In this document: positions 1 through 64,000 of the stretch, piece after piece
How positions within the stretch are numbered: position 1 is the stretch's first letter
How the letters are laid out: every line of letters begins with the position of its first letter
Assembly: GCA_023485845.1 (NCBI GenBank)
Contig: JAMCZE010000004.1
Span: 1,358-65,357 of the forward strand
DNA: 64,000 nt
Origin: Patescibacteria group bacterium
GTDB lineage: Bacteria > Patescibacteriota > Microgenomatia > JAMCZE01
Direction of reading: 5' to 3'
Made by a program: the position numbers and the translations under genes
The notes under the pieces: generated by a model
What the model was told of the DNA's origin: nothing
Seen by the model: only the letters and a program-made list of their open reading frames with translations
Databases searched by the model: none

Positions 1-753
1 TCTTGAAATTGTGGTTAATATGTCTTTCATCAATATCCCCTTACCGGTTCCGATGTTGAATTGGTTGCAACCGGCTAGATCGACGACTGCAAGGTGGGCC
101 AGGGCAATGTCTTCAACAAAGACATAGTCTCTTAGTTGATTACCGCCCCAGTATAAACGGATGGGGTCGTTGTTAATGATTGATTTAATCCAAAGGGGAA
201 CCGCTCTGGTTACCGGCTGTTGCTCGTCATTTGGACCATATGCATTGAAGTATCTTAGGGAAGTGCTATTAATACAGAAACTATGAAAGTAAGCGCTGAG
301 AGCAGCCTCGGCAGCTAGCTTAGAAGCTCCATATGGTTGCAGGGGGTTTTTCGGGGCTTCTTCCGAAATCGGGACCAATGCCGGCTCGCCGTAGACTGCT
401 GCCGATGATGAATTGACAATGTGCTTTACGCCGAGTTTTTTCATCGTTTCCAGAACGTTGATCAGGCCCATGACGTTTGTTTCAAAAAATCGCTTAGGTT
501 GTTGTAGTGAATATTTGATGATACTTTCGGCTGCAAAGTGAAAGACGGCGTCGGCCCCTTTCATGGCTCGACTAACATCACGTGGATTTCTGATGTCCCC
601 CAAAACAAACCTTGCTCTCGCATCGACGAAGCCCTTATGGCCATATGAAAGATTATCAAGCACCGTCACCGAAAAGTTATGATCACAAAGGAGCCTGACT
701 GTGTTCGACCCGATAAACCCGGCTCCGCCGGTAACTAAAATTTTTTGTTTCAT
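1..753 (-). CDS. NAD-dependent epimerase/dehydratase (UDP-glucose 4-epimerase-like), C-terminus beyond window edge
   Basis: Reverse-strand ORF starting at ATG (cat at 751-753). Translation begins MKQKILVTGGAGFIGS (Rossmann GxGxxG) and continues with a GalE-like short-chain epimerase core (YGASK catalytic motif). Not in the six-frame track because it runs off the window. Confidence 0.8.
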   Translation of the reverse strand, partial: MKQKILVTGGAGFIGSNTVRLLCDHNFSVTVLDNLSYGHKGFVDARARFVLGDIRNPRDVSRAMKGADAVFHFAAESIIKYSLQQPKRFFETNVMGLINVLETMKKLGVKHIVNSSSAAVYGEPALVPISEEAPKNPLQPYGASKLAAEAALSAYFHSFCINSTSLRYFNAYGPNDEQQPVTRAVPLWIKSIINNDPIRLYWGGNQLRDYVFVEDIALAHLAVVDLAGCNQFNIGTGKGILMKDILTTISR

Positions 754-785
754 TGGCCATTATTCTATTATAATTAGTCCGACGA
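754..785. promoter_or_regulatory. Short divergent intergenic region with TATAAT-like element (tattataat) between the epimerase (-) and the first GT4 gene (+)
   Basis: 32-nt AT-rich spacer between divergent starts; contains TATAAT 16 nt upstream of the + strand ATG. Confidence 0.25.
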
Positions 786-1292
786 ATGAATATCCTAATT
801 GTCACTCCGATTTTTTTGCCGGAAGCCAGAGGGCCTGCGCTTTATTGTTATAAGTTGTGCCAAAGGATAGATTCTAAAGTAATTACTTTTACGCAAGCCC
901 CCACCAACATAAAAAATGTTCCTATTTATTCAGTGCCGACCAATGGGGGACCGGTGGCCAGGCAGTGGCGGCTGGCAAGAGCGGTTTGGCATGAAGCTAG
1001 GGATTGCGATGTGATTTATGCCCAAGGGGCGGATGTGGTGGGGCTGGTGTCGGTGCTAGTTGGCAAAATTCTTAAGAAACCGACTGTGGTTAAATTCGTC
1101 GGCGATTTGCCGGCTGAAATAAGACGAGACTTTGGGCGAATGGCCCCATTGGAAACAGTGGCAACCTGGCTTTGTTTGCACTTAACCGACAAAATTATTT
1201 TCCCGGCCAAACATTTGCAGGAGGCGATTGTTAGAAAGTATCTGATTCCAAAATCTAAAACTGTTGTTATTTATAATGCTGTTGATGATTAA
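786..1292 (+). CDS. GT4 glycosyltransferase, N-terminal domain fragment (frameshifted gene)
   Basis: MNILIVTPIF...VVIYNAVDD then stop; typical GT4 N-domain ending at the NGVD-like motif. Confidence 0.6.
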   Translation: MNILIVTPIFLPEARGPALYCYKLCQRIDSKVITFTQAPTNIKNVPIYSVPTNGGPVARQWRLARAVWHEARDCDVIYAQGADVVGLVSVLVGKILKKPTVVKFVGDLPAEIRRDFGRMAPLETVATWLCLHLTDKIIFPAKHLQEAIVRKYLIPKSKTVVIYNAVDD

Positions 1293-1824
1293 AGTTTGCG
1301 CCGGATTTTCCGAGCTGCTGCCGGTGAAAAATGTCGCCGGGGTTATTAATGCCTGCCGGAAGCTAGATGTGAAGTTGTGGATTGTTGGCGCCGGTGGAGA
1401 AGAGAGTCGGCTAAAGAGAATTGCCGGGAAAAATGTCAAGTTTTATGGCCGGGTTCCCAATGCCGCAGTCAGAAAGATAATGGGGAATTCTGATATTTTT
1501 GTTTTGAATTCCCTGCACGAAGGCATGCCGCACGCTCTTTTGGAGGCTTTGGCGGAGAAGGTGCCGGTTGTTGCCACTAAAATTCCGGCGGTGACGGAAA
1601 TTTTGACGGATGGAGAGACAGGGCTGCTGGTGGGACTGGGCAGCGACCAACAATTAACGGCGGCGATCAAACGCCTGGCCGGCGACCAGGCCCTGCGAAA
1701 GAAGTTAGCGGAAAATGGCCGAAAACTTTTTGAACAGAAGTTCACCTGGGCAAGCCATCTTCAGCAGCTATATAATGTTTTCGATGAAGCGGTTAATCGT
1801 TCTGTTGGCGGCAGTTCTTCTTAA
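1276..1824 (+). CDS. GT4/GT1 glycosyltransferase, C-terminal domain fragment (continues 786..1292 in +1 frame)
   Basis: Frame +1 ORF carries the GT1 C-domain motifs (LWIVGAGGE...VKFYGRV...DIFVLNSLHEGMPHALLEALA...PVVAT). It overlaps the end of the N-terminal fragment. Confidence 0.6.
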   Translation: MLLMIKVCAGFSELLPVKNVAGVINACRKLDVKLWIVGAGGEESRLKRIAGKNVKFYGRVPNAAVRKIMGNSDIFVLNSLHEGMPHALLEALAEKVPVVATKIPAVTEILTDGETGLLVGLGSDQQLTAAIKRLAGDQALRKKLAENGRKLFEQKFTWASHLQQLYNVFDEAVNRSVGGSSS

Positions 1825-3073
1825 AAGCCTGGTTTGGATGGCAGTAGTGCCTATCTGGCAGGCTCCGGACGAACAAGCACACTTTGCTCAATTGGAATAC
1901 ATGACAGAGAACAAAACTTTAAGTGTTCCCTCGCTTGACAATCTCTCCAAGGAAATTGCTGTTTCTGAACAGATTTTGGGGACTTTCCGGGATCAATTTG
2001 GCAATAATCAATACACTTATCATCCGGACTACAAAAATCATTCTTTAATTCCAGTGATGCCCATCTCCTGGCGGACAACCTATGTTGGTCGGGAAGCCGC
2101 CGGTTACCCGCCGTTGTATTACCAATTAGCCGAACCCTTTTATAACGCAGTCTACAGCCACAATCTGGTGGATCGGGTGATGGCGGCCAGGATCGTGTCA
2201 GTGATTTGCGTCGTGATTCTAGCAGCGGTGGCCTATCAGATTGGGGGTCTGGTTTTGGCAGTTTTGGTCAGTTTCCAGCCGATGATTTCCTTTGTGGCGG
2301 CCGGTGTTCATCCTGATAATCTGCTTAATTTGCTTTGCTCGTTGGCGATCTGGATGTGCCTTCTAATTTTAAAAAATGGCTTAAGGTGGAAGTATTTGGC
2401 TTTTCTGGCTCTCTCGGTTTTTCTGGCTTGGGAGACAAAGATCTTAATTGTGTTTATGCTACCTGTAATGGGAGCGGTGATTGCCTATAAACTTTTTCGG
2501 GAAACAAAACTGGCCATTTTCTTGGCGACTTTATGTTTGATTGTCCCGGTGGGTGCTTTTGTTTGGCAGTGGACGATTCCCTATATGCCGGTGGTCACCG
2601 TTGCCAGCCCTTTGGCAGGCATGAATTTTGTGGACTACATGAAATTTCGCGGTCCGAAATTGCTGTTTGAAATGTGGCCCTGGTATTGGGGCGTTTTCAA
2701 ATGGCTAGGAGTGACTTTGCCACCATTAGTAATGAAAGTGATCACACGGATTGCTATTCTAGGAGTAATCGGCTTGGGAGTTAGGTTAGTGATAGATAAA
2801 AATAAAAAAATTCTTATCTTCTTTATTCTTGCTTCTAGTTCCTATCTCCTTTATCTCGTTTTGTGGGATTGGCGCCTCATGCAGGCGATCGGCTTTTCCC
2901 AAGGACTCCAGGGCCGTTATCTTTTCCCCAATATCATCCCGCAGATGGCCTTGCTTCTGGCCGGATTAACCGTGTTTAAGCGCTTTGAGAAGCAAATTAG
3001 CACTCTGTTAGTTGTGGGGATGGTCGCCTTGAACATGGTTGCTCTTTACACAGTGTTCCAGAGTTATCATTAA
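1775..3073 (+). CDS. Polytopic membrane protein, DUF2142-like putative GT-C glycosyltransferase
   Basis: Many predicted TM helices. N-terminal signal-anchor MFSMKRLIVLLAAVLL followed by a WQAPDEQAHF motif. Start chosen at the first in-frame ATG before the TM helix; it overlaps the upstream GT4 stop. Confidence 0.55.
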   Translation: MFSMKRLIVLLAAVLLKSLVWMAVVPIWQAPDEQAHFAQLEYMTENKTLSVPSLDNLSKEIAVSEQILGTFRDQFGNNQYTYHPDYKNHSLIPVMPISWRTTYVGREAAGYPPLYYQLAEPFYNAVYSHNLVDRVMAARIVSVICVVILAAVAYQIGGLVLAVLVSFQPMISFVAAGVHPDNLLNLLCSLAIWMCLLILKNGLRWKYLAFLALSVFLAWETKILIVFMLPVMGAVIAYKLFRETKLAIFLATLCLIVPVGAFVWQWTIPYMPVVTVASPLAGMNFVDYMKFRGPKLLFEMWPWYWGVFKWLGVTLPPLVMKVITRIAILGVIGLGVRLVIDKNKKILIFFILASSSYLLYLVLWDWRLMQAIGFSQGLQGRYLFPNIIPQMALLLAGLTVFKRFEKQISTLLVVGMVALNMVALYTVFQSYH

Positions 3074-3074
3074 T

Positions 3075-4607
3075 ATGAAATCGCACCTTTTTCAACTTCT
3101 GCTGGTTCTTCTGGCACTTACCCTGCCGACAATCGGAACCTATTATTTTGGATCCAATGGCATGTATGAATGCCACGATTCTATTATGAGTCCGGTGCGG
3201 CTCTATCATCTTGGAGAGGCTTTGAAACTGGGAATAGTGATGCCTAATTGGCTGCCGACCCTGGCCTCGGGGTTTGGCTCGCCGATTTTTCTTTTCTCCT
3301 GGTTTCTGCCCTATTATTTGGGTGTCCCTCTCCACATGTTGGGCCTAAGTTTGCTGGATGCCACGAAGGTTCTTTTTCTTTTGTCCTGGCTAGCTTCCGG
3401 CGTGGCCATCTATCTGCTGGCAAGAAGATTAACCAGTCATTGGTCGGCGCTGGCGGCCGTTGGCTTTTATCTGCTGGCTCCGTTTCACCTTAATGCCACC
3501 TTTACCCGCTGCAGTTTGGGCGAATCTTGGGCGCTGGTCCTGGTGCCATTGATATTTTTCTTCTTACTTTCCAAAACCCGACGGGCCTTCTTTCTGGCAG
3601 TTTTATCATTGTCTGCCCTGGCCTTGACTCATAACCTTGATTTTATTTTTACTTTGGGCCTGTTGGGTTTGTGGGCAATCTTCTCCCCGGACAGGAAAAG
3701 AGTTATTGTGGTGGCTTTGTTTTCTCTAGGCCTGTCCTGTTTTTTCTGGTTGCCAGCTCTGGCAGAACAGTCCTATCTGCACTATCCCTATTTAGTTAAA
3801 GGAACCTTCCTGCACCAATTTCCGACTTTGTCGGCGCTTTTTAATTCTCCCTGGCAATATGGACCGCCCCTTCCCGAAGACCAAATTCACTCATTATCCT
3901 TTCAATTGGGAAAAATTCACTGGCTAATTATTGCGACGATTCCCCTGATACTTTGGCGCGTCAGAAAGAAAGTGGTCGTTTTTTTGGCTGGTGCTCTTGG
4001 TCTGTCAATTTTTCTCCAATTAAAAATCAGTCTGCCGGTTTGGGATGCCATCCAGGCAATGCAAATTATTGTTTTTCCCTGGCGGCTGCAGTTGGTGACG
4101 ATCTTTGCCGTGGCTCTGTTGGCAGCGTTCCTAGTGAATATTTTGCCCCGACAAAAAATTTTCCTGTTAATTTTTTTGGCTCTTTTGTTGATTGCCAACC
4201 GAAATCATTTTTATCTGCCATTAGGGGATTATGGAGCGGATTCGTATATTGCCCATCTGGATCATGATGGCAGTTCTTGGGGAGAGTATCTGCCGCTTTG
4301 GGTGCCATTGGGCCAGCCTCGAGAGAAAGCTGCTTTGGTGCCGGAATTTTTTCAAGCCGATAAGGCGATGGCGGTGACCGTTGACCGTTATTATTTCCCC
4401 GGCTGGAGAGGTTATCTTGATGGCAAGGAAATTGTCCTTTGGCCAAGCGAGGGAAAAATAACTTTCTGGCTGCCCCCAGGTCAACACCGGCTGACACTGG
4501 TGTTTGGGCAGACGCCGATCCGACAATTGACCACTTTAATTTCCGCTGTTTTCGCTTTATGTTTAATAGGGCTATGGGCAAAAAAATCTCGGCCGTTGGC
4601 ACGGTAA
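3075..4607 (+). CDS. Polytopic membrane protein, putative GT-C family glycosyltransferase
   Basis: ATG 2 nt after the upstream stop; about 12 hydrophobic helices; C-terminal soluble domain. Confidence 0.6.
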   Translation: MKSHLFQLLLVLLALTLPTIGTYYFGSNGMYECHDSIMSPVRLYHLGEALKLGIVMPNWLPTLASGFGSPIFLFSWFLPYYLGVPLHMLGLSLLDATKVLFLLSWLASGVAIYLLARRLTSHWSALAAVGFYLLAPFHLNATFTRCSLGESWALVLVPLIFFFLLSKTRRAFFLAVLSLSALALTHNLDFIFTLGLLGLWAIFSPDRKRVIVVALFSLGLSCFFWLPALAEQSYLHYPYLVKGTFLHQFPTLSALFNSPWQYGPPLPEDQIHSLSFQLGKIHWLIIATIPLILWRVRKKVVVFLAGALGLSIFLQLKISLPVWDAIQAMQIIVFPWRLQLVTIFAVALLAAFLVNILPRQKIFLLIFLALLLIANRNHFYLPLGDYGADSYIAHLDHDGSSWGEYLPLWVPLGQPREKAALVPEFFQADKAMAVTVDRYYFPGWRGYLDGKEIVLWPSEGKITFWLPPGQHRLTLVFGQTPIRQLTTLISAVFALCLIGLWAKKSRPLAR

Positions 4608-5989
4608 TTATCATTTCCATTTTCTTCCGGTTTTTCCGTTTTCCACAGCTGTTTCATTGGACGATGGATGAGGATTTTTGGAGTTATCTGCCGCAAAACA
4701 TCGCCACCGGCTATCATTTCCCGGCGATCGGTGGCCACATCGGCGGCACCGGCCTCTATTCCGGCCCGACGTTTATCTATTTGATGGCCATCCCCGCTAA
4801 AATTTTTTCTGGTAACCCCTTGGGGTTTGGAATTTTGGTGGCGGCGATCGGAGTGTTGACGGCCTATCTAATGTATCTGGTGGGGCGCAGAATGTTTGGT
4901 CTGGCGGTGGGCCTGCTGGCCTCGTTTTTATACTCTTCCTCTTTTCTGATGGCCATTTTTGACCGGCACTATTGGAATGCCTCCCTGACTCCTATCCTGT
5001 CTCTGTTAACTATCTGGTTCGTTTGGGAAGTCCACCAGAAACGTCTCAAATTCGTTATCCCTTTGGCCCTGGAATTGGTGCTGGCCTTTCATGCCCACGG
5101 AACGGGGATGGCACTGCTTATTTTCACTGCCTTGGCCTGGATTTTTTTCCGATTGCCGGTTCGGAGTCGTTGGGTGGCGGCGGGAGTGGGAATCTTTCTC
5201 TTGTTTCAATTGCCGCTGGTTTTCTTTGACGTCCGGCATGACTGGCAAAACACTCGGGCCCTGGCTTCCTATCTGACCACCAGCAAAGGAGGAACGGTGC
5301 CGCTGACTGCCCGAGTGGGGAATGTGGCCCAGGGTTTTGTCTCTGCCGGTTCCCGGCTGGTCTATTTTCCCGCCAAAGACCTGGCCATTGAACAAACGCT
5401 GGGATTGGCTCCCCAATATGCCGCCCTTAAGGGCCAGGCGCCCCTTTGGGCCAGCGCCTTTTTTGCTGTGGCTTTGCTGGCCGCTTTCTTTCTCCCACAA
5501 GCCAGAATGATGCTTCTTTTGGTTGGCTCAACTTTGGTCGGGCTGTTGATTTATAAAGAAAAGATTCCGGAGTATTTTTTTAGTCCCACGTTTGTCCCGT
5601 TATTTTTTATCTTTGCCCTCTTTTTAAAACGGATCGCCCGGCCGTTAACTGTTTTATTTCTTATAATATTTTTCTGCCTTAATCTAAATAATTTGCTGAC
5701 AGTCAAACACACTTTTGGCTATCCCACCCGGCTGGCGGCGGTGCAGGAAGCAATCGCGCAAGTGGGGAATAAACCCTTTGTCCTGGAGGCTAAGTGCGCC
5801 GGCTTTTGCCAGCTGTATGGCTTTCGCTATCTGTTCACCTATTTGCACCACGAACCGGTGGCTTCTTATGTTGACTCCACTTTTCTTTGGCTCTATCAGG
5901 ACCGGTTGCCAAAAGTTGCCCCGCAAAAAAAAGTTCTGTTGAATATGGCTGATGGCAAGGTCAATGTTTATGTTTCTGATTATCGCTAG
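4574..5989 (+). CDS. ArnT/PMT-like (GT39/GT83-type) membrane glycosyltransferase
   Basis: Hydrophobic N-terminus, loop with HFPAIGGHIGG...FIYLMAIP, many TM helices; start at internal ATG (MGKKISAVG) overlapping the upstream gene end. Confidence 0.6.
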   Translation: MGKKISAVGTVIIISIFFRFFRFPQLFHWTMDEDFWSYLPQNIATGYHFPAIGGHIGGTGLYSGPTFIYLMAIPAKIFSGNPLGFGILVAAIGVLTAYLMYLVGRRMFGLAVGLLASFLYSSSFLMAIFDRHYWNASLTPILSLLTIWFVWEVHQKRLKFVIPLALELVLAFHAHGTGMALLIFTALAWIFFRLPVRSRWVAAGVGIFLLFQLPLVFFDVRHDWQNTRALASYLTTSKGGTVPLTARVGNVAQGFVSAGSRLVYFPAKDLAIEQTLGLAPQYAALKGQAPLWASAFFAVALLAAFFLPQARMMLLLVGSTLVGLLIYKEKIPEYFFSPTFVPLFFIFALFLKRIARPLTVLFLIIFFCLNLNNLLTVKHTFGYPTRLAAVQEAIAQVGNKPFVLEAKCAGFCQLYGFRYLFTYLHHEPVASYVDSTFLWLYQDRLPKVAPQKKVLLNMADGKVNVYVSDYR

Positions 5990-7259
5990 CGTTATCTATT
6001 TCATTTCCCGCGGCTGGAATCTGCTGTCCCTGCCGGTGTTTATCGATGAGGCCATATATCTGCGCTGGGCCCAGGACATTATTCATCATGGTTTAATTTG
6101 GGTGTCTTTTTCCGATGGCAAAGAGCCGCTGTTTATCTGGGTGTTGGCGCTTTTTTCCAAATTTATTGCCGACCCGCTTTTGGCCGGGCGGCTGGTGAAT
6201 GTGGTCTCCGGCTGGGGGTTGATGATGGGTGTTTATCTGCTGGCAAAACGATTGCTTAACCAAAAGGCGGCCATTCTGGCGGTGATTCTATATCTCACCA
6301 GCCCGTTTATTCTGTTCTATAACCGGATTGCCTTGCTGGATAATTTTCTGGTTTTTCTGGGGTGCTTTTATTTGCTTTTCCTGGTCAAAAAAAAGCATTT
6401 TTTGGCCGGGGTGTTTCTCGGTCTGGCTCTGATCACCAAGACTAATGCCTTCATTTTTCTGATCGCCCTGCCGTTTTTTTGGCCGGCGCCATCGTTCTTT
6501 CTCGGGCTGGGGCTGGTCTATCTGCCGGTGTTTTTTGCCCCGGGCTACCACAATGTTTTTTCTAAGGACCAAAGTGTTTTCCTGGCATTTTCTCCGGGAC
6601 TCTTCTGGCCGAATTTTAAGATGAGTTTGCGCGACTGGTGGCTTATCTATTTCGGAGCGATTCCTCTTTTGGCGGCCCTTTTGGGCAGTGTCCAGTCGGT
6701 TTTTTTGGCGGCCCTGCTTTTTGGGCCCTGGCTGGTGGAGGCGGCCGTCGGCAAGATTTTCTTTCCTCGCTACCTATTGTTTATGGCCATCCCCGTTTTT
6801 CTTCTGGCGGCCAATTTCCTCCAGCGGCTGCCGCGAAAATTATTAATTGTGTTTTTTCTAATCGCCGTTGCCCAACCGCTGGTTTTATCCAGCTGGATTT
6901 TAAAAGATGTTGCCAGTGCGCCGATTCCGGTGGTGGAGCGGTGGCAATATCTGGAAGGCTGGCCGGCCGGCTATGGCAGTGACCAGCTGGTTAGCTTCCT
7001 GCAGATAAAAGCGAAACAAAAGTCCATCATTGTTGTCACGGAAGAGTTTGGCTTGAATGAAATTCTAAAACTTAAATTTTATGATGATAAAAACGTCACC
7101 GTTAAAACTTTTTCCGGCCTTAACGACCCGATTGCCGGGGACTATCTGGCGCTGACCTACTATTCTCAACCGTCGCCGATCTGGCCGGTGCGGGAAATCG
7201 GCAGCGTCTGTAAGGTACAATGTAAGAATACCATTCGCCTTTATGAAATTACGCGCTAG
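5952..7259 (+). CDS. ArnT/PMT_2-like membrane glycosyltransferase
   Basis: FIDEAIYLRWAQD (DE motif in first periplasmic loop, as in the GT39/83 ArnT family), multiple TM helices. Confidence 0.65.
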   Translation: MARSMFMFLIIASVIYFISRGWNLLSLPVFIDEAIYLRWAQDIIHHGLIWVSFSDGKEPLFIWVLALFSKFIADPLLAGRLVNVVSGWGLMMGVYLLAKRLLNQKAAILAVILYLTSPFILFYNRIALLDNFLVFLGCFYLLFLVKKKHFLAGVFLGLALITKTNAFIFLIALPFFWPAPSFFLGLGLVYLPVFFAPGYHNVFSKDQSVFLAFSPGLFWPNFKMSLRDWWLIYFGAIPLLAALLGSVQSVFLAALLFGPWLVEAAVGKIFFPRYLLFMAIPVFLLAANFLQRLPRKLLIVFFLIAVAQPLVLSSWILKDVASAPIPVVERWQYLEGWPAGYGSDQLVSFLQIKAKQKSIIVVTEEFGLNEILKLKFYDDKNVTVKTFSGLNDPIAGDYLALTYYSQPSPIWPVREIGSVCKVQCKNTIRLYEITR

Positions 7260-8451
7260 TTGGTGGCAAAGCGGCCTTATGGGAACGGGGACTGTGGTCA
7301 ATTCCCTGCTGGGGTTGGGGTTTTATGTCCTGGTGGCCCGGGGACTGGGAGTGGCCGCCTTTGGTTATTTCTCTTTCCTGCTTGGCCTGGGGATGTTGGC
7401 CTCGGAACTGGGGGACTTAGGCGTTTCCAGTGCCCTGGTGCGTTTTGGCGCCAGGGCAAAGTTTCCGGCGGCATTTTCCCTGGCCACGGCCCAGCGGCTG
7501 ACGGTGAGTTTAGCTATTATTTTGATTTTTCTTGTCGCCTCGATGGTTTTTGACCATCGGTTAATTTACAGCGCCGCGGTGGCGGTCACCCTGTTGTTAG
7601 TCAACCTGATCACCCAGTCCTTTATCGCCCAGGAAAAATATCCCTGGTTTGTGGCGGTGAACATCGGCGGCAACACTGCCCGGTTAGCCTTAACGGCCTG
7701 GTTGATGTTTGCCGCACTGTTGACTCCCACCTCGGCCTTGGTGGTTTTCTGCCTGGGAGGAGCCTTTTCATTTTTGCCGGGTTTAGCTTGGCTGGTGGTT
7801 TGCTACCGCCGGAAACTTTTCGATCTATCCGGGGCCAAAGCCCAACTGTTGGACTTTTTCCACTTTTCCAAGTGGCTGGCGGCTTCTTTCGGGGTGGTGT
7901 CCCTGTCTTCCCGGCTGGACATCCCCATTGTTTTTGCCTTGGCCGGGCCGGCGGCGGCGGGAATCTATTCTTCCGCCCAAAAATTAACGTCCTTTTTGCC
8001 GCAAATCAGCGCTAACCTGGAGGGCGTTTTTGCTCCCAAGTTCGCCAATGCCACCGCCTTCAAGCGCGATTTTCGCGATTTTTTGGTGGTCTCCGTTCTA
8101 ATTTCCCTGGGCCTTTTGGCAGCGATTTTTCTGGCCCCGTTACTGATCACCCTGGTTTTTGGGGCATCCTATCAAGCGTCAATTCCCATTTTCCAACTGC
8201 TGCTGGTGGGATTGGCCGTTTTTTTCCTGTTTGGCCCGGCCAACAGCGCCGTAGTCTACCGGTTTTCCCGGCCGAATTTTCATCTTATTGGTTCCGTTAT
8301 CCAGCTGATCGTCTCCCTAGCACTCTATTTTGCCTTGGTGCCGTCGTTAGGAGCCGCCGGAGCGGCTCTGGCAGCAATCGCTTCTAACATCGCCGCGTTG
8401 ATTTTCTTCTGGACGCTGTTTTTGCGCCTTTCCCAGTCCTATGAACCATAA
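7243..8451 (+). CDS. Polysaccharide biosynthesis protein / Wzx-type oligosaccharide flippase (MOP superfamily)
   Basis: 402 aa, about 12 TM helices, with the N-terminal pattern typical of Wzx flippases (VNSLLGLGFYVLVARGLG...FGYFSF). Confidence 0.7.
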   Translation: MKLRASWWQSGLMGTGTVVNSLLGLGFYVLVARGLGVAAFGYFSFLLGLGMLASELGDLGVSSALVRFGARAKFPAAFSLATAQRLTVSLAIILIFLVASMVFDHRLIYSAAVAVTLLLVNLITQSFIAQEKYPWFVAVNIGGNTARLALTAWLMFAALLTPTSALVVFCLGGAFSFLPGLAWLVVCYRRKLFDLSGAKAQLLDFFHFSKWLAASFGVVSLSSRLDIPIVFALAGPAAAGIYSSAQKLTSFLPQISANLEGVFAPKFANATAFKRDFRDFLVVSVLISLGLLAAIFLAPLLITLVFGASYQASIPIFQLLLVGLAVFFLFGPANSAVVYRFSRPNFHLIGSVIQLIVSLALYFALVPSLGAAGAALAAIASNIAALIFFWTLFLRLSQSYEP

Positions 8452-9196
8452 ACCCACCGTTACCGGCCACTGTCTGGTTAAAAATGAGGACCGGTTTGTC
8501 TGGTTTGCGATTAACTCCGTTTTGCCCTATTTGGACAAGCTTTTAATTTATGACACCGGCTCGGTGGACCGGACGGTGGAAATTATTAAATCCATAAACA
8601 GCCCTAAGATTATTTTTGAAGAGAAGGGGGCGGTGACAGCCGAAGGAATCGTCAAATTGCGCAATGAAATGATTGCCAGAACCAAAACGGACTGGTTCTT
8701 TCTGCTTGACGGTGACGAGGTTTGGAACTTCGGGCAGATAAAAGACTACCTGGATTTCACCCTGGGGCAGCCAAAAAACATATTGGCCACTTTTTTGCAC
8801 ACGCGAAATTGTGCTGGGGATGTTTATCATTATCGTGACGAGTCGTCCGGCCGGTATGAAATTGCCGGCCGACGGGGACACTTAAACATCCGCGCCTATC
8901 GCCAAAGCGTCCGCTGGCAGGGTGTTTATCCGCTGGAGTGGGCGGTGGATTCTGCTGACCAAAAAGCCCTGGCGTTTTTTGCCGGCTATTATTGGCACCT
9001 GACCCATCTGCGCCGTTCCTCGGTTCCGGCCCCGACGATGGGTTTTCGCAAGCATATCTATGACTTCGGGATTGCCGCCGATCCGAAGAATTTGCCGGAA
9101 GTTTTTGCCAATCATCCTCAACCCCGGCGAGGTTTTTCTTATCTGGCAATTGCCCTTTTGGAAACGCCGCTGAAAAAAATCAAGAGAAAGTTATGA
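8441..9196 (+). CDS. GT2 family glycosyltransferase (small, soluble)
   Basis: YDTGSVDRT (DxD-type motif) and LLDGDE; 251 aa. Confidence 0.7.
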   Translation: MNHKPTVTGHCLVKNEDRFVWFAINSVLPYLDKLLIYDTGSVDRTVEIIKSINSPKIIFEEKGAVTAEGIVKLRNEMIARTKTDWFFLLDGDEVWNFGQIKDYLDFTLGQPKNILATFLHTRNCAGDVYHYRDESSGRYEIAGRRGHLNIRAYRQSVRWQGVYPLEWAVDSADQKALAFFAGYYWHLTHLRRSSVPAPTMGFRKHIYDFGIAADPKNLPEVFANHPQPRRGFSYLAIALLETPLKKIKRKL

Positions 9197-10545
9197 AATT
9201 AGTCGTCCTCATTTTTCTGTTTTGGACACTGGCGGTTTTTGCCATTTTCCAGGGAAAGCATTTTCGGGAATACCAAACCTTCGGGTTAGACACCGGTTTT
9301 TTTGACCAGTTAATTTATGAAGCTTCCAAGGGAAACTTCACCGTTAGCACGATTAGCCAATGGTCGCTGTGGACCGACCATTTTGAACCGATTCTGCTGG
9401 CTTTTGTGCCGTTATATTGGCTTACCCCAAATATTAATTGGTTATTCTTGGGAGAAGCAGCGGTGTTTGCGGCCTCAATCTTTCCGCTTTATCTTCTGGC
9501 CAAAAAAGTTACCAGCTCGCAGCTTTTTTCTTACAGCCTCATTATTGCTTATTTATTTTTGGTGCCCACCCAACATGGCTTGTTTGACGGGTTTGCCTCC
9601 CAAGTGTTCGTGGCCCCATTTCTGGCCCTGGCCTATTGGGCCCTGGAGTCAAAGAAGAATAAACTGTTGATTTTTAGCCTCGTCGGGCTATTTCTTGTTA
9701 AGGAGGAATTTAGCTTATTGATTGCCGGGTTGGGGATGATTGCCTTTCTTTTCTATAAGCGAAGGCGGCTTGGGGTGTTAATGATGCTAGCGGGGATGGC
9801 TGGCTTTGTGTTCCTCACCCGGGTTTTTGATCCTTGGATTTCGCCCGGCAACCTCAATTATGCCCATCAGAATGTCGGTTATGGCCAGGCGCTAAATATT
9901 CTGGCCCGTCCCTATCTTATTCCTTTGGCCTACGTTGACTCACCAATTAAACTGCAAACAATGCTGACCCATTTTGCCGGTTTTGCTTTCCTGCCGCTGC
10001 TGTCGCCAATTAATCTGCTGCTGCTTTTTGAGCAATATGGCCAGCGGTTTATTAACACCAGCGAGCCGCTTAAATGGCTGGCCCACGACTTTGCGTTTGG
10101 GCCAATTCTTCTGATCAGCGCCGCCTATGGGGTGGGCAAGGTGGCCGGACGAAAAGCGGTGGCGCTGTCACTTTTAGTCGTAGTCGTTGCCCTGGCAGGG
10201 GACCTGCTTCTCCACGGGCCGGTTAATTCGCTGTTAAAGCCCGATTTCTATCAGACACCGTCTTGGGCCAAAGATAACAACCAAATTCTCGCGCTGGTGC
10301 CGGCGGGCACCTCGGTGGCTGCCAACAATTCCTTAGTGGCGCACCTGTCCGAGCGGCCACAAATTTATCTTTTGCCCAACGTTAACCGCGCCGATTATGT
10401 GGTGGCGGACTTGCACGGCGGCCCCAACGCCTATGCCCCGATCGATCAGGAAACGACGAGAAGTTTAGTTAGTTGGTTGGTTAGTAGCCGGCAATATCAA
10501 CAAGTTGCTAAAATAGGGCAAGCGGTGCTTTTGAAACGAACATGA
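9193..10545 (+). CDS. Polytopic membrane protein, DUF2079-like (putative GT-C glycosyltransferase)
   Basis: 450 aa, TM-rich, ATGA start/stop overlap with upstream gene. Confidence 0.55.
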   Translation: MKLVVLIFLFWTLAVFAIFQGKHFREYQTFGLDTGFFDQLIYEASKGNFTVSTISQWSLWTDHFEPILLAFVPLYWLTPNINWLFLGEAAVFAASIFPLYLLAKKVTSSQLFSYSLIIAYLFLVPTQHGLFDGFASQVFVAPFLALAYWALESKKNKLLIFSLVGLFLVKEEFSLLIAGLGMIAFLFYKRRRLGVLMMLAGMAGFVFLTRVFDPWISPGNLNYAHQNVGYGQALNILARPYLIPLAYVDSPIKLQTMLTHFAGFAFLPLLSPINLLLLFEQYGQRFINTSEPLKWLAHDFAFGPILLISAAYGVGKVAGRKAVALSLLVVVVALAGDLLLHGPVNSLLKPDFYQTPSWAKDNNQILALVPAGTSVAANNSLVAHLSERPQIYLLPNVNRADYVVADLHGGPNAYAPIDQETTRSLVSWLVSSRQYQQVAKIGQAVLLKRT

Positions 10546-11645
10546 AGATTGCTTTTCTAAGTTTCTACAGCGGCCACGTTGCCCGGGGGGTGGAGACCTA
10601 CGTCCATGAACTGGCTAACCGCCTGGCGGCTAACCACCAGGTGACAGTTTGTCAAGGTGGTCCCCGACTTTCAGATGCTAGATATAACGTTAAAACAATT
10701 CCAGTTCATGTTAATTGGGAAAAAATAAACGGACTTCGCCATCTATCAACTTTAATTATTTTTGACCTTAGTTTTTCTAATATGGCTCGGCGATTCTATT
10801 TGGATTTTTGGAGCCGGGCTCAGGCCGAGTTTGCTAAAAATAGCTTGGCTGTCATAGATGCAGACACCGATATTATTGTGAGTGCTGGATCGGGCTGGGT
10901 TAGTCTGTTTGCCCGACTTTGGTGTTGGCGTCATAAAGCCAAATTAGTGATTGCCGGGCAATCAGGTCCTGGTTGGGACGATCGGATTAACCTTTTTTGT
11001 CGACCGGATGTTTTCATCGGTCTAACTGACTACCAAGTAACCTGGGCTCGACAAAATGGTTTTGGGGCCAAGGTTGTTAAAATTGCTAACGGGGTTGATT
11101 TGAAAAAATTTAATGCGAAAACCAAAAGAGCAGCACTTAACCTTCCACGGCCAATTATTCTTTGTGTTGCAGCCCTGGATCCTGGTAAAAGAGTGGGCTT
11201 AACGATTAGGGCGGTTGCAAATTTGGCCAAGGGGAGTTTGGTCGTGTTAGGGAAGGGAAACCTTAAAGAGGAACTCGATCGCTTGGCTGCTAGACTTCTT
11301 CCCGGGCGTTACCTTAATCTATTCGTCAGTCATGACCAAACCCCTTCATATTACGCTGCCTGTGACTTAGTCACTATGGTGCCTCCAAAGACTGAGTCTT
11401 TTGGTATCGTTTTTTTAGAAGCAATGGCTTCCGGTAAAGCTGTCGTTACCTCGGATGATCCTCCGCGGCGAGAAATAGTCGGGCTGGCTGGCCTCTTTGT
11501 TAATCCGGAAAGCTTGTCAAATTACACAGAGGCTTTGGAGAAAGCCTTGACCATTGATTGGGATAACATGCCTCGACACCAGGCAGAAAAATTTTCTTGG
11601 GACGAGATTGCCAAGCAGTATGAGAGTCTAATTAGAAATTTGTGA
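10542..11645 (+). CDS. GT4 glycosyltransferase
   Basis: MKIAFLSFYSG..., C-terminal GT1 motifs FLEAMASGKAVVTSD; ATGA overlap. Confidence 0.8.
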   Translation: MKIAFLSFYSGHVARGVETYVHELANRLAANHQVTVCQGGPRLSDARYNVKTIPVHVNWEKINGLRHLSTLIIFDLSFSNMARRFYLDFWSRAQAEFAKNSLAVIDADTDIIVSAGSGWVSLFARLWCWRHKAKLVIAGQSGPGWDDRINLFCRPDVFIGLTDYQVTWARQNGFGAKVVKIANGVDLKKFNAKTKRAALNLPRPIILCVAALDPGKRVGLTIRAVANLAKGSLVVLGKGNLKEELDRLAARLLPGRYLNLFVSHDQTPSYYAACDLVTMVPPKTESFGIVFLEAMASGKAVVTSDDPPRREIVGLAGLFVNPESLSNYTEALEKALTIDWDNMPRHQAEKFSWDEIAKQYESLIRNL

Positions 11646-11649
11646 TTAT

Positions 11650-12663
11650 ATGAAAATCGCTTTCTTGAATTTGTATAGTGGGGTGAACAATCGGGGAGCG
11701 GAAACTTTTGCTCACGAACTTGCCAGGAGACTTGGAAAAAACCATGAAGTCAAATTCTACCGTGGCGCTGATTATAACCTAAAAGTTGTCCAATCTGAGC
11801 ATAATTCCCGAAACTTACTAAAACGCTTCTTTCTTGACGGAGCCAACTTGTCAGTTCTACAGTTTTCTTGGAAAATCTTTCCAATATTACGGCGAGAGAA
11901 ATATGACTGGGTAATTCCTATAAACGGTTTTTGGCAGGTGTTGCTGTGTAAGTTGTTGCCAAGCAAGATCCTAATTACCGGGCACTCCGGTCCCGGTTGG
12001 GATGAGCGCTGGAATCTTTATTTAAAACCGGATGTTTTTGTTGCCACCACAGAGCCGACGGAGAAATGGGCGAAAAGAACTTGTCCTTGGACAAAGATTG
12101 TGACCATTCCGTATGGCATTGATATGGGCTTGTTTGCAAAAGCAAAGCCGGTGAAAATTAATTTGCCCCGTCCGGTTATCTTGTGTGATGCCGCTGCGGT
12201 TGAATATAAGCGAATTGATCTGGCGATTAAGGCGGTGGCCAAGTTGAAAAAAGCCAGCCTGCTGCATCTTGGCGCTGGTCCATTATTACCAAGCATTCAA
12301 GCTTTAGGGCGAGGACTTCTCGGCAATCGCTTCTTTAGCACGGCCGTCGCCTATAAAGAGATTCCAAACTATTTTGCCGCTTGTGATGTGGTGACACTTC
12401 CCTCCATGTCCCAAGAGAATTCACCAATAGTCTTTCTTGAGGCAATGGCAGCGGGAAAACCGGTGGTGACGACGGATGCTCCCCGGTCACGTTGGACCTT
12501 GGGACCAGCCGCTCTCTACGTTGACCCGCGAAATCTTGACGAATATGCCCAGGCATTGGTGAAGAGCGAGAAACTTGATAGGGAACTTATTGCTAGTCAG
12601 GCACAGAAGTTTTCCTGGGACAAAATCGCAGCCCAATATGAAAATCTCATTGAGTCAAATTAA
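11650..12663 (+). CDS. GT4 glycosyltransferase (tandem paralog of the previous gene)
   Basis: MKIAFLNLYSG...FLEAMAAGKPVVTTD; same architecture as 10542..11645. Confidence 0.8.
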   Translation: MKIAFLNLYSGVNNRGAETFAHELARRLGKNHEVKFYRGADYNLKVVQSEHNSRNLLKRFFLDGANLSVLQFSWKIFPILRREKYDWVIPINGFWQVLLCKLLPSKILITGHSGPGWDERWNLYLKPDVFVATTEPTEKWAKRTCPWTKIVTIPYGIDMGLFAKAKPVKINLPRPVILCDAAAVEYKRIDLAIKAVAKLKKASLLHLGAGPLLPSIQALGRGLLGNRFFSTAVAYKEIPNYFAACDVVTLPSMSQENSPIVFLEAMAAGKPVVTTDAPRSRWTLGPAALYVDPRNLDEYAQALVKSEKLDRELIASQAQKFSWDKIAAQYENLIESN

Positions 12664-13579
12664 AATATCAGTTGTGATCCCGACTTATAACGAAGAGAAG
12701 GTCATCGGTAATTGTTTGGCCAGTTTGGCAAAACAAACGGTGGTTAAGGACATGGAGATTATCGTCGTTGATGACGGATCATCGGACACCTCGGTGTCCG
12801 TAATTTCGAATTTCGAATTTCGAATTTCGAATTTGGTTTTGCTAAAGCAAAACCATATGGGTCCCGGGGCAGCAAGAAATCTGGGGGCCGGCAAAGCAAA
12901 AGGGGACATCCTGGTTTTTGTCGACGCGGACATGGAGTTTGCATCGGATTTTGTTGAAAAACTTGTTGCCCCAATTACTGCTGGGAAAACAATTGGAACT
13001 TATAGCGAAGATGAGTTTCTTCTAAACAAGAGCCAACCATTAGCGCGTTGTTGGAATTGGAATTTTGGCCGGAGCGCAAACAAAATGGAGCCACGCGGCT
13101 ATGCTGCAAAACCATCGGGGATATACAAATTTGGAAAAGATGTCCTGGAGAAAATTGAGGGAGTTAAAGCCAGAGAAGAAAAAAATCAAGTTTTCCGGGC
13201 GATACTAAAAAGTTCATTTCAAGAAGCGGGAGGGTTCGATTCTAAATTGGGTTATATTGATGATTGGAGTGTTTCACAAAAATTGGGAAAGTTTCCAGAA
13301 TTGGCGAAGGGGGCGATTTATTATCATCGAAGTCCGGATAATCTTCCGGAAATTTGGAGGCAAGCGAGATGGTTCGGGAAAAATTATTTCTTGACAAAAA
13401 ATCTGGTTCGCAAGCTTTACAATTTATTTCGTTATTGCCCTATTCTGGCTCCCATTAAGGGAATATATGGAGCAGTCAAGTTTAAGGAGATAAGTTTTAT
13501 TTATTTTAAAGTAGTTTTTGACTCGGCGGTCTTCACAAGCGTGCTCTTGTCGTTTTTGAGTGAGCAAAAATATAAGTAG
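12638..13579 (+). CDS. GT2 family glycosyltransferase
   Basis: ISVVIPTYNEEKVI...VVDDGSSD...VFVDADMEF; start ATG overlaps upstream stop by 26 nt. Confidence 0.75.
   Translation: MKISLSQIKISVVIPTYNEEKVIGNCLASLAKQTVVKDMEIIVVDDGSSDTSVSVISNFEFRISNLVLLKQNHMGPGAARNLGAGKAKGDILVFVDADMEFASDFVEKLVAPITAGKTIGTYSEDEFLLNKSQPLARCWNWNFGRSANKMEPRGYAAKPSGIYKFGKDVLEKIEGVKAREEKNQVFRAILKSSFQEAGGFDSKLGYIDDWSVSQKLGKFPELAKGAIYYHRSPDNLPEIWRQARWFGKNYFLTKNLVRKLYNLFRYCPILAPIKGIYGAVKFKEISFIYFKVVFDSAVFTSVLLSFLSEQKYK
12802..12834. repeat. Tandem heptanucleotide repeat (AATTTCG)x4 plus partial copy, inside the GT2 coding sequence
   Basis: gtAATTTCGAATTTCGAATTTCGAATTTCGAATTTgg. It creates four TTCGAA palindromes at 7-nt spacing and encodes SNFEFRISN. 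Confidence 0.9.
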
Positions 13580-13580
13580 G

Positions 13581-14153
13581 ATGCCTACAAAAAAGTATTA
13601 TTGTTTTGTTGATGAGACCGGCCAAGACACGGGAGGCAAGATATATATTGTTTCAGTTGTTGTGCCAGAAGATAGAAATGGTTTAGAAAGATTTACCATC
13701 GAAGCGGAAAAACAAAGCGGTAAGGGTGTGTTCAAATGGGGCAGATCCGATCCAGTTAAAAGATTGAGATATTTGGAGACGGTTTTTAGTCAGAAAAAGC
13801 ATCCGTTTGTCGCTTACTATTCATCGTATTTCGACACAAGGGACTATCGTAATTCCACCATTTTAACTATTGCTAAAGCTCTGACAAGTTTTGGAGTAAA
13901 TAATAAACGTGAGTTCACTGTTTTGGTTGATGCTTTAAGCAGAAAAGACCAACGATATTTTGGTCACCAGTTGCATGAGCTTGCATTCCACATCCACAAG
14001 GTTAGGGGCGTACGTAAGGATGAGAATGATTCTCTGATTCGTTTTGCCGATAACATCTGCGGATTTGTCCGGGATGCTACAGAAGACAAGGGTGGGGATA
14101 TGGCCAAATTAATGAAAAAGTTTGCTGTAGAAGGTATGTTAGTTGAGGTTTGA
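13581..14153 (+). CDS. Hypothetical protein, DUF3800-like (N-terminal FVDETGQD motif)
   Basis: 190 aa; MPTKKYYCFVDETGQD...IYIVSVVV resembles the (Y/F)xDESG N-terminus of DUF3800. Composition is visibly AT-richer than flanking GT genes. Start is 2 nt after the upstream stop. Confidence 0.45.
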   Translation: MPTKKYYCFVDETGQDTGGKIYIVSVVVPEDRNGLERFTIEAEKQSGKGVFKWGRSDPVKRLRYLETVFSQKKHPFVAYYSSYFDTRDYRNSTILTIAKALTSFGVNNKREFTVLVDALSRKDQRYFGHQLHELAFHIHKVRGVRKDENDSLIRFADNICGFVRDATEDKGGDMAKLMKKFAVEGMLVEV

Positions 14154-14163
14154 CAAAATAAAA

Positions 14164-14180
14164 CCCCCGTGGTTAGGGGG
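14164..14180. terminator. GC hairpin CCCCC-gtggtta-GGGGG downstream of the DUF3800-like gene
   Basis: 5-bp G/C stem with 7-nt loop, preceded by aaaataaaa. On the minus strand a T-run follows, but no T-run follows on the + strand. Confidence 0.25.
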
Positions 14181-14281
14181 AATAGCCTAGATGAAATTTG
14201 CATTTCACCAACTTGCCTATACGACCAGCTTTCGGCTAATGTTTGATGTGATTGTATCATGTCAATAATAATTTGTCAATC

Positions 14282-15517
14282 ATGATTGTTGTTATTTTAG
14301 TTATCGGCTTTCTTTTTCGGTTAATTAATCTCAACCAGTCGCTTTGGTTGGATGAGGCTATCAGCGTCTTGGCCGTTAAGAATAATTCTTTCTGGCAACT
14401 GGTTACCCAATTTGCTCCGGGGGATTTTCACCCGCCGCTTTATTATTTAATTCTTAAATTTTGGGATAGCTTTTTTGGCTACGGAGAAATTTCCAGCCGA
14501 TTTCTCTCGGTGGTTTTTGGCACCATGGCCGTTGCCTTCGTTTATTTGATTGGCAAGAGACTTTTTAGCAAGAAAGTTGGTCTAGTTGCCGCGCTCTTTC
14601 TGTCCGTGAACCCGCTGGCGGTTTACTATTCCCAGGAAGCCCGGATGTATGCTTTGGTCATGCTGGCAGTCACGGCGGCAGTGTATTTTTTTGTCAGCAA
14701 ACGTCGCTGGTGGTTTACTTTGGCTTTTCTGGTTGCTCTCTACGCCGATTATCTTCCCTGGCTGTTAATCCCGGTTTTTCTTCCGGACAGTCTCTTGGTT
14801 TTAGCCTTTACCCTGCCCTGGCTGCCGTTTCTTTGGGGACAGCTGCGAATCGGGACGGCCGTTAACCCCGCCTGGGCGCAAATTCTGGGACAATTCAGCC
14901 TTAAAGCGGTTCTGTTGGTGCCGGTTAAATTCATTTTTGGCCGCATCCCCACCCAGATTATTTTTTCTATTCCCGTCTTGGTATATTTTTGGCTCATGCA
15001 CCGCGTTAGGAATAAATTGCTTTGGGCTTGGCTGTTGGCGCCATTGATTCTTGGGTTAATTATCTCCCTGAAGATTCCCGTCTTTAGCTATTTTCGGTTT
15101 CTGTTTGTTTTGCCGGCTTTTATTTTGTTGTTGGCAGCCGGAACCCAGAAGCATCGTTGGGCCGTGCCGTTGGTGGTGACGGTGAGCGTGGTTTGCCTAG
15201 TGGTTTTTAATTTTGACTCGCGGTTTTGGCGGGAAGACTGGAGGGGGGCGGTGGCTTATATGAAAGGGGAGTTGGGGATTGTTTTGATGCCCAGCCTGGC
15301 CCAAGATGCCCCGATTAGATATTACAACCCGGCCCAACCGGTTTTTGACCGAAGCGATCTGGTTCTGAGCGGCCAGTCACCGGTGTATTTGTTGCGTTAT
15401 GTTCAGGAAATTTTTGACCCCCAGGACCAGGAAAGGACGGCCCTGGAATCTGCCGGCTATAAAAAAACCAGTGAAAAAGATTTCAACGGCGTGGTAATCT
15501 GGAAGTATCAACAATGA
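14282..15517 (+). CDS. GT39/ArnT-like membrane glycosyltransferase
   Basis: LWLDEA motif after the first TM helix (signature of the PMT/ArnT family), TM-rich. The track ORF starts at TTG 14252; the first ATG (MIVVILVIGF) was chosen. Confidence 0.7.
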   Translation: MIVVILVIGFLFRLINLNQSLWLDEAISVLAVKNNSFWQLVTQFAPGDFHPPLYYLILKFWDSFFGYGEISSRFLSVVFGTMAVAFVYLIGKRLFSKKVGLVAALFLSVNPLAVYYSQEARMYALVMLAVTAAVYFFVSKRRWWFTLAFLVALYADYLPWLLIPVFLPDSLLVLAFTLPWLPFLWGQLRIGTAVNPAWAQILGQFSLKAVLLVPVKFIFGRIPTQIIFSIPVLVYFWLMHRVRNKLLWAWLLAPLILGLIISLKIPVFSYFRFLFVLPAFILLLAAGTQKHRWAVPLVVTVSVVCLVVFNFDSRFWREDWRGAVAYMKGELGIVLMPSLAQDAPIRYYNPAQPVFDRSDLVLSGQSPVYLLRYVQEIFDPQDQERTALESAGYKKTSEKDFNGVVIWKYQQ

Positions 15518-16542
15518 AGATCGGTATTGACATTAGCCAAGTTGCTTATCCCGGAACCGGGGTGGCCACCTACACCAAAAATTTGGTGGAAAATCTGCTG
15601 CAAATTGATAAAAAAAATAACTATGTCCTTTTTGCCGGAACACTGCGCCAGCGAAAAATCTTCAACCTGTCAGGGTGGAACCCTGACATCTGGCCGCTAC
15701 CGCCGACCGTTCTAGATTTTTTGTGGAACCGGCTTCATGTGCTGCCGGTGGAGAATTTGATCGGCAACGTTGACGTGTTTCACTCCAGTGACTGGACCAT
15801 GCCGCCGACGAAAGCAAAGAAAGTGACGACCATCTTCGACATGGTTGTCTATAAATATCCCCAAACGTCACATCCCAAAATTATTGCTACTCAAAAACGG
15901 CGGTTGGCCTGGGTCAAGAAAGAAGCGGACGCGATCATCACCATTTCCGAAGCTTCCAAAAAAGACATTGTGGAAATTTTAGGAGTGGCTCCGGAGAAAG
16001 TTAAAGTCATTTATCTGGCGGCGGGAGAGGAATTTAAGCCGGCTGGACCGAAGTTTTCCCATCCCAAACCTTATCTCTTGGCAGTGGGGACTCAGGAGCC
16101 GCGAAAAAATCTTGTTAATCTGATTGCGGCTTACAAAAAGTTGTCAACAAAAGATTTGGATTTAATCATTGTGGGGAAACATGGTTGGGGGCAAGACGCT
16201 CCTGTTGCTGGGGTCATTAATCTTGGCTACGTTGCCCCGGGAAAGCTGCCTGATCTTTATCGCGGGGCAAAATGTTTTGTTTACCCCAGTCTTTATGAGG
16301 GTTTTGGGGTGCCGGTTCTGGAAGCCATGGCTTGCGGTTGTCCGGTGGTCACCTCCAATGTCGGCAGTTTGCCGGAAGTGGGCGGGGACGGTGCCACTTA
16401 TGTTGACCCGCTTAATGTTACCGATATAGCGGATAAACTTGCTCATGTTAAAAGAACCGGCAGAGAGATGGCTCAGGCTAAAAAGTTTTCTTGGGAAAAG
16501 ACCGCCCGGGAAACCCTGAAAGTTTATGAAGCACTGGCTTAG
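15514..16542 (+). CDS. GT4 glycosyltransferase
   Basis: MKIGIDISQVAYPGTGVATY..., [28 protein letters not shown]; ATGA overlap. Confidence 0.8.
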   Translation: MKIGIDISQVAYPGTGVATYTKNLVENLLQIDKKNNYVLFAGTLRQRKIFNLSGWNPDIWPLPPTVLDFLWNRLHVLPVENLIGNVDVFHSSDWTMPPTKAKKVTTIFDMVVYKYPQTSHPKIIATQKRRLAWVKKEADAIITISEASKKDIVEILGVAPEKVKVIYLAAGEEFKPAGPKFSHPKPYLLAVGTQEPRKNLVNLIAAYKKLSTKDLDLIIVGKHGWGQDAPVAGVINLGYVAPGKLPDLYRGAKCFVYPSLYEGFGVPVLEAMACGCPVVTSNVGSLPEVGGDGATYVDPLNVTDIADKLAHVKRTGREMAQAKKFSWEKTARETLKVYEALA

Positions 16543-17557
16543 TGTTTTGCCGATTATTCTGCTGACGGCATTTGTTTACCGCGCCTCTTTTACTGCCCCG
16601 TTTTTTCAGGATGACAAAATTCTTCTTAATTTGGCAACCGGCGGTAATCTCTTTGCCCCGATTCCTAATTTTCCCTACCGTCCGATTTCTCAGGCCCTGT
16701 TCTATAAAATTTGTTTTTTCTTTTTTGGCTTAAACCCACTTGGCTATCATTTGGCGCTATTTGCTTTCTTTGTCGGCACCGTGATTTTAGTTTTTTTGCT
16801 GGCGCAGCGATTTTTGGATTCTTGGACGCGGGCTTGGTTGGTTGCTTTTTTTTATGCCCTTAATGTTTCTCTGTTTGCTAACTTTTTCTGGATTGCCACT
16901 TCTTATTTCTCAATCGGGGGCTTCTTCTTTTTCCTGACGATTTGGCTCTATTTCCAGAAAAATGCTTGGCCGGCTTTGGTCTCTTTTATTCTGGCATTGG
17001 GAAGTAATGAAATTGCTTTTGTTCTGCCGTTAATTCTGATTATTGCCAGCTGGTTTCAGAACTACTGGCCAAAAAAGTTAGGTTTGTTTGTGGGCTTGCT
17101 CCCAATTTTTTTGGGGTTACGTCTTCTAGTTGGTTTGCCAACGGCCGGTGACTATTCTGTCGGCCTTAATTTTTTGTCCCCGCTGCGCTGGTATAGTTTG
17201 CGGGCCTTTAATCTTCCTGAAGGGGTAGATCGGGCCGGGCCGGTTTTTTATTTATTGTTTGTCGCTTTGCTAGCGATGTTATTGGTTTCTCTTAAGAATC
17301 GTCGATTGCTAATTTTTGGAGCCGGCTTCTTTTTGGTTGGGGCCCTGCCCTTTTTCTTCCTTCCGGCTCACATGTCGTCATACTATTTAACGATTGCTCT
17401 TTTTGGACCGGCATTGATCTTCGGTGGCCTGGTGCGGGCAAAGTTAGTGTCACTTTTTGTCGGTGTTTATTTGCTACTGACTATTTTTGGATTGGATTTT
17501 CTCTCTCGCACCCACTGGATTATTCTCAAAAACACTGGTCCCATCGGCCAATTCTAG
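16526..17557 (+). CDS. Polytopic membrane protein, putative GT-C glycosyltransferase
   Basis: 343 aa, TM-rich; 3' end overlaps the convergent minus-strand gene by 84 nt. Confidence 0.55.
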   Translation: MKHWLSVLPIILLTAFVYRASFTAPFFQDDKILLNLATGGNLFAPIPNFPYRPISQALFYKICFFFFGLNPLGYHLALFAFFVGTVILVFLLAQRFLDSWTRAWLVAFFYALNVSLFANFFWIATSYFSIGGFFFFLTIWLYFQKNAWPALVSFILALGSNEIAFVLPLILIIASWFQNYWPKKLGLFVGLLPIFLGLRLLVGLPTAGDYSVGLNFLSPLRWYSLRAFNLPEGVDRAGPVFYLLFVALLAMLLVSLKNRRLLIFGAGFFLVGALPFFFLPAHMSSYYLTIALFGPALIFGGLVRAKLVSLFVGVYLLLTIFGLDFLSRTHWIILKNTGPIGQF

Positions 17558-18739
17558 AATTTGGCGGTAGTTGGCCGCAATATACGCTTCTAAATATTTT
17601 GGCTGATAACAAATGCCTTTTGATTGCTGGCAGGGATTATAAACAATAAAGCGGGGCAGTCGGTCCTTCAACCCGGTAAGAATTCTCTCCTGATTGCTGG
17701 GGTAATCCATCGTCCAAGGAGTGGAGGGAACGAAAAAATCACTGGCCGGCAAAGTGTTTGTTAAGAAATAAAGGTGGTCCCAGGTGTTTATGATCAGGAT
17801 CTTTTCTCCGGCAGGAACTACTTTTTGGATTTGCGAAGCGATATCCAGGGTGGCCGGGTCCATAAAGCGAACCGGGAGATTATGGCTAGTAATCACCAGC
17901 CGCAGGAAGATGATTAGCATAGGAAGATAGAAAATAAAGGCGAGGGGTAAAGAAGTAAATAACATGGCGACCAAAGGCAAGGCCGGTTGGAGATGAAAAT
18001 ATTCAAACCGGGTGAAAATTCCCAGGGCAGCACCAATGGCCAGAAGTCCTAATTGACGTTGTTTCTTAAGCAAAAGGGCAAAAAATGCCGGAGCCATGAC
18101 CGATAGAGTAATTAGCGACTGGCTAATGGTCGGCCATTGGATTTGTAGGGGATAACGGGCGTGGAAAGTCAGAGTGTATTTAACGGCGCTGTCAAAAAGG
18201 GGTGGCCAGGCAAGAACTAGCAAGGCTGGCAGGATGCCAAGGACCATGGTGGGGCGGCGGTGAAAAAGAAGAAAAATGACAATAAAATAGATAGCCGTCT
18301 GCTTAGTTAAAAACGCCAGTCCCAAAATTACTCCGGCTATAAGGAATTTTTTGTTTTGGGTGGCAAGTATGGCGGCTAGAAATAGCGGGGCTAGCAGTTG
18401 GTCCACCCAAGCCCCGTTGCCGCCGAAAAGAATTTGTAAAGGGACATAAATTAAGACCGGCAGGAGCTTTTTTCCAGCCGTCAGCCATAATAATAAATCA
18501 GTGATAATTACGATTGCATAGGAAAAAATTCGCAGTGATAGAACAGAGATGCCGGTAAAGGAGTAGAAAGTGCTTAACAGTTTCCAATAAAGCGGGGTGT
18601 AGATTAAGAAGATGTTTTGGTAATATTCAAAACCGTGGAGATTAAGATAAGGCCAGACCAAATTCTCCGGCCAGGCTGTAAACTGAAGTTGGGAAAGGAG
18701 TACAATGTGAATGACAATGAGAAAGAAGATCTTCTTCAT
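17474..18739 (-). CDS. Polytopic membrane protein, putative GT-C glycosyltransferase
   Basis: 421 aa, TM-rich with a C-terminal soluble region; the only minus-strand gene within the + strand cluster; ATG at 18739. Confidence 0.6.
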   Translation of the reverse strand: MKKIFFLIVIHIVLLSQLQFTAWPENLVWPYLNLHGFEYYQNIFLIYTPLYWKLLSTFYSFTGISVLSLRIFSYAIVIITDLLLWLTAGKKLLPVLIYVPLQILFGGNGAWVDQLLAPLFLAAILATQNKKFLIAGVILGLAFLTKQTAIYFIVIFLLFHRRPTMVLGILPALLVLAWPPLFDSAVKYTLTFHARYPLQIQWPTISQSLITLSVMAPAFFALLLKKQRQLGLLAIGAALGIFTRFEYFHLQPALPLVAMLFTSLPLAFIFYLPMLIIFLRLVITSHNLPVRFMDPATLDIASQIQKVVPAGEKILIINTWDHLYFLTNTLPASDFFVPSTPWTMDYPSNQERILTGLKDRLPRFIVYNPCQQSKGICYQPKYLEAYIAANYRQILELADGTSVFENNPVGAREKIQSKNSQ

Positions 18740-19838
18740 TTTTTTGATTCTTCTATTATCTTTAGCACTTCGGCTCTACCGCTTCAATGATTTGTCGTCT
18801 TTTGGTTTTGACCAGGCACGGGATGCGGGAATTGAACGGCAGATGATTCTTACCGGCAAGCCGACATTGTTGGGTCCGCAGACGCTAATCGGCGATAAAA
18901 CCATCTATTTTGGGCCGTGGCACTATTATTTAATGGCCCCGGCGTTATGGCTGGCACATTTTGATCCTGTCGGTCCGGATTTATGGACTGTAGTTCTCGG
19001 GGTGGCCACCACGGCCGTTATTTTTGCCATCTCTGGCAGTGCTCTGGCAGCGCTTTTTTACGCAGTTTTTCCCCTAGCAGTGATTTATAACCGTTTTGCC
19101 TGGAATCCGAACACGGTTCCCCTTTTTTGTGCCTTAGCATTGCTTTTTTTTAGCCGGAAGCGCGATTTTTTGGCCGGTTTGTTCTTCGGACTAGCGGTCC
19201 AGCTGCATCCGACGGCCCTGCTCTTGGTTTTGTTTTTTTTGCGCCGATTCCGATGGCCGATTATTCTTGGTGCTTTGGTGGGCTTAAGTCCAATTATTGT
19301 TTTTGATTTTCGCCACCAGTTCCTTTATCTCCATGGTTATCTCAGCCTCTTCTCGGCTAATTGGGCCTATCGGGGATTCAACTGGCACTATTTCCTGTGG
19401 CTTTTGCCGGGATTATCTCTTTGGGTTGGTTCACTCAAGCCAAAACTGGCAGCCATAATAATTTTTTTGGCTTTTGCCGGGACGGTATTTTATTTAGCAT
19501 CCCAGCCGGCAGTTTTTGCCACTAGTCCGGCAACAATCAAGAAAGTAAGCAGCCTGATTGTCTCCGATCAAGATAATTCGGCGCTGCCATTTGATGTGGC
19601 CTCATTTTCTGACGCTGACACTCGGGCCACTGCCTATCGTTATTTTTTGGATCTGGCCGGCCTGACACCGTTGGGCGTTGGCGAATATTCGGTGGCTGAC
19701 CACATTTATGTCACCAGTTTTGCCGGACCAGAAAATGTTCTCTATAATAAGACTTACGAAGTGGCGTCGTTTTCACCGAAAAAAATTATCCGGATCGGGC
19801 AGGAGGGTAATTTATTTTTGTACCGGTTAGAAAAATAA
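18711..19838 (+). CDS. Polytopic membrane protein, ArnT/GT39-like N-terminus (LRLYRFNDLSSFGFDQARD)
   Basis: 375 aa, TM-rich; its N-terminus resembles the C-terminal domain of the 22060 gene. Its 5' end overlaps the divergent gene by 29 nt. Confidence 0.6.
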   Translation: MTMRKKIFFIFLILLLSLALRLYRFNDLSSFGFDQARDAGIERQMILTGKPTLLGPQTLIGDKTIYFGPWHYYLMAPALWLAHFDPVGPDLWTVVLGVATTAVIFAISGSALAALFYAVFPLAVIYNRFAWNPNTVPLFCALALLFFSRKRDFLAGLFFGLAVQLHPTALLLVLFFLRRFRWPIILGALVGLSPIIVFDFRHQFLYLHGYLSLFSANWAYRGFNWHYFLWLLPGLSLWVGSLKPKLAAIIIFLAFAGTVFYLASQPAVFATSPATIKKVSSLIVSDQDNSALPFDVASFSDADTRATAYRYFLDLAGLTPLGVGEYSVADHIYVTSFAGPENVLYNKTYEVASFSPKKIIRIGQEGNLFLYRLEK

Positions 19839-19839
19839 T

Positions 19840-20880
19840 ATGCAAATCGGCATTAATGGATTTGAAGCGAACGTAGCCCATCGGGTGGGGGCGGGTCAGT
19901 ATGCTTACGAACTCCTCCGGCATCTGCCCCGATCTCGGGTTTATTTGCCCTCTGCTCCTTTGGCCGACATGCCGGCGATGGACTACAAGATTGTTCCCGG
20001 AAACAAACTATGGACGTTAACCAGTTTGCAAAAGCAACTGCTTCTGGACCGTGATCTGGACGTTTTTTTCACTCCTGGCCACTACGCGCCCTTGTTTGTA
20101 CCAGTGCCCTCGGTGATTGCTATCATGGATTTGGCTTTTGAGAAATTCCCCCAATTTTTTAAGAAGAGCGACCTTTACCAGCTGAAATATTGGACGCGTT
20201 ATTGTGCCGGCCAGGCAAAAAAAATCCTGACGATTTCCGAGTCGACAAAAAAGGATATTTGCGAAATCTACGGTCAGCCGTCGGACAAAGTTGTGGTCGC
20301 CTATCCCGGCTATGATAAAAAGCGTTTTAATTCAAAGGTTAAGCCAAGCAAAAAATATGGTGATTATCTCTTATTTTTAGGCACTCTTCAGCCGCGCAAA
20401 AACATCGAGCGATTAATCGAGGCCTTCTATCAGCTACCAGGTTCAAGCTTAAAGCTTGTCATCGTGGGAATGCGCGACGAAGGCCGCGGCGGGTGGCTAA
20501 ACGACAAAATCCGGGCATCAGATCGGGTTATCCTGACCGGTTATCTGCCGGATGACCAACTGCCGGGTTTGTATGCCGGAGCGAAGGCTTATGTTTTGCC
20601 CAGCCTTTATGAGGGTTTTGGCATCCCGGTGCTGGAAGCGATGGCTTGTGGCACGCCGGTGCTTGTCTCCCGGGTTTCCTCTTTGCCGGAGGCTTGCGAA
20701 GAAGCGGCGATTTATATAGAGGATCCTTATCGTGTGGATTCAATTAGGGCCGGGTTGGAAGAAGTTTTGGCCGTCGGCGATAAAAAAGTTAAACTAGGTT
20801 TAGAACAAGTAAAACGGTATAATTGGGAAGATACCGCTAAAAAGACGCTGGAGGTGCTTTATGAAGTGGCTAAAAAATAA
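19840..20880 (+). CDS. GT4 glycosyltransferase
   Basis: [14 protein letters not shown]..., [28 protein letters not shown]. Confidence 0.8.
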
Positions 20881-21475
20881 ATACGGGAAAGAACTGAGCC
20901 TAAAACAGGCCTGGCCGAAAATTGTCAGGCGACTTTATAATTATTGGCTTGACTGGTGTTTGATGTGGCTATACTGGATCGGTGAAGTGCCAAGCCACAA
21001 TTTTCGGCGTTTCTTTTACACTTCGGCCGGAATGAGAATTGGCCGTGGCAGCGTTATTCACACCTACGCCAGGTTTTATCAACCAAAGGGAATTTCAGTT
21101 GGCGAGGACACGATTATCGGGGATCACGTTTTCCTCGATGGCCGGTCCCCGCTTAAAATTGGTAGCCATGTTGATATTGCCTCGTCTGTGATGATCTACA
21201 ACAGTGAACACAATTCTGAAGCAGTGGATTTTTCTGATCCGGAAAACGTTGTGGAGGAACCGGTTTCAATCGGGGATTATGTTTTTATTGGGCCGCGGGC
21301 GATTATTTTGCCCGGGGTGAAAATCGGTCGGGGAGCGATTGTCGCCGCCGGCGCGGTGGTCACCAAGGACGTTCCCGATTTTGCCATTGTCGGTGGCGTC
21401 CCGGCCAATGTGATCGGACAGCGCAAAGTTAAAGATTTGCATTATCGTTTAGGAAGAGCGCGTCTGTTTCAATGA
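20861..21475 (+). CDS. Hexapeptide-repeat (LbH) O-acetyltransferase, WcaF/WbbJ-like
   Basis: IGDHVFLDG...[11 protein letters not shown]...[31 protein letters not shown] hexapeptide repeats. Confidence 0.8.
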
Positions 21476-21978
21476 TCACATATACCTTTATTGATGCCTC
21501 AAATATTATCTATGGGACAAGGGATGAGGGTTGGAGAGTTGACCTTAAGAAGTTATTTAAATATCTCAAAGAAAGATATAAAAGCCGTATAGTTTATTAT
21601 TTTGCAGGAGTTGAGGAGGGGAATAGTAAACAGAAAAGATTTTATGAACTTCTAGAGAAAATTGGTTATAGGCTGATTTTGAAACCGGTAAAAATTTATT
21701 CTCAAACTGGAGGGAAGAAGGTTAAAAAGGCAAATTGCGATGTCGACCTCACGTTTTATGCTATGCGAGATAAGGGTTCATTTAGCAGGGGCATATTTTT
21801 AACGGGGGATGGTGATTTCAAGGTTTTATTAAAGTATCTAGCCTCACAGAAGAAAAAAGTCATAGTAATTGCAAATGGAAGGAGAACTGCAAAGGAAATA
21901 CGTGTTTTGATGGGGTCAAATTTTACTCCAATGAAGTCCCTACGGGGTATTATTGAGTATAGAAATAAAAACGGGTAG
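21472..21978 (+). CDS. NYN-domain (LabA-like, PIN-fold) protein
   Basis: [10 protein letters not shown]...[10 protein letters not shown]...LTGDGDF matches the NYN motifs. 168 aa, AT-richer; ATGA overlap with the acetyltransferase gene. Confidence 0.7.
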
Positions 21979-22010
21979 ACTCTACGAACGACTCTACCCT
22001 ACGTTTTATG
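21974..22010 (+). terminator. Probable intrinsic terminator after the NYN gene
   Basis: GGGTAGA(12-nt loop)TCTACCC followed by tacgTTTTATg; the stem overlaps the stop codon. Confidence 0.4.
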
Positions 22011-22059
22011 AGAGAATTATATAGCATAATATTAGTTGTGTCAAGACCAAGATGACAAG

Positions 22060-25000
22060 ATGAGAAGAATTTTGGGTTGGCTGGACGAGAATTTGCTCGC
22101 GGTGGCGGCGGGATTTTTGCTGATTTTCATTCCGCTCTACCCCAAATGGCCGTTGTTTGACATTCTATACGGCTACAACGTCAGGGTTCGGCTGGAAGAT
22201 TTATTTGTTGCCGCCACTTTTGGCCTTTTTCTTTTTCAGCTGCTTCGCCGCAAGGTCTTGGTCATTAGGGAAACCCCGATAACAAAAGGGCTGCTAATTT
22301 ATCTTCTGATGGGCTTTTTATCGATGCTGACGGCCTTTTTTGTGATTAAAACTGTGCCGCTCTTGCCGATGCACATGGAGAAAACTTTCCTGCACTGGTT
22401 GCGCCGGCTGGAATACTTCTCACTTTTCTTTGTTTTCTTTGCCTCCATCCGCAGTTGGAAGCGGGTGAAAGTCTATCTGTGGATCTTCTTTATGACCCTT
22501 TTAGCCGTGATTATCTACGGTTACGGCCAAAAATATCTCTACTGGCCAGCTTTCTCCACCATGAACCGGGAATTTGCCAAGGGTTGGTGGCTCTATCTGA
22601 CGGCCCATGCCCGGCTGCTTTCCACATTTGGCGGCCATTATGATCTGGCTGCCTATTTGGTGATTGCCCTTTCTCTAACCTGGAGCTTCTTTTTTGGCAC
22701 TACCAAACGGTTGGCAAAGATCGTTTTTGGTCTGCTGATTGCCGGGGGATTTTGGTCACTGGTATTGACCGCCTCCCGTTCCTCTTTTGTCGGCTACCTT
22801 ATTGGTCTGTCCGTGGTGGTTTTTGTGTGGACTTTTAAAAAGGGTTTGGGGTGGGGGATCAGCCGCTGGGTGGTGGCGGTGTTTCTTAGTGTGTTAATAA
22901 TGTTGTCTTTTGGTGATCTTTCTGACCGTTTTTTGCATGTGCTGCGCATTGCCGACCGCATTTCGGTTTTGCAGTCGATTCTTTTGCGCCCGACCGGTGC
23001 CCCACCGCAGAATAACGCGGTTTTTCTGGAGAATAATCTGGCCGCGGTGACGTCGTCGTCTGACCAGCCGCCCACACCACTCAAGCCGGAAGATGTGGGG
23101 ACGCAAGTGCCGCTTTATGTGCCGGAAAAAACTGCCAGCGGAGCTACTGTCCTGGTGCAAACACCCCGAACCTATTCGCAAAACGCGCTGGAATTTGATC
23201 TCTCCACTGGCATCCGTCTTGATGCCACTTGGCCGGACGCAATTAAGGGCTTCTTACGGGATCCGATTTTGGGCAGTGGCTATGCCACTTTGAACAAAAC
23301 CAGTCTTTATGACTTCACCGATGCGGAATCAACGGATAATGACTATCTGCGTTCCCTTGGGGAAACGGGCTTATTGGGCTTTGTCACCTTCTTTGGCACT
23401 GTCGTGCTGATGGCAGTGATTACCTTTCGGGCCTTAGGCGGGATTAAAGACCCGGTTCTCTATTCCCTTTGTGCCGGGTTTATCGGCCTTGTCGTTGGAC
23501 TGCTGGCAAACGCAACTCTGGTGGATTTATTTGAAGCTAGCAAAGTGGCCTACGTGTTTTGGGGCGTGGCCGGACTGACAATGGGAAGCCTTTATTTGAC
23601 CCGGGATAAGATCAGGGGAAATATGGCTCCGCTAAAAATTGATTTTCCGATCCGGCAGTGGCTGGGGGAAATTAAGCGATTTTTCCTTTCGGATAAACCC
23701 TGGGTGCTGCTCATTTTAGCTCTGACTTTTGCCCTGCGGCTTTATCGTTTTGACGGCCCGGTGGCTGATTGGCATTCCTGGCGCCAGGCGGACACCTCGG
23801 CAGTGACCCGGGACTTTGTTAAAAATCAGGAAATTAACTGGCTCTATCCCACCTATGAAGATCTTTCTAAGGCTTCCAATGGCCTGGACAACCCGGCCGG
23901 GCTGCGGTTGGTGGAATTTCCAATTTACAATGCCGTATCCGCCACAGTGAAGGCCGTCGTTCCGGAACTGTCGGTGGAAGAGGCGGGGAGAGTGACGACC
24001 ATCTTTGCCATGATGATGGCGGCGTTGTTCCTTTTCTTAATTTGCCGGCAAATCTTCTCCCGGCGAGTGGCCTATCTGGCCGCGCTTGCCTTCTCTGTCA
24101 TTCCATATAGCATATACTATGGACGAACAATTCTTCCTGACCCCTCAATGGTGGCGACTTCCCTTGGGGCCATTTGGTTTAGCGTGGTTTACGCCCAAAA
24201 CAGCAAAAAACGTTATTTTATTCTTAGTCTAATTTTTGCGGCAGCGGCTCTACTGATCAAACCCTTTGCCGCTTTTTTGCTGACCCCGGTTGCTTATATT
24301 TGGCTGGTGGCTTTTTGGAACGACAAGCGCCGACTTTTGACTATGCTGCTTATCTTCTCTCTCGCGGCCATGCCTCTTTTCCTTTGGCGCTTTTGGATTG
24401 CCCACTACCCGGCCGGGGTGCCCTACAGTGATTGGCTTTATAACATCAATCACATTCGCTTCAAAGGGGCATTTTGGTATTGGCTGTTTGCCGATCGGAT
24501 TGGTCGGTTGATTTTGGGCTATTGGGGGTTAATTCCTCTTGGTTTTGGAGTGGTTCGCAAGTTGGCAGGAAAATATCGTTTCTTCGCCCTTTGGCTATGG
24601 CTTTCCTCTTTTGCCTATTTGTCGATTTTTGCCACCGGCAACGTCCAGCATGACTATTACCAAATTCTTCTTTTGCCGTCCCTGGCAATCTTTGTCGGTT
24701 TAGGTTTGGATTGGATGCTTAGTTATAATCTCACCGCTAAGCTATTAGCGATAATTTGCAGCCTGTTTATGGTGGGTTTTGGCTGGTATTTTGTCCGCGA
24801 CTATTTCAATATTAACCGGCCGGAGATTGTGGCCGCCGGGCACGCGCTGGCCGATTTGGCAGGGGAACACGGCAAAGCTCTGGTGATTGCCCCTTATGAC
24901 GAGGACTCGGCTTTCTTATATCAAACCACCCTTAAGGGCTGGCCTTATGTGGAAAAACCCATTCCCGAGATGATTAAGATGGGGGCTGACTATTATGTCA

Positions 25001-25167
25001 GCGTTAATTTTGACAGTCTGACCAACCAACTGCTTTCTCAATCGGAGACAAAAGAATTTCGTCTGGCCCATCCCAAGCTGCCGCCCAAACCCTACCTTCT
25101 TTTAGCAAACACGGATAAATACGTGATCATTCAACTTGTTCCCGATAAGGATCTCCCGGGGAATTAG
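22060..25167 (+). CDS. Large fusion membrane protein: O-antigen-ligase-like (Wzy_C) N-terminal half + ArnT/GT39-like C-terminal half
   Basis: About 1036 aa. The N-half has the O-antigen ligase motif LVLTASRSSFVGYLIGL within a TM-rich region. The C-half begins ILALTFALRLYRFDGPVADWHSWRQADT followed by a second TM bundle. The track ORF starts at TTG 22036; the first ATG is at 22060. Confidence 0.7.
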   Translation: MRRILGWLDENLLAVAAGFLLIFIPLYPKWPLFDILYGYNVRVRLEDLFVAATFGLFLFQLLRRKVLVIRETPITKGLLIYLLMGFLSMLTAFFVIKTVPLLPMHMEKTFLHWLRRLEYFSLFFVFFASIRSWKRVKVYLWIFFMTLLAVIIYGYGQKYLYWPAFSTMNREFAKGWWLYLTAHARLLSTFGGHYDLAAYLVIALSLTWSFFFGTTKRLAKIVFGLLIAGGFWSLVLTASRSSFVGYLIGLSVVVFVWTFKKGLGWGISRWVVAVFLSVLIMLSFGDLSDRFLHVLRIADRISVLQSILLRPTGAPPQNNAVFLENNLAAVTSSSDQPPTPLKPEDVGTQVPLYVPEKTASGATVLVQTPRTYSQNALEFDLSTGIRLDATWPDAIKGFLRDPILGSGYATLNKTSLYDFTDAESTDNDYLRSLGETGLLGFVTFFGTVVLMAVITFRALGGIKDPVLYSLCAGFIGLVVGLLANATLVDLFEASKVAYVFWGVAGLTMGSLYLTRDKIRGNMAPLKIDFPIRQWLGEIKRFFLSDKPWVLLILALTFALRLYRFDGPVADWHSWRQADTSAVTRDFVKNQEINWLYPTYEDLSKASNGLDNPAGLRLVEFPIYNAVSATVKAVVPELSVEEAGRVTTIFAMMMAALFLFLICRQIFSRRVAYLAALAFSVIPYSIYYGRTILPDPSMVATSLGAIWFSVVYAQNSKKRYFILSLIFAAAALLIKPFAAFLLTPVAYIWLVAFWNDKRRLLTMLLIFSLAAMPLFLWRFWIAHYPAGVPYSDWLYNINHIRFKGAFWYWLFADRIGRLILGYWGLIPLGFGVVRKLAGKYRFFALWLWLSSFAYLSIFATGNVQHDYYQILLLPSLAIFVGLGLDWMLSYNLTAKLLAIICSLFMVGFGWYFVRDYFNINRPEIVAAGHALADLAGEHGKALVIAPYDEDSAFLYQTTLKGWPYVEKPIPEMIKMGADYYVSVNFDSLTNQLLSQSETKEFRLAHPKLPPKPYLLLANTDKYVIIQLVPDKDLPGN

Positions 25168-25174
25168 TTTGCCT

Positions 25175-26374
25175 ATGAAGATCCTGATGCTCACCCCATA
25201 TGTTCCGTATCCGCCAAACTCCGGCGGCCAGACAAGAACGTTTAACCTCATCAAAAACCTTTCCAAAAAGCACGAAATCAGCTCATTTTCTTTCCTTCGC
25301 ACTGATCATCCCGAACCGGATCTGACCCAATTGCGCAAATATTGTCGCCAAGTCCGGGTTTTTCGCCGGAAAAAATCCTTCGCGTCCATAGCTAAAATAT
25401 TTAAAACCGGCTTCTCCCTTTATCCCTATTTGGTGAACATGTATCTGGAGGACAAGATCAAGCAGGCTTTGGCCCAAGAGTTAGCCGGTGGCCAATATGA
25501 TCTGATTCACGTTGAGACCTACTATATTATGGCCAATCTCCCACCGACAATTGTTCCTGTTCTCTTAGCAGAACAGACAATTGAATACCAAGTCTACCAG
25601 CATTTTGCCCAAACCACCCGATTCTGGCCGGCCAAGCCGTTTCTGGCTGTTGATGTGGCAAAACATAAATATTGGGAGAAACATTTCTGGCAGGAGGCCC
25701 GTAAAGTGGTGGCCATGTCACAGGATGACAAAGAGAAGATGCTGGAGTTGGTGCCAGACCTGGATGTGAGCGTTGTCCCTAACGGGGTGGACAGCGGTTT
25801 TTTTGCCAAAAAAATTGCTTTGCAAAAAAGAGAATTTCCTCGGCTGCTGTTTGTTGGTAATTTCAACTGGTTGCAGAACCGGGAAGCGGCGGAGGTGCTT
25901 GTGCACCAAATTTGGCCGTTGGTTAAGGTTAAACTGCCCAGGGCACGGCTGTGGATTGTCGGCCGGGAACCAACGCCGGATATCAAAGCTTTGGCGGGCG
26001 ATGATGTGACGGTGTCCGGTGATGTGGAAGATATAAGAACTGCTTATCAGGGATCGGATCTGTTAATTGCTCCAATTTATGGCGGTGGCGGGACCAGGTA
26101 TAAAATTCTGGAGGCAATGGCCTCAGGCTTGCCGGTGGTCAGCACTCAGATCGGCATCAAGGGCATTGGGGCGCAAAATCGCAAGCATGCCTTGATCACT
26201 AATAATCAGCAACAGTTGGCCGATGACGCGGTGGAGCTCCTCACTAACCGTCAGACAGCCAAAAAAATTGCCCAACAAGCTAAAGAATTAGTGGTTAAAA
26301 ACTTTGACTGGACAGGGATCTCTGCCGGTTTGGATAAAATATATGAAGAAACGGCTTTCCGTCATCATTCTTAA
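25175..26374 (+). CDS. GT4 glycosyltransferase
   Basis: MKILMLTPYVPYPPNSGGQTR..., C-terminal ILEAMASGLPVVST. The track ORF starts at TTG; ATG 25175 was chosen. Confidence 0.8.
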   Translation: MKILMLTPYVPYPPNSGGQTRTFNLIKNLSKKHEISSFSFLRTDHPEPDLTQLRKYCRQVRVFRRKKSFASIAKIFKTGFSLYPYLVNMYLEDKIKQALAQELAGGQYDLIHVETYYIMANLPPTIVPVLLAEQTIEYQVYQHFAQTTRFWPAKPFLAVDVAKHKYWEKHFWQEARKVVAMSQDDKEKMLELVPDLDVSVVPNGVDSGFFAKKIALQKREFPRLLFVGNFNWLQNREAAEVLVHQIWPLVKVKLPRARLWIVGREPTPDIKALAGDDVTVSGDVEDIRTAYQGSDLLIAPIYGGGGTRYKILEAMASGLPVVSTQIGIKGIGAQNRKHALITNNQQQLADDAVELLTNRQTAKKIAQQAKELVVKNFDWTGISAGLDKIYEETAFRHHS

Positions 26375-27191
26375 CTTTAACACTCGGGAGCTGTTGCGGG
26401 GCTGCTTGGCATCGCTGCCGACCAATTCGGACTATGAAATCGTTGTGGTGGACAACGCCAGCACTGACGGTTCAATGGCGATGGTGAAAGCGGGATTCCC
26501 AATGGTGACCTTAATCGCCAATAAAATCAATCTGGGCTTTGGCCCGGCTAACAACGCGGCGGCAAAAAAAGCTAAGGGGGACTACGTGGTTTTTCTAAAT
26601 GCCGATATGAAACTGGAGAAGGAAACGCTGTCATTCCCCTTGGATTACATTTCATCCCACCCCGATGTGGGAGCGGTGACAGCCAAAACGGTTTTGGGTG
26701 ACGGTTCGTTGGATGCCACCTGCCACCGCGGTTTTCCCACTCCCTGGAGCGCCTTCTGCTATTTTTCCGGCCTTGCTAAAATTTTCCCCCACAGTCGGCT
26801 GTTTGCCGGCTACACCATGGGCTATCTTGATCCTGACACTGCCCACGAAGTGGAAGCGATCAACGGCGCCTATTTTATGATGCCCCGGATTCTTGGCAAC
26901 AGACTTGATTGGTTTGACAAAGACTTTTTCTGGAAAGGGGAAGATTTGGATTTGTGCTATCGGATAAGGCAGGCCGGTTATAAGATTATGTATCTGCCCC
27001 AGGTGAAGATCTGGCACTTTAAAGGTTCATCCGGCGGCCACCGGCCCGGCAGCAAAACCCTCAAAGCCCGGTTTGAAGTGATGCGGATTTTTTATCGGAA
27101 GCACTACACTAATAAATATCCCCACTGGGTGAAAACACTAGTTTTTTTGGGCATTGACCTGCGGGAGTTTCTAGCCAATCTCAGCCTATGA
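26343..27191 (+). CDS. GT2 family glycosyltransferase (rhamnosyltransferase-like)
   Basis: LSVIILNFNTRELL...VVVDNASTDGS...FLNADM...GAYFMMPR. Confidence 0.75.
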   Translation: MKKRLSVIILNFNTRELLRGCLASLPTNSDYEIVVVDNASTDGSMAMVKAGFPMVTLIANKINLGFGPANNAAAKKAKGDYVVFLNADMKLEKETLSFPLDYISSHPDVGAVTAKTVLGDGSLDATCHRGFPTPWSAFCYFSGLAKIFPHSRLFAGYTMGYLDPDTAHEVEAINGAYFMMPRILGNRLDWFDKDFFWKGEDLDLCYRIRQAGYKIMYLPQVKIWHFKGSSGGHRPGSKTLKARFEVMRIFYRKHYTNKYPHWVKTLVFLGIDLREFLANLSL

Positions 27192-28237
27192 GAATCGGTA
27201 TCGACGGGCGACTATGGAACGAAACCGGTGTTGGGCGCTATATTCGGGCGCTCTTTAAATATTTGCCAAAAGACCAGGAATTCGTCTGGTTTTTTGGCAA
27301 GAAAGAATTTAAATCGGTTGAGATGCCCCCGAAATGGAAAAAAGTTCTGGTTGACATCCACTGGCACACTCTGCGGGAGCAATTAGTTTTGCCCTGGATT
27401 TTTGCCCGGGAAAACTTAGACCTGCTCCATTTCCCCTATTTTTCTTTTCCCATACTCTATCCCGGACGGTTTGTTATCACCATTCACGATCTAATATTTG
27501 ATCACTATAAAACCGGCAAATGGTCCACTCTTCCCGGCTGGTTGTATGACATCAAAAAACTGGGTTATCACCTGGTTAATTGGATTTCAGTTTTCCGGGC
27601 CGAAAAAATCTTCACCCTTTCCAATGATGCCAAAAATGAGCTGATTTCCCACTATCAGGCCAGCCCGAATAAAGTGGCGGTGATTTATGAATCGGGAAAA
27701 CTAGAGGCGGTGGGTTCAGTGGGGAAATCACCAATGCCCGGCCCCTATCTTTTATACGTGGGCAATGCCCATCCCCATAAAAACATTGGCGCTTTAATTA
27801 AAGCCGCGGAAATTTTAAAGATGAAACTGGCGATCGTCGGCTATGACCAGTTTTTCCAGTCACGGTTGCCGAAATCGCCATATGTAACGGTGGTGGGGGA
27901 GGTGCCCAACAACAAGATTGCTGACTGGTACCGCCATGCGGCGGCGTTAGTCACAGCATCGAAGATGGAGGGCTTTGGCATTCCCCCGCTGGAGGCCATG
28001 TCTGTCGGTTGTCCGGCTATCGTTTCCGACATCCCGGTGTTCCACGAAGTCTATGGTGACGCGGCCATTTATTTTAATCAAAATGATCCCCATGACATCG
28101 CCCGGGTGATTAAAGAAACGTTGGTGGACAAGAAATTAATTTCTACCCAAACTAAAAAGGGCTACGCCCAAGCGGCAAAATATAGTTGGGAGAGATGTGT
28201 CAAACAGACATTTGGGGTTTATGAAGCAGCAGCATAA
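27188..28237 (+). CDS. GT4 glycosyltransferase
   Basis: MRIGIDGRLWNETGVGRY..., EGFGIPPLEAMSVGCPAIVSDIPVFHEV. Confidence 0.8.
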   Translation: MRIGIDGRLWNETGVGRYIRALFKYLPKDQEFVWFFGKKEFKSVEMPPKWKKVLVDIHWHTLREQLVLPWIFARENLDLLHFPYFSFPILYPGRFVITIHDLIFDHYKTGKWSTLPGWLYDIKKLGYHLVNWISVFRAEKIFTLSNDAKNELISHYQASPNKVAVIYESGKLEAVGSVGKSPMPGPYLLYVGNAHPHKNIGALIKAAEILKMKLAIVGYDQFFQSRLPKSPYVTVVGEVPNNKIADWYRHAAALVTASKMEGFGIPPLEAMSVGCPAIVSDIPVFHEVYGDAAIYFNQNDPHDIARVIKETLVDKKLISTQTKKGYAQAAKYSWERCVKQTFGVYEAAA

Positions 28238-28712
28238 GCATTACGAGGTTGACCAGTCAAATAAAGTTGAACAAACCTGGAAAGACACGGTTCTTGCTTT
28301 GTCTAACGACAGCGAATTTACGCTTCTACTTAGGGCCAGAGACAAGAGGGTTATCCAGGAGCAGTTTCGACTACGGGGTGAACCGCGGAATTTCATTCTC
28401 TTTACGTTTTCCGCGCTGTTAGTGTTCTTGTTGAAAAATACCAAACCAACCACATTAGTCACGGTCGATCTCGAGTATAAAGACAGTGAGAACATTATTC
28501 ACGATAGGTTGATTAATTACTCTCGTTTATTAAAGTTTGACCTAAACAAAGTTCCAGTAGTATTCAAATCAATTGGGAAAAAATCTCCTGCGCACAAGCT
28601 GGCCGGTAAGGTTTCGTCCGGAAAACAAAACCCGGATTTAAGAATTAGTCTAGAGGAATTCCTGCAAGTGCTGTTTCCAAAAGAAAAAGATCGGGCATCC
28701 CGAGGGACCTAG
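28221..28712 (+). CDS. Hypothetical protein (no recognisable family), one hydrophobic segment
   Basis: 163 aa ORF overlapping the GT4 stop; AT-richer; MKQQHKHYEVDQ...RNFILFTFSALLVFLL... Confidence 0.35.
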   Translation: MKQQHKHYEVDQSNKVEQTWKDTVLALSNDSEFTLLLRARDKRVIQEQFRLRGEPRNFILFTFSALLVFLLKNTKPTTLVTVDLEYKDSENIIHDRLINYSRLLKFDLNKVPVVFKSIGKKSPAHKLAGKVSSGKQNPDLRISLEEFLQVLFPKEKDRASRGT

Positions 28713-28744
28713 GAGTGTTTAACGCCGGACTGGTTACCGGACGG

Positions 28745-28774
28745 TCGACACCCATCCCGATCAATGTGTAGAAT
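28745..28774 (+). promoter_or_regulatory. Sigma70-like promoter TCGACA-18-TAGAAT upstream of the next GT4 gene
   Basis: TCGACA and TAGAAT hexamers with 18-nt spacer, about 10 nt upstream of ATG 28785. This is the first real intergenic gap after a long run of overlapping genes. Confidence 0.4.
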
Positions 28775-28784
28775 TTAGCATAAT

Positions 28785-29885
28785 ATGCCTAAATTGTCAA
28801 GTCCAAAAGTCGCTTTAGTTTATGATCGGGTTAATAAGTTTGGTGGGGCGGAGCGGGTGCTGTTGGCGCTGCATGAGATTTGGCCGGAAGCACCGCTTTA
28901 CACTTCTGTTTATGACAAAAAGCGGACCCCATGGGCCGATGCCTTCGAAGTGAGGACATCATTTCTTCAAAAATTACCCCTGCCAAAAAGTAAACATGAA
29001 TATTACCCATTTTTAATGGGTCCGGCTTTTGAGACGTTCAATTTTGATGAATTTGACATTGTCATCTCCGTTACCCATGAATTTTCCAAGGCAATTATCA
29101 CTAAATCGGGAACCCGGCACATTTGCTATTGTTTAAACCCGGTTAGTTATCTTTGGTCCGGACATGATGATTATTTTTCCGGCAAACCCGATTGGTTTAA
29201 GGACCTCACCCAACCAATGATTAACTACTTGCGTCTTTACGACAAAGTGATTTGTCGTCGGCCGGATAAATATATTGCCATTTCCAAAGTCGTTAAGGAA
29301 AGAATAAAGAAATATTATGGCCTCAATAGTGACGTGATTTATCCGCCAGTGGTTTTAAAAGACGTGGTCTTGAGTCGCCAAGACCACGTCTTGCGAAGTG
29401 ATTTTTTCCTTGTTGTTTCCCGGCTTGTTCCCAATAAACGGGTGGATTTAGCTGTCAAGGCATTCAATGAGTTAGGTTGGCCAATAAAAATTGTGGGTGT
29501 CGGTTCACAGGAAGAAAAACTTAAAGGAATGGCTAAGAAAAACATTGAGTTTTTAGGCCAGTTGACAGATGCCGAGCTGGCACGGTACTATGAATCTTGC
29601 CGCGCTCTGATTGAGCCGGGCGAGGTGGACTTTGGATTGGTGGCGCTGGAGGCGCAAAGTTATGGGAAACCGGTGGTGGCCTATGGCGCTGGCGGGTCGC
29701 GGGAAACGGTGATTCCCAGCAAAACCGGATTCTTTTTTTCAGCGCCGACAGCCAAAAGTTTAGTGGAGACAATTTCCGAAGTTAATCTTGATAAAATTGA
29801 TCCGAATGATTGTGCTACCAACGCGGCTAAATTTTCGAAAGAGCGGTTTAAGAAAGAGTTTTTAGACTATGTACGACATTCTTAA
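28785..29885 (+). CDS. GT4 glycosyltransferase
   Basis: 366 aa, C-terminal GT1 fold motifs (VALEAQSYGKPVVAYGAGGSRET). Confidence 0.8.
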   Translation: MPKLSSPKVALVYDRVNKFGGAERVLLALHEIWPEAPLYTSVYDKKRTPWADAFEVRTSFLQKLPLPKSKHEYYPFLMGPAFETFNFDEFDIVISVTHEFSKAIITKSGTRHICYCLNPVSYLWSGHDDYFSGKPDWFKDLTQPMINYLRLYDKVICRRPDKYIAISKVVKERIKKYYGLNSDVIYPPVVLKDVVLSRQDHVLRSDFFLVVSRLVPNKRVDLAVKAFNELGWPIKIVGVGSQEEKLKGMAKKNIEFLGQLTDAELARYYESCRALIEPGEVDFGLVALEAQSYGKPVVAYGAGGSRETVIPSKTGFFFSAPTAKSLVETISEVNLDKIDPNDCATNAAKFSKERFKKEFLDYVRHS

Positions 29886-30504
29886 AAGGATAATTGACAT
29901 TGTCGGCGCGGGGGTCCTGCTGATTATTTTTTCCCCCATCATGATTTTGACAGCAATTGCTATTAGACTGGATTCGTCAGGACCGATTTTTGCCGATACC
30001 CCGCCGCGTGTTGGCCGGGGAGGGAAACTAATTCATGTTTACAAATTTCGCTCGATGATTCCCAATGCCCAGAAGTTATTGATGACTGATCCCAGGCTAA
30101 AAAGGCTTTTCAGACAGTACAAAGAAAATAACTATAAACTCAAAGATGACCCGCGAATTACCAGGGTGGGGGCTTTCATTCGCCGGCACTCAATTGATGA
30201 ATTCCCGCAATTTATCAACGTTCTCATTGGTAATATGAGCTTAGTCGGCCCCCGGCCATACTACGAATTTGAACTTAAAGAACAGGTGGCAAAATTTCCG
30301 GAGGTTAAGCCGTTGTTAAATGATGTCCATTCGGCACTGCCGGGAATTACCGGAGAGTGGCAAGTCTCTGGGCGCAGCGAAGTGGATTTTGATAAGAGAA
30401 TTCAGTTGGATGCGCAGTATGCCCGCAAGAGGGATATTTTATATGATATATTAATAATGTTGAAAACTCCCTGGGCGATTATCCACGGCACGGGAGCTTA
30501 TTAA
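29869..30504 (+). CDS. Small monotopic phosphoglycosyl transferase (bacterial sugar transferase, PglC/WbaP C-terminal-domain type)
   Basis: [20 protein letters not shown]...KFRSM...[21 protein letters not shown] are the hallmark motifs of the PF02397 initiating transferase. Confidence 0.85.
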
Positions 30505-30507
30505 TTT

Positions 30508-32394
30508 ATGGACGAAGAAATAAAAGAGATTAAGTTGGACAGTCAGCCGACGTTAACGCCGGTTAAGCCGAAGCGGTCGTTTAAAAAAATTCTTCTCGCG
30601 GCCGCGGCGGTGCTAGTTTTTCTTGGCGTAATTGTCGGCATTCCCTTGGCCAAGGCTTATGTTGACGGCAAAGCGGCCTATCAGCAAACGCTGGCTGTCA
30701 AGGATGCCATTAAATCCTCGGATTTACCACAGGCACAGGTTGCGATCAAGGCCACCCGGACAAAATTGCAGGCAGTTCGGGGCGACCTGAAATTAATTGG
30801 TTGGACCAGTTTTATCCCTTTTCTGGGTGGCTACACTTCCGATGCTAACCACATGATTAACGCGGCGGATTATGGCTTGCAGGCGGCCGATGTGGTGGTG
30901 GCCGGAGTGGAACCATACGCCGACCTTTTGGGTCTTAAGGGCAAGGGCACGTTTACCGGTGGCACGGCCGAGGATCGAATTGCGGAGATGGTCCAGACTT
31001 TGGGCAAAGTGACACCGCAGATTGACGATGTGGCGGCAAAAGTTAAGCTAGTTCGTCAGGAAGTGGATAAAGTCGACCCTGGTCGCTACCCGGGTAATAT
31101 TAATTCGCAATTAACCGACGCGAAGAATTTAATTGATTTGGCGGACAACTTCTTGACGCAGGCCCGGCCGATGGTTAAGCAGTTGCCGGATATGCTTGGG
31201 GCTAACGGTGAGCGCAAGTATATGGTGCTTTTCCAAAACGACAAAGAACTGCGCCCCACCGGCGGATTTATCACCGCCTACGCGATTTTTCGCGTTGACC
31301 AGGGCCGGATTCACCTGGACTCCTCGGATGATATTTATAAGCTTGATGACACCATCACTAAGCATGTGGCGCCGCCGGATCCGATCTCTCGGTATCTTAA
31401 TGTTTATGGCTGGCGGCTGCGTGACTCAAACTTTTCTCCGGATTTTCCCTCGTCAATGCAGGTGTTCACCGATTTATATAACTCTTCCTCAGCCAAACAG
31501 AATTTAAACGGAATCATCGCCATGGACACCGATGTCCTCACCAAAATGATGGGCGTGTTGGGGCCGATTGATGCCTATGGCACGACGTTCACCACCAAAA
31601 CCGTTCCCACCTGCGATTGCCCGATGGTGATTTATGAATTGGAACAATATGCTGACCAGCCAACCAACTATGTGCGCGGCAGCCGTAAAGACATTATCGG
31701 CGTTCTTCTTCAAACAATGATGCAAAAAGCGATGGGATCGGCTCGGGAGGTCTACGCCCCCCTAATTCAGACAGCGATGGCCGAAGCGACACAAAAACAC
31801 ATTTTGTTTTACCTCTATAATGCCGACGCCCAGGCGGGGGTTAATGCTCTGGGTTTTGGCGGGGCGATTAAAACTAACCCTGGCGGTGACTACTTGCATG
31901 TTAACGACGCCAATCTGGCCGGAGCAAAGTCTAATCTTTATGTAACGCAAGCCGTTAAACAGGAAGTTTCGGTGACAGACACAGGGGCAGATGTGACCCT
32001 GACATTGAATTACCGCTATCCCCATCAGGCGGACAATTGCTCCCTAGAGAGAAAAACTGGCCTATGTCTGGCGGGAATCTACCGCGATTATTTACGGGTA
32101 TATCTGCCATTAGGAGCCACCATTGGTGAAGTTCGCGGTTTTGAAAACACCAGCAAAACTTTCCAGGATCTAAATCACACGGTGGTGGACGGTTTCTTCA
32201 CGGTTGTCCCCGAAGGGCTGGCCAAAATTCAGATTTCGTATAAAGTCTCGGGAAACTTCAAAAAAGACGGTGTTTATAAAAGTCTGATCCAAAAGCAGCC
32301 GGGGACAGCGGGCAATCAATACACGCTAATTGTTAATGGGAAACAGCAGGTCTTCAACCTGACCCAGGATCAGGAAATCAGTGTTAAACTCTAG
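30508..32394 (+). CDS. DUF4012 domain-containing membrane-anchored protein
   Basis: 628 aa, N-terminal TM anchor, ERKYMVLFQNDKELRPTGGFITAYAIFRVDQGRIHL (the conserved DUF4012 core). It typically sits next to the sugar transferase. Confidence 0.75.
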   Translation: MDEEIKEIKLDSQPTLTPVKPKRSFKKILLAAAAVLVFLGVIVGIPLAKAYVDGKAAYQQTLAVKDAIKSSDLPQAQVAIKATRTKLQAVRGDLKLIGWTSFIPFLGGYTSDANHMINAADYGLQAADVVVAGVEPYADLLGLKGKGTFTGGTAEDRIAEMVQTLGKVTPQIDDVAAKVKLVRQEVDKVDPGRYPGNINSQLTDAKNLIDLADNFLTQARPMVKQLPDMLGANGERKYMVLFQNDKELRPTGGFITAYAIFRVDQGRIHLDSSDDIYKLDDTITKHVAPPDPISRYLNVYGWRLRDSNFSPDFPSSMQVFTDLYNSSSAKQNLNGIIAMDTDVLTKMMGVLGPIDAYGTTFTTKTVPTCDCPMVIYELEQYADQPTNYVRGSRKDIIGVLLQTMMQKAMGSAREVYAPLIQTAMAEATQKHILFYLYNADAQAGVNALGFGGAIKTNPGGDYLHVNDANLAGAKSNLYVTQAVKQEVSVTDTGADVTLTLNYRYPHQADNCSLERKTGLCLAGIYRDYLRVYLPLGATIGEVRGFENTSKTFQDLNHTVVDGFFTVVPEGLAKIQISYKVSGNFKKDGVYKSLIQKQPGTAGNQYTLIVNGKQQVFNLTQDQEISVKL

Positions 32395-32908
32395 TAAAAT
32401 CGAGGGGGTCATCCTTAAACGGTCCAATCTGGGAGAAGCGGACAAAATTATCATTTTTTTCTCCCGACAGCTGGGAAAAACCAAAGTGCTGGCTAAGGGT
32501 GTTCGGCGGATCAGAAGCCGGCGCGCCCCCGACCTGGAACTATTTAACCATGTTAGTCTGGTTGTCCACCATAGCAAGACGTTTAATCTCGTCACCGAGG
32601 CAAAGACAATCAATAATTACTCTTTGCTTAAGTCCGATTTAAAATCATCCGGTTATCTGTTCTATCTTTGCGAGGTCTTGGATAAGATCTTACCGGAGGA
32701 CCAGCCTCATCCGGACTTGTTTGGCAATTTTTTGGCATTTCTCAATTCGCCGCTTAACCAAGATGGTGTTAAAAGATTTGTCGTGGAACTGTTATGGTCG
32801 TTGGGCTATTTGCCCCGCGGCCAATATCCTCGGGCTGGCGTCACCGACCTTGTCGAATCCATCGTCGAGCGTCCCATCCGCAGCAAGAAGTTTTTGGAAG
32901 AGATTTAA
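32381..32908 (+). CDS. recO: DNA repair protein RecO (short form, no C-terminal zinc-finger region)
   Basis: GTG start; IEGVILKRSNLGEADKIIIFFSRQLGKTKVLAKGVRRIRSRRA matches the RecO N-terminal OB-fold region. Confidence 0.7.
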   Translation: MLNSSKIEGVILKRSNLGEADKIIIFFSRQLGKTKVLAKGVRRIRSRRAPDLELFNHVSLVVHHSKTFNLVTEAKTINNYSLLKSDLKSSGYLFYLCEVLDKILPEDQPHPDLFGNFLAFLNSPLNQDGVKRFVVELLWSLGYLPRGQYPRAGVTDLVESIVERPIRSKKFLEEI

Positions 32909-32950
32909 CCTTGTTGACTTCTTGGAAGGTGAATAGTATTGTAAAGACAA

Positions 32951-33601
32951 ATGGAAACGAATGATGTTGCAGCAAAAGATCAGTGGAAATCGACTAAACC
33001 GGAGGAAGTGGTAAAACTTGGAAAAATGGGGACCACCTGGAAACACGGTCTTCTAGGCGCATTTTATTATATGAGCTCAACCGGGCTTCAGGAATCGCCA
33101 AGATATCCCCAAGAGGAGCCATTCACAGCGACGCTAAAAGAATACACTGATGGTTGGCACACCATCAAGTATCAAGAACCTGATGGGGAGGGGATTTATT
33201 GGCAACTTGACTATAAGAAAAATCCAAACAACGAAGTTGAGTGGAAATTCGATACTGTCATTCATGGCCAACACCTCCCGGTGGGTTTTAGTATCAGACC
33301 GAGTTCTATCGACTATGGGAAATATGCGCCCAGACTAATTTGTGATGAGCGTCAGTATTGGGATGCCCATAGTATTCAAGCGCAAGCTAAACAAATGGCC
33401 GAGTTCTTGTCAGATCCAGGTTTCAATGGGGTTCTTCCCAAAGACCTGTTGCCGGACGCTGCCCTAGCAGCAAGAGAATTAGCGGATCGTTGGGGTAAAG
33501 AAATAGACGCCGTTAGTGATCCAAATTCTGAGCTTAGGGCCTTGAATTATCAGAAACTCGAGGCTCAAGCTAATAAAGTAAAATCGGCAATGGGCTCCTA
33601 A
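32951..33601 (+). CDS. Hypothetical protein
   Basis: 216 aa ORF, AT-richer, no recognisable motifs; its stop is 2 nt from the convergent downstream stop. Confidence 0.45.
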   Translation: METNDVAAKDQWKSTKPEEVVKLGKMGTTWKHGLLGAFYYMSSTGLQESPRYPQEEPFTATLKEYTDGWHTIKYQEPDGEGIYWQLDYKKNPNNEVEWKFDTVIHGQHLPVGFSIRPSSIDYGKYAPRLICDERQYWDAHSIQAQAKQMAEFLSDPGFNGVLPKDLLPDAALAARELADRWGKEIDAVSDPNSELRALNYQKLEAQANKVKSAMGS

Positions 33602-33603
33602 AG

Positions 33604-34489
33604 TCACTTCTGTAAAAATTCAGCGAAAGATTTTGGAGGATTCTTCAGGAGATTTTCTAAGACTTTTCCGGGCATTATGATCTCTCTTAATAGTTTCTGA
33701 ATTCTTCTTGCAACATACGAATAGCCTAATGGGTAGCACAATTCTTGCAATTTTTGACAAGTTCTTCCGATATTGTAGTTGTTGTTCATTCGTAAAGCCC
33801 GGAAAAGCTCCCCTAGTGTAGTTTGAAAATCATTCACTATTTTCTCTAATTGATATGGACGATAATAATGCTCTTCTGCTTTAGTAAAAGCAGGCTTTGA
33901 AAATTGATCATTCTTTAAACCCGTATATATTCCAGCCCAACTTGCTACTCCCTCATCAACAATATGCATAATGTAGGCATTTTGTAGTTCTCCCTGAAGA
34001 CGAGCATAGGCATTATTGTAAGTGTCTTCCATCACGATTTTCCTAACACGTTTAAGGCTAAGGGTGTATGCGGGTTCTCGTCTATTCACCCACGCATGCA
34101 TATCTTCGTGCAAGGTTGCATGCTGCTGTCCACTTACATCCCCACGTATAAACAACAACGAAGAAAGGTATAACCGTGTCGGTACGATCATCGTAAAAAC
34201 TTTCCTCCTTTGTTACGTCGTCTTCCTGGAAATTACGAAAATTTACATGGCCCTCTTTTAAATTATTGATAAACAAGACTAAATGACGAAGCCCCATTTG
34301 GCGTTGATTATAAATTACCACCCTCGGTTTCCTCTCGCCAAACGATATACCTAACGTCTGTTCCAAGGTTTCAGCCCAAGAATTAGAAATTTCTTCCAAT
34401 CCAAGCCAGCGTCTTATTTCTGCCCTGGGTTTCTCCAATTTAGACTTAACACCAGAAGAATGTGCAAGATCAGACGACAATTCATTCAC
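33604..34489 (-). pseudogene. Hypothetical protein of about 295 aa, apparently frameshifted (track ORFs 34489..34082 and 34191..33604 overlap in different frames)
   Basis: The two minus-strand ORFs overlap by about 110 nt. The N-part ends ...DRTDTVIPFF and the C-part starts MIVPTRLYLSS in the +1 frame. GTG start at 34489. Confidence 0.4.
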
Positions 34490-34531
34490 TGGTGTAAATA
34501 ATACTACATTTGTAAATTGGGGTCTATTCTA

Positions 34532-34560
34532 TTGACAGGAAAATTTTTATGGGATACAAT
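34532..34560 (+). promoter_or_regulatory. Near-consensus sigma70 promoter TTGACA-17-TACAAT
   Basis: Exact TTGACA, 17-nt spacer, TACAAT. It lies in the divergent region between the minus-strand gene (start 34489) and the small + strand ORF. Confidence 0.5.
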
Positions 34561-34591
34561 TATCACAGTATTAGCATATATTACAAAGCTT

Positions 34592-34831
34592 ATGACCGAA
34601 AGACCACGTTTCAATAACGAAAGAAGAAAGGTTTCGTTAGCTCAACTTTACAGTGTGTTGGCGATTACGGCTGGAGTAACAATGGATGTAATGGTGGGAA
34701 TTCTTAATATAGACTTCCTCAGGGGTATGTATTTTGAAGCTACTTACCCAGATCTTTTAATAGTTGGAGCAGTAATGGTTGTTGCTGGGGCAATTGGTTA
34801 TGCCGTTGCCTCTAAGCCCGAAAATAGGTAA
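34592..34831 (+). CDS. Small membrane protein (2 predicted TM helices)
   Basis: First ATG downstream of the promoter; MTERPRFNNERRK...LAITAGVTMDVMVGILNI...LLIVGAVMVVAGAIGYAVA. The track ORF begins at an upstream TTG that overlaps the promoter. Confidence 0.4.
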   Translation: MTERPRFNNERRKVSLAQLYSVLAITAGVTMDVMVGILNIDFLRGMYFEATYPDLLIVGAVMVVAGAIGYAVASKPENR

Positions 34832-34912
34832 ACATTTTCTAACGACGCGACGCTTCATCACTTTTTAACTGCCATGATGTTGCTTATTGTTGAATAGGAT
34901 ATAATTAGTTGA

Positions 34913-35284
34913 ATGGTAGATGCAATAAAAGATAAAGGACAGGGTGAAGTTGGGAAACCAGATATTAAAGTTGCCTTTGATAAGTTGCCAAGACAGTCGC
35001 AAGGGCTTCTTATTTCCATGACGCATTTTCCCTCTGCGTCTGGGGGAACAAGGGAGGCAGTTTTGGCAATTTCGGGTCTGGATGAGGCCGAGTTGGATAA
35101 AGCATTGGCAGATCTCTCCAAATTTGGGTTGGTACAAAAAGGAAAGTTAGTGGGCGAAGGGAGAGATAAACGGCTAGTCGAAGATGGAAACGGTGATCGG
35201 TTTAGTCTCGAGGCCGAGACAAAAGCCGGTGTTTTTGAGAAAATTCTGGAAATGCCATTTAATAAAGAAGATCCCCTGTTTTGA
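34913..35284 (+). CDS. Hypothetical protein (possible helix-turn-helix region)
   Basis: 123 aa; a TATAAT -10 element lies 8 nt upstream; its stop is 4 nt from the convergent stop of the next gene. Confidence 0.45.
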   Translation: MVDAIKDKGQGEVGKPDIKVAFDKLPRQSQGLLISMTHFPSASGGTREAVLAISGLDEAELDKALADLSKFGLVQKGKLVGEGRDKRLVEDGNGDRFSLEAETKAGVFEKILEMPFNKEDPLF

Positions 35285-35288
35285 TTAA

Positions 35289-35783
35289 TTAAGACGGGTT
35301 TTGACCATTTTCCGGGATTTCAATAATCCCAATTACTATTTTTCCTTTCTTCACGAATTCTGGTAGGTTGTTTGTGACGATTGCGTGAGCGCTGTTATCC
35401 CTGGTGTGATAGAGAACAATAACATCCTTGTCTTTAGGTAGCTCTACTTGTTGAGGGCCGGTGTGTAGAACTAAACCTAGTTCAGCACAGATCTTCGGTA
35501 TATCTGCGCCGTCAACGACGTCAGGCAGGTTTTCCACATCAATACCTTGTGCCTCTCTGAGAGCTCGACGCAGACACCGTCCAGTCTCATCTTCTGATCC
35601 AGTTGGTGATTTATAGTTACCTTGCAATTTAATTTTCTTGAGAGGTAAGTTGACTTTACCTTCCCTATCAAGTTTATCAGCTTGGTGGAACTGAGCGAGG
35701 TCTTCTGCTTCAAGTTCACCCCTTGCAGCTGCTTTCTGGTAATGCTTAAAGAATCTTTCAGTTGCTGAATCTTGGCTAGGCAT
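35289..35783 (-). CDS. Hypothetical protein
   Basis: 164 aa, ATG at 35783, no recognisable family. Confidence 0.45.
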   Translation of the reverse strand: MPSQDSATERFFKHYQKAAARGELEAEDLAQFHQADKLDREGKVNLPLKKIKLQGNYKSPTGSEDETGRCLRRALREAQGIDVENLPDVVDGADIPKICAELGLVLHTGPQQVELPKDKDVIVLYHTRDNSAHAIVTNNLPEFVKKGKIVIGIIEIPENGQNPS

Positions 35784-35889
35784 ATTAGTCTATAATATAG
35801 CATAAACAGAAGATTTAAGGTTGGTAAATTTCTTTATGGCGAAATTTGATATGCTAAGAATATGGACTTGTTGAAAAAATTTGTCAGTC

Positions 35890-35918
35890 TTGACAGAGAA
35901 TTACGACCGCGGTATACT
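35890..35918 (+). promoter_or_regulatory. Sigma70-like promoter TTGACA-17-TATACT upstream of NYN/glyS
   Basis: Exact TTGACA, 17-nt spacer, TATACT. Confidence 0.4.
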
Positions 35919-35931
35919 AAAAACATAACCG

Positions 35932-35970
35932 CCTCAGCCATGTCGCAAGACCCGCTGAGGTTATTTTTTT
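35932..35970 (+). terminator. Leader hairpin plus T-run (terminator/attenuator-like) between the promoter and the NYN start codon
   Basis: CCTCAGC-(15 nt loop)-GCTGAGG followed by TTATTTTTTT. The T-run abuts the start codon, leaving no room for an SD. Confidence 0.45.
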
Positions 35971-35971
35971 G

Positions 35972-36550
35972 ATGAAAACAGTCATTTTTATTGATGGTGA
36001 AAATTTTATTCACAAAATTGAGGATGTTTTAGAGGAGAGTGGTGTTGAACAAAAGAAGATCAACCAGTCAAAGATTAAACTGAAGCAGCTTCTGGAAAAA
36101 GTTTTGGCGCCACAAAAAATCGACCAAGTCGTTTTTTATGCAGCCAAACTTCATTTTTATCCCGAGACGGCGCAGAGATCTCAACTGCTCATCAACCGCC
36201 AGCGGTCACTAAAGGCCGAGCTTGAGAAACAAAAGATTACTTTCATTATTGCCGGGAACGTTCGCGCCCAAGTTGTCACCGGTGGGAAAACAGTCTTTAA
36301 AGAGAAAGGTGTCGATGTTAAAATGGCAATAGATATGGTAACGCAGGCCTGCGACCATAAATTAAAAACGGCTGTTATCTGTTCAAGTGATTCTGACCTT
36401 CAACCGGCAGTTTATGAACTCAAGAAACGAAAGGTTGAGACAATTTATTTAGGTTTTGAAACAAGCCCAAATAAAGGGCTAACCGCAACGACTGATAAAT
36501 CAATTCTCTTTCGAAATGCAGAAATTTTGGAAGCATTTAGAGAAAGTTAA
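35972..36550 (+). CDS. NYN-domain (LabA-like, PIN-fold) protein, second paralog
   Basis: VIFIDGENF...KGVDVKMAIDMV...VICSSDSDLQPAV are the canonical NYN motifs. Confidence 0.7.
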   Translation: MKTVIFIDGENFIHKIEDVLEESGVEQKKINQSKIKLKQLLEKVLAPQKIDQVVFYAAKLHFYPETAQRSQLLINRQRSLKAELEKQKITFIIAGNVRAQVVTGGKTVFKEKGVDVKMAIDMVTQACDHKLKTAVICSSDSDLQPAVYELKKRKVETIYLGFETSPNKGLTATTDKSILFRNAEILEAFRES

Positions 36551-36553
36551 ACT

Positions 36554-37822
36554 ATGGACTTGATGGAAAAAATTGTCAGCCTTTGCAAGCGGCGGGGATT
36601 TGTTTATCCCGGCAGTGAGATCTATGGAGGATTGTCCAACACTTGGGATTTCGGGCCATTTGGATTGGCACTGCGCAAAAACATCAAGGCGCTCTGGTGG
36701 CGGGAATTTGTGGAGAAGGAAGAGAACATTTTAGGCCTTGATGGGGGAATTATTCTTTCGCCACGGGTTTGGGAGGCCTCTGGTCATGTGGAAAACTTCA
36801 CTGATCCCCTGGTGGAATGTAAAAGTTGCCACACCCGTTTTCGGGCCGATCAGTTAGGGGACACTAAGAAATGCCCGGATTGCGGTGGTCAATTGTCCGA
36901 GCCGCGGCGGTTTAATGGAATGTTTCGCACCACAGTCGGGGCGACGGAAGACTCAAACGCCGTGGTTTATCTCCGGCCGGAAACAGCCCAGGCAATTTTT
37001 ATTAACTTTAAAAATATCGTTGATTCGTTTCATCCAAAACTGCCGTTTGGCATTGCCCAAATCGGTAAAGCATTTCGTAACGAAATCACGGCGGGAAACT
37101 TTATTTTCCGCGATATTGAGTTTGAACAACATGAACTGGAGTATTTTCTGCCGGAGGCAATCTGGGAAGAAAAATATGACTATTGGCTGGCAAAGATGCA
37201 CGACTTTGCCAAGTTAATCGGCCTGGCGCCGGAGATGGTTCACGAGCGGGAACATTCTCCCCAGGAACGCTCCCACTATTCAAAAAAAACCGTTGATCTG
37301 GAATTTGACTTCCCGTTTGGCCGCAAAGAACTTTGGGGGCTGGCCTACCGGACAGATTATGACCTGCGCAACCACAGTGAGAAGTCAGGGGTGGATTTGA
37401 AATATGAAGGCAGCTTTCCCCATGTGATTGAACCATCAATGGGGGTGGATCGGACCATGCTGGCTGTTTTGTGTTCTGCCTACTTCGAAGATGAAAAGCG
37501 GGTAGTTTTGAAACTTCAGCCCAGTTTGGCGCCTTATAAAGTTGCCGTTTTTCCTTTGGTGGCCAACAAAGAAGAGCTGGTGGGCAAGGCAAGGGGGATT
37601 TATGAGAAGTTAAAAAAGAGTTTCATGACCGCCTGGGATGACCGGGGAAATATCGGAAAAAGATACCTCTCTCAGGATGAAATCGGGACGCCGTGGTGCG
37701 TGACGGTGGACTACCAAACCTTGGAGGACGACACGGTGACGATTCGAGATCGAAATACCACTAGACAAGAGCGAATAAAAGTTGCTAATCTAGAAACATG
37801 GATAAAAGAAAGATTGGTGTAA
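36554..37822 (+). CDS. glyS: Glycyl-tRNA synthetase, dimeric class II (archaeal/eukaryote-like GlyRS), short form
   Basis: [37 protein letters not shown] is the GlyRS N-terminus. Also a Cys4-type insertion CKSCH...CPDCGG and class II motifs. Confidence 0.9.
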
Positions 37823-38298
37823 TCGCCGCGGTTATTATTGTTTTGGTGGGTGCTGTTGGGCTAATGGTCTATCAAAAGTCCCAGGTTAAACCAGCGGCCA
37901 CACCGTCGGCCGTGTCCACTTCACCAACCGTGGCTAAGGTGGATCTTTCCACCCAACCGGCGTGGGTGCAAAATTTGGAGGTGACTGCAAAAAAGGGCCG
38001 TAGTGCTAATGGGCTGGACAATGTGACGGTGACGGTGACAGGCATCCCAGCCAACACCGTTTCCGGGGTAACCTATGTGATGCAGTATCAAACGACCAAT
38101 AAGGGCACCCAGGGAGCCCTATCGATGACTCCAATTGATCTCACTGGTAGAACGACATTCTCCAAGGCCATTGATCTGGGAACGTGTTCCACCAGTTCTT
38201 GTGTGCGCCACGAAGGTGTCACCTCCGTTGACTTAGAGCTGGATTTTGTTGCCCTCGACGGCTCCAAGCCGGTCTGGGAAAAAACTCTTGACCTATAA
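37798..38298 (+). CDS. Hypothetical membrane-anchored, Thr/Ser-rich secreted protein
   Basis: N-terminal [21 protein letters not shown], then a T/S/V-rich domain; overlaps the glyS stop by 25 nt. Confidence 0.45.
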
Positions 38299-38325
38299 TA
38301 AACAAGGAGTTATAATACCCTCGTT

Positions 38326-38691
38326 ATGGGACAGAAGCTGAAAAGTTGTGAACAACTCTTAAAGTCGTGTGGAGATAGCATCACGCCAATATCTCGGTAT
38401 CTCCTGTTTAAAGACGGTGACATCCATGTGATATCGAGACGTGGCGAAGACCATGGTGATGTTCTTGATACCTCTGGATATAGCCAAGATGAGGTTCATC
38501 TTGCCGGGATGATTATGGCAATGAAATTAAGAAGCCAAACATATTTTTCCGTCGATGCGAATGGCTCACACACTCTTGCCCTACGTTTTCATCGACCAAT
38601 AAATGTGGGCCAAGGTAATCCAGAAGTCGTTATTGCTAAACTTAAAGAATTGCCGGACGCTGCCAACTTCAATTTTCAAGCAAGCGAATAG
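38326..38691 (+). CDS. Hypothetical protein
   Basis: 121 aa ORF; AAGGAG about 15 nt upstream. Confidence 0.4.
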   Translation: MGQKLKSCEQLLKSCGDSITPISRYLLFKDGDIHVISRRGEDHGDVLDTSGYSQDEVHLAGMIMAMKLRSQTYFSVDANGSHTLALRFHRPINVGQGNPEVVIAKLKELPDAANFNFQASE

Positions 38692-38781
38692 CTTCATTTT
38701 TCACCCTCGAATTGACCCTAAATTTCCCTCTTGACAACCCGTGAAAAGAGAGTCAAACTAGATATGTTTAGTGATATACAG

Positions 38782-39174
38782 ATGTTTTTAGGGACATTTA
38801 CACCATCGCTAGCGACCACCGGCCAGATGGCGTTGCCAACTAAGCTTCGCTCTGCTTTGGGCAGTGATCGGGCAGTAATTACCACCGGTTTTGACAAATG
38901 TGTTTTTGGATTTTCTTTAGTGGAATGGCAGAAATTGGGGGAAATGGAGTTGGTGAAACCTCTTTCAACAAGCGAAGGCCGGGAAGTGCGCCGGAGAATG
39001 TATGCCGAAGCAGTGGAGGTTGACCTTGATGACCAGGGCCGATTCGTTATTCCTGAAGTTTTGCGCCGTTACGCTGGGATTAAAGAAAGAATTGCCGTGA
39101 TTGGGGCGGGGGACCATTTTGAAATTTGGGACAAAGATGAATGGACAAATTTATCACATTCCGGTGCTTCTTAA
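38782..39174 (+). CDS. mraZ: Transcriptional regulator MraZ
   Basis: MFLGTFTPS...DRAVITTGFDKCVFGF...GRFVIPEVLR shows the duplicated MraZ pattern. The track ORF starts at TTG 38731; alternative ATGs lie at 38764 and 38782. Confidence 0.8.
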   Translation: MFLGTFTPSLATTGQMALPTKLRSALGSDRAVITTGFDKCVFGFSLVEWQKLGEMELVKPLSTSEGREVRRRMYAEAVEVDLDDQGRFVIPEVLRRYAGIKERIAVIGAGDHFEIWDKDEWTNLSHSGAS

Positions 39175-39946
39175 CGAAGCTCTGGAACAGTTGCACATTA
39201 AACCAGGGAAAAAATACATTGATTGCACGTATGGCGGCGGGGGACACACCCGGGCGATTGAGGCAGTCGGTGGAATTGTTTTAGGGATTGACCGGGACCC
39301 GGAGTCACCGGCGCGCGTGCACGCAAACTTTGCACATTTAAAAGAAATTGCCAATCGGGCCGGGTTTAACCCTGTGGCCGGAATTTTAATGGACCTGGGG
39401 GTGTCCAGTCATCAACTAGAGACGGCTGAGCGGGGGTTCAGTTTCAATCGGGACGCCAAACTGGATATGCGGATGGATCCGGCAACCCAAACGGTCACCG
39501 CGGCCGATTTGGTTAATGCCGGTTCACAAAAGGAGCTAGCAGTGCTTTTTACAAAATTTGGGGAAGAGCGGGCCAGCCGGCCGATTGCTAAAGCAATTGT
39601 TGAGGCGCGATCCACCGGGCCGATTGTCATGACGGATCAGTTAGCACAGATCATTTTGCGGGTTCGTCGCCGGGGGCAGGCCGACCGGACCCATCCGGCC
39701 ACCCGGGTTTTCCAGGCCCTACGCATTGCCGTCAACGATGAACTGTCCGCCCTGGAGGCCGCCCTGCCGCAGGCAGTGGAACTTTTAGAGACTGGCGGGC
39801 GACTGGTGGTTATTAGTTTTCACTCATTAGAGGATCGAATTATTAAAAACTTTATGAAAAACAAAACGTTAATCACACCGACAAAAGAGGAAGTTAAAGC
39901 TAATCCGCGCGCCCGCAGCGCGAAAATGCGGTTTTTTGAAAAATGA
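39137..39946 (+). CDS. rsmH: 16S rRNA (cytosine1402-N4)-methyltransferase RsmH (MraW)
   Basis: YHIPVLLNEALEQLHIKPGKKYIDCTYGGGGH... Confidence 0.9.
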   Translation: MNGQIYHIPVLLNEALEQLHIKPGKKYIDCTYGGGGHTRAIEAVGGIVLGIDRDPESPARVHANFAHLKEIANRAGFNPVAGILMDLGVSSHQLETAERGFSFNRDAKLDMRMDPATQTVTAADLVNAGSQKELAVLFTKFGEERASRPIAKAIVEARSTGPIVMTDQLAQIILRVRRRGQADRTHPATRVFQALRIAVNDELSALEAALPQAVELLETGGRLVVISFHSLEDRIIKNFMKNKTLITPTKEEVKANPRARSAKMRFFEK

Positions 39947-40263
39947 AAAAATTAATTGCCGAGGAAAATATGGTTCACGACCGCAATTCAAACCGCTTTC
40001 TGGTGGTGTTAGTGGTGCTGGTTTTCTTGTTGTCGGCTGGTCGGGTTTTTTTGGCTAACTGGCTGGTAGAGTCCTCCGACACTTTGCGTCGGCTGGACAG
40101 TGAAATTGCCCAACAAACGACCCAAAATCAAAATTTAGCTGCCCAGATTCGCCAGAGTGAATCCTTGAGTCTTCTGGAAAACCAAGCTCAGGCCGCCGGT
40201 TTTGTTCAGACGTCTAAAATTTCCTTTATCCTTCCGGAGCCAAATGTTGCCTTCCGGTTATGA
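39943..40263 (+). CDS. ftsL: Cell division protein FtsL-like (single TM + coiled coil)
   Basis: 106 aa, one TM helix, coiled-coil region, located between rsmH and ftsI; ATGA overlaps on both sides. Confidence 0.6.
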   Translation: MKKLIAEENMVHDRNSNRFLVVLVVLVFLLSAGRVFLANWLVESSDTLRRLDSEIAQQTTQNQNLAAQIRQSESLSLLENQAQAAGFVQTSKISFILPEPNVAFRL

Positions 40264-42041
40264 GATTTGAACACAAAGTTAGGATCGTCACGTCTTTAAT
40301 TTTTCTCGGCCTGGCGCTGGTTTTTCTGCGGTTGGCTCTTATCCAAACGGTTCAGTCAGGCCCTTTGTCATCCGAAGGGGACGCGGAGCATTTTAATATC
40401 CTTTCCATCCCTGCTCGGCGGGGAGAGATTCGGGCTGCTGACGACACGGCGTTGGCCGCCGACAAAAACGCTTTTCTTCTTTATGCCCAGCTGCCGAAAC
40501 TGCCAACGAACCGGAAAAGTGTGGCCGACAAACTAACCGATCTTTTGGCCCCGCAAATTCCCATTGTCGCCACCGACAGCTCACCACTGACTCCGGAGGC
40601 TCAAACACAGATGGAGAAAACGGTCCACGATAACTTGGATCACGATTTATTGGCCCGGCTGGACACTCAAAATGCTGTTTGGGTAAATTTGGCCCATTTT
40701 GTCAGCCAGAACATCCATGATCAAATTAATTCTTTAAATATTGCCGGGTTGGGTTTTGAGGATGAGCAGGCCCGGGACTATCCGGAAGCCTCAATGGCCG
40801 CCCAAGTGCTGGGCTTTGTTGGCTCGGATCAAAATGGCAACCCTCAGGGCTATTTTGGCTTGGAAGGCTTCTACCAGCGGGAATTAGCCGGCCGTCCGGG
40901 CCAACTGCGCCAAGAGAAAGACGCTTTCGGCAATCCCATTGCCATTGGCAGCGAAACCAGGATTGAGAAACGTGATGGCAGCGATTTAATAACCACCATT
41001 GATCGCTCCGTCCAGCTCTTTGTGGAAGCGGAACTCTCTAAAGGCATCAGCGACTGGCAAGCCTCCGGGGGAACGGCGATTGTTATGGACCCAAACACCG
41101 GTGCCATTGTTGCCATGGCCAATTTCCCTGCCTATGACCCGGCGAACTTTTCCTATTACCCTGGCACTCTTTATAAAAATCCGGCGGTGGCCAATCTTTT
41201 TGAGCCGGGATCGATTTTCAAGCCGATTATTATGTCCGCCGCCCTGAATGAGAATGTCCTAACTCCAGACACCCACTGTGATCAGTGTTCTGGCCCGCGT
41301 CAAATTTATAATTACTATATCCACACGTTTGATAATCAGTATCATCCCAACGAAACGATGACGGAGGTGCTGGTTAACTCCGATAACACCGGAATGGTGT
41401 TTGTGGGGGAAAAACTGGGCTTTGACAAGCTCTATTCTTATTTACAAAAATTTGGTTTTGGCCAAAAAACCGGCGTGGATTTGCAGGAGGAAGAAGGAGG
41501 AGCACTGCGGGCCAAGGGTGATTTCTATCCGATTGATAAAGCCACTGTCACTTTCGGCCAGGGAATTAATGTCAACGCCCTGCAAATGGTTCGAGCTTTT
41601 GGAGCCTTAGCCAACGGCGGCCGGCTGCCCATCCCTTATCTGGTGTCACGAATTATCGATAACGACAAGGTCGTTAATGTTCCCCACCCACTTGGCCCGC
41701 AGATAATTTCTCCAACGGTCAGTAAAACAATCTCGGAAATGCTGATTCAGGTAGCTGATAATAGTCCGGAACATTTTCCCAAAGATCGCCTTCCCGAATT
41801 GGCAAATTTTCAGATTGCTGGCAAAAGCGGCACTGCCCAGATTGCTGTTGGTGGGTCCTACCAATCAGCTGCTGGCACGATTGCCTCTATGATCGGTTAT
41901 TTTCCGGCCCTAAGTCCAAGATTTGTGATTCTGGTAAAATTGAATGAACCGGTTGTCCGGCCCTGGGGCAGCGACACCGCCGGCCCGGTTTTCTTTGCCA
42001 TCGTCAAAGATCTAATTAACTATTATGGGATCACGCCATAA
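40260..42041 (+). CDS. ftsI: Penicillin-binding protein transpeptidase (FtsI/PBP2-like)
   Basis: SIFK (SxxK), SDN and KSGT active-site motifs; N-terminal TM anchor. Confidence 0.85.
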   Translation: MRFEHKVRIVTSLIFLGLALVFLRLALIQTVQSGPLSSEGDAEHFNILSIPARRGEIRAADDTALAADKNAFLLYAQLPKLPTNRKSVADKLTDLLAPQIPIVATDSSPLTPEAQTQMEKTVHDNLDHDLLARLDTQNAVWVNLAHFVSQNIHDQINSLNIAGLGFEDEQARDYPEASMAAQVLGFVGSDQNGNPQGYFGLEGFYQRELAGRPGQLRQEKDAFGNPIAIGSETRIEKRDGSDLITTIDRSVQLFVEAELSKGISDWQASGGTAIVMDPNTGAIVAMANFPAYDPANFSYYPGTLYKNPAVANLFEPGSIFKPIIMSAALNENVLTPDTHCDQCSGPRQIYNYYIHTFDNQYHPNETMTEVLVNSDNTGMVFVGEKLGFDKLYSYLQKFGFGQKTGVDLQEEEGGALRAKGDFYPIDKATVTFGQGINVNALQMVRAFGALANGGRLPIPYLVSRIIDNDKVVNVPHPLGPQIISPTVSKTISEMLIQVADNSPEHFPKDRLPELANFQIAGKSGTAQIAVGGSYQSAAGTIASMIGYFPALSPRFVILVKLNEPVVRPWGSDTAGPVFFAIVKDLINYYGITP

Positions 42042-42058
42042 TCTGCTAAAATTACGCT

Positions 42059-43132
42059 ATGCTGCAAAAATTAAAGAATATTTTCCATCTTTTTGAGGCA
42101 GTGGCGGCGACAGTGTATTATCGGTCGCCCGCCAAAAAACTGACAGTCGTTGGCGTCACCGGCACTGATGGCAAAACCACCACCACAACCCTAATTCATC
42201 ACATTTTAACCGCTGCCGGCTTCAAAACGGCAATCTTATCCACGTTGTCTTCAACCCACACCACCACTCCCGGCCGTTTTGCCGTTCAGCGTTTTTTGCG
42301 CCGCAGTCTTGAAAACGGCTGCACCCACGCCGTTTTGGAAGTGACCTCAATTGCCATTGACCAACATCGGGTTTGGGGTGTGGATTTTGCCGTCGGGGTG
42401 CTAACCAACATCGCCGATCACGAACACCTAGATTATCACAGGACCTTTGAAAAATATAGAAAAACAAAGCTGAAGTGGCTAGCCAGCTGCCGGCAAAAAG
42501 TTTTTGGGTCGGACTTAGAGAAGAAGAATTTCACAAAAATACTGGCAGCCAGCAAGCTGCCAGGTGAATTTAACCAGCGAAACGTTATGGCCGCGGCGGC
42601 CGCAGCTCGACTGTTGGGGCTGGAGGACAAAACCATTACTGAGGCAGTCAAATCTTTCACCTTACCTGCCGGCCGGTTGGAAGTGGCCGTGGGAAAACCG
42701 TTTAAGGTGATTGTCGATTTTGCCCACACACCACAGGCTTTTGAAAAGCTTCTCCCGGTGGTTAAGAAAATGGGCAAACATTTAATTCATGTTTTTGGAG
42801 CCACTGGCAACCGGGATAAATCAAAACGGCCGATTATGGCCCAAATCGCGACTAAATATGATGACTACATTTTTCTAACCTGTGAGGACACCTACCGCGA
42901 GAACCCGACGCAGATTTTGGCCCAGCTTCAGTCTGGTTTAGGTGAATTCATAAACTATCAAGTGGTTCCCGACCGACGGGAGGCGATTAGAAGAGCCTTG
43001 TCCATGGCTAGACAGGGAGATGTGGTTCTGCTCACCGGCGTTGGCCATCAAAACTCCATCAACCTCTCCGGCCGCGAAGTGCCGTGGAACGAAGTGAAAA
43101 TAGTTAAAGAGTTAATGGCTAATGCTTCTTGA
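42059..43132 (+). CDS. murE: Mur ligase family protein, MurE/MurF-like; only 357 aa, N-terminal domain absent
   Basis: GVTGTDGKTTTT P-loop, DFAHTPQAF motif; positioned after ftsI as murE usually is. Substrate specificity cannot be read from sequence. Confidence 0.65.
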   Translation: MLQKLKNIFHLFEAVAATVYYRSPAKKLTVVGVTGTDGKTTTTTLIHHILTAAGFKTAILSTLSSTHTTTPGRFAVQRFLRRSLENGCTHAVLEVTSIAIDQHRVWGVDFAVGVLTNIADHEHLDYHRTFEKYRKTKLKWLASCRQKVFGSDLEKKNFTKILAASKLPGEFNQRNVMAAAAAARLLGLEDKTITEAVKSFTLPAGRLEVAVGKPFKVIVDFAHTPQAFEKLLPVVKKMGKHLIHVFGATGNRDKSKRPIMAQIATKYDDYIFLTCEDTYRENPTQILAQLQSGLGEFINYQVVPDRREAIRRALSMARQGDVVLLTGVGHQNSINLSGREVPWNEVKIVKELMANAS

Positions 43133-43456
43133 TACGCGGTCTATGTATTGAGACAACGCTTGAAGACTTTCATCGGAGGTCAGTTTCCATCTTTCTCCTT
43201 CTTCGATTGCGTTTCTGACACAGTGCTCTCTATATATTTTTTCTAGCTCTTCCTCATTAAGTCCATGGCTAACCAGTTGTGAGAAAACAATAATTTGGGC
43301 AATAGGGATTATCTCTTGAATGCCATTGCCCTTAAGTATTGCAACAAAATCTGGATGCATAGTTATCCTCCGAAGCTTTGCCAAGTCCACATAGGTTTTG
43401 TCTTTAAAACCTTCTTGGGCCCACTTTCGGGCAACTTCAATCGAGAAAGTGTTCAT
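43112..43456 (-). CDS. Hypothetical protein on the opposite strand inside the dcw cluster
   Basis: 114 aa, ATG at 43456, overlaps the Mur ligase stop by 21 nt, ends ...RVSRSISH. Confidence 0.4.
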   Translation of the reverse strand: MNTFSIEVARKWAQEGFKDKTYVDLAKLRRITMHPDFVAILKGNGIQEIIPIAQIIVFSQLVSHGLNEEELEKIYREHCVRNAIEEGERWKLTSDESLQALSQYIDRVSRSISH

Positions 43457-43493
43457 GATGGCCGCATTCTAGCATAAATGATAAAATAGGGGT

Positions 43494-44705
43494 ATGAAGA
43501 CGGCCATTTTAGGCTGGGGGGTGGACACACAGGACGTGGAGCCGTATTTGCGAAAGCGGGGAGACGAGGTTACGGTCTTGGATGAGAAAAACGGTGATAA
43601 ATTTGCTAATCTTCAAAGATTTGATTTGATTATAAGAAGTCCGGGAGTCTACCGTTTCCGGCCGGAGATTCTCCAAGCACAAAAAGCCGGGGTGGAAATT
43701 TCTTCCAAAACAAAACTCTTTTTTGATCTTTGTCCTTGTCCGATTATCGGCATCACCGGGACCAAGGGCAAAGGCACCACCGCTACTTTAATTTATGAAA
43801 TTCTCAAAGCGGCTGGTAAAAAAGTTTATTTAGGCGGCAACATTGGCACGGGAGTGTTCAATCTATTAGAAAATTTAACCAAGGACAGTTGGGTAATTTT
43901 AGAGCTATCCAGTTTTCAATTAATCGACCTAACAAAATCGCCGCATATCGCTGTGGTGTTGATAGTCACCAGTGAGCACCTTAACTGGCACAAAAACACC
44001 AAAGAATATATTGATGCCAAGAGAAACATAGTTTCTCACCAAAAACCGGATGATTTTGCCGTGGTAAACCGGGATTATCCCAACTCGGTGGTCATCGGCA
44101 AAGCCGCCACCGGCCAGGTCACTTGGGTCAGTGGAAAAGACATCAATCTGTCCACCCGTCTTCGCGGGCAGCATAATAAAGAAAATATTGCTGCCGCCGT
44201 GGCAGTGGCCAAAATCGTTGGCGTTGCCTATGAAGAAGTGGTCAAAGACTTTAGGGGTTTGGAGCACCGGCTGGAAGAGGTGGCCACGATTAACGGGGTT
44301 GCATTCTTTAATGATTCTTTTTCCACTGTTCCGGAAACCACGATTGCTGCCATCAAGTCGTTTGTCGAGCCGGAAATTTTGATCGTTGGCGGCAGCAGCA
44401 AAAATTCCGATTTCACCCAGTTAGGGACAGTCATCTCCCGAACACCCAACATTAAAGCGGTGATGCCAATTGGTGTTGAGGGTGAGCGGATTAAAAAACT
44501 TCTTTCTGGAGTAAAAATTTTGCCAGCAGGGAAAACAATGGCGGAAATAGTGAAAATAGCGTATAATAACGCTGTGTCTGGTGATGTTGTTTTGCTTTCT
44601 CCTGCCTGCGCCAGTTTTGATATGTTTAAAAACTACAAGCATAGGGGAAAACAGTTCAAACACGAAATTCAAAATTTAAAGGTCAAAAGTCAAAAATCCA
44701 AGTAA
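43494..44705 (+). CDS. murD: UDP-N-acetylmuramoylalanine--D-glutamate ligase MurD
   Basis: GITGTKGKGTT, GGNIG motifs; 403 aa. Confidence 0.85.
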   Translation: MKTAILGWGVDTQDVEPYLRKRGDEVTVLDEKNGDKFANLQRFDLIIRSPGVYRFRPEILQAQKAGVEISSKTKLFFDLCPCPIIGITGTKGKGTTATLIYEILKAAGKKVYLGGNIGTGVFNLLENLTKDSWVILELSSFQLIDLTKSPHIAVVLIVTSEHLNWHKNTKEYIDAKRNIVSHQKPDDFAVVNRDYPNSVVIGKAATGQVTWVSGKDINLSTRLRGQHNKENIAAAVAVAKIVGVAYEEVVKDFRGLEHRLEEVATINGVAFFNDSFSTVPETTIAAIKSFVEPEILIVGGSSKNSDFTQLGTVISRTPNIKAVMPIGVEGERIKKLLSGVKILPAGKTMAEIVKIAYNNAVSGDVVLLSPACASFDMFKNYKHRGKQFKHEIQNLKVKSQKSK

Positions 44706-44745
44706 AAAGTCAAAATTTTGCCTTTTGATTTTTGCATTTTAATTT

Positions 44746-46011
44746 ATGACTAAAGTTCACTTCATGGGGATTGGCGGATCGGGGATTTCTGCCGCCGCGC
44801 GCATTGCCCAGGCCCACGGATTTGCCATTTCCGGCTGTGATTTGGAAGAGAGCCGAATCACCAGGGTTCTTCAAAAAGAAGGCGTCAATGTTAAAATCGG
44901 TCACGACGCGGCTCATTTAAAAGGAATTGATCTGCTAATTCACACTCCGGCGGTTTTTTATCAAAGCGTCACCCATCCGGAATACACGCTGGCGGCCGAG
45001 AAAAACATCGCGTTAACCTGGGAAGAGTTTATGGCTAAATATTTACAAAAGAATAAATTCTTAGTGGCGTTGGCGGGAACCCACGGCAAAGGAACAACCG
45101 CGGCCATGTTAAGTGTCGTTTTGGAACAGGCAGGCCTGGACCCAACCTGTGAAATTGGCGCTAATTTGTTGAACTGGAATAAGGAAAACTACCGGTTGGG
45201 AAAATCAAAATATTTTGTCTGCGAGGCGGATGAATTTCGGGATAAATTCCTTTTGTATAAACCGGAGATTGCCGTGATCACCTCATTGGAAATGGATCAC
45301 CCGGAATATTTTGCCGATTTTGCCGCTGTTCTGGCTTCATTTCGCCGGTTTGCGGGGCTGGCCAAAGTGGTAATTGCCCACGAGAGCTTGCGAAAATATA
45401 AGCTGGCGAAAAAAGTAATTTACTACAAACCGGTGCCAAAAAGTGTGAAGCTGAAACTGCCCGGGGAACACGAACGGGCCGATGCCGGGGGAGCTTGGGC
45501 GGCCGCCAGAGTGTTGGGAGTTAAAGACAAAGTGATTAAGCAGGCCCTGGAAAGCTTTTCCGGCTGCGAACGGCGCTTTGAATTTCGGGGAGAGGTGGAA
45601 GGAGTCAAAATTTATGATGACTATGCCCATCATCCCACCGCGGTGGCGGCCAACATTAAAGCGGCCAAAGAACTTTATCCCCGAAAAAAAATCTGGGTGG
45701 TTTTTCAGCCGCATATGTATGCGCGCCTGCAGGCTCTTTTTGATGATTTTGCCAAAAGCCTGCGGCTGGCTGACCGGGTGGTGGTCAGTGATGTGTTCAC
45801 CCGGCGGGAAAGCGGGGTGACCAAACCTTCCGGCAAGGATCTGGCTAACGCCGTTGGGTCTCCCAAAGCCACCTATGTTGGCGGCGACCTACTCAATGTG
45901 GCCAACTTCGTCTCCCGCAACAGCGCCAAAGGTGACATTGTCCTGGTCCTTGGCGCCGGCGATGTCTATAAAGTGAGTGATTTATTGATGCAGAAAGGGG
46001 GTGAGGTGTAA
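44746..46011 (+). CDS. murC: UDP-N-acetylmuramate--L-alanine ligase MurC
   Basis: VHFMGIGGSGISAAA N-terminus, GTHGKGTT P-loop. Confidence 0.9.
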   Translation: MTKVHFMGIGGSGISAAARIAQAHGFAISGCDLEESRITRVLQKEGVNVKIGHDAAHLKGIDLLIHTPAVFYQSVTHPEYTLAAEKNIALTWEEFMAKYLQKNKFLVALAGTHGKGTTAAMLSVVLEQAGLDPTCEIGANLLNWNKENYRLGKSKYFVCEADEFRDKFLLYKPEIAVITSLEMDHPEYFADFAAVLASFRRFAGLAKVVIAHESLRKYKLAKKVIYYKPVPKSVKLKLPGEHERADAGGAWAAARVLGVKDKVIKQALESFSGCERRFEFRGEVEGVKIYDDYAHHPTAVAANIKAAKELYPRKKIWVVFQPHMYARLQALFDDFAKSLRLADRVVVSDVFTRRESGVTKPSGKDLANAVGSPKATYVGGDLLNVANFVSRNSAKGDIVLVLGAGDVYKVSDLLMQKGGEV

Positions 46012-46249
46012 TGAGTTATGTTGATACAATTAATTGGCCAAAAATACCAGTAGAAATAAGAGAGAAATTCAGCGGCTCAATTCCCGGTGGGGCAGACGAA
46101 ACCTGCAGAATACATTGTACCCACTACTCTCCCGCTAGCTGGCGAGAGGCTTGGTGCTCAGCTGCTGGCCGACCGGGCGATGCCTTTTGTCTGATTCCAA
46201 GAAAATGTAAACAGATCCCCGAGGGAGCCTTGAAGCAATAAGTCATTAA

Positions 46250-46279
46250 TTGTTTAAGCGGGACTTGGTGTGGTAAGAT
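46250..46279 (+). promoter_or_regulatory. Promoter for hicBA: TTGTTT-18-TGgTAAGAT (extended -10)
   Basis: TG-extended -10 TAAGAT 7 nt upstream of ATG 46286; plausible -35 TTGTTT. Confidence 0.4.
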
Positions 46280-46285
46280 ATTGCT

Positions 46286-46555
46286 ATGGCAAAAAAGAGA
46301 ATCTGTCAGGAGGTTTTGAAATATACGGCGGTTTTTGAACCGGCGAAAGAGGGTGGTTTTGTGGCCTCCGTTCCGGCGCTCCCCGGTTGTGCCACCCAAG
46401 GAGAAACCTTTGAAGACGCCGTTAAGATGGTTCAGGACGCCATCATGGGATACTTGGAAGTTCTGAATGAGGACAAACAAGAAATCCCAACCGAGAGAGG
46501 CGAAGCGGTGGTGACAAAAATTGAAGTCCCCTTCCCATATAGATTTGCAGTTTAA
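46286..46555 (+). CDS. hicB: HicB-family antitoxin (UPF0150)
   Basis: YTAVFEPAKEGGFVASVPALPGCATQGETFEDAVKMVQDAIMGYLE matches the HicB fold signature. Confidence 0.75.
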   Translation: MAKKRICQEVLKYTAVFEPAKEGGFVASVPALPGCATQGETFEDAVKMVQDAIMGYLEVLNEDKQEIPTERGEAVVTKIEVPFPYRFAV

Positions 46556-46770
46556 TGGCGTCTTTTAAACCAAAAGAAGTGGTGCGAATTCTGGAGAAAC
46601 TTGGTTTTGTTGCCAAGCGCCAAACCGGCAGTCATCTTATTATGTCTCACCCCAGCAAACATAAAATTATTCCCGTTCCCGTTCATAGCAAAGACATTAA
46701 ATCCGGTTTGATGAAGGGGATTATCAAGCAGGCGGATTCCACAGAGCAAGAATTCTTGAAGCTTAAATAA
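46555..46770 (+). CDS. hicA: HicA-family toxin (YcfA-like mRNA interferase)
   Basis: KPKEVVRILEKLGFVAKRQTGSHLIMSHP...IPVPVHSKDIKSGLMKGIIKQA; start overlaps the hicB stop (TAATG). Confidence 0.75.
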   Translation: MASFKPKEVVRILEKLGFVAKRQTGSHLIMSHPSKHKIIPVPVHSKDIKSGLMKGIIKQADSTEQEFLKLK

Positions 46771-47710
46771 TCTTCACTTCCGGCTCGAGGGGGATGGCGT
46801 AGTGAGATTGGATGTCGGCGGACATTTTTTGGGTGAACTCCAAAATTTCCTGACCGGTGGCGCCGCCAAGATTAATGACAATTAGGGCATGTTTGTCATG
46901 GGTGGCAACCCGGCCGATTCTTTTGCCTTTCCACCCCAGCTCGTCTAATAGCCGCCCGGCGGGGACTTTAACCAAGCCATCTTTTGTCGGAAACGTTTGC
47001 AGTTCGGCAATTTTTTTTTGCAGTTCGGCAGCTTTTTGCGCCGTGACGGTGGGATTTTTAAAGAAACTGCCGGCGGTGGCCACCTCTTTCCAGTCCGGAA
47101 GTTTATCCTGGCGAATCTTAATAATCGCTTCAGCCACGATTTTTGGCGTTAGTCTGCCCTCCGGCAGATAGTTTTTTAATGATTCATAACGGGATTGATA
47201 GTCGGTGGAGAAATGCGCCGTCTTAAATAATTTGAAGGTGACACAGGTGATTATCTGTTTATTTTTTTTAAACACACTTTCCCGGTAGGCAAACTGGCAT
47301 TGCTGATTGGAAAATGTTTTCCCTGGGGTTTTAACTTCGGTGATGACATCGGCCACTGATTGTCCGTAGGCGCCGATGTTGCCCACGGCGGCGGCCCCGA
47401 CCGTCCCGGGGATATAGGCAAGGTCCTCAATTCCCGACCAGCCGTTTTCAACGCTCCACATCACAAACTCGTGCCAATTTTCGCCCGAGCCCAGCTCCAG
47501 TATGACCGAATCCGAATCTTGCGCAATGATATCTCGTCCTTTAATTTCGTTTTTGACTACCAAACCGTGGATGTCGCGGGTTAACAAAACGTTAGCCCCT
47601 TCGCCCAGAACCAACTGCGGAGGTTCGCTGATGTCCTTTTCAAGATGGGCCACCAGAAATCTGTCGGCGTTGACAGAGACCTTAAAGGTGTTATAAGGAG
47701 CAAGATCCAC
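46763..47710 (-). CDS. murB: UDP-N-acetylenolpyruvoylglucosamine reductase MurB
   Basis: FAD-binding and MurB C-terminal motifs (AYIPGTVGAAAVGNIGAYG); GTG start. Confidence 0.85.
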   Translation of the reverse strand: MDLAPYNTFKVSVNADRFLVAHLEKDISEPPQLVLGEGANVLLTRDIHGLVVKNEIKGRDIIAQDSDSVILELGSGENWHEFVMWSVENGWSGIEDLAYIPGTVGAAAVGNIGAYGQSVADVITEVKTPGKTFSNQQCQFAYRESVFKKNKQIITCVTFKLFKTAHFSTDYQSRYESLKNYLPEGRLTPKIVAEAIIKIRQDKLPDWKEVATAGSFFKNPTVTAQKAAELQKKIAELQTFPTKDGLVKVPAGRLLDELGWKGKRIGRVATHDKHALIVINLGGATGQEILEFTQKMSADIQSHYAIPLEPEVKII

Positions 47711-47726
47711 GAAAGTATTATATACT

Positions 47727-49052
47727 ATGCGAGTGACTAAATACGTGGTAACCGGGGGAACGCCGCTTCGGGGTGAGGTTCACCTTCATGGAGCTAAAAA
47801 TGCGGGCTTTAAGGCCATGATTGCCTCGCTTTTGGCCGATTCGCCCTCAACCATTTGCGATCTTGGTCTCATTTCGGAAATAGACTTTGCTAAGCAGGTG
47901 ATCACCCAGCTTGGCGGCAAAATAACACCCCAATCCAACCCCCATTGTCTAGAAATTGATCCAACAAATCTAAATTCTTTTTCGGTTGCTAAGGAAATAG
48001 GGGAAAAGTCAAGAGCGTCTAATTTATATGCACCTTCACTATTACATAGGTTCGGAAAGGTTTCATTGCCAGTCCCCGGTGGCGATCAAATTGGAAGGCG
48101 GCCTCTGGAGCGCCACTTTGCAGGACTAGAAGCAATGGGTGCGAAAATAACAATTGCACAGAATGAAATTAGAATAGAGACACCAAATGGCTTGACGGGC
48201 ACGAATTTCCATTTTGCTAAGAATACCCACACCGGTACAGAATTTCTTGTTATGGCAGCTGCTTGGGCTAAGGGAGAAACCATTCTTAGTAATGCTGCTG
48301 CCGAGCCAGAGGTTGATGACCTGATTAAATTTTTAAACTCTATGGGTGGCAATATTAAAAGAGTGGCGGAGAGGACAATCAGAATCTTTGGCGTTGAGCA
48401 CTTTCATGGTGCAAAGCATACAGTAATGCGAGATAGGAATGAGGCCGTTACTTTTGCTTGCGCTTCCCTGGTGACCAATGGGGACATTAAAATCATTGGT
48501 GCCGACCCGACGGTTTTGCAAATCTTGTTGCAAAAGGTTGAAGAAGCCGGTGGAAGGTATGAGATAGGTGAGAACTTTATTCAATTTAGCTTGAAAGGGG
48601 CCCTGAAGCCGACAAAAATCGTTGCCACGCCTTATCCAGGGTTCATGACCGATTGGCAGCCTCTTTGGTCAACAATAATGACACAGGCAGATGGCGAATC
48701 AATTGTTCATGAAACGATTTACGAAAAAAGATTCGATTATGTTCCGAACCTGATCAAAATGGGCGCGAAGATAGATTTTTTTGAACCGGACATTAAAAAC
48801 CCAGATGAAATCTATAATTTCAATTTATCTGATGACACCCACGGAAATAAACACGCAATCAAGATTTATGGGAAGACGTCACTCAAAGGAGTTGAAGTGG
48901 AAATAAGCGATATTCGCAGCGGGGCCACGGCGCTATTGGCGGGAGTGACCGCAGACGGCCAAACAACAGTCATTGATCCCAAGGATCAGATCAAGCGCGG
49001 GTATGAATGTCTCCCCGAGCAACTTGTTTCTCTTGGCGCAAAGATAATATAA
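47727..49052 (+). CDS. murA: UDP-N-acetylglucosamine 1-carboxyvinyltransferase MurA
   Basis: VTGGTPLRGEVHLHGAKNAGFKAM... Confidence 0.9.
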   Translation: MRVTKYVVTGGTPLRGEVHLHGAKNAGFKAMIASLLADSPSTICDLGLISEIDFAKQVITQLGGKITPQSNPHCLEIDPTNLNSFSVAKEIGEKSRASNLYAPSLLHRFGKVSLPVPGGDQIGRRPLERHFAGLEAMGAKITIAQNEIRIETPNGLTGTNFHFAKNTHTGTEFLVMAAAWAKGETILSNAAAEPEVDDLIKFLNSMGGNIKRVAERTIRIFGVEHFHGAKHTVMRDRNEAVTFACASLVTNGDIKIIGADPTVLQILLQKVEEAGGRYEIGENFIQFSLKGALKPTKIVATPYPGFMTDWQPLWSTIMTQADGESIVHETIYEKRFDYVPNLIKMGAKIDFFEPDIKNPDEIYNFNLSDDTHGNKHAIKIYGKTSLKGVEVEISDIRSGATALLAGVTADGQTTVIDPKDQIKRGYECLPEQLVSLGAKII

Positions 49053-49058
49053 TTGCAT

Positions 49059-50072
49059 ATGGCGCAAATTTTAGGGTTATTATTGTTGTCCTTTTTCATC
49101 ACCGCCGTTTTATTGGTTCCCCTCATTGATTTCCTTTATAAACTTCGCCTTAAAAGTACTGACGAAAACAAACGAGTGGACACGATGAATAAACTCACCC
49201 CGATCACGGCTAAACTGCTGGCCCACAAAAACAAGCGGCCGATTGGCGCCGGGGCGTTGGTGGTGGCGGTCACGGCCGTTTTGTCGCTTTGGTCCTATGG
49301 CCTCTTGGGCATTCAGGCCAGTGTGGCGGAGCTATTCATTCTTCTTTTCACCATGCTTTCTTTTGCCCTCTTGGGTCTTTATGATGACGTCCGCAAAAAT
49401 TTTAATAAGGAGAAAACCGGGTTTTTTGGTCTGCGCTGGCGGCACAAACTGTTGATTCAATGCCTTTTGGGCCTATTTATCGGCGCCTTTTTCTGGTTTA
49501 TCCTGCGGTATGATTTTGTGAATATCCATTGGTTTGGGATGTTGGATGTTGGTATTTTATTTATTCCTCTAACCGCCTTTGTGGTGGTGGCGTTTGCCAA
49601 TGCCTATAATATCACCGACGGTCTAGATGGCTTGTCAACGGGAACGCTGCTGATTTGTTTGATTGCCTTTGTTGTTCTCTCATCGCAGCTTCTTCATCCT
49701 TCGCTGGCGCTTTTTATCGCCATCTGGATTGGCTCAATCCTGGCTTTTCTCTACTTTAATATTTATCCCGCCCGAGTGGAGTTGGGGGACACCGGGGCGC
49801 TGGCGTTTGGGGCCACCTTGGCCGTGGTGGGGCTGCTGACGGGCAAGATTTTAGCCTTGGCCGTGATTGGCGGGGTGTTTATCCTGGAGGCCGGCAGTTC
49901 CCTGGTTCAGATGTTGTCAAAGCACTACACCGGCAAAAAATTCTTCGCGGTGGCGCCGTTGCATTTGTGGTTTCGCAATCGCGGCTGGGAAGAACCAAAA
50001 GTGGTCATGCGGGCCTGGCTTGTTGCCGCGCTTTTTGCTATCTTTGGATTGTGGCTAGGGGTAATAAAATAA
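49059..50072 (+). CDS. mraY: Phospho-N-acetylmuramoyl-pentapeptide transferase MraY
   Basis: NAYNITDGLDGLSTG motif and 10 TM helices. The track ORF starts at TTG 49053; the ATG is at 49059. Confidence 0.9.
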   Translation: MAQILGLLLLSFFITAVLLVPLIDFLYKLRLKSTDENKRVDTMNKLTPITAKLLAHKNKRPIGAGALVVAVTAVLSLWSYGLLGIQASVAELFILLFTMLSFALLGLYDDVRKNFNKEKTGFFGLRWRHKLLIQCLLGLFIGAFFWFILRYDFVNIHWFGMLDVGILFIPLTAFVVVAFANAYNITDGLDGLSTGTLLICLIAFVVLSSQLLHPSLALFIAIWIGSILAFLYFNIYPARVELGDTGALAFGATLAVVGLLTGKILALAVIGGVFILEAGSSLVQMLSKHYTGKKFFAVAPLHLWFRNRGWEEPKVVMRAWLVAALFAIFGLWLGVIK

Positions 50073-51115
50073 TTCTCTTTGTCGGGGGGTTTCTCTTGTT
50101 TGGCCTGATGATGGTTTATGAGTCCTCTTCGGCTCAGGCGCTGGCCAGCTTCAATGATAAATATTATTTTCTTAAGGAACAGGTTAAATGGGTGATTTTG
50201 GGACTGTCGGCCGGCACGGTGGCGTTTTTCTTTGACTACCGGCAGCTGCGCCAACTTGCCCTGCCGGCGCTTTTAGCCACCATTTTTTTGCTGATTGCCG
50301 TTTTCTTGCCGGGGATTGGGGTGGCGGCCTATGGGGCCCACCGCTGGATTAACTTGGGGATCACGGTCCTTCAGCCATCGGAGCTGGCTAAGTTAACGCT
50401 GGTCATTTATTTGGCGGCTTGGCTGACCACCAAAGAAAAGAGCCGGCTGGTGTCCTTTTTGCTTTTAATCGGCCTTTTGGTAGGACTAATTATGCTGGAG
50501 CCGGACATGGGAACGGCCATTGTTTTGTTTGGCAGCGCGATGTCGATCTATTTTATCTCCGACAGCGAAATTCTCGGCTTAATCTATCTTTTGCCTTTGA
50601 TGGTTTTAGGAGCCGTTGGGCTGGCGATTAAATCCCCTTATCGGCTCAAGCGGATCACCACTTTTTTTGACCCGGAATCCGATCCGCTTGGCGCCTCCTA
50701 TCACATTCGCCAGGCCTTAATTGCCCTGGGCAGCGGGGGATTGTTTGGTCTGGGGCTGGGCAACTCCCGGCAAAAATATTCCTATCTGCCGGAAGCGACC
50801 AGCGACTCCATATTTGCTATTATTGGTGAAGAACTTGGCCTCATTGGCGCGGCGGTGTTGATTTTTGCCTACGGCTATTTTCTCTACCAGTGTTTGAAAT
50901 TGACCCTGGAAGTCAAAGACGTTTTCGGGCGGTTTTTGGGGATGGGGATTATCTTTTGGTTGGGAATTCAAGTGGTGGTTAATTTGGCCTCGATGGTCGC
51001 CCTAATTCCTTTAACCGGCGTGCCGCTGCCGTTTATCTCTTACGGCGGCTCCGCGTTAGTTGTAGAATTAGTTGGCATCGGCATCCTGGGCAACATCTGG
51101 AAACAAAACTTATGA
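50051..51115 (+). CDS. ftsW: SEDS-family peptidoglycan glycosyltransferase FtsW
   Basis: SEDS fold motifs (QPSELAKL, PLPFISYGGS); GTG start placed before the first TM helix, overlapping the mraY end. Confidence 0.85.
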   Translation: MARGNKIILFVGGFLLFGLMMVYESSSAQALASFNDKYYFLKEQVKWVILGLSAGTVAFFFDYRQLRQLALPALLATIFLLIAVFLPGIGVAAYGAHRWINLGITVLQPSELAKLTLVIYLAAWLTTKEKSRLVSFLLLIGLLVGLIMLEPDMGTAIVLFGSAMSIYFISDSEILGLIYLLPLMVLGAVGLAIKSPYRLKRITTFFDPESDPLGASYHIRQALIALGSGGLFGLGLGNSRQKYSYLPEATSDSIFAIIGEELGLIGAAVLIFAYGYFLYQCLKLTLEVKDVFGRFLGMGIIFWLGIQVVVNLASMVALIPLTGVPLPFISYGGSALVVELVGIGILGNIWKQNL

Positions 51116-52200
51116 AAAAGATTTTTATCACCGGGGGACATTTTGCGCCGGCGAAAGCAGTGATTCAAGAGTTGAGCAAAAGGGCAAGTTGGGAGATCTT
51201 TTATCTTGGCCGCAAGCACAGCATGGAAGATGACAAAGCGGTGGCCTTGGAATATTCGGAAATTCAGGCCATGCAAAATGTCACCTATTTAACTATCACT
51301 ACTGGCCGGCTCCAGCGGCAATTTTTTGTCAACGTTTTTCAATCGGTGAAAGCAGTTTTAAAGGTCGTGATCGGCCTGACTCAATCCCCGTTTTGGCTGA
51401 TTAAATATCGGCCCAATGTGATTCTTTCTTTTGGCGGCTATGTGGCCGTGCCGGTGGTTTTCTGGGCTTGGGTGTTTCGCCTTAAAATTTTTACCCACGA
51501 ACAAACCACGGTTTATGGCCGGTCCAATAAATTCATTTCCCTTCTGGCCGATAAAATTCTGGTCTCCTGGCCGGAAAGCCTCCAGCATTTTCCCGCCAAT
51601 CGCGTTATCTTAACCGGCAATCCTCTCCGCGAAGAAATTCTTCGCCAACGACCAACGGCCAACGACCAACGGCCAACGATTTATGTCACCGGGGGAAGTC
51701 AAGGAGCGCATGTAATTAATATTGCCATTGAAAAAATTCTGCCGGAACTGGTGAAAAAATATCAGGTTATTTACCAAACCGGCGATGCCGGCCGCTATCA
51801 TGATTATGAACGGCTGGTAAAGTTAGAATCAAAACGTTATATCGTTCGGCGGCAGTTTAGTGGATTGGAGAGTGCTGACGCTCTTGCCAAAGCCACCTTA
51901 ATCATCAGCCGGGCGGGAGCCAACACCGTTTGTGAAATTCTGGCGCTGGGGAAGATGGCAATTTTAATTCCCCTGCCCTATTCTTTTGAACATGAACAGG
52001 AGAAGAATGGGCAGATGGTGGCCGGCGCCGGCCTGGGTGAAGTTTTGCCCCAGGAGGATTTAACCCCCAAAAAACTACTTTCGTTAATTGAGGATATGCT
52101 GACAAATAAAGACCGTTATCTTTCCCACGTCTCTTCCGCCAAAAAACTCGTCTCTCTCTCCGCCGCCCAAAAAATCGTCGAAGAGTTGGGAAAAACCTGA
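51112..52200 (+). CDS. murG: UDP-GlcNAc:undecaprenyl-PP-MurNAc-pentapeptide GlcNAc transferase MurG
   Basis: MKKIFITGGHFAPA..., GGSQGA motif. Confidence 0.85.
   Translation: MKKIFITGGHFAPAKAVIQELSKRASWEIFYLGRKHSMEDDKAVALEYSEIQAMQNVTYLTITTGRLQRQFFVNVFQSVKAVLKVVIGLTQSPFWLIKYRPNVILSFGGYVAVPVVFWAWVFRLKIFTHEQTTVYGRSNKFISLLADKILVSWPESLQHFPANRVILTGNPLREEILRQRPTANDQRPTIYVTGGSQGAHVINIAIEKILPELVKKYQVIYQTGDAGRYHDYERLVKLESKRYIVRRQFSGLESADALAKATLIISRAGANTVCEILALGKMAILIPLPYSFEHEQEKNGQMVAGAGLGEVLPQEDLTPKKLLSLIEDMLTNKDRYLSHVSSAKKLVSLSAAQKIVEELGKT
51645..51679. repeat. Tandem repeat (CCAACGR)x5 inside murG (encodes QRPTANDQRPT)
   Basis: ccaacgaccaacggccaacgaccaacggccaacga. Confidence 0.85.
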
Positions 52201-52219
52201 TCACACACCTAGTGTGTGA
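52201..52219. promoter_or_regulatory. Perfect palindrome TCACACAC-cta-GTGTGTGA immediately after the murG stop
   Basis: 8-bp inverted repeat with 3-nt spacer; no T-run follows; lies upstream of the small gene at 52225. Confidence 0.4.
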
Positions 52220-52224
52220 GAACA

Positions 52225-52584
52225 ATGATAAAAAAGAAAATAGTCATTATTGCTATTATTTTGCTTGCTGTTGCCGGAATAATTTTTTGGCAGCGGGAGA
52301 GGATTTGGCCGCAGCACACAATGAAAGCGGCGGTGAGCCAGGGAGATGTGACTGGTGCCCTGGTGGGGCAACTGGAAGCAGTCGGTTTTGTCCCCCAACA
52401 AGCGCCATTGGTTTTGGGCGACGCTGTTATTGCCACCGTTTCCGGCATTAAAGTCTACTTTTCCCGCGACAAGGACTTCGCCACCCAAGTGCGCTCTTTA
52501 CAACTGCTTCTGTCGCGCCGTACAATAGAAGCAATGCCGGCGGAGATTGACCTGAGATTTACAAAGGCGGTTTTAAGATTTTAA
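52225..52584 (+). CDS. Small membrane-anchored protein in the FtsQ/DivIB position (too short for a full FtsQ)
   Basis: MIKKKIVIIAIILLAVAGIIFW TM anchor followed by about 90 aa of soluble domain; sits between murG and ftsA. Confidence 0.45.
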   Translation: MIKKKIVIIAIILLAVAGIIFWQRERIWPQHTMKAAVSQGDVTGALVGQLEAVGFVPQQAPLVLGDAVIATVSGIKVYFSRDKDFATQVRSLQLLLSRRTIEAMPAEIDLRFTKAVLRF

Positions 52585-52585
52585 G

Positions 52586-53887
52586 ATGGCCCGAGACAAA
52601 ATTATCACGGCGATTGACGTTGGTTCCTCAAAGGTGACCACGGTTATCGCCAGCAATTTGAAAGAAGACAAGCTGTCCGTGATTGGCGTTTCCACTATTC
52701 CCTCAAAGGGCCTTCGCAAGGGCCAAATCGTGGACATCGAAGAGTCGGTGGCCGCCATTTCCCAAAGCGTCGAAGCGGCGGAGCGGATGGCCGGGCTGTC
52801 AGTGGGGTCCGCCTATGTTTCCATCGGCGGGGCCCATATTACCAGCCAAAATAGCAAAGGAGTGGTGGCGGTGGCTAACCCCGAGGGGGAAATCACTTCG
52901 GAAGATGTCCATCGGGTGGTGGAGGCGGCCCGGGCGGTTTCCCTGCCATCATCGCGGGAAATCCTTCATGTTTTGCCGCGGGATTTTGTGGTTGACGGCC
53001 AGGCGGGCATTAAAGACCCCCTGGGAATGACCGGCGTGCGCCTCGAAGTGGACACGCAAATTGTCACCGGCTCAACCACGGCGATTCGCAACTTGGCCAA
53101 ATGTGTCGGGGAAGTGGGGGTGGACATCGAGTCCTTGGTTTTCTCCGGTTTGGCGGCCTCCACGGCTGTTTTATCGGACACAGAAAAAGAACTGGGTGTC
53201 ATCTTAGTGGACATCGGGGCGGGCACCACCGATGTGGCCATTTGGGTGGACGGCGCCCTGTCCTATTCGGCGGTTTTGCCGGTGGGGGCTAGAAACGTGA
53301 CTAATGACATTGCCGTCGGCCTACGAGTGAGCCTGGAAAGCGCCGAGAAAATAAAGTTATTACTGTCAGAGAAACCCAGACCAATGGAAGCGGTGAAAGC
53401 GGCCGATGAGGTGGATTTGTCCGGTCTGGGGTTGACGGAGGATGTTAAAAAAATCTCCCGCAAAACCCTGACTGAAGGCATTATTAAGCCGCGCCTTTTG
53501 GAAATTTTCACCTTTGTGGGGATGGAAATTCAAAAAAGCGGCTTTGGAGGTATGACCCCCTCTGGCGTGGTGGTCACGGGCGGGGGAGCGGAAACGGTGG
53601 GCATTTTGGAAGCTTGCCGGACCCGGTTGGTGATGCCCTGCCGGGTGGGCAGTCCCTTTGCAGTGGGAACCAACGAAGAAATTCGCCTGACCGGGCTAAC
53701 CGATGAACTTAATTCTCCAATGTTTTCCAGCGCGGTGGGACTGATCCTTTATAACACTCTGGGGCTGGAAGAAACCAAATTGGATTCCGGACCGAAGATT
53801 TCGTTGCCGAAGGTCTCCTTGCCAAAGTTGCCGGCCTTTGGTAAGATGACCCAAATTACTAAACTTCTCAAATCGTTTCTGCCCTAG
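52586..53887 (+). CDS. ftsA: Cell division protein FtsA
   Basis: Actin-fold motifs (IITAIDVGSSKV, VDIGAGTTDVAI). Confidence 0.9.
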   Translation: MARDKIITAIDVGSSKVTTVIASNLKEDKLSVIGVSTIPSKGLRKGQIVDIEESVAAISQSVEAAERMAGLSVGSAYVSIGGAHITSQNSKGVVAVANPEGEITSEDVHRVVEAARAVSLPSSREILHVLPRDFVVDGQAGIKDPLGMTGVRLEVDTQIVTGSTTAIRNLAKCVGEVGVDIESLVFSGLAASTAVLSDTEKELGVILVDIGAGTTDVAIWVDGALSYSAVLPVGARNVTNDIAVGLRVSLESAEKIKLLLSEKPRPMEAVKAADEVDLSGLGLTEDVKKISRKTLTEGIIKPRLLEIFTFVGMEIQKSGFGGMTPSGVVVTGGGAETVGILEACRTRLVMPCRVGSPFAVGTNEEIRLTGLTDELNSPMFSSAVGLILYNTLGLEETKLDSGPKISLPKVSLPKLPAFGKMTQITKLLKSFLP

Positions 53888-53900
53888 AGAAAGTTACTAA

Positions 53901-55052
53901 ATGCTGATTAAACCAGACCTAACCAGGTTTGCCAAAATTAAGGTGGTGGGAGTGGGCGGCGGCGGCGGAAACGCGGTGGCCTCCATGGTGAACGCCGGAA
54001 CCATTAAAGGTGTGGATTTTGTGGCCGTCAACACCGACGCCCAGGTGCTTTTAACTAATCCAGCAACCACAAAGATTCAGATTGGGGAAAACCTCACCCG
54101 GGGGTTGGGGTCCGGCGGCAGTCCGGAGATCGGCCAAAAGGCGGCGGAAGAATCGGCCAAAAAAATTGAAGAAAAAATTGCCGACGCGGATATGATTTTT
54201 GTGGCCGCCGGGATGGGCGGCGGCACAGGCACTGGCGCTTCCTCGGTGATTGCCGACATTGCCAAAAAAGCCGGAGTGCTCACGGTGGGGGTGGTCACCA
54301 AACCGTTTGCTTTTGAAGGGACGGCCCGCAGTGTTATTGCCGAAGAGGGGATCGCGACGTTAAAAGACAAGGTTGATGCTTTAATTGTGATCCCTAACCA
54401 GCGGATTTTGGAAACGGTGGACAAGAAAGTGACTCTTTTGGAAGCTTTCCGGATGGCCGACTCGGTGTTAACCGCTTCCGTTCAGGGTATTTCCGATTTA
54501 ATTGTCATGCCGGGACTGATTAACCGGGATTTTGCCGACGTTAAATCAATTATGGCCAATGCCGGCTCGGCCCTAATGGGCATTGGCATCGGGACCGGGG
54601 AAAATCGGGCGGGATCGGCAGCCCGGCAGGCGATTTCTTCCCCGCTTTTGGAACTGACGATTGACGGGGCCAAAGGGGTGCTGTTTAACATCATCGGCGG
54701 ACCGGATCTGACGATGGCGGAAGTGGACGAAGCGGCCAAGATTATTGCCAATGCCGCCGACCCCGATGCCAAGGTGATTTTCGGAGCCACCATTGATGAT
54801 TCGCTGGTTGATCAACTAAAAATCACGGTGATTGCTACCGGTTTTGATGAAAACCGCCAGCGGCTGCGGGAACTGCGCTATGAACGGCCGGTGGCGGCTA
54901 CTCCTACGGCTCCTGCCGTTGGCCAACGGCAACAAACACCGCCGGAACCGCCGGAAAAACCGGAACCCGAAGAACAACCGACCCCCGGTGTCCCGTTCGA
55001 TGAATTCGGCGACGAGTTCGACATCCCCGCCTTCTTGCGAAAAGGAAAGTGA
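53901..55052 (+). CDS. ftsZ: Cell division GTPase FtsZ
   Basis: GVGGGGGNAV and GGGTGTGA tubulin signature; C-terminal DIPAFLRK. Confidence 0.95.
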   Translation: MLIKPDLTRFAKIKVVGVGGGGGNAVASMVNAGTIKGVDFVAVNTDAQVLLTNPATTKIQIGENLTRGLGSGGSPEIGQKAAEESAKKIEEKIADADMIFVAAGMGGGTGTGASSVIADIAKKAGVLTVGVVTKPFAFEGTARSVIAEEGIATLKDKVDALIVIPNQRILETVDKKVTLLEAFRMADSVLTASVQGISDLIVMPGLINRDFADVKSIMANAGSALMGIGIGTGENRAGSAARQAISSPLLELTIDGAKGVLFNIIGGPDLTMAEVDEAAKIIANAADPDAKVIFGATIDDSLVDQLKITVIATGFDENRQRLRELRYERPVAATPTAPAVGQRQQTPPEPPEKPEPEEQPTPGVPFDEFGDEFDIPAFLRKGK

Positions 55053-55064
55053 TACAATTAACTA

Positions 55065-55379
55065 ATGATCGAGAAAATAACAGGGTATAGTTTATTAGCC
55101 GTGGGCATTGCGGCGATTGTGTTTGCCGCGTTTAATGTCTACTTCGTTTTTACCAAGCAAGCTCTACCGATTCAGGTTTTTAATTTCCCGGCGGTTTCCA
55201 TGGAACTGGTGCCGGGAACAAAGCCGGTGGAGCTGGTCTCCGCCGACATGCTCAACCAATCATCCAATCTTCTTGCCCACCTGCTCTTAATGGGTTTTAT
55301 CGCCAGCATTGGCCAAAAACTCGCTTCCTTGGGTGTCCAACTTCTCCGCCCGATTGTGGTGAAGGTTAAAGAGGGGTAA
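55065..55379 (+). CDS. Small membrane protein (2 TM helices), hypothetical
   Basis: 104 aa; TACAAT-like -10 just upstream. Confidence 0.4.
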   Translation: MIEKITGYSLLAVGIAAIVFAAFNVYFVFTKQALPIQVFNFPAVSMELVPGTKPVELVSADMLNQSSNLLAHLLLMGFIASIGQKLASLGVQLLRPIVVKVKEG

Positions 55380-55388
55380 AATTGCTTC

Positions 55389-58244
55389 ATGTTTAAGCCG
55401 GTTGATCCAAAAGTGAACTTTGCCGAAATGGAGAAGGGGATTTTGGCGTGGTGGGACCAAGCGGGGGTCGTTAATAAATACCTCCATAAAAACGATCAGG
55501 CAAAAAAAAAGTTTTCTTTTCTGGACGGCCCGATCACGGCTAATAATCCGATGGGTGTCCACCATGCCTGGGGCCGGACTTATAAGGACCTTTGGCAGCG
55601 CTACCACAATATGCTCGGAGAGAAAGGCCGCTTCCAAAACGGCTTTGACTGCCAGGGCCTTTGGGTGGAAGTGGAAGTGGAAAAGGAACTTGGCTTTAAA
55701 TCAAAGAAAGACATCGAAACCTACGGAATTGCCAACTTCGTGAACAAATGCAAGGAGCGGGTGATTAAATACTCCGGCATCCAAACAGAACAGAGCAAAC
55801 GGCTGGGCTATTTTATGGACTGGGACCATTCCTATTTCACCATGTCCGAAGAAAATAACTACGCGATTTGGAATTTTCTGAAAGTTTGCGCCGACCGCGG
55901 TTGGATCTACAAAGGACATGAATCCATTCCCTGGTGCCCCCGCTGCGAAACGGCCATTTCTCAGCATGAAATCCTCACCGAGGACTATAAAGAAATTACC
56001 CACGAGTCAATCATTTTGGAATTTCCGATTGTTGGCCATGACCGGGAGTTTCTTTTGGTCTGGACAACCACTCCTTGGACCATTCCCGCGAATATCGCCG
56101 TTGCCGTTGATGAAAAGCAAGATTATAGCCTGGTTAAAGGCGGGGACGGCAATAAATTCTGGTTGGCAAAAAACCTGGTTGATAGCGTTTTCAAAAACAG
56201 TCAGAAAGAGGTTTTAAAGACAGTTAAAGGCAGGGAGCTGGCGGGATTGAAATACACCGGGCCGTTCGACGATTTGGAAGCAGTGGCTAAGGCGGCCAAG
56301 GAAAATGAGACAAAATTCCACATTGTCGTGCCCACTGACGATCAAATAATGCCTATTTCCATGGAGGAAGGAACCGGTTTGGTGCACACAGCAGTCAGTG
56401 CCGGTGAAGAGGATTTTAAATTGGGGAAAAAGCTAGGTTTGCCGATGATTCCGGTGATTGCCGATAATGCCGATTATCTTCCCGGTTTAGGACGGTTTTC
56501 CGGACAAAATGCCAAAAAGAACCCGCGATTGATCCTCGATTATCTTGAAGAACGAGAAAAATCAGGTAAAGATACAGTTTTTTCAATTTTCTCTTACACC
56601 CATCGTTATCCCGCTTGTTGGCGGTGCAAAACGGAGTTGGTTTGGAAGGTGGCCGATGAATGGTATATTGCCATGGACCGGCCTGACAAAAGCGGGAAAA
56701 CACTGCGGGAGCAGCTTAAAACGGTGACAAAAAAAATAAACTGGCGGCCTGCCTTTGGTCTTGATCGGGAATTGGACTGGTTGGAGAATATGCATGATTG
56801 GCTGATTTCCAAGAAGAATCGTTATTGGGGCCTAGCGCTGCCAATTTATGAATGCCTCAAGTGCGGCCATTTTGAAGTGATCAGAAGTAAAGAAGAGCTA
56901 AAAAAGCGGGCCGTCAGCGGTTGGGAAAAATTTGAGGGCAACACTCCCCACCGTCCCTGGATTGATGAAGTGAAAATTAAATGCACCGGATGTGGAGAAG
57001 TTGTTTCCCGGATTTTGGATGTGGGCAATCCCTGGCTGGATGCTGGCATTGTGTCCGTTTCCACCATGCCGCAGGACTGGTTTCCGGCCGATTTTATCAC
57101 CGAGTCTTTCCCGGGCCAGTTTAAAAACTGGTTCTATTCTTTGATTGTGATGGGAATGGTGCTGCGAAAAACTAACCCGTTTAAAACAGTTCTTGGTTTT
57201 GGCACGCTTTTGGGGGAAGATGGCCGGCCGATGCATAAGTCCTGGGGCAACTCCATTGAATTTAACGAAGGGGCGGATAAAATTGGTGTTGATGTGATGC
57301 GCTGGATGTATGCCACCCACCAGCCGGAAGAGAACCTTTTGTTTGGCTACCGGGTGGCCGATGAAACCCGGCGCAAGTTTCATCTGATGCTTTGGAATGT
57401 TTACAACTTTTTCGTTACATATGCTAATTTATCGGGTTGGGATAATAGCTTCAAGAGACCACCTCTCTTGAAGCTGGATGAATGGATTCTGGTCCGATTG
57501 GAGGAAACGATCAATAAAGTGACTAAGTCCCTGGATCAATATGATGCCTATCGCGCCAGCACGGCCATTGCCGCTTTTGTTGAAGATCTATCATTGTGGT
57601 ATGTTCGCCGGAGCCGGGACCGGCTGGGACCGGAATTTTTCAATACCTGCTATCGGGTTTTGGTGACCTTATGCCAACTTCTGGCTCCGTTCACGCCGTT
57701 TATTGCCGAAGAAATGTATAAAAACTTGACCGGGGAGGAGAGTGTGCATCTCACAAAATGGCCACGAGCAGGAAAGCAGGAAAGCAGGAAAGCAGGAAAG
57801 CTAATTGAAGAAATGACACTAGTCAGGAAAGTTTGCGAGATTGGGCACGCCAAGCGCAAAGAAGCGGGGATTAAAGTGAGACAGCCGCTGGCGAAATTTA
57901 CAATTTTCAGCCCGCCTGCCGGACGGGCAGGTTCTCAATTTTCAATGAATGACCAATTGATCCAATTAATCAAGGACGAACTAAATGTTAAAGAAGTTGT
58001 TTGGAAAAAGGGGGAAGAATTAGCGGTGGAGTTGGATACAAAGTTGACGCCGGAGTTGGAGGCGGAAGGAAGAGCCCGGGAAATTGTCCGGCAGATTCAG
58101 GACGCGCGCAAAGAAGCGGGAACGGCGTTGGATCAAAAAATTAGCGTCACTTTGCCTGACTGGCCGGCGGCGTTTACAGACTACATTAAAAAAGAGACAT
58201 TAGCTATCAAACTCACAAAGGGGGACAAGTTTGAAATCGCTTGA
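55389..58244 (+). CDS. ileS: Isoleucyl-tRNA synthetase (type 2-like)
   Basis: FLDGPITANNPMGVHHAWG (HIGH region), GFDCQGLWVEVEVEKELG, WCPRCETAISQHE, MHKSWGNSI (KMSKS-like); 951 aa. Confidence 0.9.
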   Translation: MFKPVDPKVNFAEMEKGILAWWDQAGVVNKYLHKNDQAKKKFSFLDGPITANNPMGVHHAWGRTYKDLWQRYHNMLGEKGRFQNGFDCQGLWVEVEVEKELGFKSKKDIETYGIANFVNKCKERVIKYSGIQTEQSKRLGYFMDWDHSYFTMSEENNYAIWNFLKVCADRGWIYKGHESIPWCPRCETAISQHEILTEDYKEITHESIILEFPIVGHDREFLLVWTTTPWTIPANIAVAVDEKQDYSLVKGGDGNKFWLAKNLVDSVFKNSQKEVLKTVKGRELAGLKYTGPFDDLEAVAKAAKENETKFHIVVPTDDQIMPISMEEGTGLVHTAVSAGEEDFKLGKKLGLPMIPVIADNADYLPGLGRFSGQNAKKNPRLILDYLEEREKSGKDTVFSIFSYTHRYPACWRCKTELVWKVADEWYIAMDRPDKSGKTLREQLKTVTKKINWRPAFGLDRELDWLENMHDWLISKKNRYWGLALPIYECLKCGHFEVIRSKEELKKRAVSGWEKFEGNTPHRPWIDEVKIKCTGCGEVVSRILDVGNPWLDAGIVSVSTMPQDWFPADFITESFPGQFKNWFYSLIVMGMVLRKTNPFKTVLGFGTLLGEDGRPMHKSWGNSIEFNEGADKIGVDVMRWMYATHQPEENLLFGYRVADETRRKFHLMLWNVYNFFVTYANLSGWDNSFKRPPLLKLDEWILVRLEETINKVTKSLDQYDAYRASTAIAAFVEDLSLWYVRRSRDRLGPEFFNTCYRVLVTLCQLLAPFTPFIAEEMYKNLTGEESVHLTKWPRAGKQESRKAGKLIEEMTLVRKVCEIGHAKRKEAGIKVRQPLAKFTIFSPPAGRAGSQFSMNDQLIQLIKDELNVKEVVWKKGEELAVELDTKLTPELEAEGRAREIVRQIQDARKEAGTALDQKISVTLPDWPAAFTDYIKKETLAIKLTKGDKFEIA
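57768..57799. repeat. Tandem octanucleotide repeat (GCAGGAAA)x4 inside ileS (encodes AGKQESRKAGK)
   Basis: gcaggaaagcaggaaagcaggaaagcaggaaa. Confidence 0.85.
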
Positions 58245-59274
58245 CTGGCCGATTTTAGTTCTTACTCTCATCCTTTGCGGTTTTGGCGCGGCGATTATCG
58301 GCAGTGTTGCCCCGGAAGTCCTCTTGCCCCAGATCTTGTTTTATTTGGTCGGCCTGGGCTTGTTTTTTGTCATTTCTAACCTTGATTTTCGCATCTACGC
58401 CAGTTTTGGAAAATTAATCTATATCGCCGCGATCGTTTTGCTTTCAATAACACTCTTTATCGGCCTGGAAACTCGGGGAGCGGTTCGTTGGATCCCTCTG
58501 GGACCGTTTCGGTTGCAGTTTTCCGAGATTCTTAAGCCGTTTCTTATTGTTTCCTTTGCCTCATTTTTGTCATCGGGCAAATCATATTTTAAATCATTAA
58601 TCTGGATTGCGATTCCGCTGGGCCTAATATTTAAGCAACCGGATTTGGGCAGCGCTTTGGTTTACGCCATCGCCTTTGGGGCGATGATTTTGTCCTCGGG
58701 AATAAATCTTATTTATCCCTTGCTTTGCGCCGTGGGCGCGGCCCTGGCGGCCCCGTTGGGCTGGAATTTTCTGGCACAATATCAACGCCAGCGAATCTTA
58801 ACCTTTCTTAACCCCGGGGCTGATCCCTTGGGAGCCAGCTATAACTCCATTCAATCCTTAATTACCGTTGGTTCAGGAATGTTTTTTGGCAAAGGGCTGG
58901 GGCAGGGGACCCAGTCACATTTAAGTTTTTTACCCGAGCGGCACACCGATTTTGTTTTTGCCAGCTTGGCTGAGGAAATGGGTTTTGTCGGAGCCACAAT
59001 TTTGCTTGGGGCCTTTTTTCTTCTCCTTTGGCGAATTTTTAAAATTGCCGGCAGTTGCAAAGACAAAACTGCCCGGTTGGCGGTCCTGGGCATTGGGGCG
59101 ATGCTTCTGGCACAAATTTTTGTCAATGTGGGCATGAATTTGGCCATTTTGCCGGTCACCGGCATCACTTTGCCGCTGGTTTCCTATGGCGGCAGCTCGG
59201 TTCTGGCCACGATGATTTCCTTGGGAATGGTTGCTGGCCTTGCTAAAGACCGTGGTTATGCGGTAGAATCATGA
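58231..59274 (+). CDS. SEDS-family protein, second FtsW/RodA paralog
   Basis: NPGADPLGASYN...SGMFFGKGLGQG...PLVSYGGSS; TTG start overlapping the ileS stop; no in-frame ATG nearby. Confidence 0.8.
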   Translation: MKSLDWPILVLTLILCGFGAAIIGSVAPEVLLPQILFYLVGLGLFFVISNLDFRIYASFGKLIYIAAIVLLSITLFIGLETRGAVRWIPLGPFRLQFSEILKPFLIVSFASFLSSGKSYFKSLIWIAIPLGLIFKQPDLGSALVYAIAFGAMILSSGINLIYPLLCAVGAALAAPLGWNFLAQYQRQRILTFLNPGADPLGASYNSIQSLITVGSGMFFGKGLGQGTQSHLSFLPERHTDFVFASLAEEMGFVGATILLGAFFLLLWRIFKIAGSCKDKTARLAVLGIGAMLLAQIFVNVGMNLAILPVTGITLPLVSYGGSSVLATMISLGMVAGLAKDRGYAVES

Positions 59275-59277
59275 CAT

Positions 59278-59589
59278 ATGGATTTTGCCGTTATTAAAAT
59301 TGCCGGAAAACAGCAGTTGGTCAAAGTCGGGGACGTCATTGCCGTTAATGCCAATCCTGGCGAGGTGGGCAAGTCGGTTGCCATTAAAGACGTGCTTCTA
59401 ATGGCCGGCGATAAGGATATCAAAGTGGGCACTCCCCTGGTGGACGGGGCAAAAGTGACCGGGGAAGTGACATTTGTGGGCAAAGGTGACAAACTCTATA
59501 TTCGCAAGTTCAAAGCTAAGTCCCGCTACCGGCGAACCACCGGATTTCGTCCGCAACTGTCCAAACTAAAAATCGTTTCAATTAGGTGA
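59278..59589 (+). CDS. rplU: 50S ribosomal protein L21
   Basis: MDFAVIKIAGKQQLVKVGD...KFKAKSRYRRTTGFRPQ. Confidence 0.9.
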   Translation: MDFAVIKIAGKQQLVKVGDVIAVNANPGEVGKSVAIKDVLLMAGDKDIKVGTPLVDGAKVTGEVTFVGKGDKLYIRKFKAKSRYRRTTGFRPQLSKLKIVSIR

Positions 59590-60560
59590 AATATAAATTT
59601 ATCTTCGGGAATGCGCCGGAGCTGGCCCAAGCGGAACTGGAAGCTGTCAATCCAAAAGACAGTGACGATCCTCAAAAATCAATTAATCTGCTTGGCGGAA
59701 CGGTTAAGATTGTCCAGATTCTCCCACCGGATATTAAACTCTCGGAAGTGATTACGGGCGACTTTGGGGTTTCTGATTTAACCGGCAAGATCAACATCAC
59801 CAAACTTTGTAAGGATCTTAAAAACGAGACTAAACAGCGCTTTGTCCTGCCAAAACGGGGTGAAAGGCAGCTTTCCAGCGTGGTGGTGGCCAAACAGAAG
59901 CTGACAGAGCTAATAATCGGTGACGGCTGGACCGGCAAAACGGTGGCGGTTCAGGATTTTGAACAATGGAACCGGCGGGATTATGGCCGGCCGGCGGTGG
60001 AAGCTCACATTGGCATGCTGCCGCCAAAAGTGGCCCGGATGATGGTCAACCTCACAAATTCAAAAATCAAAAATCAAAGTGCAAAAGTCACAATTTTGGA
60101 TCCGTTTTGCGGAGTGGGGACAATTTTGTCAGAGGCGATGATGGTTGGTGCTGGAGTGATTGGTTCAGATAAAGACATCAAACAGGTTGAACGGTCAAAA
60201 AATAATCTTGAGTGGTTATCTATAACCTATCAACTAGAACCCAGCCGCTTTCAATTGCATGTGGCTGATGCCCGGAAAGTCAGCAAAGTTCTGCTGGCCG
60301 ACAGCGTTGACGCGATTGTGACGGAGCCGTTTTTGGGACCCGCGAATAACCAGATTTTAGAAAGCCTCTATTATGACAGTTTGCAAGATTGGCTAAAAGT
60401 CCTTCAGCCCGGCGGCCAGGTGGTGATTGCCCTGCCATTTTTCATGGTTGACAAAGAAAAACTTATGGGCTATAGTTTCCTTGGTGGACCATATCCATAT
60501 TTTCGTCCACAAGCAAAGATAAGAAGGTATATATGGCACATACAAAAGCTTCCGGCGTAA
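59586..60560 (+). CDS. Class I SAM-dependent RNA methyltransferase (UPF0020/RlmL-Trm11-like)
   Basis: PPKVARMMVNLT...ILDPFCGVGTILSEA...VTEPFLG; GTG start overlapping the rplU stop. Confidence 0.65.
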   Translation: MKYKFIFGNAPELAQAELEAVNPKDSDDPQKSINLLGGTVKIVQILPPDIKLSEVITGDFGVSDLTGKINITKLCKDLKNETKQRFVLPKRGERQLSSVVVAKQKLTELIIGDGWTGKTVAVQDFEQWNRRDYGRPAVEAHIGMLPPKVARMMVNLTNSKIKNQSAKVTILDPFCGVGTILSEAMMVGAGVIGSDKDIKQVERSKNNLEWLSITYQLEPSRFQLHVADARKVSKVLLADSVDAIVTEPFLGPANNQILESLYYDSLQDWLKVLQPGGQVVIALPFFMVDKEKLMGYSFLGGPYPYFRPQAKIRRYIWHIQKLPA

Positions 60561-60778
60561 CCAAGGGTAACCGAGATTCCATTGCCAAACGGCTTGGGGT
60601 TAAGGTATACGCGGGGCAAAGGGTTTCCCCAGGGGGCATTATTGTGCGCCAGCGGGGAACAAAGTTTAATGCCGGGGTCGGCACCAAGCTGGGAGCGGAC
60701 GACACGCTTTATGCAATGACTGATGGGGTGGTTAATTTTTCCCAAAAGTTGGGCAAGAAATTCATTCATGTCCGATAG
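60533..60778 (+). CDS. rpmA: 50S ribosomal protein L27
   Basis: MAHTKASGVTKGNRDSIAKRLGVKVYAGQRV...IIVRQRGTKFNAG. Confidence 0.9.
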   Translation: MAHTKASGVTKGNRDSIAKRLGVKVYAGQRVSPGGIIVRQRGTKFNAGVGTKLGADDTLYAMTDGVVNFSQKLGKKFIHVR

Positions 60779-61607
60779 CGACCAGATCACCTATCTTGAT
60801 ATTAATAATCTTCAGTCTAATCCGCTGCAGCCGCGGGGACTGATCACGCCCGAATCATTGGTTGATTTGGTTGACTCCATTCGGGAACATGGCATTTTGG
60901 AGCCGCTGGTGGTGGCGGAAACGCCGGCCGGCTATCAACTGATTGCCGGAGAACGGCGCTGGCGGGCCTCAAAAATTGTCGGGCTGACCCAAGTGCCATG
61001 CATTATTAAGAAAACCTCACATCGGGGCATGCTGGAGATGGCCCTGGTGGAAAACGTGCAACGAGTGGACCTTAATCCGCTAGAGCGGGCGCAAGGCTTC
61101 AAGCGGATGATGGACGAGTTCGGACTGGGGACGGCGGAAATTGCCCAGCGAATTGGCAAATCCCAGGCTTATGTGAGTAATTCATTGCGGCTCTTAACTT
61201 TACCCGATGCCCTTAAAGACGCGCTGTTGTCGGGGATCGTCACCGAGGGTCACATCCGAGCGCTGGCGGGGATTGAGGATCCCAACGAAATGGTGGAAGC
61301 CCTGCGCCAGATTCTGCGCGAGGGGGGCAGTGTTCGCCGGGCGGAAGAGTTGTCTCGGGAGTATAAAGCCAAAGCGCCGGATAACGGCAAAGACAAACCA
61401 ATGGTGGCCCGGGTGCACAGCGAGGAAATGGTGGAAATTGAAAAAGAACTTTCCGGCCGGTTGGCGGCCAAAGTGAAGATTACTCAGTCAATGCGGGAAG
61501 CCAGCATTAGACTGGTGGTCAAGGGCGGGCTGGAGAAAACCACCGATTTCATCCGCCGTGTCGACGACATCTTCAAAACCTCCTTCCCCGAATCAGCGAC
61601 TGTTTAA
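60768..61607 (+). CDS. parB: Chromosome partitioning protein ParB (Spo0J)
   Basis: LEPLVVAE...YQLIAGERRWRAS...HTH region; start at MSDSDQITYLDI overlapping the rpmA stop. Confidence 0.85.
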   Translation: MSDSDQITYLDINNLQSNPLQPRGLITPESLVDLVDSIREHGILEPLVVAETPAGYQLIAGERRWRASKIVGLTQVPCIIKKTSHRGMLEMALVENVQRVDLNPLERAQGFKRMMDEFGLGTAEIAQRIGKSQAYVSNSLRLLTLPDALKDALLSGIVTEGHIRALAGIEDPNEMVEALRQILREGGSVRRAEELSREYKAKAPDNGKDKPMVARVHSEEMVEIEKELSGRLAAKVKITQSMREASIRLVVKGGLEKTTDFIRRVDDIFKTSFPESATV

Positions 61608-62152
61608 ATCTTCCCGAACCTATCCAGGGGCCAGTAGCGAAAGAAGACTTTGCCGATGAAGGCATCGGGCGTGACGGGTCCAAAATCCCGGGAATCACTG
61701 GAATGGGGGCGGTTGTCGCCCATCACGAACACGTGTCCCGGTGGGACGGTGATTTCCTGATTTTCTTGCAAATAGGATTCTGGTCCGGTGTAGACAGACG
61801 GATCCAGATAGGCACTCTCGTCTAAGAGTTTGCCGTTAAGATAGACTTTTCCGCCGGAAATTTTGATGGTGTCGCCGGCCAAACCAATAATTCTCTTAAT
61901 AAAATCCACATCCTGGTTCTGGGGAGATTTGAAAACAACGATATCGTCGCGCGCCGGCACGCCAAAGCGGTAGGAAATTTTGTCGGTTAGAATATATTCC
62001 CCATCATGAAAAGTGGGCTCCATCGAATGGCCTTTAACCTGGTTTGGCTGGAAAAGGAAGAGGTAGACAACAACAAAAATCGCCAGCGCGAAAACGATGG
62101 CTTCAATAAATTCCCAGAAAACCCCAAAAACGTTCTTAAGTGTCTCCAACAC
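61604..62152 (-). CDS. lepB: Signal peptidase I (LepB)
   Basis: GHSMEPT (Ser box), GDNRPHSSDSRDFG; N-terminal TM; GTG start. Confidence 0.85.
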   Translation of the reverse strand: MLETLKNVFGVFWEFIEAIVFALAIFVVVYLFLFQPNQVKGHSMEPTFHDGEYILTDKISYRFGVPARDDIVVFKSPQNQDVDFIKRIIGLAGDTIKISGGKVYLNGKLLDESAYLDPSVYTGPESYLQENQEITVPPGHVFVMGDNRPHSSDSRDFGPVTPDAFIGKVFFRYWPLDRFGKI

Positions 62153-62195
62153 AACAATTAGTTTAAGAGTAAATTAGATTGTCCGCAATAGGGAG

Positions 62196-62390
62196 TTATG
62201 CTGTTTTCTCCTTTTCCCACACAAAGATAGTGGCCCCAGTATTGCTAAGAGATTTTGAGACTTGTAATAAAAATTCTTCTAAGCCTTCGGCACTTAATGG
62301 ATCCATTTTCTCATAAGCCTCCTTAAGGCCTGCAGTTTTATTAATGTCCACGGTATGTATTTCTGGATGTTCGATATATCCTTGGGTCAT
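62196..62390 (-). CDS. Small hypothetical ORF (64 aa)
   Basis: Only ORF filling the gap between lepB and the tRNA-like element; no motifs. Confidence 0.2.
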   Translation of the reverse strand: MTQGYIEHPEIHTVDINKTAGLKEAYEKMDPLSAEGLEEFLLQVSKSLSNTGATIFVWEKEKTA

Positions 62391-62412
62391 ATTTTTATCT
62401 TCTATAGTTTCT

Positions 62413-62487
62413 TGGTGGACTCGGAAGGTGCCGCCCCTTCTGCCTCTCGAATGTGAATCGAGCGTTCTGCTGGTGAACTACGAGTCC
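62413..62487 (-). tRNA. tRNA-like cloverleaf, anticodon CAC (Val) if functional; non-canonical D- and T-loops
   Basis: Minus-strand read: GGACUCG-UA-GUUC-ACCAGCA-GAAC-G-CUCGA-UUCACAU-UCGAG-AGGCA-GAAGG-GGCGGCA-CCUUC-CGAGUCC-A-CCA. All four stems pair perfectly (7/4/5/5 bp); U8, U33, A37, discriminator and encoded CCA are present. The D-loop lacks GG and the T-loop lacks TUC. Confidence 0.45.
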
Positions 62488-62502
62488 GACTGCCATATTA
62501 TA

Positions 62503-63507
62503 TCAAGTTACTGACTCAATGACTCCTAGAACCTCTTTAGCGAATTTTTCCCAGGAGAAAAGTTTGGCGCGGGAGAGAGAGCGAGAACGCAGGCGAATGG
62601 TAAGTTTGGGATCAAGCATCTTTTCCATGGCGACAGCGATTTCGTTAACGTTCAAGGGATTAACGAGAAGACCGGCGTCACCGACCACTTCCGGTTCTGC
62701 CCCGTTTTTCCCCGCCACTGCGGGGCAACCGCAGGTCATCGCCTCAACTAAGGTTAATCCGAAGCCTTCAAATAATGAGGGCGAAACAAAGGCAGCGGCG
62801 TGGCTATAAAGGGCCGGCAGGTCTGTGTCGGAAACAAACCCCAGATTGATAACATCGGGGGTTTTTTTGATAGCCCGATCCGGCCAAAAGTCACTGCCGG
62901 CCAGGACTAATTTATAGCTAGGATGGCGTCGGTGAAACTTTTTGAAGGCGGCGATTATCCGGGGGACATTTTTGGTTTTTTTGAGGGAACCAATAAAAAG
63001 AAAATACTGGCCGGCAGTAATGCGTCGGCGGACTGGCTTAAAGATTGGATCCACTCCCTCATAGGCCACGGTGATTTTCTCCGGCGGTACCTGATAGATT
63101 TTAGTTAGCTGATTCTTAGTAAAAGTCGAAACCGCGATAATTTTTGTAGCCTTTGCGGCCGCTTGGCGGCTGATGCTTTGAATTCGTTGGGGATTAACAT
63201 AGTGCTGCGGGTATGTTTCAAACCCAAGATCATGAAAGATAACCACCGATGGACAAGGACAAAACACCGGCAAAGCTTGGCTAATACCTAAAAAAACATC
63301 CGGTCGGCGCCAAAGAAGGCTTAGGGGTAGTTCAAGATAGCGCCAAGCAAAAGACGGCCGGTCGTAAAGTCGGTACGTGTTTTTGCGGTCTAGCTGCTGC
63401 AACTGTCCCAGCAAATTTTTAGCCACACGATAGACGCCGACTTTTAATCGGTCGTCGGAAACGTTCAGGGGAGCAGCGTCAACGGCGATAGTCTTTGATT
63501 GCGTCAT
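62503..63507 (-). CDS. GT4 glycosyltransferase
   Basis: FEGFGLTLVEAMTCGCPAVAGKNGAEPEV. The track ORF starts at TTG 63516; the first ATG is at 63507. Confidence 0.8.
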   Translation of the reverse strand: MTQSKTIAVDAAPLNVSDDRLKVGVYRVAKNLLGQLQQLDRKNTYRLYDRPSFAWRYLELPLSLLWRRPDVFLGISQALPVFCPCPSVVIFHDLGFETYPQHYVNPQRIQSISRQAAAKATKIIAVSTFTKNQLTKIYQVPPEKITVAYEGVDPIFKPVRRRITAGQYFLFIGSLKKTKNVPRIIAAFKKFHRRHPSYKLVLAGSDFWPDRAIKKTPDVINLGFVSDTDLPALYSHAAAFVSPSLFEGFGLTLVEAMTCGCPAVAGKNGAEPEVVGDAGLLVNPLNVNEIAVAMEKMLDPKLTIRLRSRSLSRAKLFSWEKFAKEVLGVIESVT

Positions 63508-64000
63508 AAATACCAATAAATGGCATGGTCATCGATCGGCGGCTGACTTCCCGGCCGAAGCCAAACATGCACCGGGCAAACCACTGCCAGTGGACCAGCC
63601 AAAACACCGGCAGCCAAAACCAATTTAAATGCTTAAGGGCGAAATACATTTCATTATGGAAAAAATCATGCTGCCACTGCATCCGGTTGTCTTTTCTGGC
63701 TCCGCCGGTGGCGGCCCGGACATGGATGATTTTTGCTTTAGGGTCAAAGATAATCTTGCCGCCGGCGGTAACCAACCGGCGCGCCATATCCGTTTCTTCC
63801 CGAAGGCCATTGCCGATGTAGTGCTCATCAAAACCACCGATTGCCAACAAAGCCTGCTTTCGCACCGACATGTTGCAGCCGATCAGGTTTTTAATTTCCT
63901 GACGAATTTTTGAATCATAGCCTCCGGCCACGGTTCCCCAAGGAGTGATTTTGCCCACCGTTCGGCAATTTAACGCCGGCTTTTGCCCGGGAGTGATCAC
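63479..64000 (-). CDS. GT2 family glycosyltransferase, C-terminal part (N-terminus beyond window)
   Basis: GGFDEHYIGNGLREETDMARRL...IIHV are GT2 C-terminal motifs; runs off the window edge. Confidence 0.65.
   Translation of the reverse strand: MITPGQKPALNCRTVGKITPWGTVAGGYDSKIRQEIKNLIGCNMSVRKQALLAIGGFDEHYIGNGLREETDMARRLVTAGGKIIFDPKAKIIHVRAATGGARKDNRMQWQHDFFHNEMYFALKHLNWFWLPVFWLVHWQWFARCMFGFGREVSRRSMTMPFIGIYDAIKDYRR

Follow-up and report, generated by a model that had tools for sequence, protein, structure and literature searches.

Gene Content of the Locus

The window (the whole 64,000-nucleotide stretch analyzed here) derives from a tiny uncultivated Microgenomates bacterium, Gottesmanbacteria-like, and carries an operon-like gene cluster of ~31 kb whose most likely role is to build and decorate a sugar polymer of the cell surface (Table 1). 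Between positions 786 and 32394, 28 of the 29 ORFs lie on the + strand, most of them overlapping their neighbors, and only three gaps exceed 50 nt, in agreement with the near-uniform direction and overlap described in a first-pass annotation. Pfam scans of each ORF of ≥150 aa within 786–32908, supplemented by Foldseek for protein G and hhalign for protein I, yielded the ten GT-C-type polytopic membrane proteins (A–J) that had been anticipated. The Pfam scans also confirmed a single Wzx, a WcaF/WbbJ-like O-acetyltransferase, a small PglC-type priming transferase, and a DUF4012 protein. The earlier counts of nine GT4 and four GT2 glycosyltransferases were revised to eight GT4 genes in nine ORFs and three GT2 genes (starting at 8441, 12638, and 26304).

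Table 1. Annotated features of the glycan locus, in window coordinates
Feature	Position	Strand	Basis
NAD-dependent sugar-nucleotide epimerase/dehydratase, N-terminal 251 aa	1–753	-	Epimerase 205 bits, GDP_Man_Dehyd 176 bits (Pfam)
GT4 split in two overlapping ORFs, different frames	786–1824	+	Glyco_transf_4 (first ORF), Glycos_transf_1 109 bits (second)
GT-C protein A, DUF2142 family	1775–3073	+	PF09913, 60.4 bits; topology
GT-C protein B, PTPS_related-like	3075–4607	+	PF10131, E 8.7e-6, 24.9 bits (gathering cutoff 26.4)
GT-C protein C, PMT_2-like	4574–5989	+	PF13231, E 1.4e-5, 25.8 bits (cutoff 26.1)
GT-C protein D, PMT_2	5964–7259	+	PF13231, 46.4 bits
Wzx-type MOP flippase	7243–8451	+	Polysacc_synt 51 bits, Polysacc_synt_3 35 bits
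GT2, soluble	8441–9196	+	Glycos_transf_2, 40.8 bits
GT-C protein E, DUF2079	9193–10545	+	PF09852, 158 bits
GT4	10542–11645	+	Glycos_transf_1, Glyco_transf_4
GT4	11650–12663	+	Glycos_transf_1, Glyco_transf_4
GT2, single C-terminal TM helix	12638–13579	+	Glycos_transf_2, 109 bits
Inserted gene, unrelated to glycosylation, weak DUF3800 match	13560–14153	+	PF12686, E 0.0085
GT-C protein F, PMT_2, conserved core	14252–15517	+	PF13231, 46.7 bits
GT4, conserved core	15514–16542	+	Pfam; 55 related loci
GT-C protein G, minimal, TM-only, 343 aa	16526–17557	+	AlphaFold/Foldseek, hhalign
GT-C protein H, PMT_2-like	17474–18739	-	PF13231, E 1.3e-5, 25.9 bits (cutoff 26.1)
GT-C protein I, divergent PMT_2/ArnT-like	18711–19838	+	hhalign to J; homologues
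GT4, conserved core	19840–20880	+	Pfam; 60 related loci
Hexapeptide-repeat O-acetyltransferase, WcaF/WbbJ type, core	20861–21475	+	Hexapep; NCBIfam WcaF family 90 bits
Inserted NYN-domain gene	21472–21978	+	PF01936, 66 bits
Protein J, 1035 aa, WaaL/Wzy_C-like half plus ArnT/PMT_2-like GT-C half	22060–25167	+	Wzy_C 56 bits, PMT_2 54 bits
GT4, conserved core	25136–26374	+	Pfam; 70 related loci
GT2, conserved core	26304–27191	+	Pfam; 75 related loci
GT4, conserved core	27188–28237	+	Pfam; 59 related loci
ORF without family match	28197–28712	+	Pfam scan, synteny
GT4, conserved core	28785–29885	+	Pfam; 50 related loci
PglC-type polyprenyl-phosphate glycosylphosphotransferase, small, single-helix, 211 aa	29869–30504	+	Bac_transf, 194 bits
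DUF4012 protein, one N-terminal TM helix and ~580-aa outside domain	30508–32394	+	PF13196, 99.5 bits

The left edge of the locus is formed by the epimerase gene, which leaves the window at its start; the complete gene in a related locus (L001) encodes 315 aa. Beside it, the split GT4 comprises an N-domain (786–1292) and a C-domain (1264/1276–1824); two separate SRA assemblies give the same sequence for it, and it probably either is a pseudogene or works as an enzyme in two pieces. For Wzx, NCBIfam adds weak hits to TuaB and MOP flippase, and the GT2 at 8441 sits immediately between Wzx and protein E. The GT2 at 12638 is a candidate polyprenyl-phosphate-sugar synthase; its resemblance to ArnC, DPMS, and GtrB covers only its N-terminal part (to approximately residue 124) and extends to many other GT2 enzymes. 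The PglC-type enzyme (TIGR03025, 241 bits; 47 related loci) aligns with WbaP and WcaJ over their C-terminal catalytic domain alone. Its conserved partner, the DUF4012 protein (39 related loci), has a stop codon overlapping the start of RecO. The B. longum EPS locus also pairs a priming GT with DUF4012 (PMC5412050), a domain whose enrichment covers CPR and Gram-positive bacteria (PMC6744442).

Three ORFs stand apart from these glycan genes. The gene at 13560 has a counterpart in 0 of 80 related loci; the NYN gene, likewise not found in related loci, occupies the slot of a membrane-anchored GT2 in most relatives. The ORF at 28197, which has no Pfam family and no counterpart among related loci, may be an insertion or no gene at all; in related locus L083, the GT4 genes flanking this position abut. 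The first-pass annotation had the locus pass directly into the dcw cluster; in fact, that cluster begins at MraZ (38731), 6.3 kb past DUF4012, and the interval holds RecO, several ORFs without family matches, an NYN gene, and GlyRS. The window contains a full peptidoglycan/dcw gene set, which shows that the cell uses a polyprenyl-phosphate carrier.

Ten Divergent GT-C Proteins

All ten GT-C candidates share a topology consisting of a short, positively charged N-terminus, TM1, and a loop of 34–88 residues bearing Asp/Glu beside TM1 (one Glu only in H). GT-C enzymes carry a catalytic Asp after TM1 (PMC8035078, PMC11127046), and the recurrence in all ten of the expected N-terminus, TM1, and acid-bearing outside loop supports the GT-C assignment. 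Acidic motifs follow TM1 in A (PDEQAHF), C (TMDEDFW), D (FIDEAIY), F (LWLDEA), and G (FFQDD, nearly invariant), and loop 1 of E contains GFFDQLIYE; I displays RLYRF followed by FGFDQARD, and the C-terminal half of J displays RLYRF followed by WRQADT. The first-pass annotation had quoted LWLDEA, FIDEAIY, and RLYRF/GFDQARD, and all of these are present. Profile searches and topology placed none of the TM-rich ORFs among transporters apart from Wzx, the sole ORF of that type in 786–32394. When Wzx served as a control in all-against-all blastp, no GT-C candidate matched it better than E 0.7.

Several assignments draw on additional evidence. The start of A at 1775 follows the gene call in a related locus (L002). 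Protein B has approximately 9–10 TM helices with a ~100-aa outside loop preceding the last, and it matches D by blastp (E 7.5e-6), as does H (E 1.4e-5); C, which ends in an outside domain of ~99 aa, matches I (E 2e-5). Protein G gave no match in the Pfam scan even at E ≤10 and belongs to a narrow family without a Pfam model, with 91 homologues, mostly nameless and otherwise from Gottesmanbacteria or Patescibacteria. Its AlphaFold model (pLDDT 91.9) was used to search the PDB with Foldseek, and the top 15 hits were all GT-C structures, including STT3, ArnT, DPY19, and GPI-MT-I (probability 0.91–1.0, TMq 0.40–0.53, E 0.014–0.2); hhalign also connects G with the C-terminal half of J (E 6e-4). Protein H is the only gene on the - strand in 786–32394, shares an 84-nt overlap with G, 3′ end to 3′ end, and has a counterpart in the same orientation in related locus L003. 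Protein I likewise has no Pfam match above cutoff and represents a narrow family (40 homologues, with PMT_2 found in the distant ones); this family aligns with residues 547–970 of J, in its C-terminal half, at 97.6% probability (hhalign, E 3e-12).

These proteins had been termed paralogous, a description that holds at the superfamily level only. The closest pair is 27% identical across 199 residues, significant similarity is missing in most pairs, and the proteins divide among at least five distinct families; the ten genes did not come from recent duplication. Their density is indeed unusual for a cell-surface glycosylation system, as first noted: 34 related loci of ~23 kb each contain a median of three and a maximum of five GT-C-like genes, and the window contains five in the same ~23-kb span plus five more in a left arm. 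Compared with close relatives, C and D show 38–39% identity (38% for the counterpart of C in L083), versus 46–76%, mostly 58–76%, for the soluble GTs; these two membrane GT-C proteins are the faster to diverge.

Conserved Core and Protein J

The right half of the locus constitutes a core with the order GT2-F-GT4-GT4-AcT-[GT2]-J-GT4-GT2-GT4-GT4-PglC-DUF4012-RecO, located at a fixed site beside recO and glyS in several Microgenomates phyla. This order is kept in Gottesman-, Curtiss-, Beckwith-, and Woesebacteria and always ends in PglC-DUF4012-RecO. As judged from sampled 10-kb flanks, the co-occurrence of F (orthologue in 49 related loci), four or five GT4, GT2, the acetyltransferase (67 related loci, median 59% identity), J, PglC, and DUF4012 appears common to Microgenomates. 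The gene immediately upstream encodes a membrane-anchored GT2 in 30 of 44 loci for F and in 62 of 79 loci for J, an arrangement comparable to the csdAB, csdCD, and csdEF GT-A/GT-C pairs (PMC8035078). In relatives, genes for a ManC-like GDP-mannose pyrophosphorylase and for a methyltransferase also lie within the same locus. Within the GT-C set, only a part, comprising E, G, H, and I, is a variable addition. The claim that the system is lineage-specific stands insofar as the J family and its syntenic neighbors were found only in genomes labeled Microgenomates-group or Patescibacteria, or bearing generic or placeholder labels; the right half itself recurs in other genomes.

At the center of the core, J is, by its domain composition, an uncharacterized double enzyme that combines a ligase/polymerase-like half with a membrane glycosyltransferase half. 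Foldseek matched J to STT3, ALG12, ArnT, and PglB (E 3e-6 to 4e-4) and to WaaL (7tpg_B, E 3.8e-3, TMt 0.60), using a predicted model of moderate confidence (pLDDT 72.7, pTM 0.51). The N-terminal half contains D426-N-x3-R-x5-G-x2-G; at the site where WaaL and PglL have their signature His, as assigned by motif spacing, 260 of 261 J family members have Asp. Because of this replacement, the chemistry of the WaaL-like half may differ from that of ligases and polymerases alike. Among 72 complete related loci, the two halves are fused in 29, whereas in 43 they come from neighboring genes that point the same way, and representative clusters divide into 61 fused versus 62 stand-alone; by the Rosetta-stone argument, fusion or adjacency indicates functional coupling.

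Proposed Pathway

Building on the directly observed protein families and folds, topology pattern, core synteny, and fusion or adjacency of the J halves, we propose an undecaprenyl-linked surface glycan pathway of the Wzx/Wzy type, with GT-C tailoring outside the membrane, a reading drawn from family membership and gene order to which we assign a probability of roughly 55%. In a single-membrane Microgenomates cell, the locus would act as one assembly line whose product is a heteroglycan of the cell surface. The proposed carrier, undecaprenyl phosphate, is already required by the peptidoglycan genes 6 kb downstream. The PglC-type enzyme would load a sugar-1-phosphate onto this carrier at the inner membrane face, the GT4 and GT2 enzymes would lengthen it to an oligosaccharide using nucleotide sugar provided by the left-edge epimerase, the WcaF/WbbJ-like enzyme would O-acetylate it, and Wzx would flip the lipid-linked unit outward. 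The N-terminal half of J could then accept the lipid-diphosphate-linked glycan for polymerization or for block transfer to a final acceptor. Outside the membrane, the ArnT/PMT_2-like half of J and the nine other GT-C proteins would use polyprenyl-monophosphate-sugar donors to attach sugars one at a time to the growing glycan or its acceptor, with GT2 12638 plus F, and Wzx plus GT2 8441 and E, as candidate decoration modules. The DUF4012 protein may work with the primer on the outer face.

The tailoring step parallels the GT-A/flippase/GT-C "multi-component transmembrane glycosylation systems" of Gram-positive wall polysaccharides, and the locus resembles Gram-positive cell-wall polysaccharide loci to which GT-A/GT-C decoration pairs have been added, and whose variable parts include PMT_2 and DUF2142 proteins paired with GT2 (PMC8035078, PMC9746298). 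To set the locus apart from a normal O-antigen locus, as the first-pass annotation did, was an overstatement: the Wzx/Wzy pathway logic is intact, with a PglC-type primer, cytoplasmic GT4/GT2, acetyltransferase, Wzx, and a Wzy_C-domain protein. The acceptor might be wall, protein, or lipid, and O-glycosylation of protein or an S-layer is a possible alternative, one favored by none of the tests run.

Several points count against the proposed undecaprenyl-linked pathway: no window enzyme is a confident polyprenyl-phosphate-sugar synthase, and two kinds of lipid-linked cargo may require flipping with a single Wzx present. Nor did the ORFs scanned encode a GtrA-type small flippase, a Wzz-type chain-length regulator, an LCP wall ligase, or an ABC exporter. 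The Asp-for-His replacement in J, the moderate confidence of its model, and the split GT4 (786–1824) also weigh against it.

Gene content differs in a modular fashion among close relatives; E, for example, is absent from L083. The extra GT-C genes (A–E and G–I) would represent a lineage-variable decoration set, in keeping with a surface antigen or attachment structure that diversifies.

Gene content and layout of the locus

Scanning of the window for ORFs of at least 150 aa, with families assigned from Pfam and NCBIfam, placed 29 such ORFs between positions 786 and 32394, 28 of which lie on the + strand. Most junctions either overlap by 4-40 nt or leave a gap of <15 nt, and only three intergenic gaps exceed 50 nt. 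The assigned families, the polytopic membrane proteins and the neighboring genes are collected in the table below. The G+C content of the window is ~47%, with no compositional break at the locus, and Rfam and tRNA scans of the window returned no matches. An origin as a horizontal-transfer island was considered and set aside: the locus shows no G+C shift against the rest of the window, and the core of the locus, defined here as the conserved right half from gene F through PglC, DUF4012 and RecO, is syntenic across phyla. The first-pass annotation had described the locus as running straight into the dcw cluster. That cluster is complete but lies 6.3 kb away and is not contiguous with the locus, since RecO, ~3 kb of ORFs without a family match, an NYN gene, GlyRS and a small membrane-anchored protein precede MraZ.

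Table. Features of the locus and its surroundings (window positions; families from Pfam/NCBIfam; motif, acidic motif after the first transmembrane helix)
Feature	Position	Strand	Remark
Sugar-nucleotide epimerase	1-753	-	runs past window start
GT4 glycosyltransferases	786-1292 and 1264-1824 (one split gene)	+	eight genes in all, the split gene counted once
GT-C candidate A	1775	+	motif PDEQ
GT-C candidate B	3075	+	motif YECHD
GT-C candidate C	4574	+	motif MDED
GT-C candidate D	5964	+	motif IDEA
Wzx flippase	7243	+	Polysacc_synt and Polysacc_synt_3 above cut-offs
GT2 glycosyltransferases	8441, 12638, 26304	+	three genes
GT-C candidate E	9193	+	motif FFDQ
Inserted ORF	13560-14153	+	weak DUF3800
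Intergenic gap >50 nt	14154-14251
GT-C candidate F	14252	+	motif LDEA
ATAATA-N2-14-TGTCAA	14265-14279		just upstream of F
GT-C candidate G	16526	+	motif FQDD
GT-C candidate H	17474	-	just WPEN
GT-C candidate I	18711	+	motif FDQARD
WcaF/WbbJ-type hexapeptide acetyltransferase	20861	+
Inserted ORF	21472-21978	+	NYN
Intergenic gap >50 nt	21979-22059
ATAATA-N2-14-TGTCAA	22026-22044		just upstream of J
GT-C candidate J	22060-25167	+	motif ADW..RQADT
Inserted ORF	28197-28712	+	no family
Intergenic gap >50 nt	28713-28784
ATAATA-N2-14-TGTCAA	28780-28800		just upstream of GT4 28785
PglC-type phosphoglycosyl transferase	29869	+	211 aa; Bac_transf 194 bits, TIGR03025 241 bits
DUF4012 protein	30508	+	Pfam
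RecO	32381
Pfam-negative ORF	32951-33601
Pfam-negative ORF	33604-34191	-
Pfam-negative ORF	35289-35783	-
Second NYN-domain gene	35969-36550		between RecO and GlyRS
GlyRS
Small membrane-anchored protein	37798-38298		directly 3' of GlyRS
MraZ	38731
dcw/peptidoglycan set			RsmH, FtsI, three Mur ligases, MurB, MurA, MraY, FtsW, MurG, FtsA, FtsZ
First Mur ligases after FtsI	42059-46011
MurB	46763-47710		opposite to other dcw genes
GT4	62503-63516	-
GT2-like gene, start	63479-64000	-	runs past window end

GT-C identity of the ten membrane proteins

Five of the ten polytopic proteins exceed the curated Pfam cut-offs, namely A (DUF2142), D, F and J (PMT_2), and E (DUF2079), while B (PTPS_related), C and H (both PMT_2) reach E values of ~1e-5, 0.2-1.5 bits below the cut-off. 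Protein I has no Pfam match above threshold; its family counts only 40 homologues among 5.8 billion proteins, the distant ones carrying PMT_2, and it aligns with the C-terminal half of J over 391 columns (hhalign probability 97.6%, E 3e-12). Protein G lacks a Pfam match even at E <=10 and belongs to a family of 91 proteins, distant members of which carry PMT_2 or DUF2079. Fold comparison was needed because profiles of the G, I and J families retrieved no PDB match at E <=1-10. With an AlphaFold model of G (pLDDT 91.9, ~11 membrane helices), the 15 best PDB matches returned by Foldseek were all GT-C enzymes, including STT3, ArnT, DPY19 and GPI mannosyltransferase I, at a probability of 0.91-1.0 and TMq of 0.40-0.53 but E values of only 0.014-0.2. 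The hhalign match of G to J was weak (28%, E 6e-4), yet fell on the right region. Given these E values and the hhalign probability, G is the least secure of the ten candidates.

Crude Kyte-Doolittle counts gave 6-11 hydrophobic segments per protein, broadly in keeping with the ~8-13 TM helices of polytopic GT-C enzymes. All ten have a short positively charged N-terminus, from which orientation was inferred, followed by TM1 and a loop of 34-88 residues with Asp/Glu near TM1. The N-terminal and first-loop motifs singled out in the first-pass annotation (LWLDEA, FIDEAIY and RLYRF/GFDQARD) are indeed present in these sequences. The FQDD of G is almost invariant across 34 homologues, and D570 and D578 of J are invariant in the alignment of its family. 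In solved GT-C enzymes, the catalytic acid is located in the post-TM1 loop (PMC8035078, PMC11127046). Placement of the TM-rich ORFs in transporter families, the outcome that the earlier annotation had named as speaking against it, did not materialize and was ruled out: Pfam assigned only Wzx as a transporter, and Wzx, used as a TM-rich control, matched none of the ten candidates by blastp.

The same annotation had viewed the set as about ten paralogs. Their relationship holds at the superfamily level, whereas a recent expansion does not: in an all-against-all blastp comparison, identity reached at most 27%, across 199 residues between F and the C-terminal half of J, and the majority of pairs gave nothing significant, ruling out recent duplication. 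The ten GT-C proteins are old, distinct subfamilies gathered in one locus.

Protein J and its Asp signature

Protein J, which on record starts at the ATG at 22060, has 1035 aa and combines an N-terminal Wzy_C half (PF04932, 56 bits) with a C-terminal PMT_2 half. Its model (pLDDT 72.7) matched STT3, ALG12, ArnT, AglB, PglB and AftA in Foldseek with E values of 3e-6 to 5e-4; for the O-antigen ligase WaaL (7tpg_B), E was 3.8e-3 and TMt 0.60. Of the related loci, 72 are complete: 29, from Gottesman-type genomes, have the halves fused, and 43 encode them as adjacent co-oriented genes. A full scan of 1.84 billion representative proteins with the N-terminal half retrieved 752 clusters; among the best 149 of these, 61 were fused and 62 stand-alone, and the few with names are Pacebacteria and Microgenomates. 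The constant adjacency or fusion of the halves is an argument for cooperation between the two activities.

In an alignment of 269 J family members, R386, R431, G437 and G440 are invariant among aligned residues, and 260 of the 261 members aligned at position 426 have Asp there, none His. The resulting signature, D426-N-DYLRSLGET-G-LL-G, recalls that of WaaL, which we take to be H-[NSQ]-x9-G-x2-[GTY] with an essential His and which E. coli WaaL carries as HNEIIEAGSLKGLMG (H-N-x9-G-x2-G). By motif spacing, D426-N-x9-G-x2-G would correspond to this H-N-x9-G-x2-G. The His-to-Asp equivalence is one of motif register only, because profile alignment of the N-terminal half with E. coli WaaL was not significant in this region and aligned the LTASR/LTQTR stretch alone. 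If the equivalence is correct, the N-terminal half represents a distinct Wzy_C subfamily with chemistry perhaps unlike that of the ligases and the PglL-type transferases.

Conservation of the locus in related genomes

J has >1600 homologues, those with names coming from Gottesmanbacteria, the Microgenomates group or Patescibacteria, and public annotation gives them only the generic names "glycosyltransferase family 39" or "O-antigen ligase family". A scan with one genome per species found J relatives in 288 genomes; the best 80 carry the labels Gottesman-, Curtiss-, Beckwith- or Woesebacteria, other Microgenomates, or placeholder names. Comparison of the ORFs of these 80 loci with the window proteins revealed a conserved order (brackets mark genes that many relatives possess and the window lacks): GT4, GT2 (12638 type), F, [methyltransferase], GT4, GT4, acetyltransferase, [GT2], J, and then GT4, GT2, GT4, GT4, [ManC-like GDP-mannose pyrophosphorylase], PglC, DUF4012, RecO, GlyRS. 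The supplementary genes in relatives include a ManC-like gene between the last GT4 and PglC (L015 17395-18573), a methyltransferase after F (L015 5348-6175), an EamA transporter (L082 8072-9058) and a YfhO-family GT-C (L059 12-1952), where L015, L082 and L059 denote individual loci. Such genes hint at a mannose-containing, methylated glycan in these lineages.

Other parts of the locus are less widely shared. G, H and I occur in only 5-6 of the 80 loci, and a distant G homologue lies in an unrelated neighborhood (L085). The locus of a close relative (L083), whose J is 63% identical to that of the window, has C, D, Wzx, GT2 and G but lacks E, one GT4, H and I, in whose stead it carries a methyltransferase and an epimerase; between the two loci, the membrane proteins C and D share 38-39% identity and most soluble GTs 58-76%. 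The conserved order and the differing module content together define a phylum-spanning core with variable GT-C/GT modules. Related 23-kb loci carry a median of 3 and a maximum of 5 GT-C-like genes; the window has 5 in the same span and a further 5 in its left arm (1715-10545), so that it sits at the high end for GT-C number. Comparison of the left arm covered L083 and two contigs matching the window (L001, L002) only, since the fetched loci extend just 10 kb from J. The left 12.8 kb of the window are 100% identical to these two contigs, which come from different public sequencing runs, SRR10278331 and SRR10267473.

Proposed pathway and alternative products

The reading we prefer is a Wzx/Wzy-type, undecaprenyl-linked surface glycan with GT-C tailoring outside the membrane. 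The primer, cytoplasmic GTs, acetyltransferase, Wzx and Wzy_C protein would together follow the standard logic of a lipid-diphosphate-linked repeat-unit pathway, and the GT-C proteins would match what Gram-positive bacteria do in "multi-component transmembrane glycosylation". There, a single sugar is loaded onto undecaprenyl phosphate by a GT-A enzyme and carried across the membrane by a flippase of the GtrA or Wzx type, after which a GT-C enzyme (PMT_2, YfhO or without a Pfam match) attaches it to a wall polymer on the cell exterior; the genes for the GT-A and GT-C enzymes are usually neighbors (PMC8035078). In S. thermophilus, DUF2142/GT2 pairs belong to the variable portion of the rgp loci (PMC9746298). 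Among the related loci, a GT2 with one C-terminal TM helix lies directly upstream of F in 30 of 44 and of J in 62 of 79, and the window has a Wzx-GT2-DUF2079 triplet. The single Wzx could flip the monophosphate donor, as GacK does (PMC8035078). Assignment of the GT2 proteins at 12638 and 26304 as ArnC/GtrB/DPMS-type synthases was not supported, their likeness being confined to the N-terminal part (to ~residue 145), and there is no full-length similarity to ArnC, GtrB, CsbB or DPMS. No GtrA or LCP protein was found among the window ORFs scanned. A Wzz/PCP match was likewise absent from ORFs of at least 150 aa in 786-32908 and from most such ORFs scanned elsewhere in the window; Wzz could be encoded elsewhere, or the DUF4012 protein, whose family is overrepresented in CPR and Gram-positive bacteria (PMC6744442), could be a substitute. 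The want of a GT2 recognizable as a polyprenyl-phosphate-sugar synthase and of GtrA, Wzz and LCP genes weakens the preferred reading.

The only Wzy candidate in the locus is the Wzy_C half of J, and this domain, common to WaaL ligases, Wzy polymerases and PglL-type O-oligosaccharyltransferases, does not separate the three functions. Protein O-glycosylation of an S-layer, pilins or other surface proteins has to be weighed, with the Wzy_C half acting as an O-oligosaccharyltransferase like PglL/PilO or the Firmicutes WsaB/WsfB and some PMT_2-type GT-C proteins O-glycosylating Ser/Thr themselves in the manner of Pmt. Protein-glycosylation pathways typically begin with a PglC-type primer, some J homologues also match PF02366 (PMT), and Microgenomates are enriched in sortase and pilus families (PMC6744442). 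Moreover, a WaaL-type ligase would find no lipid A-core acceptor here, as CPR cells lack a Gram-negative envelope (PMC6744442). We nevertheless consider this product unlikely. PglL and WaaL depend on a His for which nearly the whole J family has Asp, the PF02366 or MIR domains of true protein O-mannosyltransferases are absent from every window protein at E <=0.01, the small C-terminal domains of the window proteins look ArnT-like, and the locus contains no S-layer or pilin gene. The nearest described GT2/PMT_2 and GT2/DUF2142 pairs, furthermore, decorate wall polysaccharides or teichoic acids rather than proteins (PMC8035078, PMC9746298).

Still less probable is a membrane-anchored lipoglycan that resembles mycobacterial lipomannan, lipoarabinomannan or arabinogalactan and is assembled largely extracellularly: a short GT4-made primer would be flipped and then polymerized and branched by linkage-specific GT-C proteins from polyprenyl-phosphate sugars. 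Ten GT-C proteins of at least five families in one locus recall the mycobacterial cell-wall cluster with its several GT-C enzymes (Emb and Aft proteins), the Foldseek matches of J and G include AftA, AftB, AftD, EmbB and PimE, and H and I match GT87 weakly. The GDP-mannose pyrophosphorylase in the loci of relatives would suit such a product, and the cytoplasmic mannosyltransferases PimA/PimB belong to GT4. The window itself, however, has no ManC gene, a polyprenyl-phosphate-mannose synthase was not found, and most of its GT-C proteins are small, resemble ArnT and lack the large carbohydrate-binding domains that Emb and AftD possess. The PglC-type transferase, Wzx and Wzy_C protein point instead to lipid-diphosphate repeat units rather than to glycolipid extension.

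An option of similarly low probability, a mosaic "glyco-island" of independent and partly decaying modules that serve various surface molecules beside the conserved core and yield no single product, draws on the module differences between the window and its close relative L083, the split GT4, the three unrelated genes (DUF3800-like, NYN and unknown) at operon junctions and the distant G homologue in a foreign neighborhood, but it sits poorly with co-directional ORFs whose ends overlap, with a left-arm C-D-Wzx-GT2 arrangement common to a relative just 63% identical in J, and with a count of just one primer, one Wzx and one Wzy_C-type protein in the entire 31 kb, evidence in favor of one main pathway. 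It overlaps with the preferred repeat-unit reading in that tailoring modules could act on other polymers too.

Relation to described systems

The closest described parallels to the proposed tailored glycan are the Gram-positive wall-polysaccharide loci L. lactis cwps/csd, S. thermophilus rgp, S. pyogenes gac and B. anthracis gts (PMC8035078, PMC9746298). Shared features are an undecaprenyl-linked glycan made by cytoplasmic GT4/GT2 enzymes and a Wzx-type flippase (predicted here from the genes), GT2/GT-C pairs (PMT_2, DUF2142 or without Pfam match) for side sugars outside the membrane, a division into conserved and variable regions, and a single-membrane host. In contrast to the one to three GT-C genes of those loci, ten stand in one block here, a WaaL-like/ArnT-like fusion without a described counterpart there occupies the center, and a GtrA-type flippase, LCP ligase, rhamnan ABC exporter and dTDP-rhamnose genes are missing. 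Wzx/Wzy O-antigen and capsule pathways with WaaL (PDB 7TPG) share the primer, cytoplasmic GTs, acetyltransferase, Wzx and Wzy_C protein; the N-terminal half of J matches WaaL in fold, the Arg of its LTASR aligns with that of E. coli LTQTR, and the G-x2-G spacing is kept. The differences are that no lipid A-core acceptor is expected and Wzz was not found, that Asp replaces His family-wide, and that a GT-C protein either is fused to the N-terminal half of J or always comes after it.

With ArnT (GT83) and the PMT_2/GT39-like RgtA-D-type enzymes, the window proteins share a multi-TM core, a post-TM1 acidic motif and a small outside C-terminal domain. Foldseek matched the ArnT structures 5f15 and 5ezm to G and 5f15 to J, and Pfam PMT_2 matches D, F and J, with C and H near the cut-off, but the Ara4N genes (ArnA-D) of ArnT systems are absent. 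The mycobacterial arabinogalactan/lipoarabinomannan cluster (Emb, Aft, Mpt) is the best-known grouping of many GT-C enzymes that build one envelope polymer from polyprenyl-phosphate sugars outside the membrane; unlike it, the present locus has no Arabinose_trans match, weak GT87 matches, far smaller proteins and a PglC/Wzx/Wzy_C backbone. The EPS/CPS locus of B. longum 105-A resembles the core in having the primer followed directly by DUF4012 and then by GTs and a flippase, but has a full-length CpsD/WelE-type primer and Wzz and no GT-C array (PMC5412050).

Novelty and implications

In the literature, no description was found of this locus, of the J fusion or of GT-C-rich Microgenomates clusters. 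The kinds of enzyme and the pathway logic are already known; the new details are that the WaaL-like and ArnT-like proteins form a conserved fusion or pair with an Asp signature, that two narrow GT-C families have no Pfam model, and that a reduced genome carries a GT-C set of this size. The genomes of CPR/Patescibacteria are tiny and the cells presumably live attached to others, yet to our knowledge the chemistry of their envelopes is essentially undescribed. The window organism spends ~31 kb on one surface-glycan locus, the core of which keeps a fixed place beside recO, glyS and cell-division/peptidoglycan genes in several Microgenomates phyla. From this fixed position, the product is taken to be a basic envelope component rather than an accessory capsule. 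For glycobiology, a conserved fusion links a WaaL/Wzy-type with an ArnT-type enzyme. The J-type fusion with Asp for His, the PglC-DUF4012 pair and the two narrow GT-C families are targets for experiment.

A bolder proposal, which we put forward as speculative and on balance doubtful, is that the WaaL-like/ArnT-like pair, fused in Gottesmanbacteria, constitutes an undescribed class of bifunctional enzymes that defines the principal glycoconjugate of the Microgenomates envelope. From a polyprenyl-monophosphate sugar, one half would prime or glycosylate an acceptor, and the other, with Asp for the ligase His, would transfer a lipid-diphosphate-linked glycan onto that site. The additional variable GT-C proteins would diversify this layer, which may set host-cell attachment and phage resistance in these episymbiotic ultra-small bacteria.

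Additional observations

The promoter and terminator scan of the locus was uninformative, with terminator-like matches inflated by the T-rich coding sequence of membrane proteins. The pattern ATAATA-N2-14-TGTCAA occurs three times in the 64 kb (expected 0.05), each time in one of the three intergenic gaps of the locus; these are the same three sites from which the pattern was derived, and it is not conserved in related loci, so it is not claimed as a regulatory element. The three best sigma-70-like matches of the region fall at the same three places on the opposite strand.

In the split GT4, the N-domain ORF (786-1292) and the C-domain ORF (1264/1276-1824) lie in different frames, and the usual linker seems shortened. 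The same sequence in two separate SRA assemblies makes a random sequencing error unlikely, and the gene may be a pseudogene or a two-piece enzyme. The two contigs matching the window both end at position 12831, within the GT2 gene at 12638, and one of their samples contains, in addition, a distinct though related locus version (L084), which suggests that strains with alternative versions co-exist.

Three non-glycosylation ORFs sit at operon junctions (at 13560, 21472 and 28197), each overlapping the stop of the preceding GT gene and each followed by an intergenic gap, these being the only gaps of >50 nt in the locus; the 80 related loci contain no counterpart of any of them. Of the three, the NYN gene takes the GT2 position of most relatives. 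H, the sole gene on the - strand within the locus, has the same orientation in the nearest relative (L003); its 3' end overlaps that of the convergent G by 84 nt (17474-17557), and its 5' end overlaps that of the divergent I by 29 nt (18711-18739).

Between RecO and GlyRS, positions 32951-36550 form the lowest-GC stretch of the window (0.41). The ORFs there have no counterparts in related loci, in which GlyRS closely follows RecO, and the stretch may be inserted material. The small protein 3' of GlyRS, with an N-terminal TM helix and a Ser/Thr/Pro-rich linker, is conserved at ~50% identity in 6 related loci and is possibly a surface protein. In the dcw cluster, the first Mur ligase after FtsI has 357 aa with no N-terminal Mur ligase domain by Pfam and is separated from the next ligase by a 360-nt gap. 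Past the cell-division genes, the GT4 and GT2-like genes at 62503-64000 indicate a second glycosyltransferase cluster.

Follow-up and report, generated by a model that had tools for sequence, protein, structure and literature searches.

Does a repeat of non-triplet unit length inside a glycosyltransferase gene make that gene a switch, or can such a repeat be a by-product of replication? The question is raised by a perfect heptanucleotide array within a GT2 gene of a Patescibacteria group bacterium. Patescibacteria live attached to host cells, and their surface variation is unstudied. We analyzed the array within the 64,000-nt stretch of DNA that contains it (hereafter the window, meaning the whole stretch), in which an initial annotation had singled it out as a candidate phase-variation tract.

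A perfect heptanucleotide array lies within a GT2 glycosyltransferase gene

The tract occupies positions 12802-12834 of the forward strand and consists of four copies of AATTTCG followed by AATTT, i.e., 4.7 copies over 33 nt that contain four TTCGAA palindromes. Tandem Repeats Finder assigns it a period of 7, 100% matches, and a score of 66, near the top of the window, where only repeats of 21, 14, and 8 nt score higher (70-72). A 14-mer representing the double unit (AATTTCGAATTTCG, with at most one mismatch) occurs five times in the window versus 0.12 times expected from shuffles, and in none of 50 window shuffles did a period-7 array reach 11 self-matching positions. The tract spans codons 56-66 (ISNFEFRISNL), six codons past the DDGSSD motif. 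The initial annotation had described a 4.7-copy AATTTCG repeat with four TTCGAA palindromes at this location, encoding SNFEFRISN just after DDGSSD, and inspection of the sequence, Tandem Repeats Finder, and Pfam bear out each of these details.

The 3' end of the tract adjoins a palindrome, GGTTTTGCT-AA-AGCAAAACC, at positions 12835-12854 (forward strand). Folded as single-stranded DNA, the tract hairpin and this palindrome together reach -20.2 kcal/mol (z = -4.5). There was no Rfam match for the tract. A scan of JGI metagenomes for the tract end plus its conserved right flank (ATTTCRAATTTGGTTTTGCTA) gave two unrelated matches and no array, and the tract sequence used as a literal literature query returned unrelated primer matches only.

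An assembly artifact, an alternative that the initial annotation had allowed for, can be rejected, as the array is present in independent Logan assemblies and in orthologs. Its edges are found in Logan contigs from three sequencing runs, the left edge in two of them, and the right edge read in one and placed by coordinate arithmetic in a third. The ISNFEFRISNL peptide is also encoded in two NCBI protein records, both in the 4.7-copy form.

The intact allele is predicted to encode a normal GT-A enzyme

The host gene is an intact ORF at positions 12638-13579 (forward strand), 313 aa from its ATG, and it is assigned to GT2 (GT-A fold) by Pfam, family alignment, and an AF2 model. Logan gene calls begin at this ATG and NCBI records at a GTG at 12674 (301 aa); in an exact look-up on contigs, neither the 313-aa nor the 301-aa ON protein was on record. 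The ORF carries a Glycos_transf_2 domain (PF00535, 3e-31), and its homologs come from Patescibacteria and Microgenomates, the best full-length relatives being 63-69% identical. Both motifs of the family are present: the DDGSSD motif (D45-D50; 12770-12787, forward strand) lies directly upstream of the tract and the DAD (DxD) motif (D96-D98; 12923-12931, forward strand) downstream of it. D45, D46, and D96-A97-D98 do not vary in the family alignment, and every family-invariant column is present in the GT2 of the window.

The AF2 model (mean pLDDT 92, pTM 0.89) has a predicted Rossmann-like GT-A fold, and the protein matches chondroitin synthase (2z86) and other GT2 structures. Residues I56-L66 fall at the end of helix 52-57 (alpha2), in a surface loop (58-65), and on the first residue of strand 66-70 (beta3). 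Because the GT2 segment VISNFEFRISNLVLL aligns without gaps to ILQEHYANHPRVRFI of chondroitin synthase, we rejected the idea that the tract is an insertion into the GT-A fold; its 24-aa linker is also the commonest length in the family. Across 120 homologs, the linker from DDGS to H.GPG measures 13 aa in one large clade and 17, 19-24 (most commonly 24), 26, 28, or 31 aa in the others, and several length classes differ by 7 aa, which equals three units. The ON allele is predicted to encode a normal GT-A enzyme.

According to Pfam, the neighbors of GT2 (a DUF2079 gene, two GT4 genes, one gene without an assigned family, and a PMT_2 gene) form a surface-glycan cluster. More broadly, positions 1-22000 of the window make up one large glycan-assembly cluster with several PMT_2-type membrane glycosyltransferases, a Polysacc_synt flippase, GT2, GT4, and DUF2079. 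It is partly syntenic with the orthologous loci L127, L129, and L132.

A one-unit change in copy number is predicted to abolish the enzyme

We constructed alleles of different copy number in silico. An allele of 3.7 copies ends prematurely after 66 aa and one of 5.7 copies after 108 aa, and the frame is kept only at 1.7, 4.7, 7.7, and 10.7 copies. Any frameshifted allele would lack the DAD motif. The statement that gain or loss of a single unit would switch the enzyme off therefore stands in silico, and two hallmarks of a contingency locus are in place: a perfect repeat within an ORF, and a frameshift upon a change of one unit in either direction that abolishes the predicted product. An exact look-up of the predicted products of the 1.7- to 10.7-copy alleles among 15 billion proteins found none; the 313-aa ON form was absent as well, so this result is uninformative.

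The analogy to SSR-switched surface glycosyltransferases that the initial annotation drew is also valid. As in Neisseria pglA, pglE, pglG, and pglH and in the H. influenzae hmw tracts, a surface-structure gene contains, or is preceded by, a non-triplet repeat whose change by one unit shifts the frame. The repeat of Neisseria pglE is itself a heptanucleotide. Neisseria pgl glycosyltransferases are phase-variable via repeat tracts (PMC11130364), and H. influenzae, which has heptanucleotide SSRs, carries an intragenic (AATTTTG)14 in hmw1A (PMC2651432). These precedents, and the finding that the first fifth of a glycosyltransferase gene from a glycan cluster contains a perfect non-triplet repeat, argue for a true contingency locus, in which selected, reversible one-unit slips would switch GT2 and so vary the surface glycan of an uncultured, episymbiotic Patescibacterium. 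On the other hand, H. influenzae heptanucleotide tracts that mediate or potentially mediate phase variation have 8-38 copies and vary between strains (PMC2651432), whereas the GT2 tract has only 4.7 copies and is constant across orthologs and assemblies. The wider window offers no company for it either: across the 64 kb, including ~20 kb of glycan genes, there are no poly-G/C runs of at least seven and no tetra- or pentanucleotide SSRs, i.e., no other classical phase-variation tracts.

The array site is shared among orthologs in both orientations

We recovered DNA for five orthologs of GT2 (L127, L118, L132, L128, and L129). Counting the window, the same site is occupied in four orthologs by ~4.5-4.7 copies of a heptamer, two arrays being in forward and two in reverse orientation, and the three measured arrays are 32-33 nt long. 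In L127 (P0022), the site reads GCATCCGC (AATTTCA)(AATTTCA)(AATTTAA)(AATTTCA)AATTT GGTTTTGCTA; its boundaries and its 4.7 copies equal those of the window, with A instead of G at the last unit position throughout. L118, a Woesebacteria locus with a syntenic GT4-GT2-PMT_2 arrangement, has the reverse-complement unit at 7322-7353, (GAAATTC)x4.6, encoding SEIRNSKFEIRK. L132 (P0045) likewise has a reverse-complement unit at about 2340-2375, (AATTCGA)x4.5, encoding IRNSIFEIRN. In the remaining two, L128 (7.1 copies) and L129 (7.6 copies), the heptamer array is longer and degenerate, at 74-76% matches.

The linker measures 24 aa in all four orthologs with ~4.5-4.7 copies. The peptide at the array site is not conserved (ISNFEFRISN versus EIRNSKFEIRK), whereas the DNA periodicity is; a perfect or nearly perfect array persists at one site of a surface-glycan gene across lineages whose proteins are 55-65% identical. 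The comparison suggests that what is conserved is the DNA periodicity plus a 24-aa linker, rather than a peptide. Because arrays in forward and reverse orientation share one site, the site is old and appears to be homogenized by misalignment: units are homogeneous within each lineage, which would require repeated misalignment events. The seamless replacement of a forward by a reverse array might have come about by inversion between palindromic TTCGAA cores or by quasi-palindrome template switching.

For a contingency locus, these data cut both ways, since four orthologs have retained a uniform array at one site, yet with the same copy number throughout. Strain-level comparison within orthologous clusters with imperfect arrays (P0004, P0025, and P0111) found identical linkers in all members, short members being truncated elsewhere.

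A short palindrome adjoins the 3' end of the array in each of these four orthologs, with arms of 9 bp in the window, 7 bp in L127, and 5 bp (CGTGC/GCACG) in L118, and as ATAGCTAT in L132. These palindromes consist of different coding sequences.

Assembly graphs break at the edges of the tract

Logan contigs from three runs (SRR10252151, SRR10267473, and SRR10278331) are 100% identical to the window over a total of ~73 kb. Logan assemblies are built with k = 31, and within an accession no 31-mer occurs twice (PMC12424806). The contigs break exactly 30 nt (k-1) into the tract. Two upstream contigs, L002 of SRR10267473 and L003 of SRR10278331, stop at window position 12831, and the downstream contig L001 (SRR10267473) starts at 12805; a 54,775-nt contig of SRR10252151 also starts at 12805, as derived from coordinates rather than from a direct reading of its end. 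Both edges are therefore represented in one run (SRR10267473) and one edge in each of the two others. Meanwhile, Logan contigs of two or three runs cross another array of the window, in murG, without a break, and two contigs also cross that in ileS (both arrays are described below).

A 33-nt tract cannot by itself branch a k = 31 graph, so additional 31-mers are needed, namely G(AATTTCG)4AA and TTCG(AATTTCG)3AATTTC. Both could be supplied by an allele of at least 5.7 copies, by another array of at least 35 nt, or by two separate arrays in the genome or community. Arrays of at least 35 nt are scarce (2 of 130 surveyed). The branching at both tract edges in an otherwise clonal population, and the ability of one longer allele to account for both branches, speak for a contingency locus; the option of an (AATTTCG)n locus elsewhere in the genome or community speaks against it, as does the fact that every resolved assembly has 4.7 copies and is in the ON frame. 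A minority allele of at least 5.7 copies is the simplest single cause of the break and would mean real on/off heterogeneity, but this break, the sole sign of varying copy number, is ambiguous. Copy-number heterogeneity at the GT2 tract is moderately favored but unproven.

AATTTCG arrays recur in essential genes of other genomes

To place the tract among repeats of its kind, we considered the window and other genomes in turn. Besides the GT2 tract, the window has only two long perfect non-triplet arrays, both similar to it in total length. A 36-nt array in murG (51644-51679, forward strand; Tandem Repeats Finder) is a perfect 14-mer of two alternating heptamers in 2.6 copies, encoding RQRPTANDQRPT, and a 35-nt array in ileS (57767-57801, forward strand; Tandem Repeats Finder) is a perfect octamer, (AGCAGGAA)x4.4. 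The heptamer inventory of the 64 kb thus comprises one AATTTCG array, one alternating-heptamer array, and weaker arrays at 44665-44745 and 60056-60078. The one at 44665-44745 is an imperfect, AAAGTCA-like heptamer array of ~7 copies. It makes up the C-terminal tail of a Mur ligase gene, continues into an inverted repeat in the intergenic region (AAAATTTTGCCTTTTGATTTTTGC), and has an identical counterpart in Logan contig L004.

An exact scan for (AATTTCG)3 in 185,579 species-representative genomes (GTDB) returned at least 120 stretches (L007-L126). Among the matches listed, the phyla include Acidobacteriota, Verrucomicrobiota, Planctomycetota, Desulfobacterota, and many Patescibacteria, with 6 to 10 or more AATTTCG loci in some MAGs. 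Tracts among these matches measure 21-38 nt; the modal length is 32 nt, and numbers fall off steeply beyond 34 nt, so that tracts are nearly always 34 nt or shorter. The initial annotation held that nothing comparable is known for CPR-type genomes. This is true of the literature searched, in which no paper linked phase variation to Patescibacteria, but not of the sequence data, since the AATTTCG tract is common in CPR genomes.

The genes that host the tract argue against a dedicated switch. Among the matches listed, in-frame tracts in Patescibacteria lie in genes for RecJ, TsaD, Fmt, a NUDIX hydrolase, LeuRS, an M1 peptidase, RecG, GPI, a GT4, and ArgRS. Glycosylation genes account for 3 of the 14 CPR hosts among these matches, a weak enrichment. 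Contingency loci would be expected in surface rather than housekeeping genes, but the AATTTCG tract occurs in TsaD, Fmt, ArgRS, LeuRS, RecG, and RecJ (L013, L017, L042, L065, L088, L007, and others), i.e., essential genes, which could not be switched, carry identical arrays. In this respect the GT2 tract departs from SSR phase-variation systems.

HMMER alignments to solved structures indicate what the arrays do to their host proteins. In LeuRS, the array residues EIKFEIRNSKFEIPVF stand in place of the native EILFPVEGKEVRIPVF without gaps, and in TsaD the native residues are likewise replaced without gaps. MurG is 3 aa shorter than the solved 3s2u, with no insertion at the array, and IleRS is 2 aa longer than the solved 8c8w, with no repeat-sized insertion. 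In all five tested cases (LeuRS, TsaD, MurG, IleRS, and GT2), native residues are replaced and nothing of repeat size is inserted.

Period 7 is not peculiar to one unit. In the 846 kb around the listed matches, we found 101 other perfect period-7 arrays and 41 of period 14, versus at most 10 for any other period. These neighboring heptamer arrays have diverse units and the same length ceiling. The GT2 tract accordingly shows what characterizes the heptanucleotide SSR class, a perfect 7-nt tandem unit in a setting where period 7 is over-represented relative to other periods. We also considered whether the unit is favored for being free of stop codons in six frames. AATTTCG is stop-free, but so are only 57 of the 101 other arrays versus 66% of random genomic heptamers, and we rejected this property as a general cause.

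Replication misalignment as the favored origin of the tract

We lean toward the reading that the GT2 tract is an incidental, slippage-prone member of the known heptanucleotide SSR class that arose from replication misalignment, with no need for selection for switching. Heptanucleotides are reportedly the most abundant class of SSRs with 5- to 11-nt units in most prokaryote genomes, and slippage tied to the polymerase footprint has been proposed as their cause (Mrazek, Guo and Shah 2007, as summarized in PMC4679880 and PMC4692102). The tract resembles long heptanucleotide SSRs described in prokaryotes (cyanobacterial STRR, Beggiatoaceae TAACTGA, and Xanthomonas/Nostoc GGGAATC): these too have perfect 7-nt units in few copies (2-6 per set for TAACTGA), an over-represented period 7, a scattered phylogeny, and inverted pairs, with polymerase slippage as the proposed cause. 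Known long heptanucleotide SSRs are described mainly as lying between genes, whereas AATTTCG arrays lie in coding sequence, including that of essential genes, and replace codons without a change in length; the hosts of the AATTTCG arrays also differ from those of the known heptanucleotide SSRs and are Patescibacteria, Acidobacteriota, Verrucomicrobiota, and Planctomycetota.

Another point of comparison is the in-ORF tandem repeats of Borgs, whose units are reportedly multiples of three. They resemble the GT2 tract in being perfect, recently homogenized, and a source of low-complexity protein segments; however, Borg repeats are reported to create new disordered regions, whereas the 7-nt array of GT2 replaces existing residues with no net change in length (bioRxiv 10.1101/2022.05.18.492195).

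If misalignment is indeed the source, arrays would arise and stay uniform through slipped-strand events and through templated misalignment, in which a neighboring unit is copied before the strand realigns. The quasi-palindromic TTCGAA hairpin and the adjoining palindrome probably assist this process. Arrays of this kind would overwrite ~11 codons of a structurally tolerant linker and leave its length unchanged, and the existence, unit, and length of the tract would then reflect the mutational process together with selection to keep the frame open and the linker at 24 aa. A one-unit slip would destroy GT2, so that, at the slippage rate we presume, the tract would be an incidental and revertible loss-of-function hotspot. 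We therefore regard it as no more than an incidental on/off hotspot; the sampled population may include a longer minority allele.

A contingency locus maintained by selection seems to us possible but doubtful. Selection for switching is not required, given arrays in essential genes, a constant copy number, a short tract, and no other phase-variation tracts in the window. What the initial annotation had proposed therefore survives in its mechanics, while the step from those mechanics to a contingency locus is weakened by the housekeeping-gene arrays, the constant ON copy number, the 4.7 copies, and the lack of poly-G/C or tetranucleotide tracts in the window. If reads were to confirm heterogeneity, GT2 would be the first surface-glycan gene of Patescibacteria found to be turned on and off by an SSR. 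For annotation, a non-triplet in-gene repeat taken alone is no evidence of a contingency locus.

We think it rather unlikely, though worth stating, that a heptamer-specific process writes perfect arrays of at most 34 nt in place and length-neutrally into tolerant coding segments, those of essential genes among them, across Patescibacteria and several other phyla, that it reuses the quasi-palindromic unit AATTTCG or its complement, that it has repeatedly rewritten the GT2 site in either orientation, and that stochastic ON/OFF variants of dispensable surface-glycan genes are its by-product. What invites such a proposal is that essential genes of many uncultured lineages contain the AATTTCG array in frame, with protein length unchanged and a limit of ~34 nt. 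We know of no established mechanism of length-neutral overwriting, and the literature searched gave no description of an in-frame, length-neutral heptamer-array pattern. Length-neutral, heptamer-specific, 34-nt-limited overwriting with a unit that recurs across phyla may be the more interesting lead. Were such a process real, it would provide the first phase-variation-like behavior in CPR bacteria. In-place heptamer arrays also bear on the origin of low-complexity loops in streamlined genomes.

It is improbable that the tract acts within coding sequence as a sequence-specific DNA or RNA element with a function of its own, whether an orientation-independent cluster of protein-binding or methylation sites (the four TTCGAA) or a hairpin that pauses replication, transcription, or translation. 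Such an element would fit a unit that occurs in both orientations at one GT2 site and recurs across phyla, the strong single-stranded fold (z = -4.5), and the inverted pairs of Acidobacteriota, which would form long stems. However, the tract matches nothing in Rfam, array host genes and positions are unrelated, and no cognate binding protein or methyltransferase was identified; because neighboring heptamer arrays use many unrelated units, a process is indicated rather than a recognized motif. That the peptide ISNFEFRISN is selected at the protein level, with the DNA periodicity a mere consequence, is very improbable: the single variant unit of L127 does restore a basic residue (K, versus R in the window and Q from the unit consensus) and the linker is held at 24 aa, but the orientation flips at the GT2 site disfavor this reading, as reverse-orientation orthologs encode a completely different peptide there, the tract region is a surface loop in the AF2 model, and peptide selection would give periodicities in multiples of 3 nt rather than a perfect 7-nt period.

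Arrays occur as inverted pairs in some phyla

MAGs of Acidobacteriota and Desulfobacterota contain arrays in inverted pairs, spaced 85-290 nt from each other, in which stems of ~30 bp are possible. Examples are L053 (4736-4917), L117 (1032-1202), and L100 (5092-5230), along with L028, L031, and L119. Such pairs may represent a MITE-like or structured-RNA element. Within Thermoanaerobaculia, the first array is often followed by a CCCACCC-rich motif.

Follow-up and report, generated by a model that had tools for sequence, protein, structure and literature searches.

Do two divergent genes for membrane proteins share their first codons on opposite strands, and if so, from where is each of them expressed? 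The question arose from a contig of an uncultured Patescibacteria (CPR) bacterium (JAMCZE010000004.1, assembly GCA_023485845.1), of which we analyzed a stretch of 64,000 nt, hereafter the window. The open reading frame listing of the window contains a minus-strand frame, gene A, that starts at ATG 18739 and reads MKKIFFLIVIH..., and a plus-strand frame, gene B, that starts at ATG 18711, reads MTMRKKIFF... and has a further in-frame ATG at 18717. An earlier reading made from the sequence alone (the sequence-only reading) had described a 29-nt overlap of the two 5´ ends and, within it, a perfect 14-bp palindrome that encodes K-K-I-F-F on each strand. Both descriptions were correct, the overlap being 23 nt when counted from ATG 18717 (Table 1). 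Both frames are real genes, comparative evidence places each start inside the other coding sequence, and the overlap is conserved. From comparisons with related loci, all in metagenome assemblies, we conclude that the overlap is genuine and maintained in evolution, and that it joins two GT-C membrane glycosyltransferase genes of a surface-glycan cluster.

Table 1. Coordinates of the genes, overlaps and candidate signals at the A/B locus (positions in the window).
Feature	Position	Strand	Description
Gene C	16526..17557	+	343-aa membrane protein, same glycan cluster
A/C tail-to-tail coding overlap	17474..17557	both	84 nt
Gene A	17474..18739	-	421-aa GT-C-fold membrane glycosyltransferase, PMT_2/GT39-like (predicted)
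AAGGAG, SD-like	18695..18700	+	10 nt before ATG 18711, 16 nt before ATG 18717; antisense of invariant A Leu14-Leu15 (CTC CTT)
TACAAT, -10-like hexamer for B	18701..18706	+	10 nt upstream of ATG 18717; antisense of A Ile12-Val13 (ATT GTA)
Gene B	18717..19838	+	373-aa GT-C-fold membrane glycosyltransferase, ArnT/PMT-like (predicted)
A/B head-to-head coding overlap	18717..18739	both	23 nt; 29 nt when counted from ATG 18711
Perfect 14-bp palindrome AAGAAGATCTTCTT	18723..18736	both	K-K-I-F-F on each strand; lineage-specific
AAGAAT, weak -10-like for A	18747..18752	-	7 nt upstream of the ATG of A, inside B TM1 codons; without TG
TGCTAAAGATAAT	18755..18767	-	contains GATAAT, alternative -10-like, 15 nt before the ATG of A

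A and B are GT-C glycosyltransferases of a packed glycan cluster

Structural models indicate that the assignment of A and B to the GT-C superfamily is real. In Foldseek comparisons, both show a multi-spanning fold in which TM1 is followed by an extracytoplasmic loop, with a probability of 1.00 and TM-scores (query) of 0.5-0.6; the matches of A are ALG12, STT3, ALG9, DPY19, PglB and AftB, and B matches ArnT (5f15) best, followed by ALG12 and Pmt1/2/4. Gene A (MCL4389949.1, recorded at NCBI as 'glycosyltransferase family 39'; 75 homologs) matches Pfam PMT_2 (PF13231) with an E value of 1.3e-5 and 25.9 bits, against a gathering cut-off of 26.1. Gene B (MCL4389948.1, annotated from 18717; 40 homologs) has no match to PMT_2 itself, and 11 of 27 members of its family do (best E 3.5e-13). 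H11, L14, L15, W23, P24 and E25 of A are invariant across homologs, the acidic E25 lying in the W23-P24-E25 motif of the first loop after TM1; in the first loop of B, D32 is invariant and E33, R35 and D36 are nearly so. Going by GT-C enzymes in general, we take these acidic residues to have a putative catalytic role. The two proteins are not close paralogs, as BLASTP aligned only 33 residues (best E 0.054), and A is the only copy of the A-type gene (A´) in the window.

Gene A is the sole inverted gene of a 33-kb co-directional glycan cluster (786-33601), that is, the only minus-strand gene in this interval that is not nested in a longer plus-strand ORF. It overlaps both neighbors, with no non-coding DNA on either side, in a cluster whose co-directional genes are themselves packed with overlaps of 4-20 nt. 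Its 3´ overlap with C is conserved in relatives (57-84 nt), and the A and C tails are derived extensions, each antisense to the ancestral conserved end of the other. C and B are adjacent, C coming first and overlapping B by 4 nt, in relatives without an inverted A between them, and in those with the fully co-directional order A´-C-B nothing lies between C and B. Known RNA families and tRNAs were not found in the window.

The overlap and its codon phase are conserved

A head-to-head overlap with an intact partner was found in 10 of 18 distinct related loci, and two further loci (L004, L010) carry remnants of B instead of an intact gene; since the loci are phylogenetically related, these counts are not counts of independent events. 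The A proteins of the overlapping loci are mostly 40-55% identical, and the orientation of A is the same in 18/18. The overlaps range from 17 to 113 nt and involve two kinds of partner, B-type and GT4-type genes, but the phase is identical in all 12 overlapping loci, the difference between the starts being 1 modulo 3. In four more loci the divergent genes are just 0, 17, 20 and 34 nt apart, and a locus fetched after the rule had been formulated (L043) has the full architecture. The recurrence of one codon phase in 10 loci of deep divergence, and in the two B-remnant loci, puts the overlap itself beyond chance.

The shared phase is 123:213, in which wobble positions coincide and each ATG is read as Ile in TM1 of the partner. 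Codons that have T in the middle (Phe, Leu, Val, Ile) face codons whose first letter is A (Lys, Arg, Asn, Thr, Ile, Met), pairing Lys with Phe or Leu and Ile with Ile or Met, and making M-K-K-I-F-F self-complementary. As a consequence of this pairing, the positive tail and hydrophobic helix of one signal anchor mirror those of the other. Antisense stops in hydrophobic stretches occur at 1.0 per 100 codons in 123:213 compared with 4.75 and 3.2 in the other phases, and we suggest that the overlap is tolerated because stops are rare in this phase and ATG is read as Ile. The same phase is the most frequent and preferred one among divergent overlaps (59% of 331 cases; PMC2174442). If confirmed, this would provide a code-based reason why the N-termini of membrane proteins can be placed head to head at almost no cost.

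Candidate promoter elements lie within the codons of the opposite gene

The sequence-only reading had pointed out that the promoter of each gene must lie inside the other gene, and it is there that we located candidate -10 and Shine-Dalgarno (SD) elements. We note that our promoter calls use an E. coli-like -10 consensus, which may not be that of this uncultured phylum. For B, TAnAAT is found at the place of the -10 in 14 of 18 A-clade loci, including 10/10 with an intact overlapping partner, 7-10 nt upstream of the partner start (16 nt in one locus). It is encoded by His-Ile-(Leu/Val/Ile) of A, and the conservation is at the nucleotide level: the third residue varies between L, V and I, but its codon is always NTA. 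The corresponding background frequencies are 0.31, 0.14 and 0.15, with 0.05 for GTA given Val in the window; TM-helix codons read antisense are rich in A/T, and composition alone yields TAnAAT there at 2.5 per kb. The motif is missing from this place in both loci with a co-directional upstream gene (L039, L042), in two loci with a non-overlapping partner (L005, L015) and in all five distant-clade loci in which its place could be located. The correlation with the partner is imperfect, as L040 and L044 have TAnAAT although 30-50 nt separate it from the partner start, and a strict 12/12 association with an abutting partner was weakened by the B-remnant loci L004 and L010, which have the motif, and by L044, which has TAAAAT with a 17-nt spacer.

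We also considered the SD-like AAGGAG as the main conserved signal for B. GGAG at this place is limited to four loci (the window, L001, L041 and L043) compared with 14 for TAnAAT, and we therefore prefer the -10 reading, though AAGGAG could still serve a read-through mRNA in the window. It could even be that B is translated only from read-through operon mRNA by way of this site and has no promoter of its own. A candidate -35 element, (G/A)TAAA(C/T), 17 nt upstream of TACAAT and antisense of the conserved Q-F-T codons of A, was discarded as a poor match to TTGACA.

For A, an extended -10-like sequence, TGCTA(A/C)AAT (TGCTAMAAT; background 0.18 per kb), lies 7 nt before the start in six loci (L001, L004, L010, L011, L037 and L043), at the position of AAGAAT in the window, and falls in intergenic sequence in L005 and L044, two loci that no longer have B. 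The TGCTAA within TGCTAAAGATAAT looks like a relic of this clade-wide element displaced by 12 nt, since alignment of the window with L011 and L043 suggests that removal of AGATAATAGAAG would restore TGCTAAAAT-N7-ATG.

Throughout the window, TAnAAT-to-start spacing peaks at 6-7 nt while control motifs are flat, suggesting a general signature of leaderless starts in this genome. Many genes of the window have spacing of this type, as does A in the six relatives (N7); the window copy of A has only AAGAAT at N7 or GATAAT at N15, and that of B has TACAAT at N10. Two canonical minimal divergent pairs, putatively leaderless, are also present in the window, at 47710/47727 and 43456/43494. A generic sigma-70 scan of 17300-19200 returned one plus-strand site (18260-18288) and none on the minus strand, fewer than in shuffles; the scan requires a -35 element, which the apparent promoters of this genome lack.

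A crossing promoter pair is the preferred reading

We consider the locus best explained, with a probability of roughly 0.7, by a zero-spacer pair of crossing promoters on a real and maintained overlap, an arrangement similar to a noncontiguous operon; from the motifs and their spacing we infer promoter function, leaderless starts and mutual interference. The genome would make wide use of leaderless or near-leaderless mRNAs, transcribed from -10 elements that precede the start codon by 6-10 nt. The -10 of B (TACAAT) would be written in the His-Ile-Val codons of A, and that of A in the TM1 codons of B, as TGCTAMAAT in relatives and in a form degraded to AAGAAT or GATAAT in the window. The start sites of A and B would then cross, the transcripts would be complementary over at least ~23 nt, and polymerase footprints at the two starts could not coexist. 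Complementarity would be expected at both ends because the coding sequences themselves overlap there, and read-through of the plus-strand array would put A in antisense orientation to the operon mRNA, the situation of a noncontiguous operon. As a likely consequence, A on one side and B with its downstream genes on the other would be expressed in mutual antagonism. A stronger version, which we put forward tentatively and regard as possible rather than probable, is that crossing leaderless promoters are deliberately encoded in both TM1s as a mutually exclusive or ratio-setting switch, with the inverted gene on one side and the other genes of the surface-glycan operon on the other; the locus would then be a 'coding-only' noncontiguous operon. 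Since signal-anchor N-termini are self-complementary in 123:213, streamlined CPR genomes might use such a design generally.

The strongest competitor is that compaction was neutral: the overlap would be real, as the end-point of spacer loss, but the -10-like motifs would reflect composition, and A and B would neither interfere nor be coupled. The dense packing of the whole cluster fits this explanation, as do the 3´ overlap with C, since mutual tail extension is a standard neutral route, the variable overlap length among loci and the short spacers in four of them. Nevertheless, we think this explanation unlikely. TGCTAMAAT is held at exactly N7 in six loci despite saturating divergence, the ATT-NTA codon pair is retained while the amino acid changes, the motifs are lost along with the divergent partner, and a normal-sized divergent intergenic region is found in 0/16 loci with such a partner.

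The palindrome is probably a by-product of dual coding

Comparison with orthologous loci, which the sequence-only reading had proposed, did not reveal conservation of the palindrome; in the nine other overlaps examined, the longest perfect palindromes are 4-8 bp. Seven palindromes of at least 14 bp occur in the window compared with 5.1 +/- 2.3 in first-order Markov simulations. We also enumerated all 23-nt overlaps that encode, on each strand, Met followed by two or more K/R within three residues and then by four hydrophobic residues, doing so exhaustively instead of by random sampling, which had accepted 92 of 6 million sequences. A palindrome of at least 14 bp is present in 0.96% of these dual-coding overlaps, and a rough estimate for unconstrained sequence is ~0.06%; such a palindrome can arise because K-K-I-F-F is self-dual in phase 123:213. 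When the 23-nt overlap and the 5´ end of each putative mRNA were folded, z values were between -0.2 and +0.7, with no significant RNA structure attributable to the palindrome. Together with its restriction to one lineage, these results suggest that the palindrome is probably an incidental by-product without demonstrated function and, although it triggered the finding, of little importance in itself.

Could the palindrome instead be the footprint of a rearrangement (that of a small local inversion or duplication had been proposed), either as the junction of an inversion or insertion of A or as the product of hairpin-templated (quasi-palindrome) mutation? A is inverted and relocated relative to the A´-C-B order of relatives, the apparent 12-nt insertion upstream of its start relative to L011 and L043 would mean that the junction was remodeled in the window lineage, and dual coding already yields a quasi-palindrome that could serve as substrate for templated 'perfection'. 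We find this origin improbable, however, because the inversion is ancient, being common to loci that are 40-55% identical, none of which has the palindrome, and a junction trace is not expected to outlast such divergence only here. In addition, no long inverted repeat lies around or flanking A (21-nt arms about the center are 71% complementary) and no recombinase was found among the six flanking genes scanned with Pfam. A and B are also not duplicates, and an inverted duplication of a paralog was rejected on this ground and for want of a long inverted repeat. An invertible (phase-variable) segment was likewise rejected, as no inverted repeat links 17474 and 18739 and these six genes include no recombinase.

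The other proposal, an operator at which a dimeric regulator would bind AAGAAGATCTTCTT and control both genes at once, had in its favor the position of a perfect dyad just downstream of both putative start sites and the rarity of dyads of this length, about 1% of admissible dual-coding sequences. We give it very little credence: the dyad is missing from every orthologous overlap, 14-bp palindromes occur at the chance rate in the window, two copies of a self-dual peptide explain the sequence fully, and the six Pfam-scanned flanking genes (15514-21475) encode glycosyltransferases, membrane proteins and an acetyltransferase, none of them regulator-like.

Both proteins require the overlapping codons

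The sequence-only reading had also allowed for a mis-called start. In that case, B might begin at TTG 18744 or A further downstream, such that there would be no coding overlap and the palindrome would lie in a short untranslated region. A Logan gene call (P0076, 364 aa) does begin B at TTG 18744, and no SD site precedes ATG 18739 of A. Truncation of one partner in this and other calls (P0087, 335 aa; P0019, 370 aa) can be attributed to the gene callers, however, since Prodigal forbids 5´-5´ overlaps by rule (PMC2848648); the NCBI PGAP annotation contains the A/B overlap, and the same overlap recurs at 10 further loci, in which the partner is intact or is a remnant of B. B homologs in co-directional loci, which are free of the conflict, have 16 residues before R-x-Y-R, compared with 18 in the window B from ATG 18717 and 9 from TTG 18744. 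The proposed check of ATG 18717 against homolog N-termini thus identified it as the better B start, ATG 18711 adding only Met-Thr, and left A and B with a 23-nt overlap. For A, all alternative starts fall downstream of the invariant H11, L14 and L15, and no canonical start other than ATG 18739 precedes these residues. AF2 models confidently place helices at residues 2-20 of B (pLDDT 93) and 2-17 of A (TM1; pLDDT 83.9), which makes codons of the overlap necessary for the first transmembrane helix of either protein, and a mis-called start is hardly credible. Of the two outcomes that had been named as speaking against the overlap, then, absence of palindrome conservation was observed, whereas homologs do not support a start well downstream for either gene.

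If confirmed, A and B would represent a well-supported and long-conserved divergent coding overlap, from a class usually written off as annotation error, and would illustrate that full initiation signals (-10, SD and start codon) can be embedded in the coding sequence of a neighbor in a leaderless-reliant genome. The ban on 5´-5´ overlaps has truncated one partner in several public assemblies and removed a TM helix from the predicted protein. Callers with this rule would systematically hide such a design, and a survey of CPR genomes could show how common it is.

Comparison with known systems

The A/B arrangement is a variant of a known but rare kind. Like other prokaryotic divergent (5´-5´) overlaps, it shares first codons on opposite strands in phase 123:213. 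Divergent overlaps are the rarest class (2 of 663 overlapping pairs in E. coli; PMC2716372), and an origin by relocation of starts or stops, the standard model for overlaps (PMC2716372, PMC4161906), fits A and B. In contrast to the known cases, often dismissed as mis-annotation, this overlap is kept across lineages that are 40-55% identical and with two partner genes. The shared DNA encodes TM1 signal anchors, and the candidate -10 and SD elements of each gene lie within codons of the other.

Symmetric bidirectional promoters have divergent transcription start sites 7-25 bp apart around overlapping -10 elements (Warman et al., 10.1101/2020.01.31.928960). The likeness is that minimal promoters driven by a -10 element, putative in the case of A and B, occupy both strands within a few tens of bp, but the geometry of A and B is reversed: the candidate -10 elements (18701-06 on the plus strand, 18747-52 on the minus strand) are outside and the starts inside, such that the transcripts would cross face to face, which sets the pair apart from this type. 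The 47710(-)/47727(+) pair does fit it, with TATAAT/ATTATA in a 16-nt spacer.

A classic convergent pair is pR/pL of coliphage 186. Systems of this kind possess dedicated repressors, and their spacers are longer and either non-coding or partly coding. For A and B, the start sites that we propose are separated by only ~23-27 bp and fall within the coding sequences of two proteins. At convergent (face-to-face) promoters, which fire toward each other and show transcriptional interference, occupancy or passage by one polymerase excludes the other (PMC5001618, PMC6593788), as would be expected for the proposed A/B pair.

The noncontiguous operon (S. aureus menE-menC/MW1733) and divergent or convergent excludons resemble the locus in that one gene stands opposite an operon-like array and is complementary to the transcripts of its neighbors at both ends. 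Genes in those systems are described as repressing each other through transcriptional interference and RNase III (PMC11034616, PMC12288877). Their overlaps are RNA-mapped and lie in untranslated regions, whereas A, known from sequence alone, overlaps its neighbors within coding sequence at both ends, by 23-29 nt at the 5´ end and 84 nt at the 3´ end.

Two genuine genes with overlapping 5´ ends

The divergent genes A (17474-18739, minus strand) and B (ending at 19838, plus strand), both encoding GT-C membrane glycosyltransferases, have ORFs with 29 nt in common, or 23 nt if B is counted from its second in-frame ATG. The overlapping starts, together with a perfect palindrome through which both proteins acquire K-K-I-F-F, were described in the sequence-only reading and were confirmed from the sequence.

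Coordinates of the A/B overlap and of related candidate signals
Feature	Position	Strand	Details
Gene B start	ATG 18711, second in-frame ATG 18717	plus	opens MTMRKKIFFIFLILLLSLALRLYRF...
Gene A start	ATG 18739	minus	opens MKKIFFLIVIHIVLLSQLQFTAWPE...
Perfect 14-bp palindrome AAGAAGATCTTCTT	18723-18736		K-K-I-F-F encoded on either strand
Candidate -10 of B, TACAAT	18701-06	plus	10 nt 5´ of ATG 18717
AAGGAG	18695-18700	plus	antisense of A Leu14-Leu15; 10 nt 5´ of ATG 18711
Candidate -10 of A, degraded	AAGAAT 18747-52 at N7, or GATAAT at N15	minus	
Apparent insertion in B TM1	18755-18767		12 nt (4 codons)
Terminator-like hairpin GGCCGGAGAATTTGGTCTGGCC and T-rich run	18651-18672	minus	~70-90 nt past A start
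Candidate extended -10 TGCTAGAAT	43456/43494 spacer	minus	9 nt 5´ of its ATG
Candidate extended -10 TGATAAAAT	43456/43494 spacer	plus	6 nt 5´ of ATG 43494

The 421-aa A protein matches Pfam PMT_2 slightly below the cut-off and has 75 homologs; NCBI names it a GT39-family protein (Patescibacteria MAG), and its AlphaFold model (pLDDT 83.9) gave GT-C matches to ALG12, STT3, ALG9, DPY19 and PglB. For B, no Pfam match was found with the window protein, PMT_2 is matched by 11 of the 27 family members, and the model (pLDDT 93) matches ArnT, ALG12 and PMTs.

One explanation offered for the overlap was a mis-called start. Residues H11, L14, L15, W23, P24 and E25 of A are invariant in 13 orthologs, no canonical start other than ATG 18739 lies 5´ of them, and in nearly all relatives the start falls exactly 10 residues ahead of the His. 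Homologs of B from loci without an overlap conflict have 16 residues ahead of R-x-Y-R, compared with 18, 20 and 9 in the window for ATG 18717, ATG 18711 and TTG 18744, respectively, and the A and B models each have a confident helix starting at residue 2. These N-terminal lengths, invariant residues and helices leave a mis-called start unsupported. The alternative start at ATG 18717 fits the homologs to within two residues, but the overlap persists at 23 nt, as in the NCBI annotation (B from 18717, A from 18739). A and B are both real genes, both requiring the shared codons.

Shorter public calls exist at the window locus (364 and 331 aa) and elsewhere (P0087, P0019), as expected from callers that, like Prodigal, disallow 5´-5´ overlaps (PMC2848648). 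In the public automatic calls P0076, P0087 and P0019, one partner loses its first transmembrane helix (window 18744; L001 3879; L002 3071). Truncated partner calls are a systematic artefact of such callers.

Conservation and phase of the overlap

Genome, metagenome and Logan assemblies yielded 18 distinct A-clade loci for comparison, with A proteins that mostly share 40-55% identity. The overlap involves an intact B or B-like partner in the window (23/29 nt), L001 (23-44), L002 (26), L011 (26), L037 (17) and L043 (26); the GT4 gene normally 3´ of B in L006 (98-101), L013 (32-104), L014 (56-113) and L041 (23-104); and a decayed B remnant in L004 and L010. Only a short spacer separates A from its divergent partner in L040 (0 nt), L044 (17 nt), L005 (20 nt) and L015 (34 nt), and a co-directional gene lies upstream of A in L039 and L042. 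Modulo 3, the start difference is 1 for every one of the 12 overlaps, corresponding to phase 123:213, in which wobble positions coincide and position 1 is opposite position 2. This phase is reported as preferred among divergent overlaps (PMC2174442), the rarity of which is documented (PMC4161906).

The A genes of L014 and L015 are 97% identical overall, but their 5´ ends and divergent partners differ (GT4 with a long overlap in L014, B-like behind the spacer in L015), suggesting recombination or assembly chimerism exactly at the A 5´ junction.

Enumeration of the genetic code for phase 123:213 gave the pairings K with F/L, N with F/L, R with L/R, T with V, I/M with I/M, A with A and G with P. 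Antisense stops arise from His, Gln or Tyr codons only and, in the hydrophobic stretches of window genes, number 1.0 per 100 codons versus 4.75 and 3.2 in the other phases. By these pairings, a signal-anchor N-terminus (Met, basic, hydrophobic) is the reverse-complement image of another; each ATG is an Ile codon inside the partner's helix, and the self-mapping of K-K-I-F-F is the palindrome.

The palindrome itself is not statistically remarkable within the window, which holds 7 perfect palindromes of at least 14 bp against 5.1 ± 2.3 expected from Markov simulations. Under a rule demanding Met, at least two K/R within three residues and then four hydrophobic residues on both strands, 0.96% of the 222,208 enumerated 23-nt dual-coding overlaps contained a palindrome of at least 14 bp, making it likelier under this constraint, though not required. 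A shared operator, the second explanation offered, finds no support, given that perfect palindromes reach 4-8 bp at most in the nine other overlaps examined; RNA folding at the A/B overlap gave no structure signal. The palindrome, found only in the lineage with the remodelled 18755-18767 segment, may have arisen by chance or by templated "perfection" of a quasi-palindrome.

Candidate initiation signals within the partner's codons

The motif TAnAAT, antisense of A's His-Ile-(Leu/Val/Ile) (CAY ATT NTA), is present in 14 of 18 loci, among them every one of the 10 whose overlapping partner is intact. In nine of these 10 it lies 7 or 10 nt 5´ of the partner start, whichever gene the partner is, and in L037 it lies 16 nt away. 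The third residue of His-Ile-x varies while its codon remains NTA, against NTA backgrounds of 0.31 (Leu), 0.14 (Val) and 0.15 (Ile), GTA given Val being 0.05 in the window. TAnAAT is missing from L005, L015, all five distant-clade genes in which its position could be located and the two loci whose upstream gene runs in the direction of A; its absence from L042, one of these two, agrees with the rule's prediction. L043, added after the rule was set, has the complete architecture. The AAGGAG in A could be used by a read-through mRNA.

On the other strand, TGCTA(A/C)AAT, an extended -10 consensus, is positioned exactly 7 nt 5´ of the A start in L001, L004, L010, L011, L037 and L043, opposite the Ile-(Leu/Val)-Ala codons of B; the strand opposite such genes carries the motif at a background of 0.18 per kb. 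Where B is gone (L005, L044), the motif is kept in the short spacer, 10 and 8 nt from the A start. The window carries 12 extra nt 5´ of the A start relative to L011 and L043, and dropping AGATAATAGAAG would, we infer, give back TGCTAAAAT-N7-ATG. These extra nt, an apparent insertion in B's TM1, would split the clade's TGCTAAAAT motif. The candidate TGCTA(A/C)AAT and TAnAAT within partner codons support the earlier expectation that promoters of each gene would lie inside the other.

The B remnants, which run for 32 or 16 codons before a stop (L010 2-181, L004 2-100, minus), still span A's TGCTAMAAT motif and the A start, as if the piece bearing A's putative promoter had been retained after B decayed. 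Inside A, the hairpin GGCCGGAGAATTTGGTCTGGCC sits within the conserved W-P-E-N-L-V-W-P codons and may simply reflect repeated Trp-Pro codons.

Across the window, the spacing from TAnAAT to starts peaks at 6-7 nt, control motifs being flat, which suggests that leaderless or near-leaderless transcripts are in wide use in this Patescibacteria genome. TAnAAT is seen 5-9 nt 5´ of many starts (e.g. 34913, 42059, 43494, 55065, 55389 and 59278). The 16-nt spacer of the divergent pair 46763..47710 (minus) and 47727..49052 (plus) contains symmetric TATAAT/ATTATA, with the minus hexamer 6 nt from the GTG of the 47710 gene, and looks like a symmetric bidirectional promoter for two leaderless mRNAs ~17-18 bp apart. 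The 37-nt spacer of the divergent pair 43456/43494 (window 43454-43496) has two back-to-back extended -10 motifs.

Genomic context of A

Virtually all genes between 786 and 33601 are on the plus strand. A is the only minus ORF in this interval not nested within a longer plus ORF, and is surrounded by a tightly packed glycan cluster (GT4, GT-C, hexapeptide acyltransferase and a 1043-aa Wzy_C/PMT_2 protein). No tRNA genes or Rfam families were above threshold across the 64 kb window. The A tail overlaps that of gene C, which encodes a membrane protein of the same cluster, by 84 nt (17474-17557). Among relatives this overlap measures 57-84 nt, and its phase is 123:321 at the window, L001 and L037, the three loci compared. 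Alignments indicated that both tails are derived extensions (NTGPIGQF after ...THWIILK in C; F-x-N-N-P-V-G... in A), each reading antisense across the ancestral, conserved end of the partner and thus "conserved" through that partner only.

Relatives of B with 47-60% identity show the all-co-directional order A´-C-B-GT4-Hexapep, in which A´ is an A-type gene in forward orientation and C and B share 4 nt, with no gene between them. Given this order and A being the only A´-type gene in the window, A was relocated and inverted long ago in this clade. As marks of a switchable segment, neither inverted repeats at the borders of A nor a recombinase among the six flanking genes scanned with Pfam were found; with the inversion old and A unmarked by inverted repeats, the palindrome as a footprint of local inversion or duplication is unsupported.

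A head-to-head overlap with crossing candidate promoters

Overall, we read the locus, with a probability of roughly 0.7, as a conserved head-to-head overlap with embedded candidate initiation signals, and it is this phase-locked arrangement, rather than the palindrome, that is of interest. A leaderless crossing-promoter mechanism, to which the motif positions point, is somewhat less secure, being slightly favored. The A and B initiation regions would cross, with the -10 elements outside both start points, such that the transcripts would be complementary over at least ~23 nt and the polymerase footprints would overlap. Read-through of the plus array would render the entire A gene antisense to the operon mRNA. 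A would be expected to antagonize B along with the downstream genes, and to be antagonized by them in turn.

Divergent overlaps are a known but rare class, to which the A/B pair adds a variant. The proposed mechanism would act much as a noncontiguous operon or divergent excludon does (PMC12288877, PMC11034616), and also as face-to-face promoters do. In the bidirectional promoters with symmetric elements described by Warman et al., transcripts run apart, whereas those of A and B would cross.
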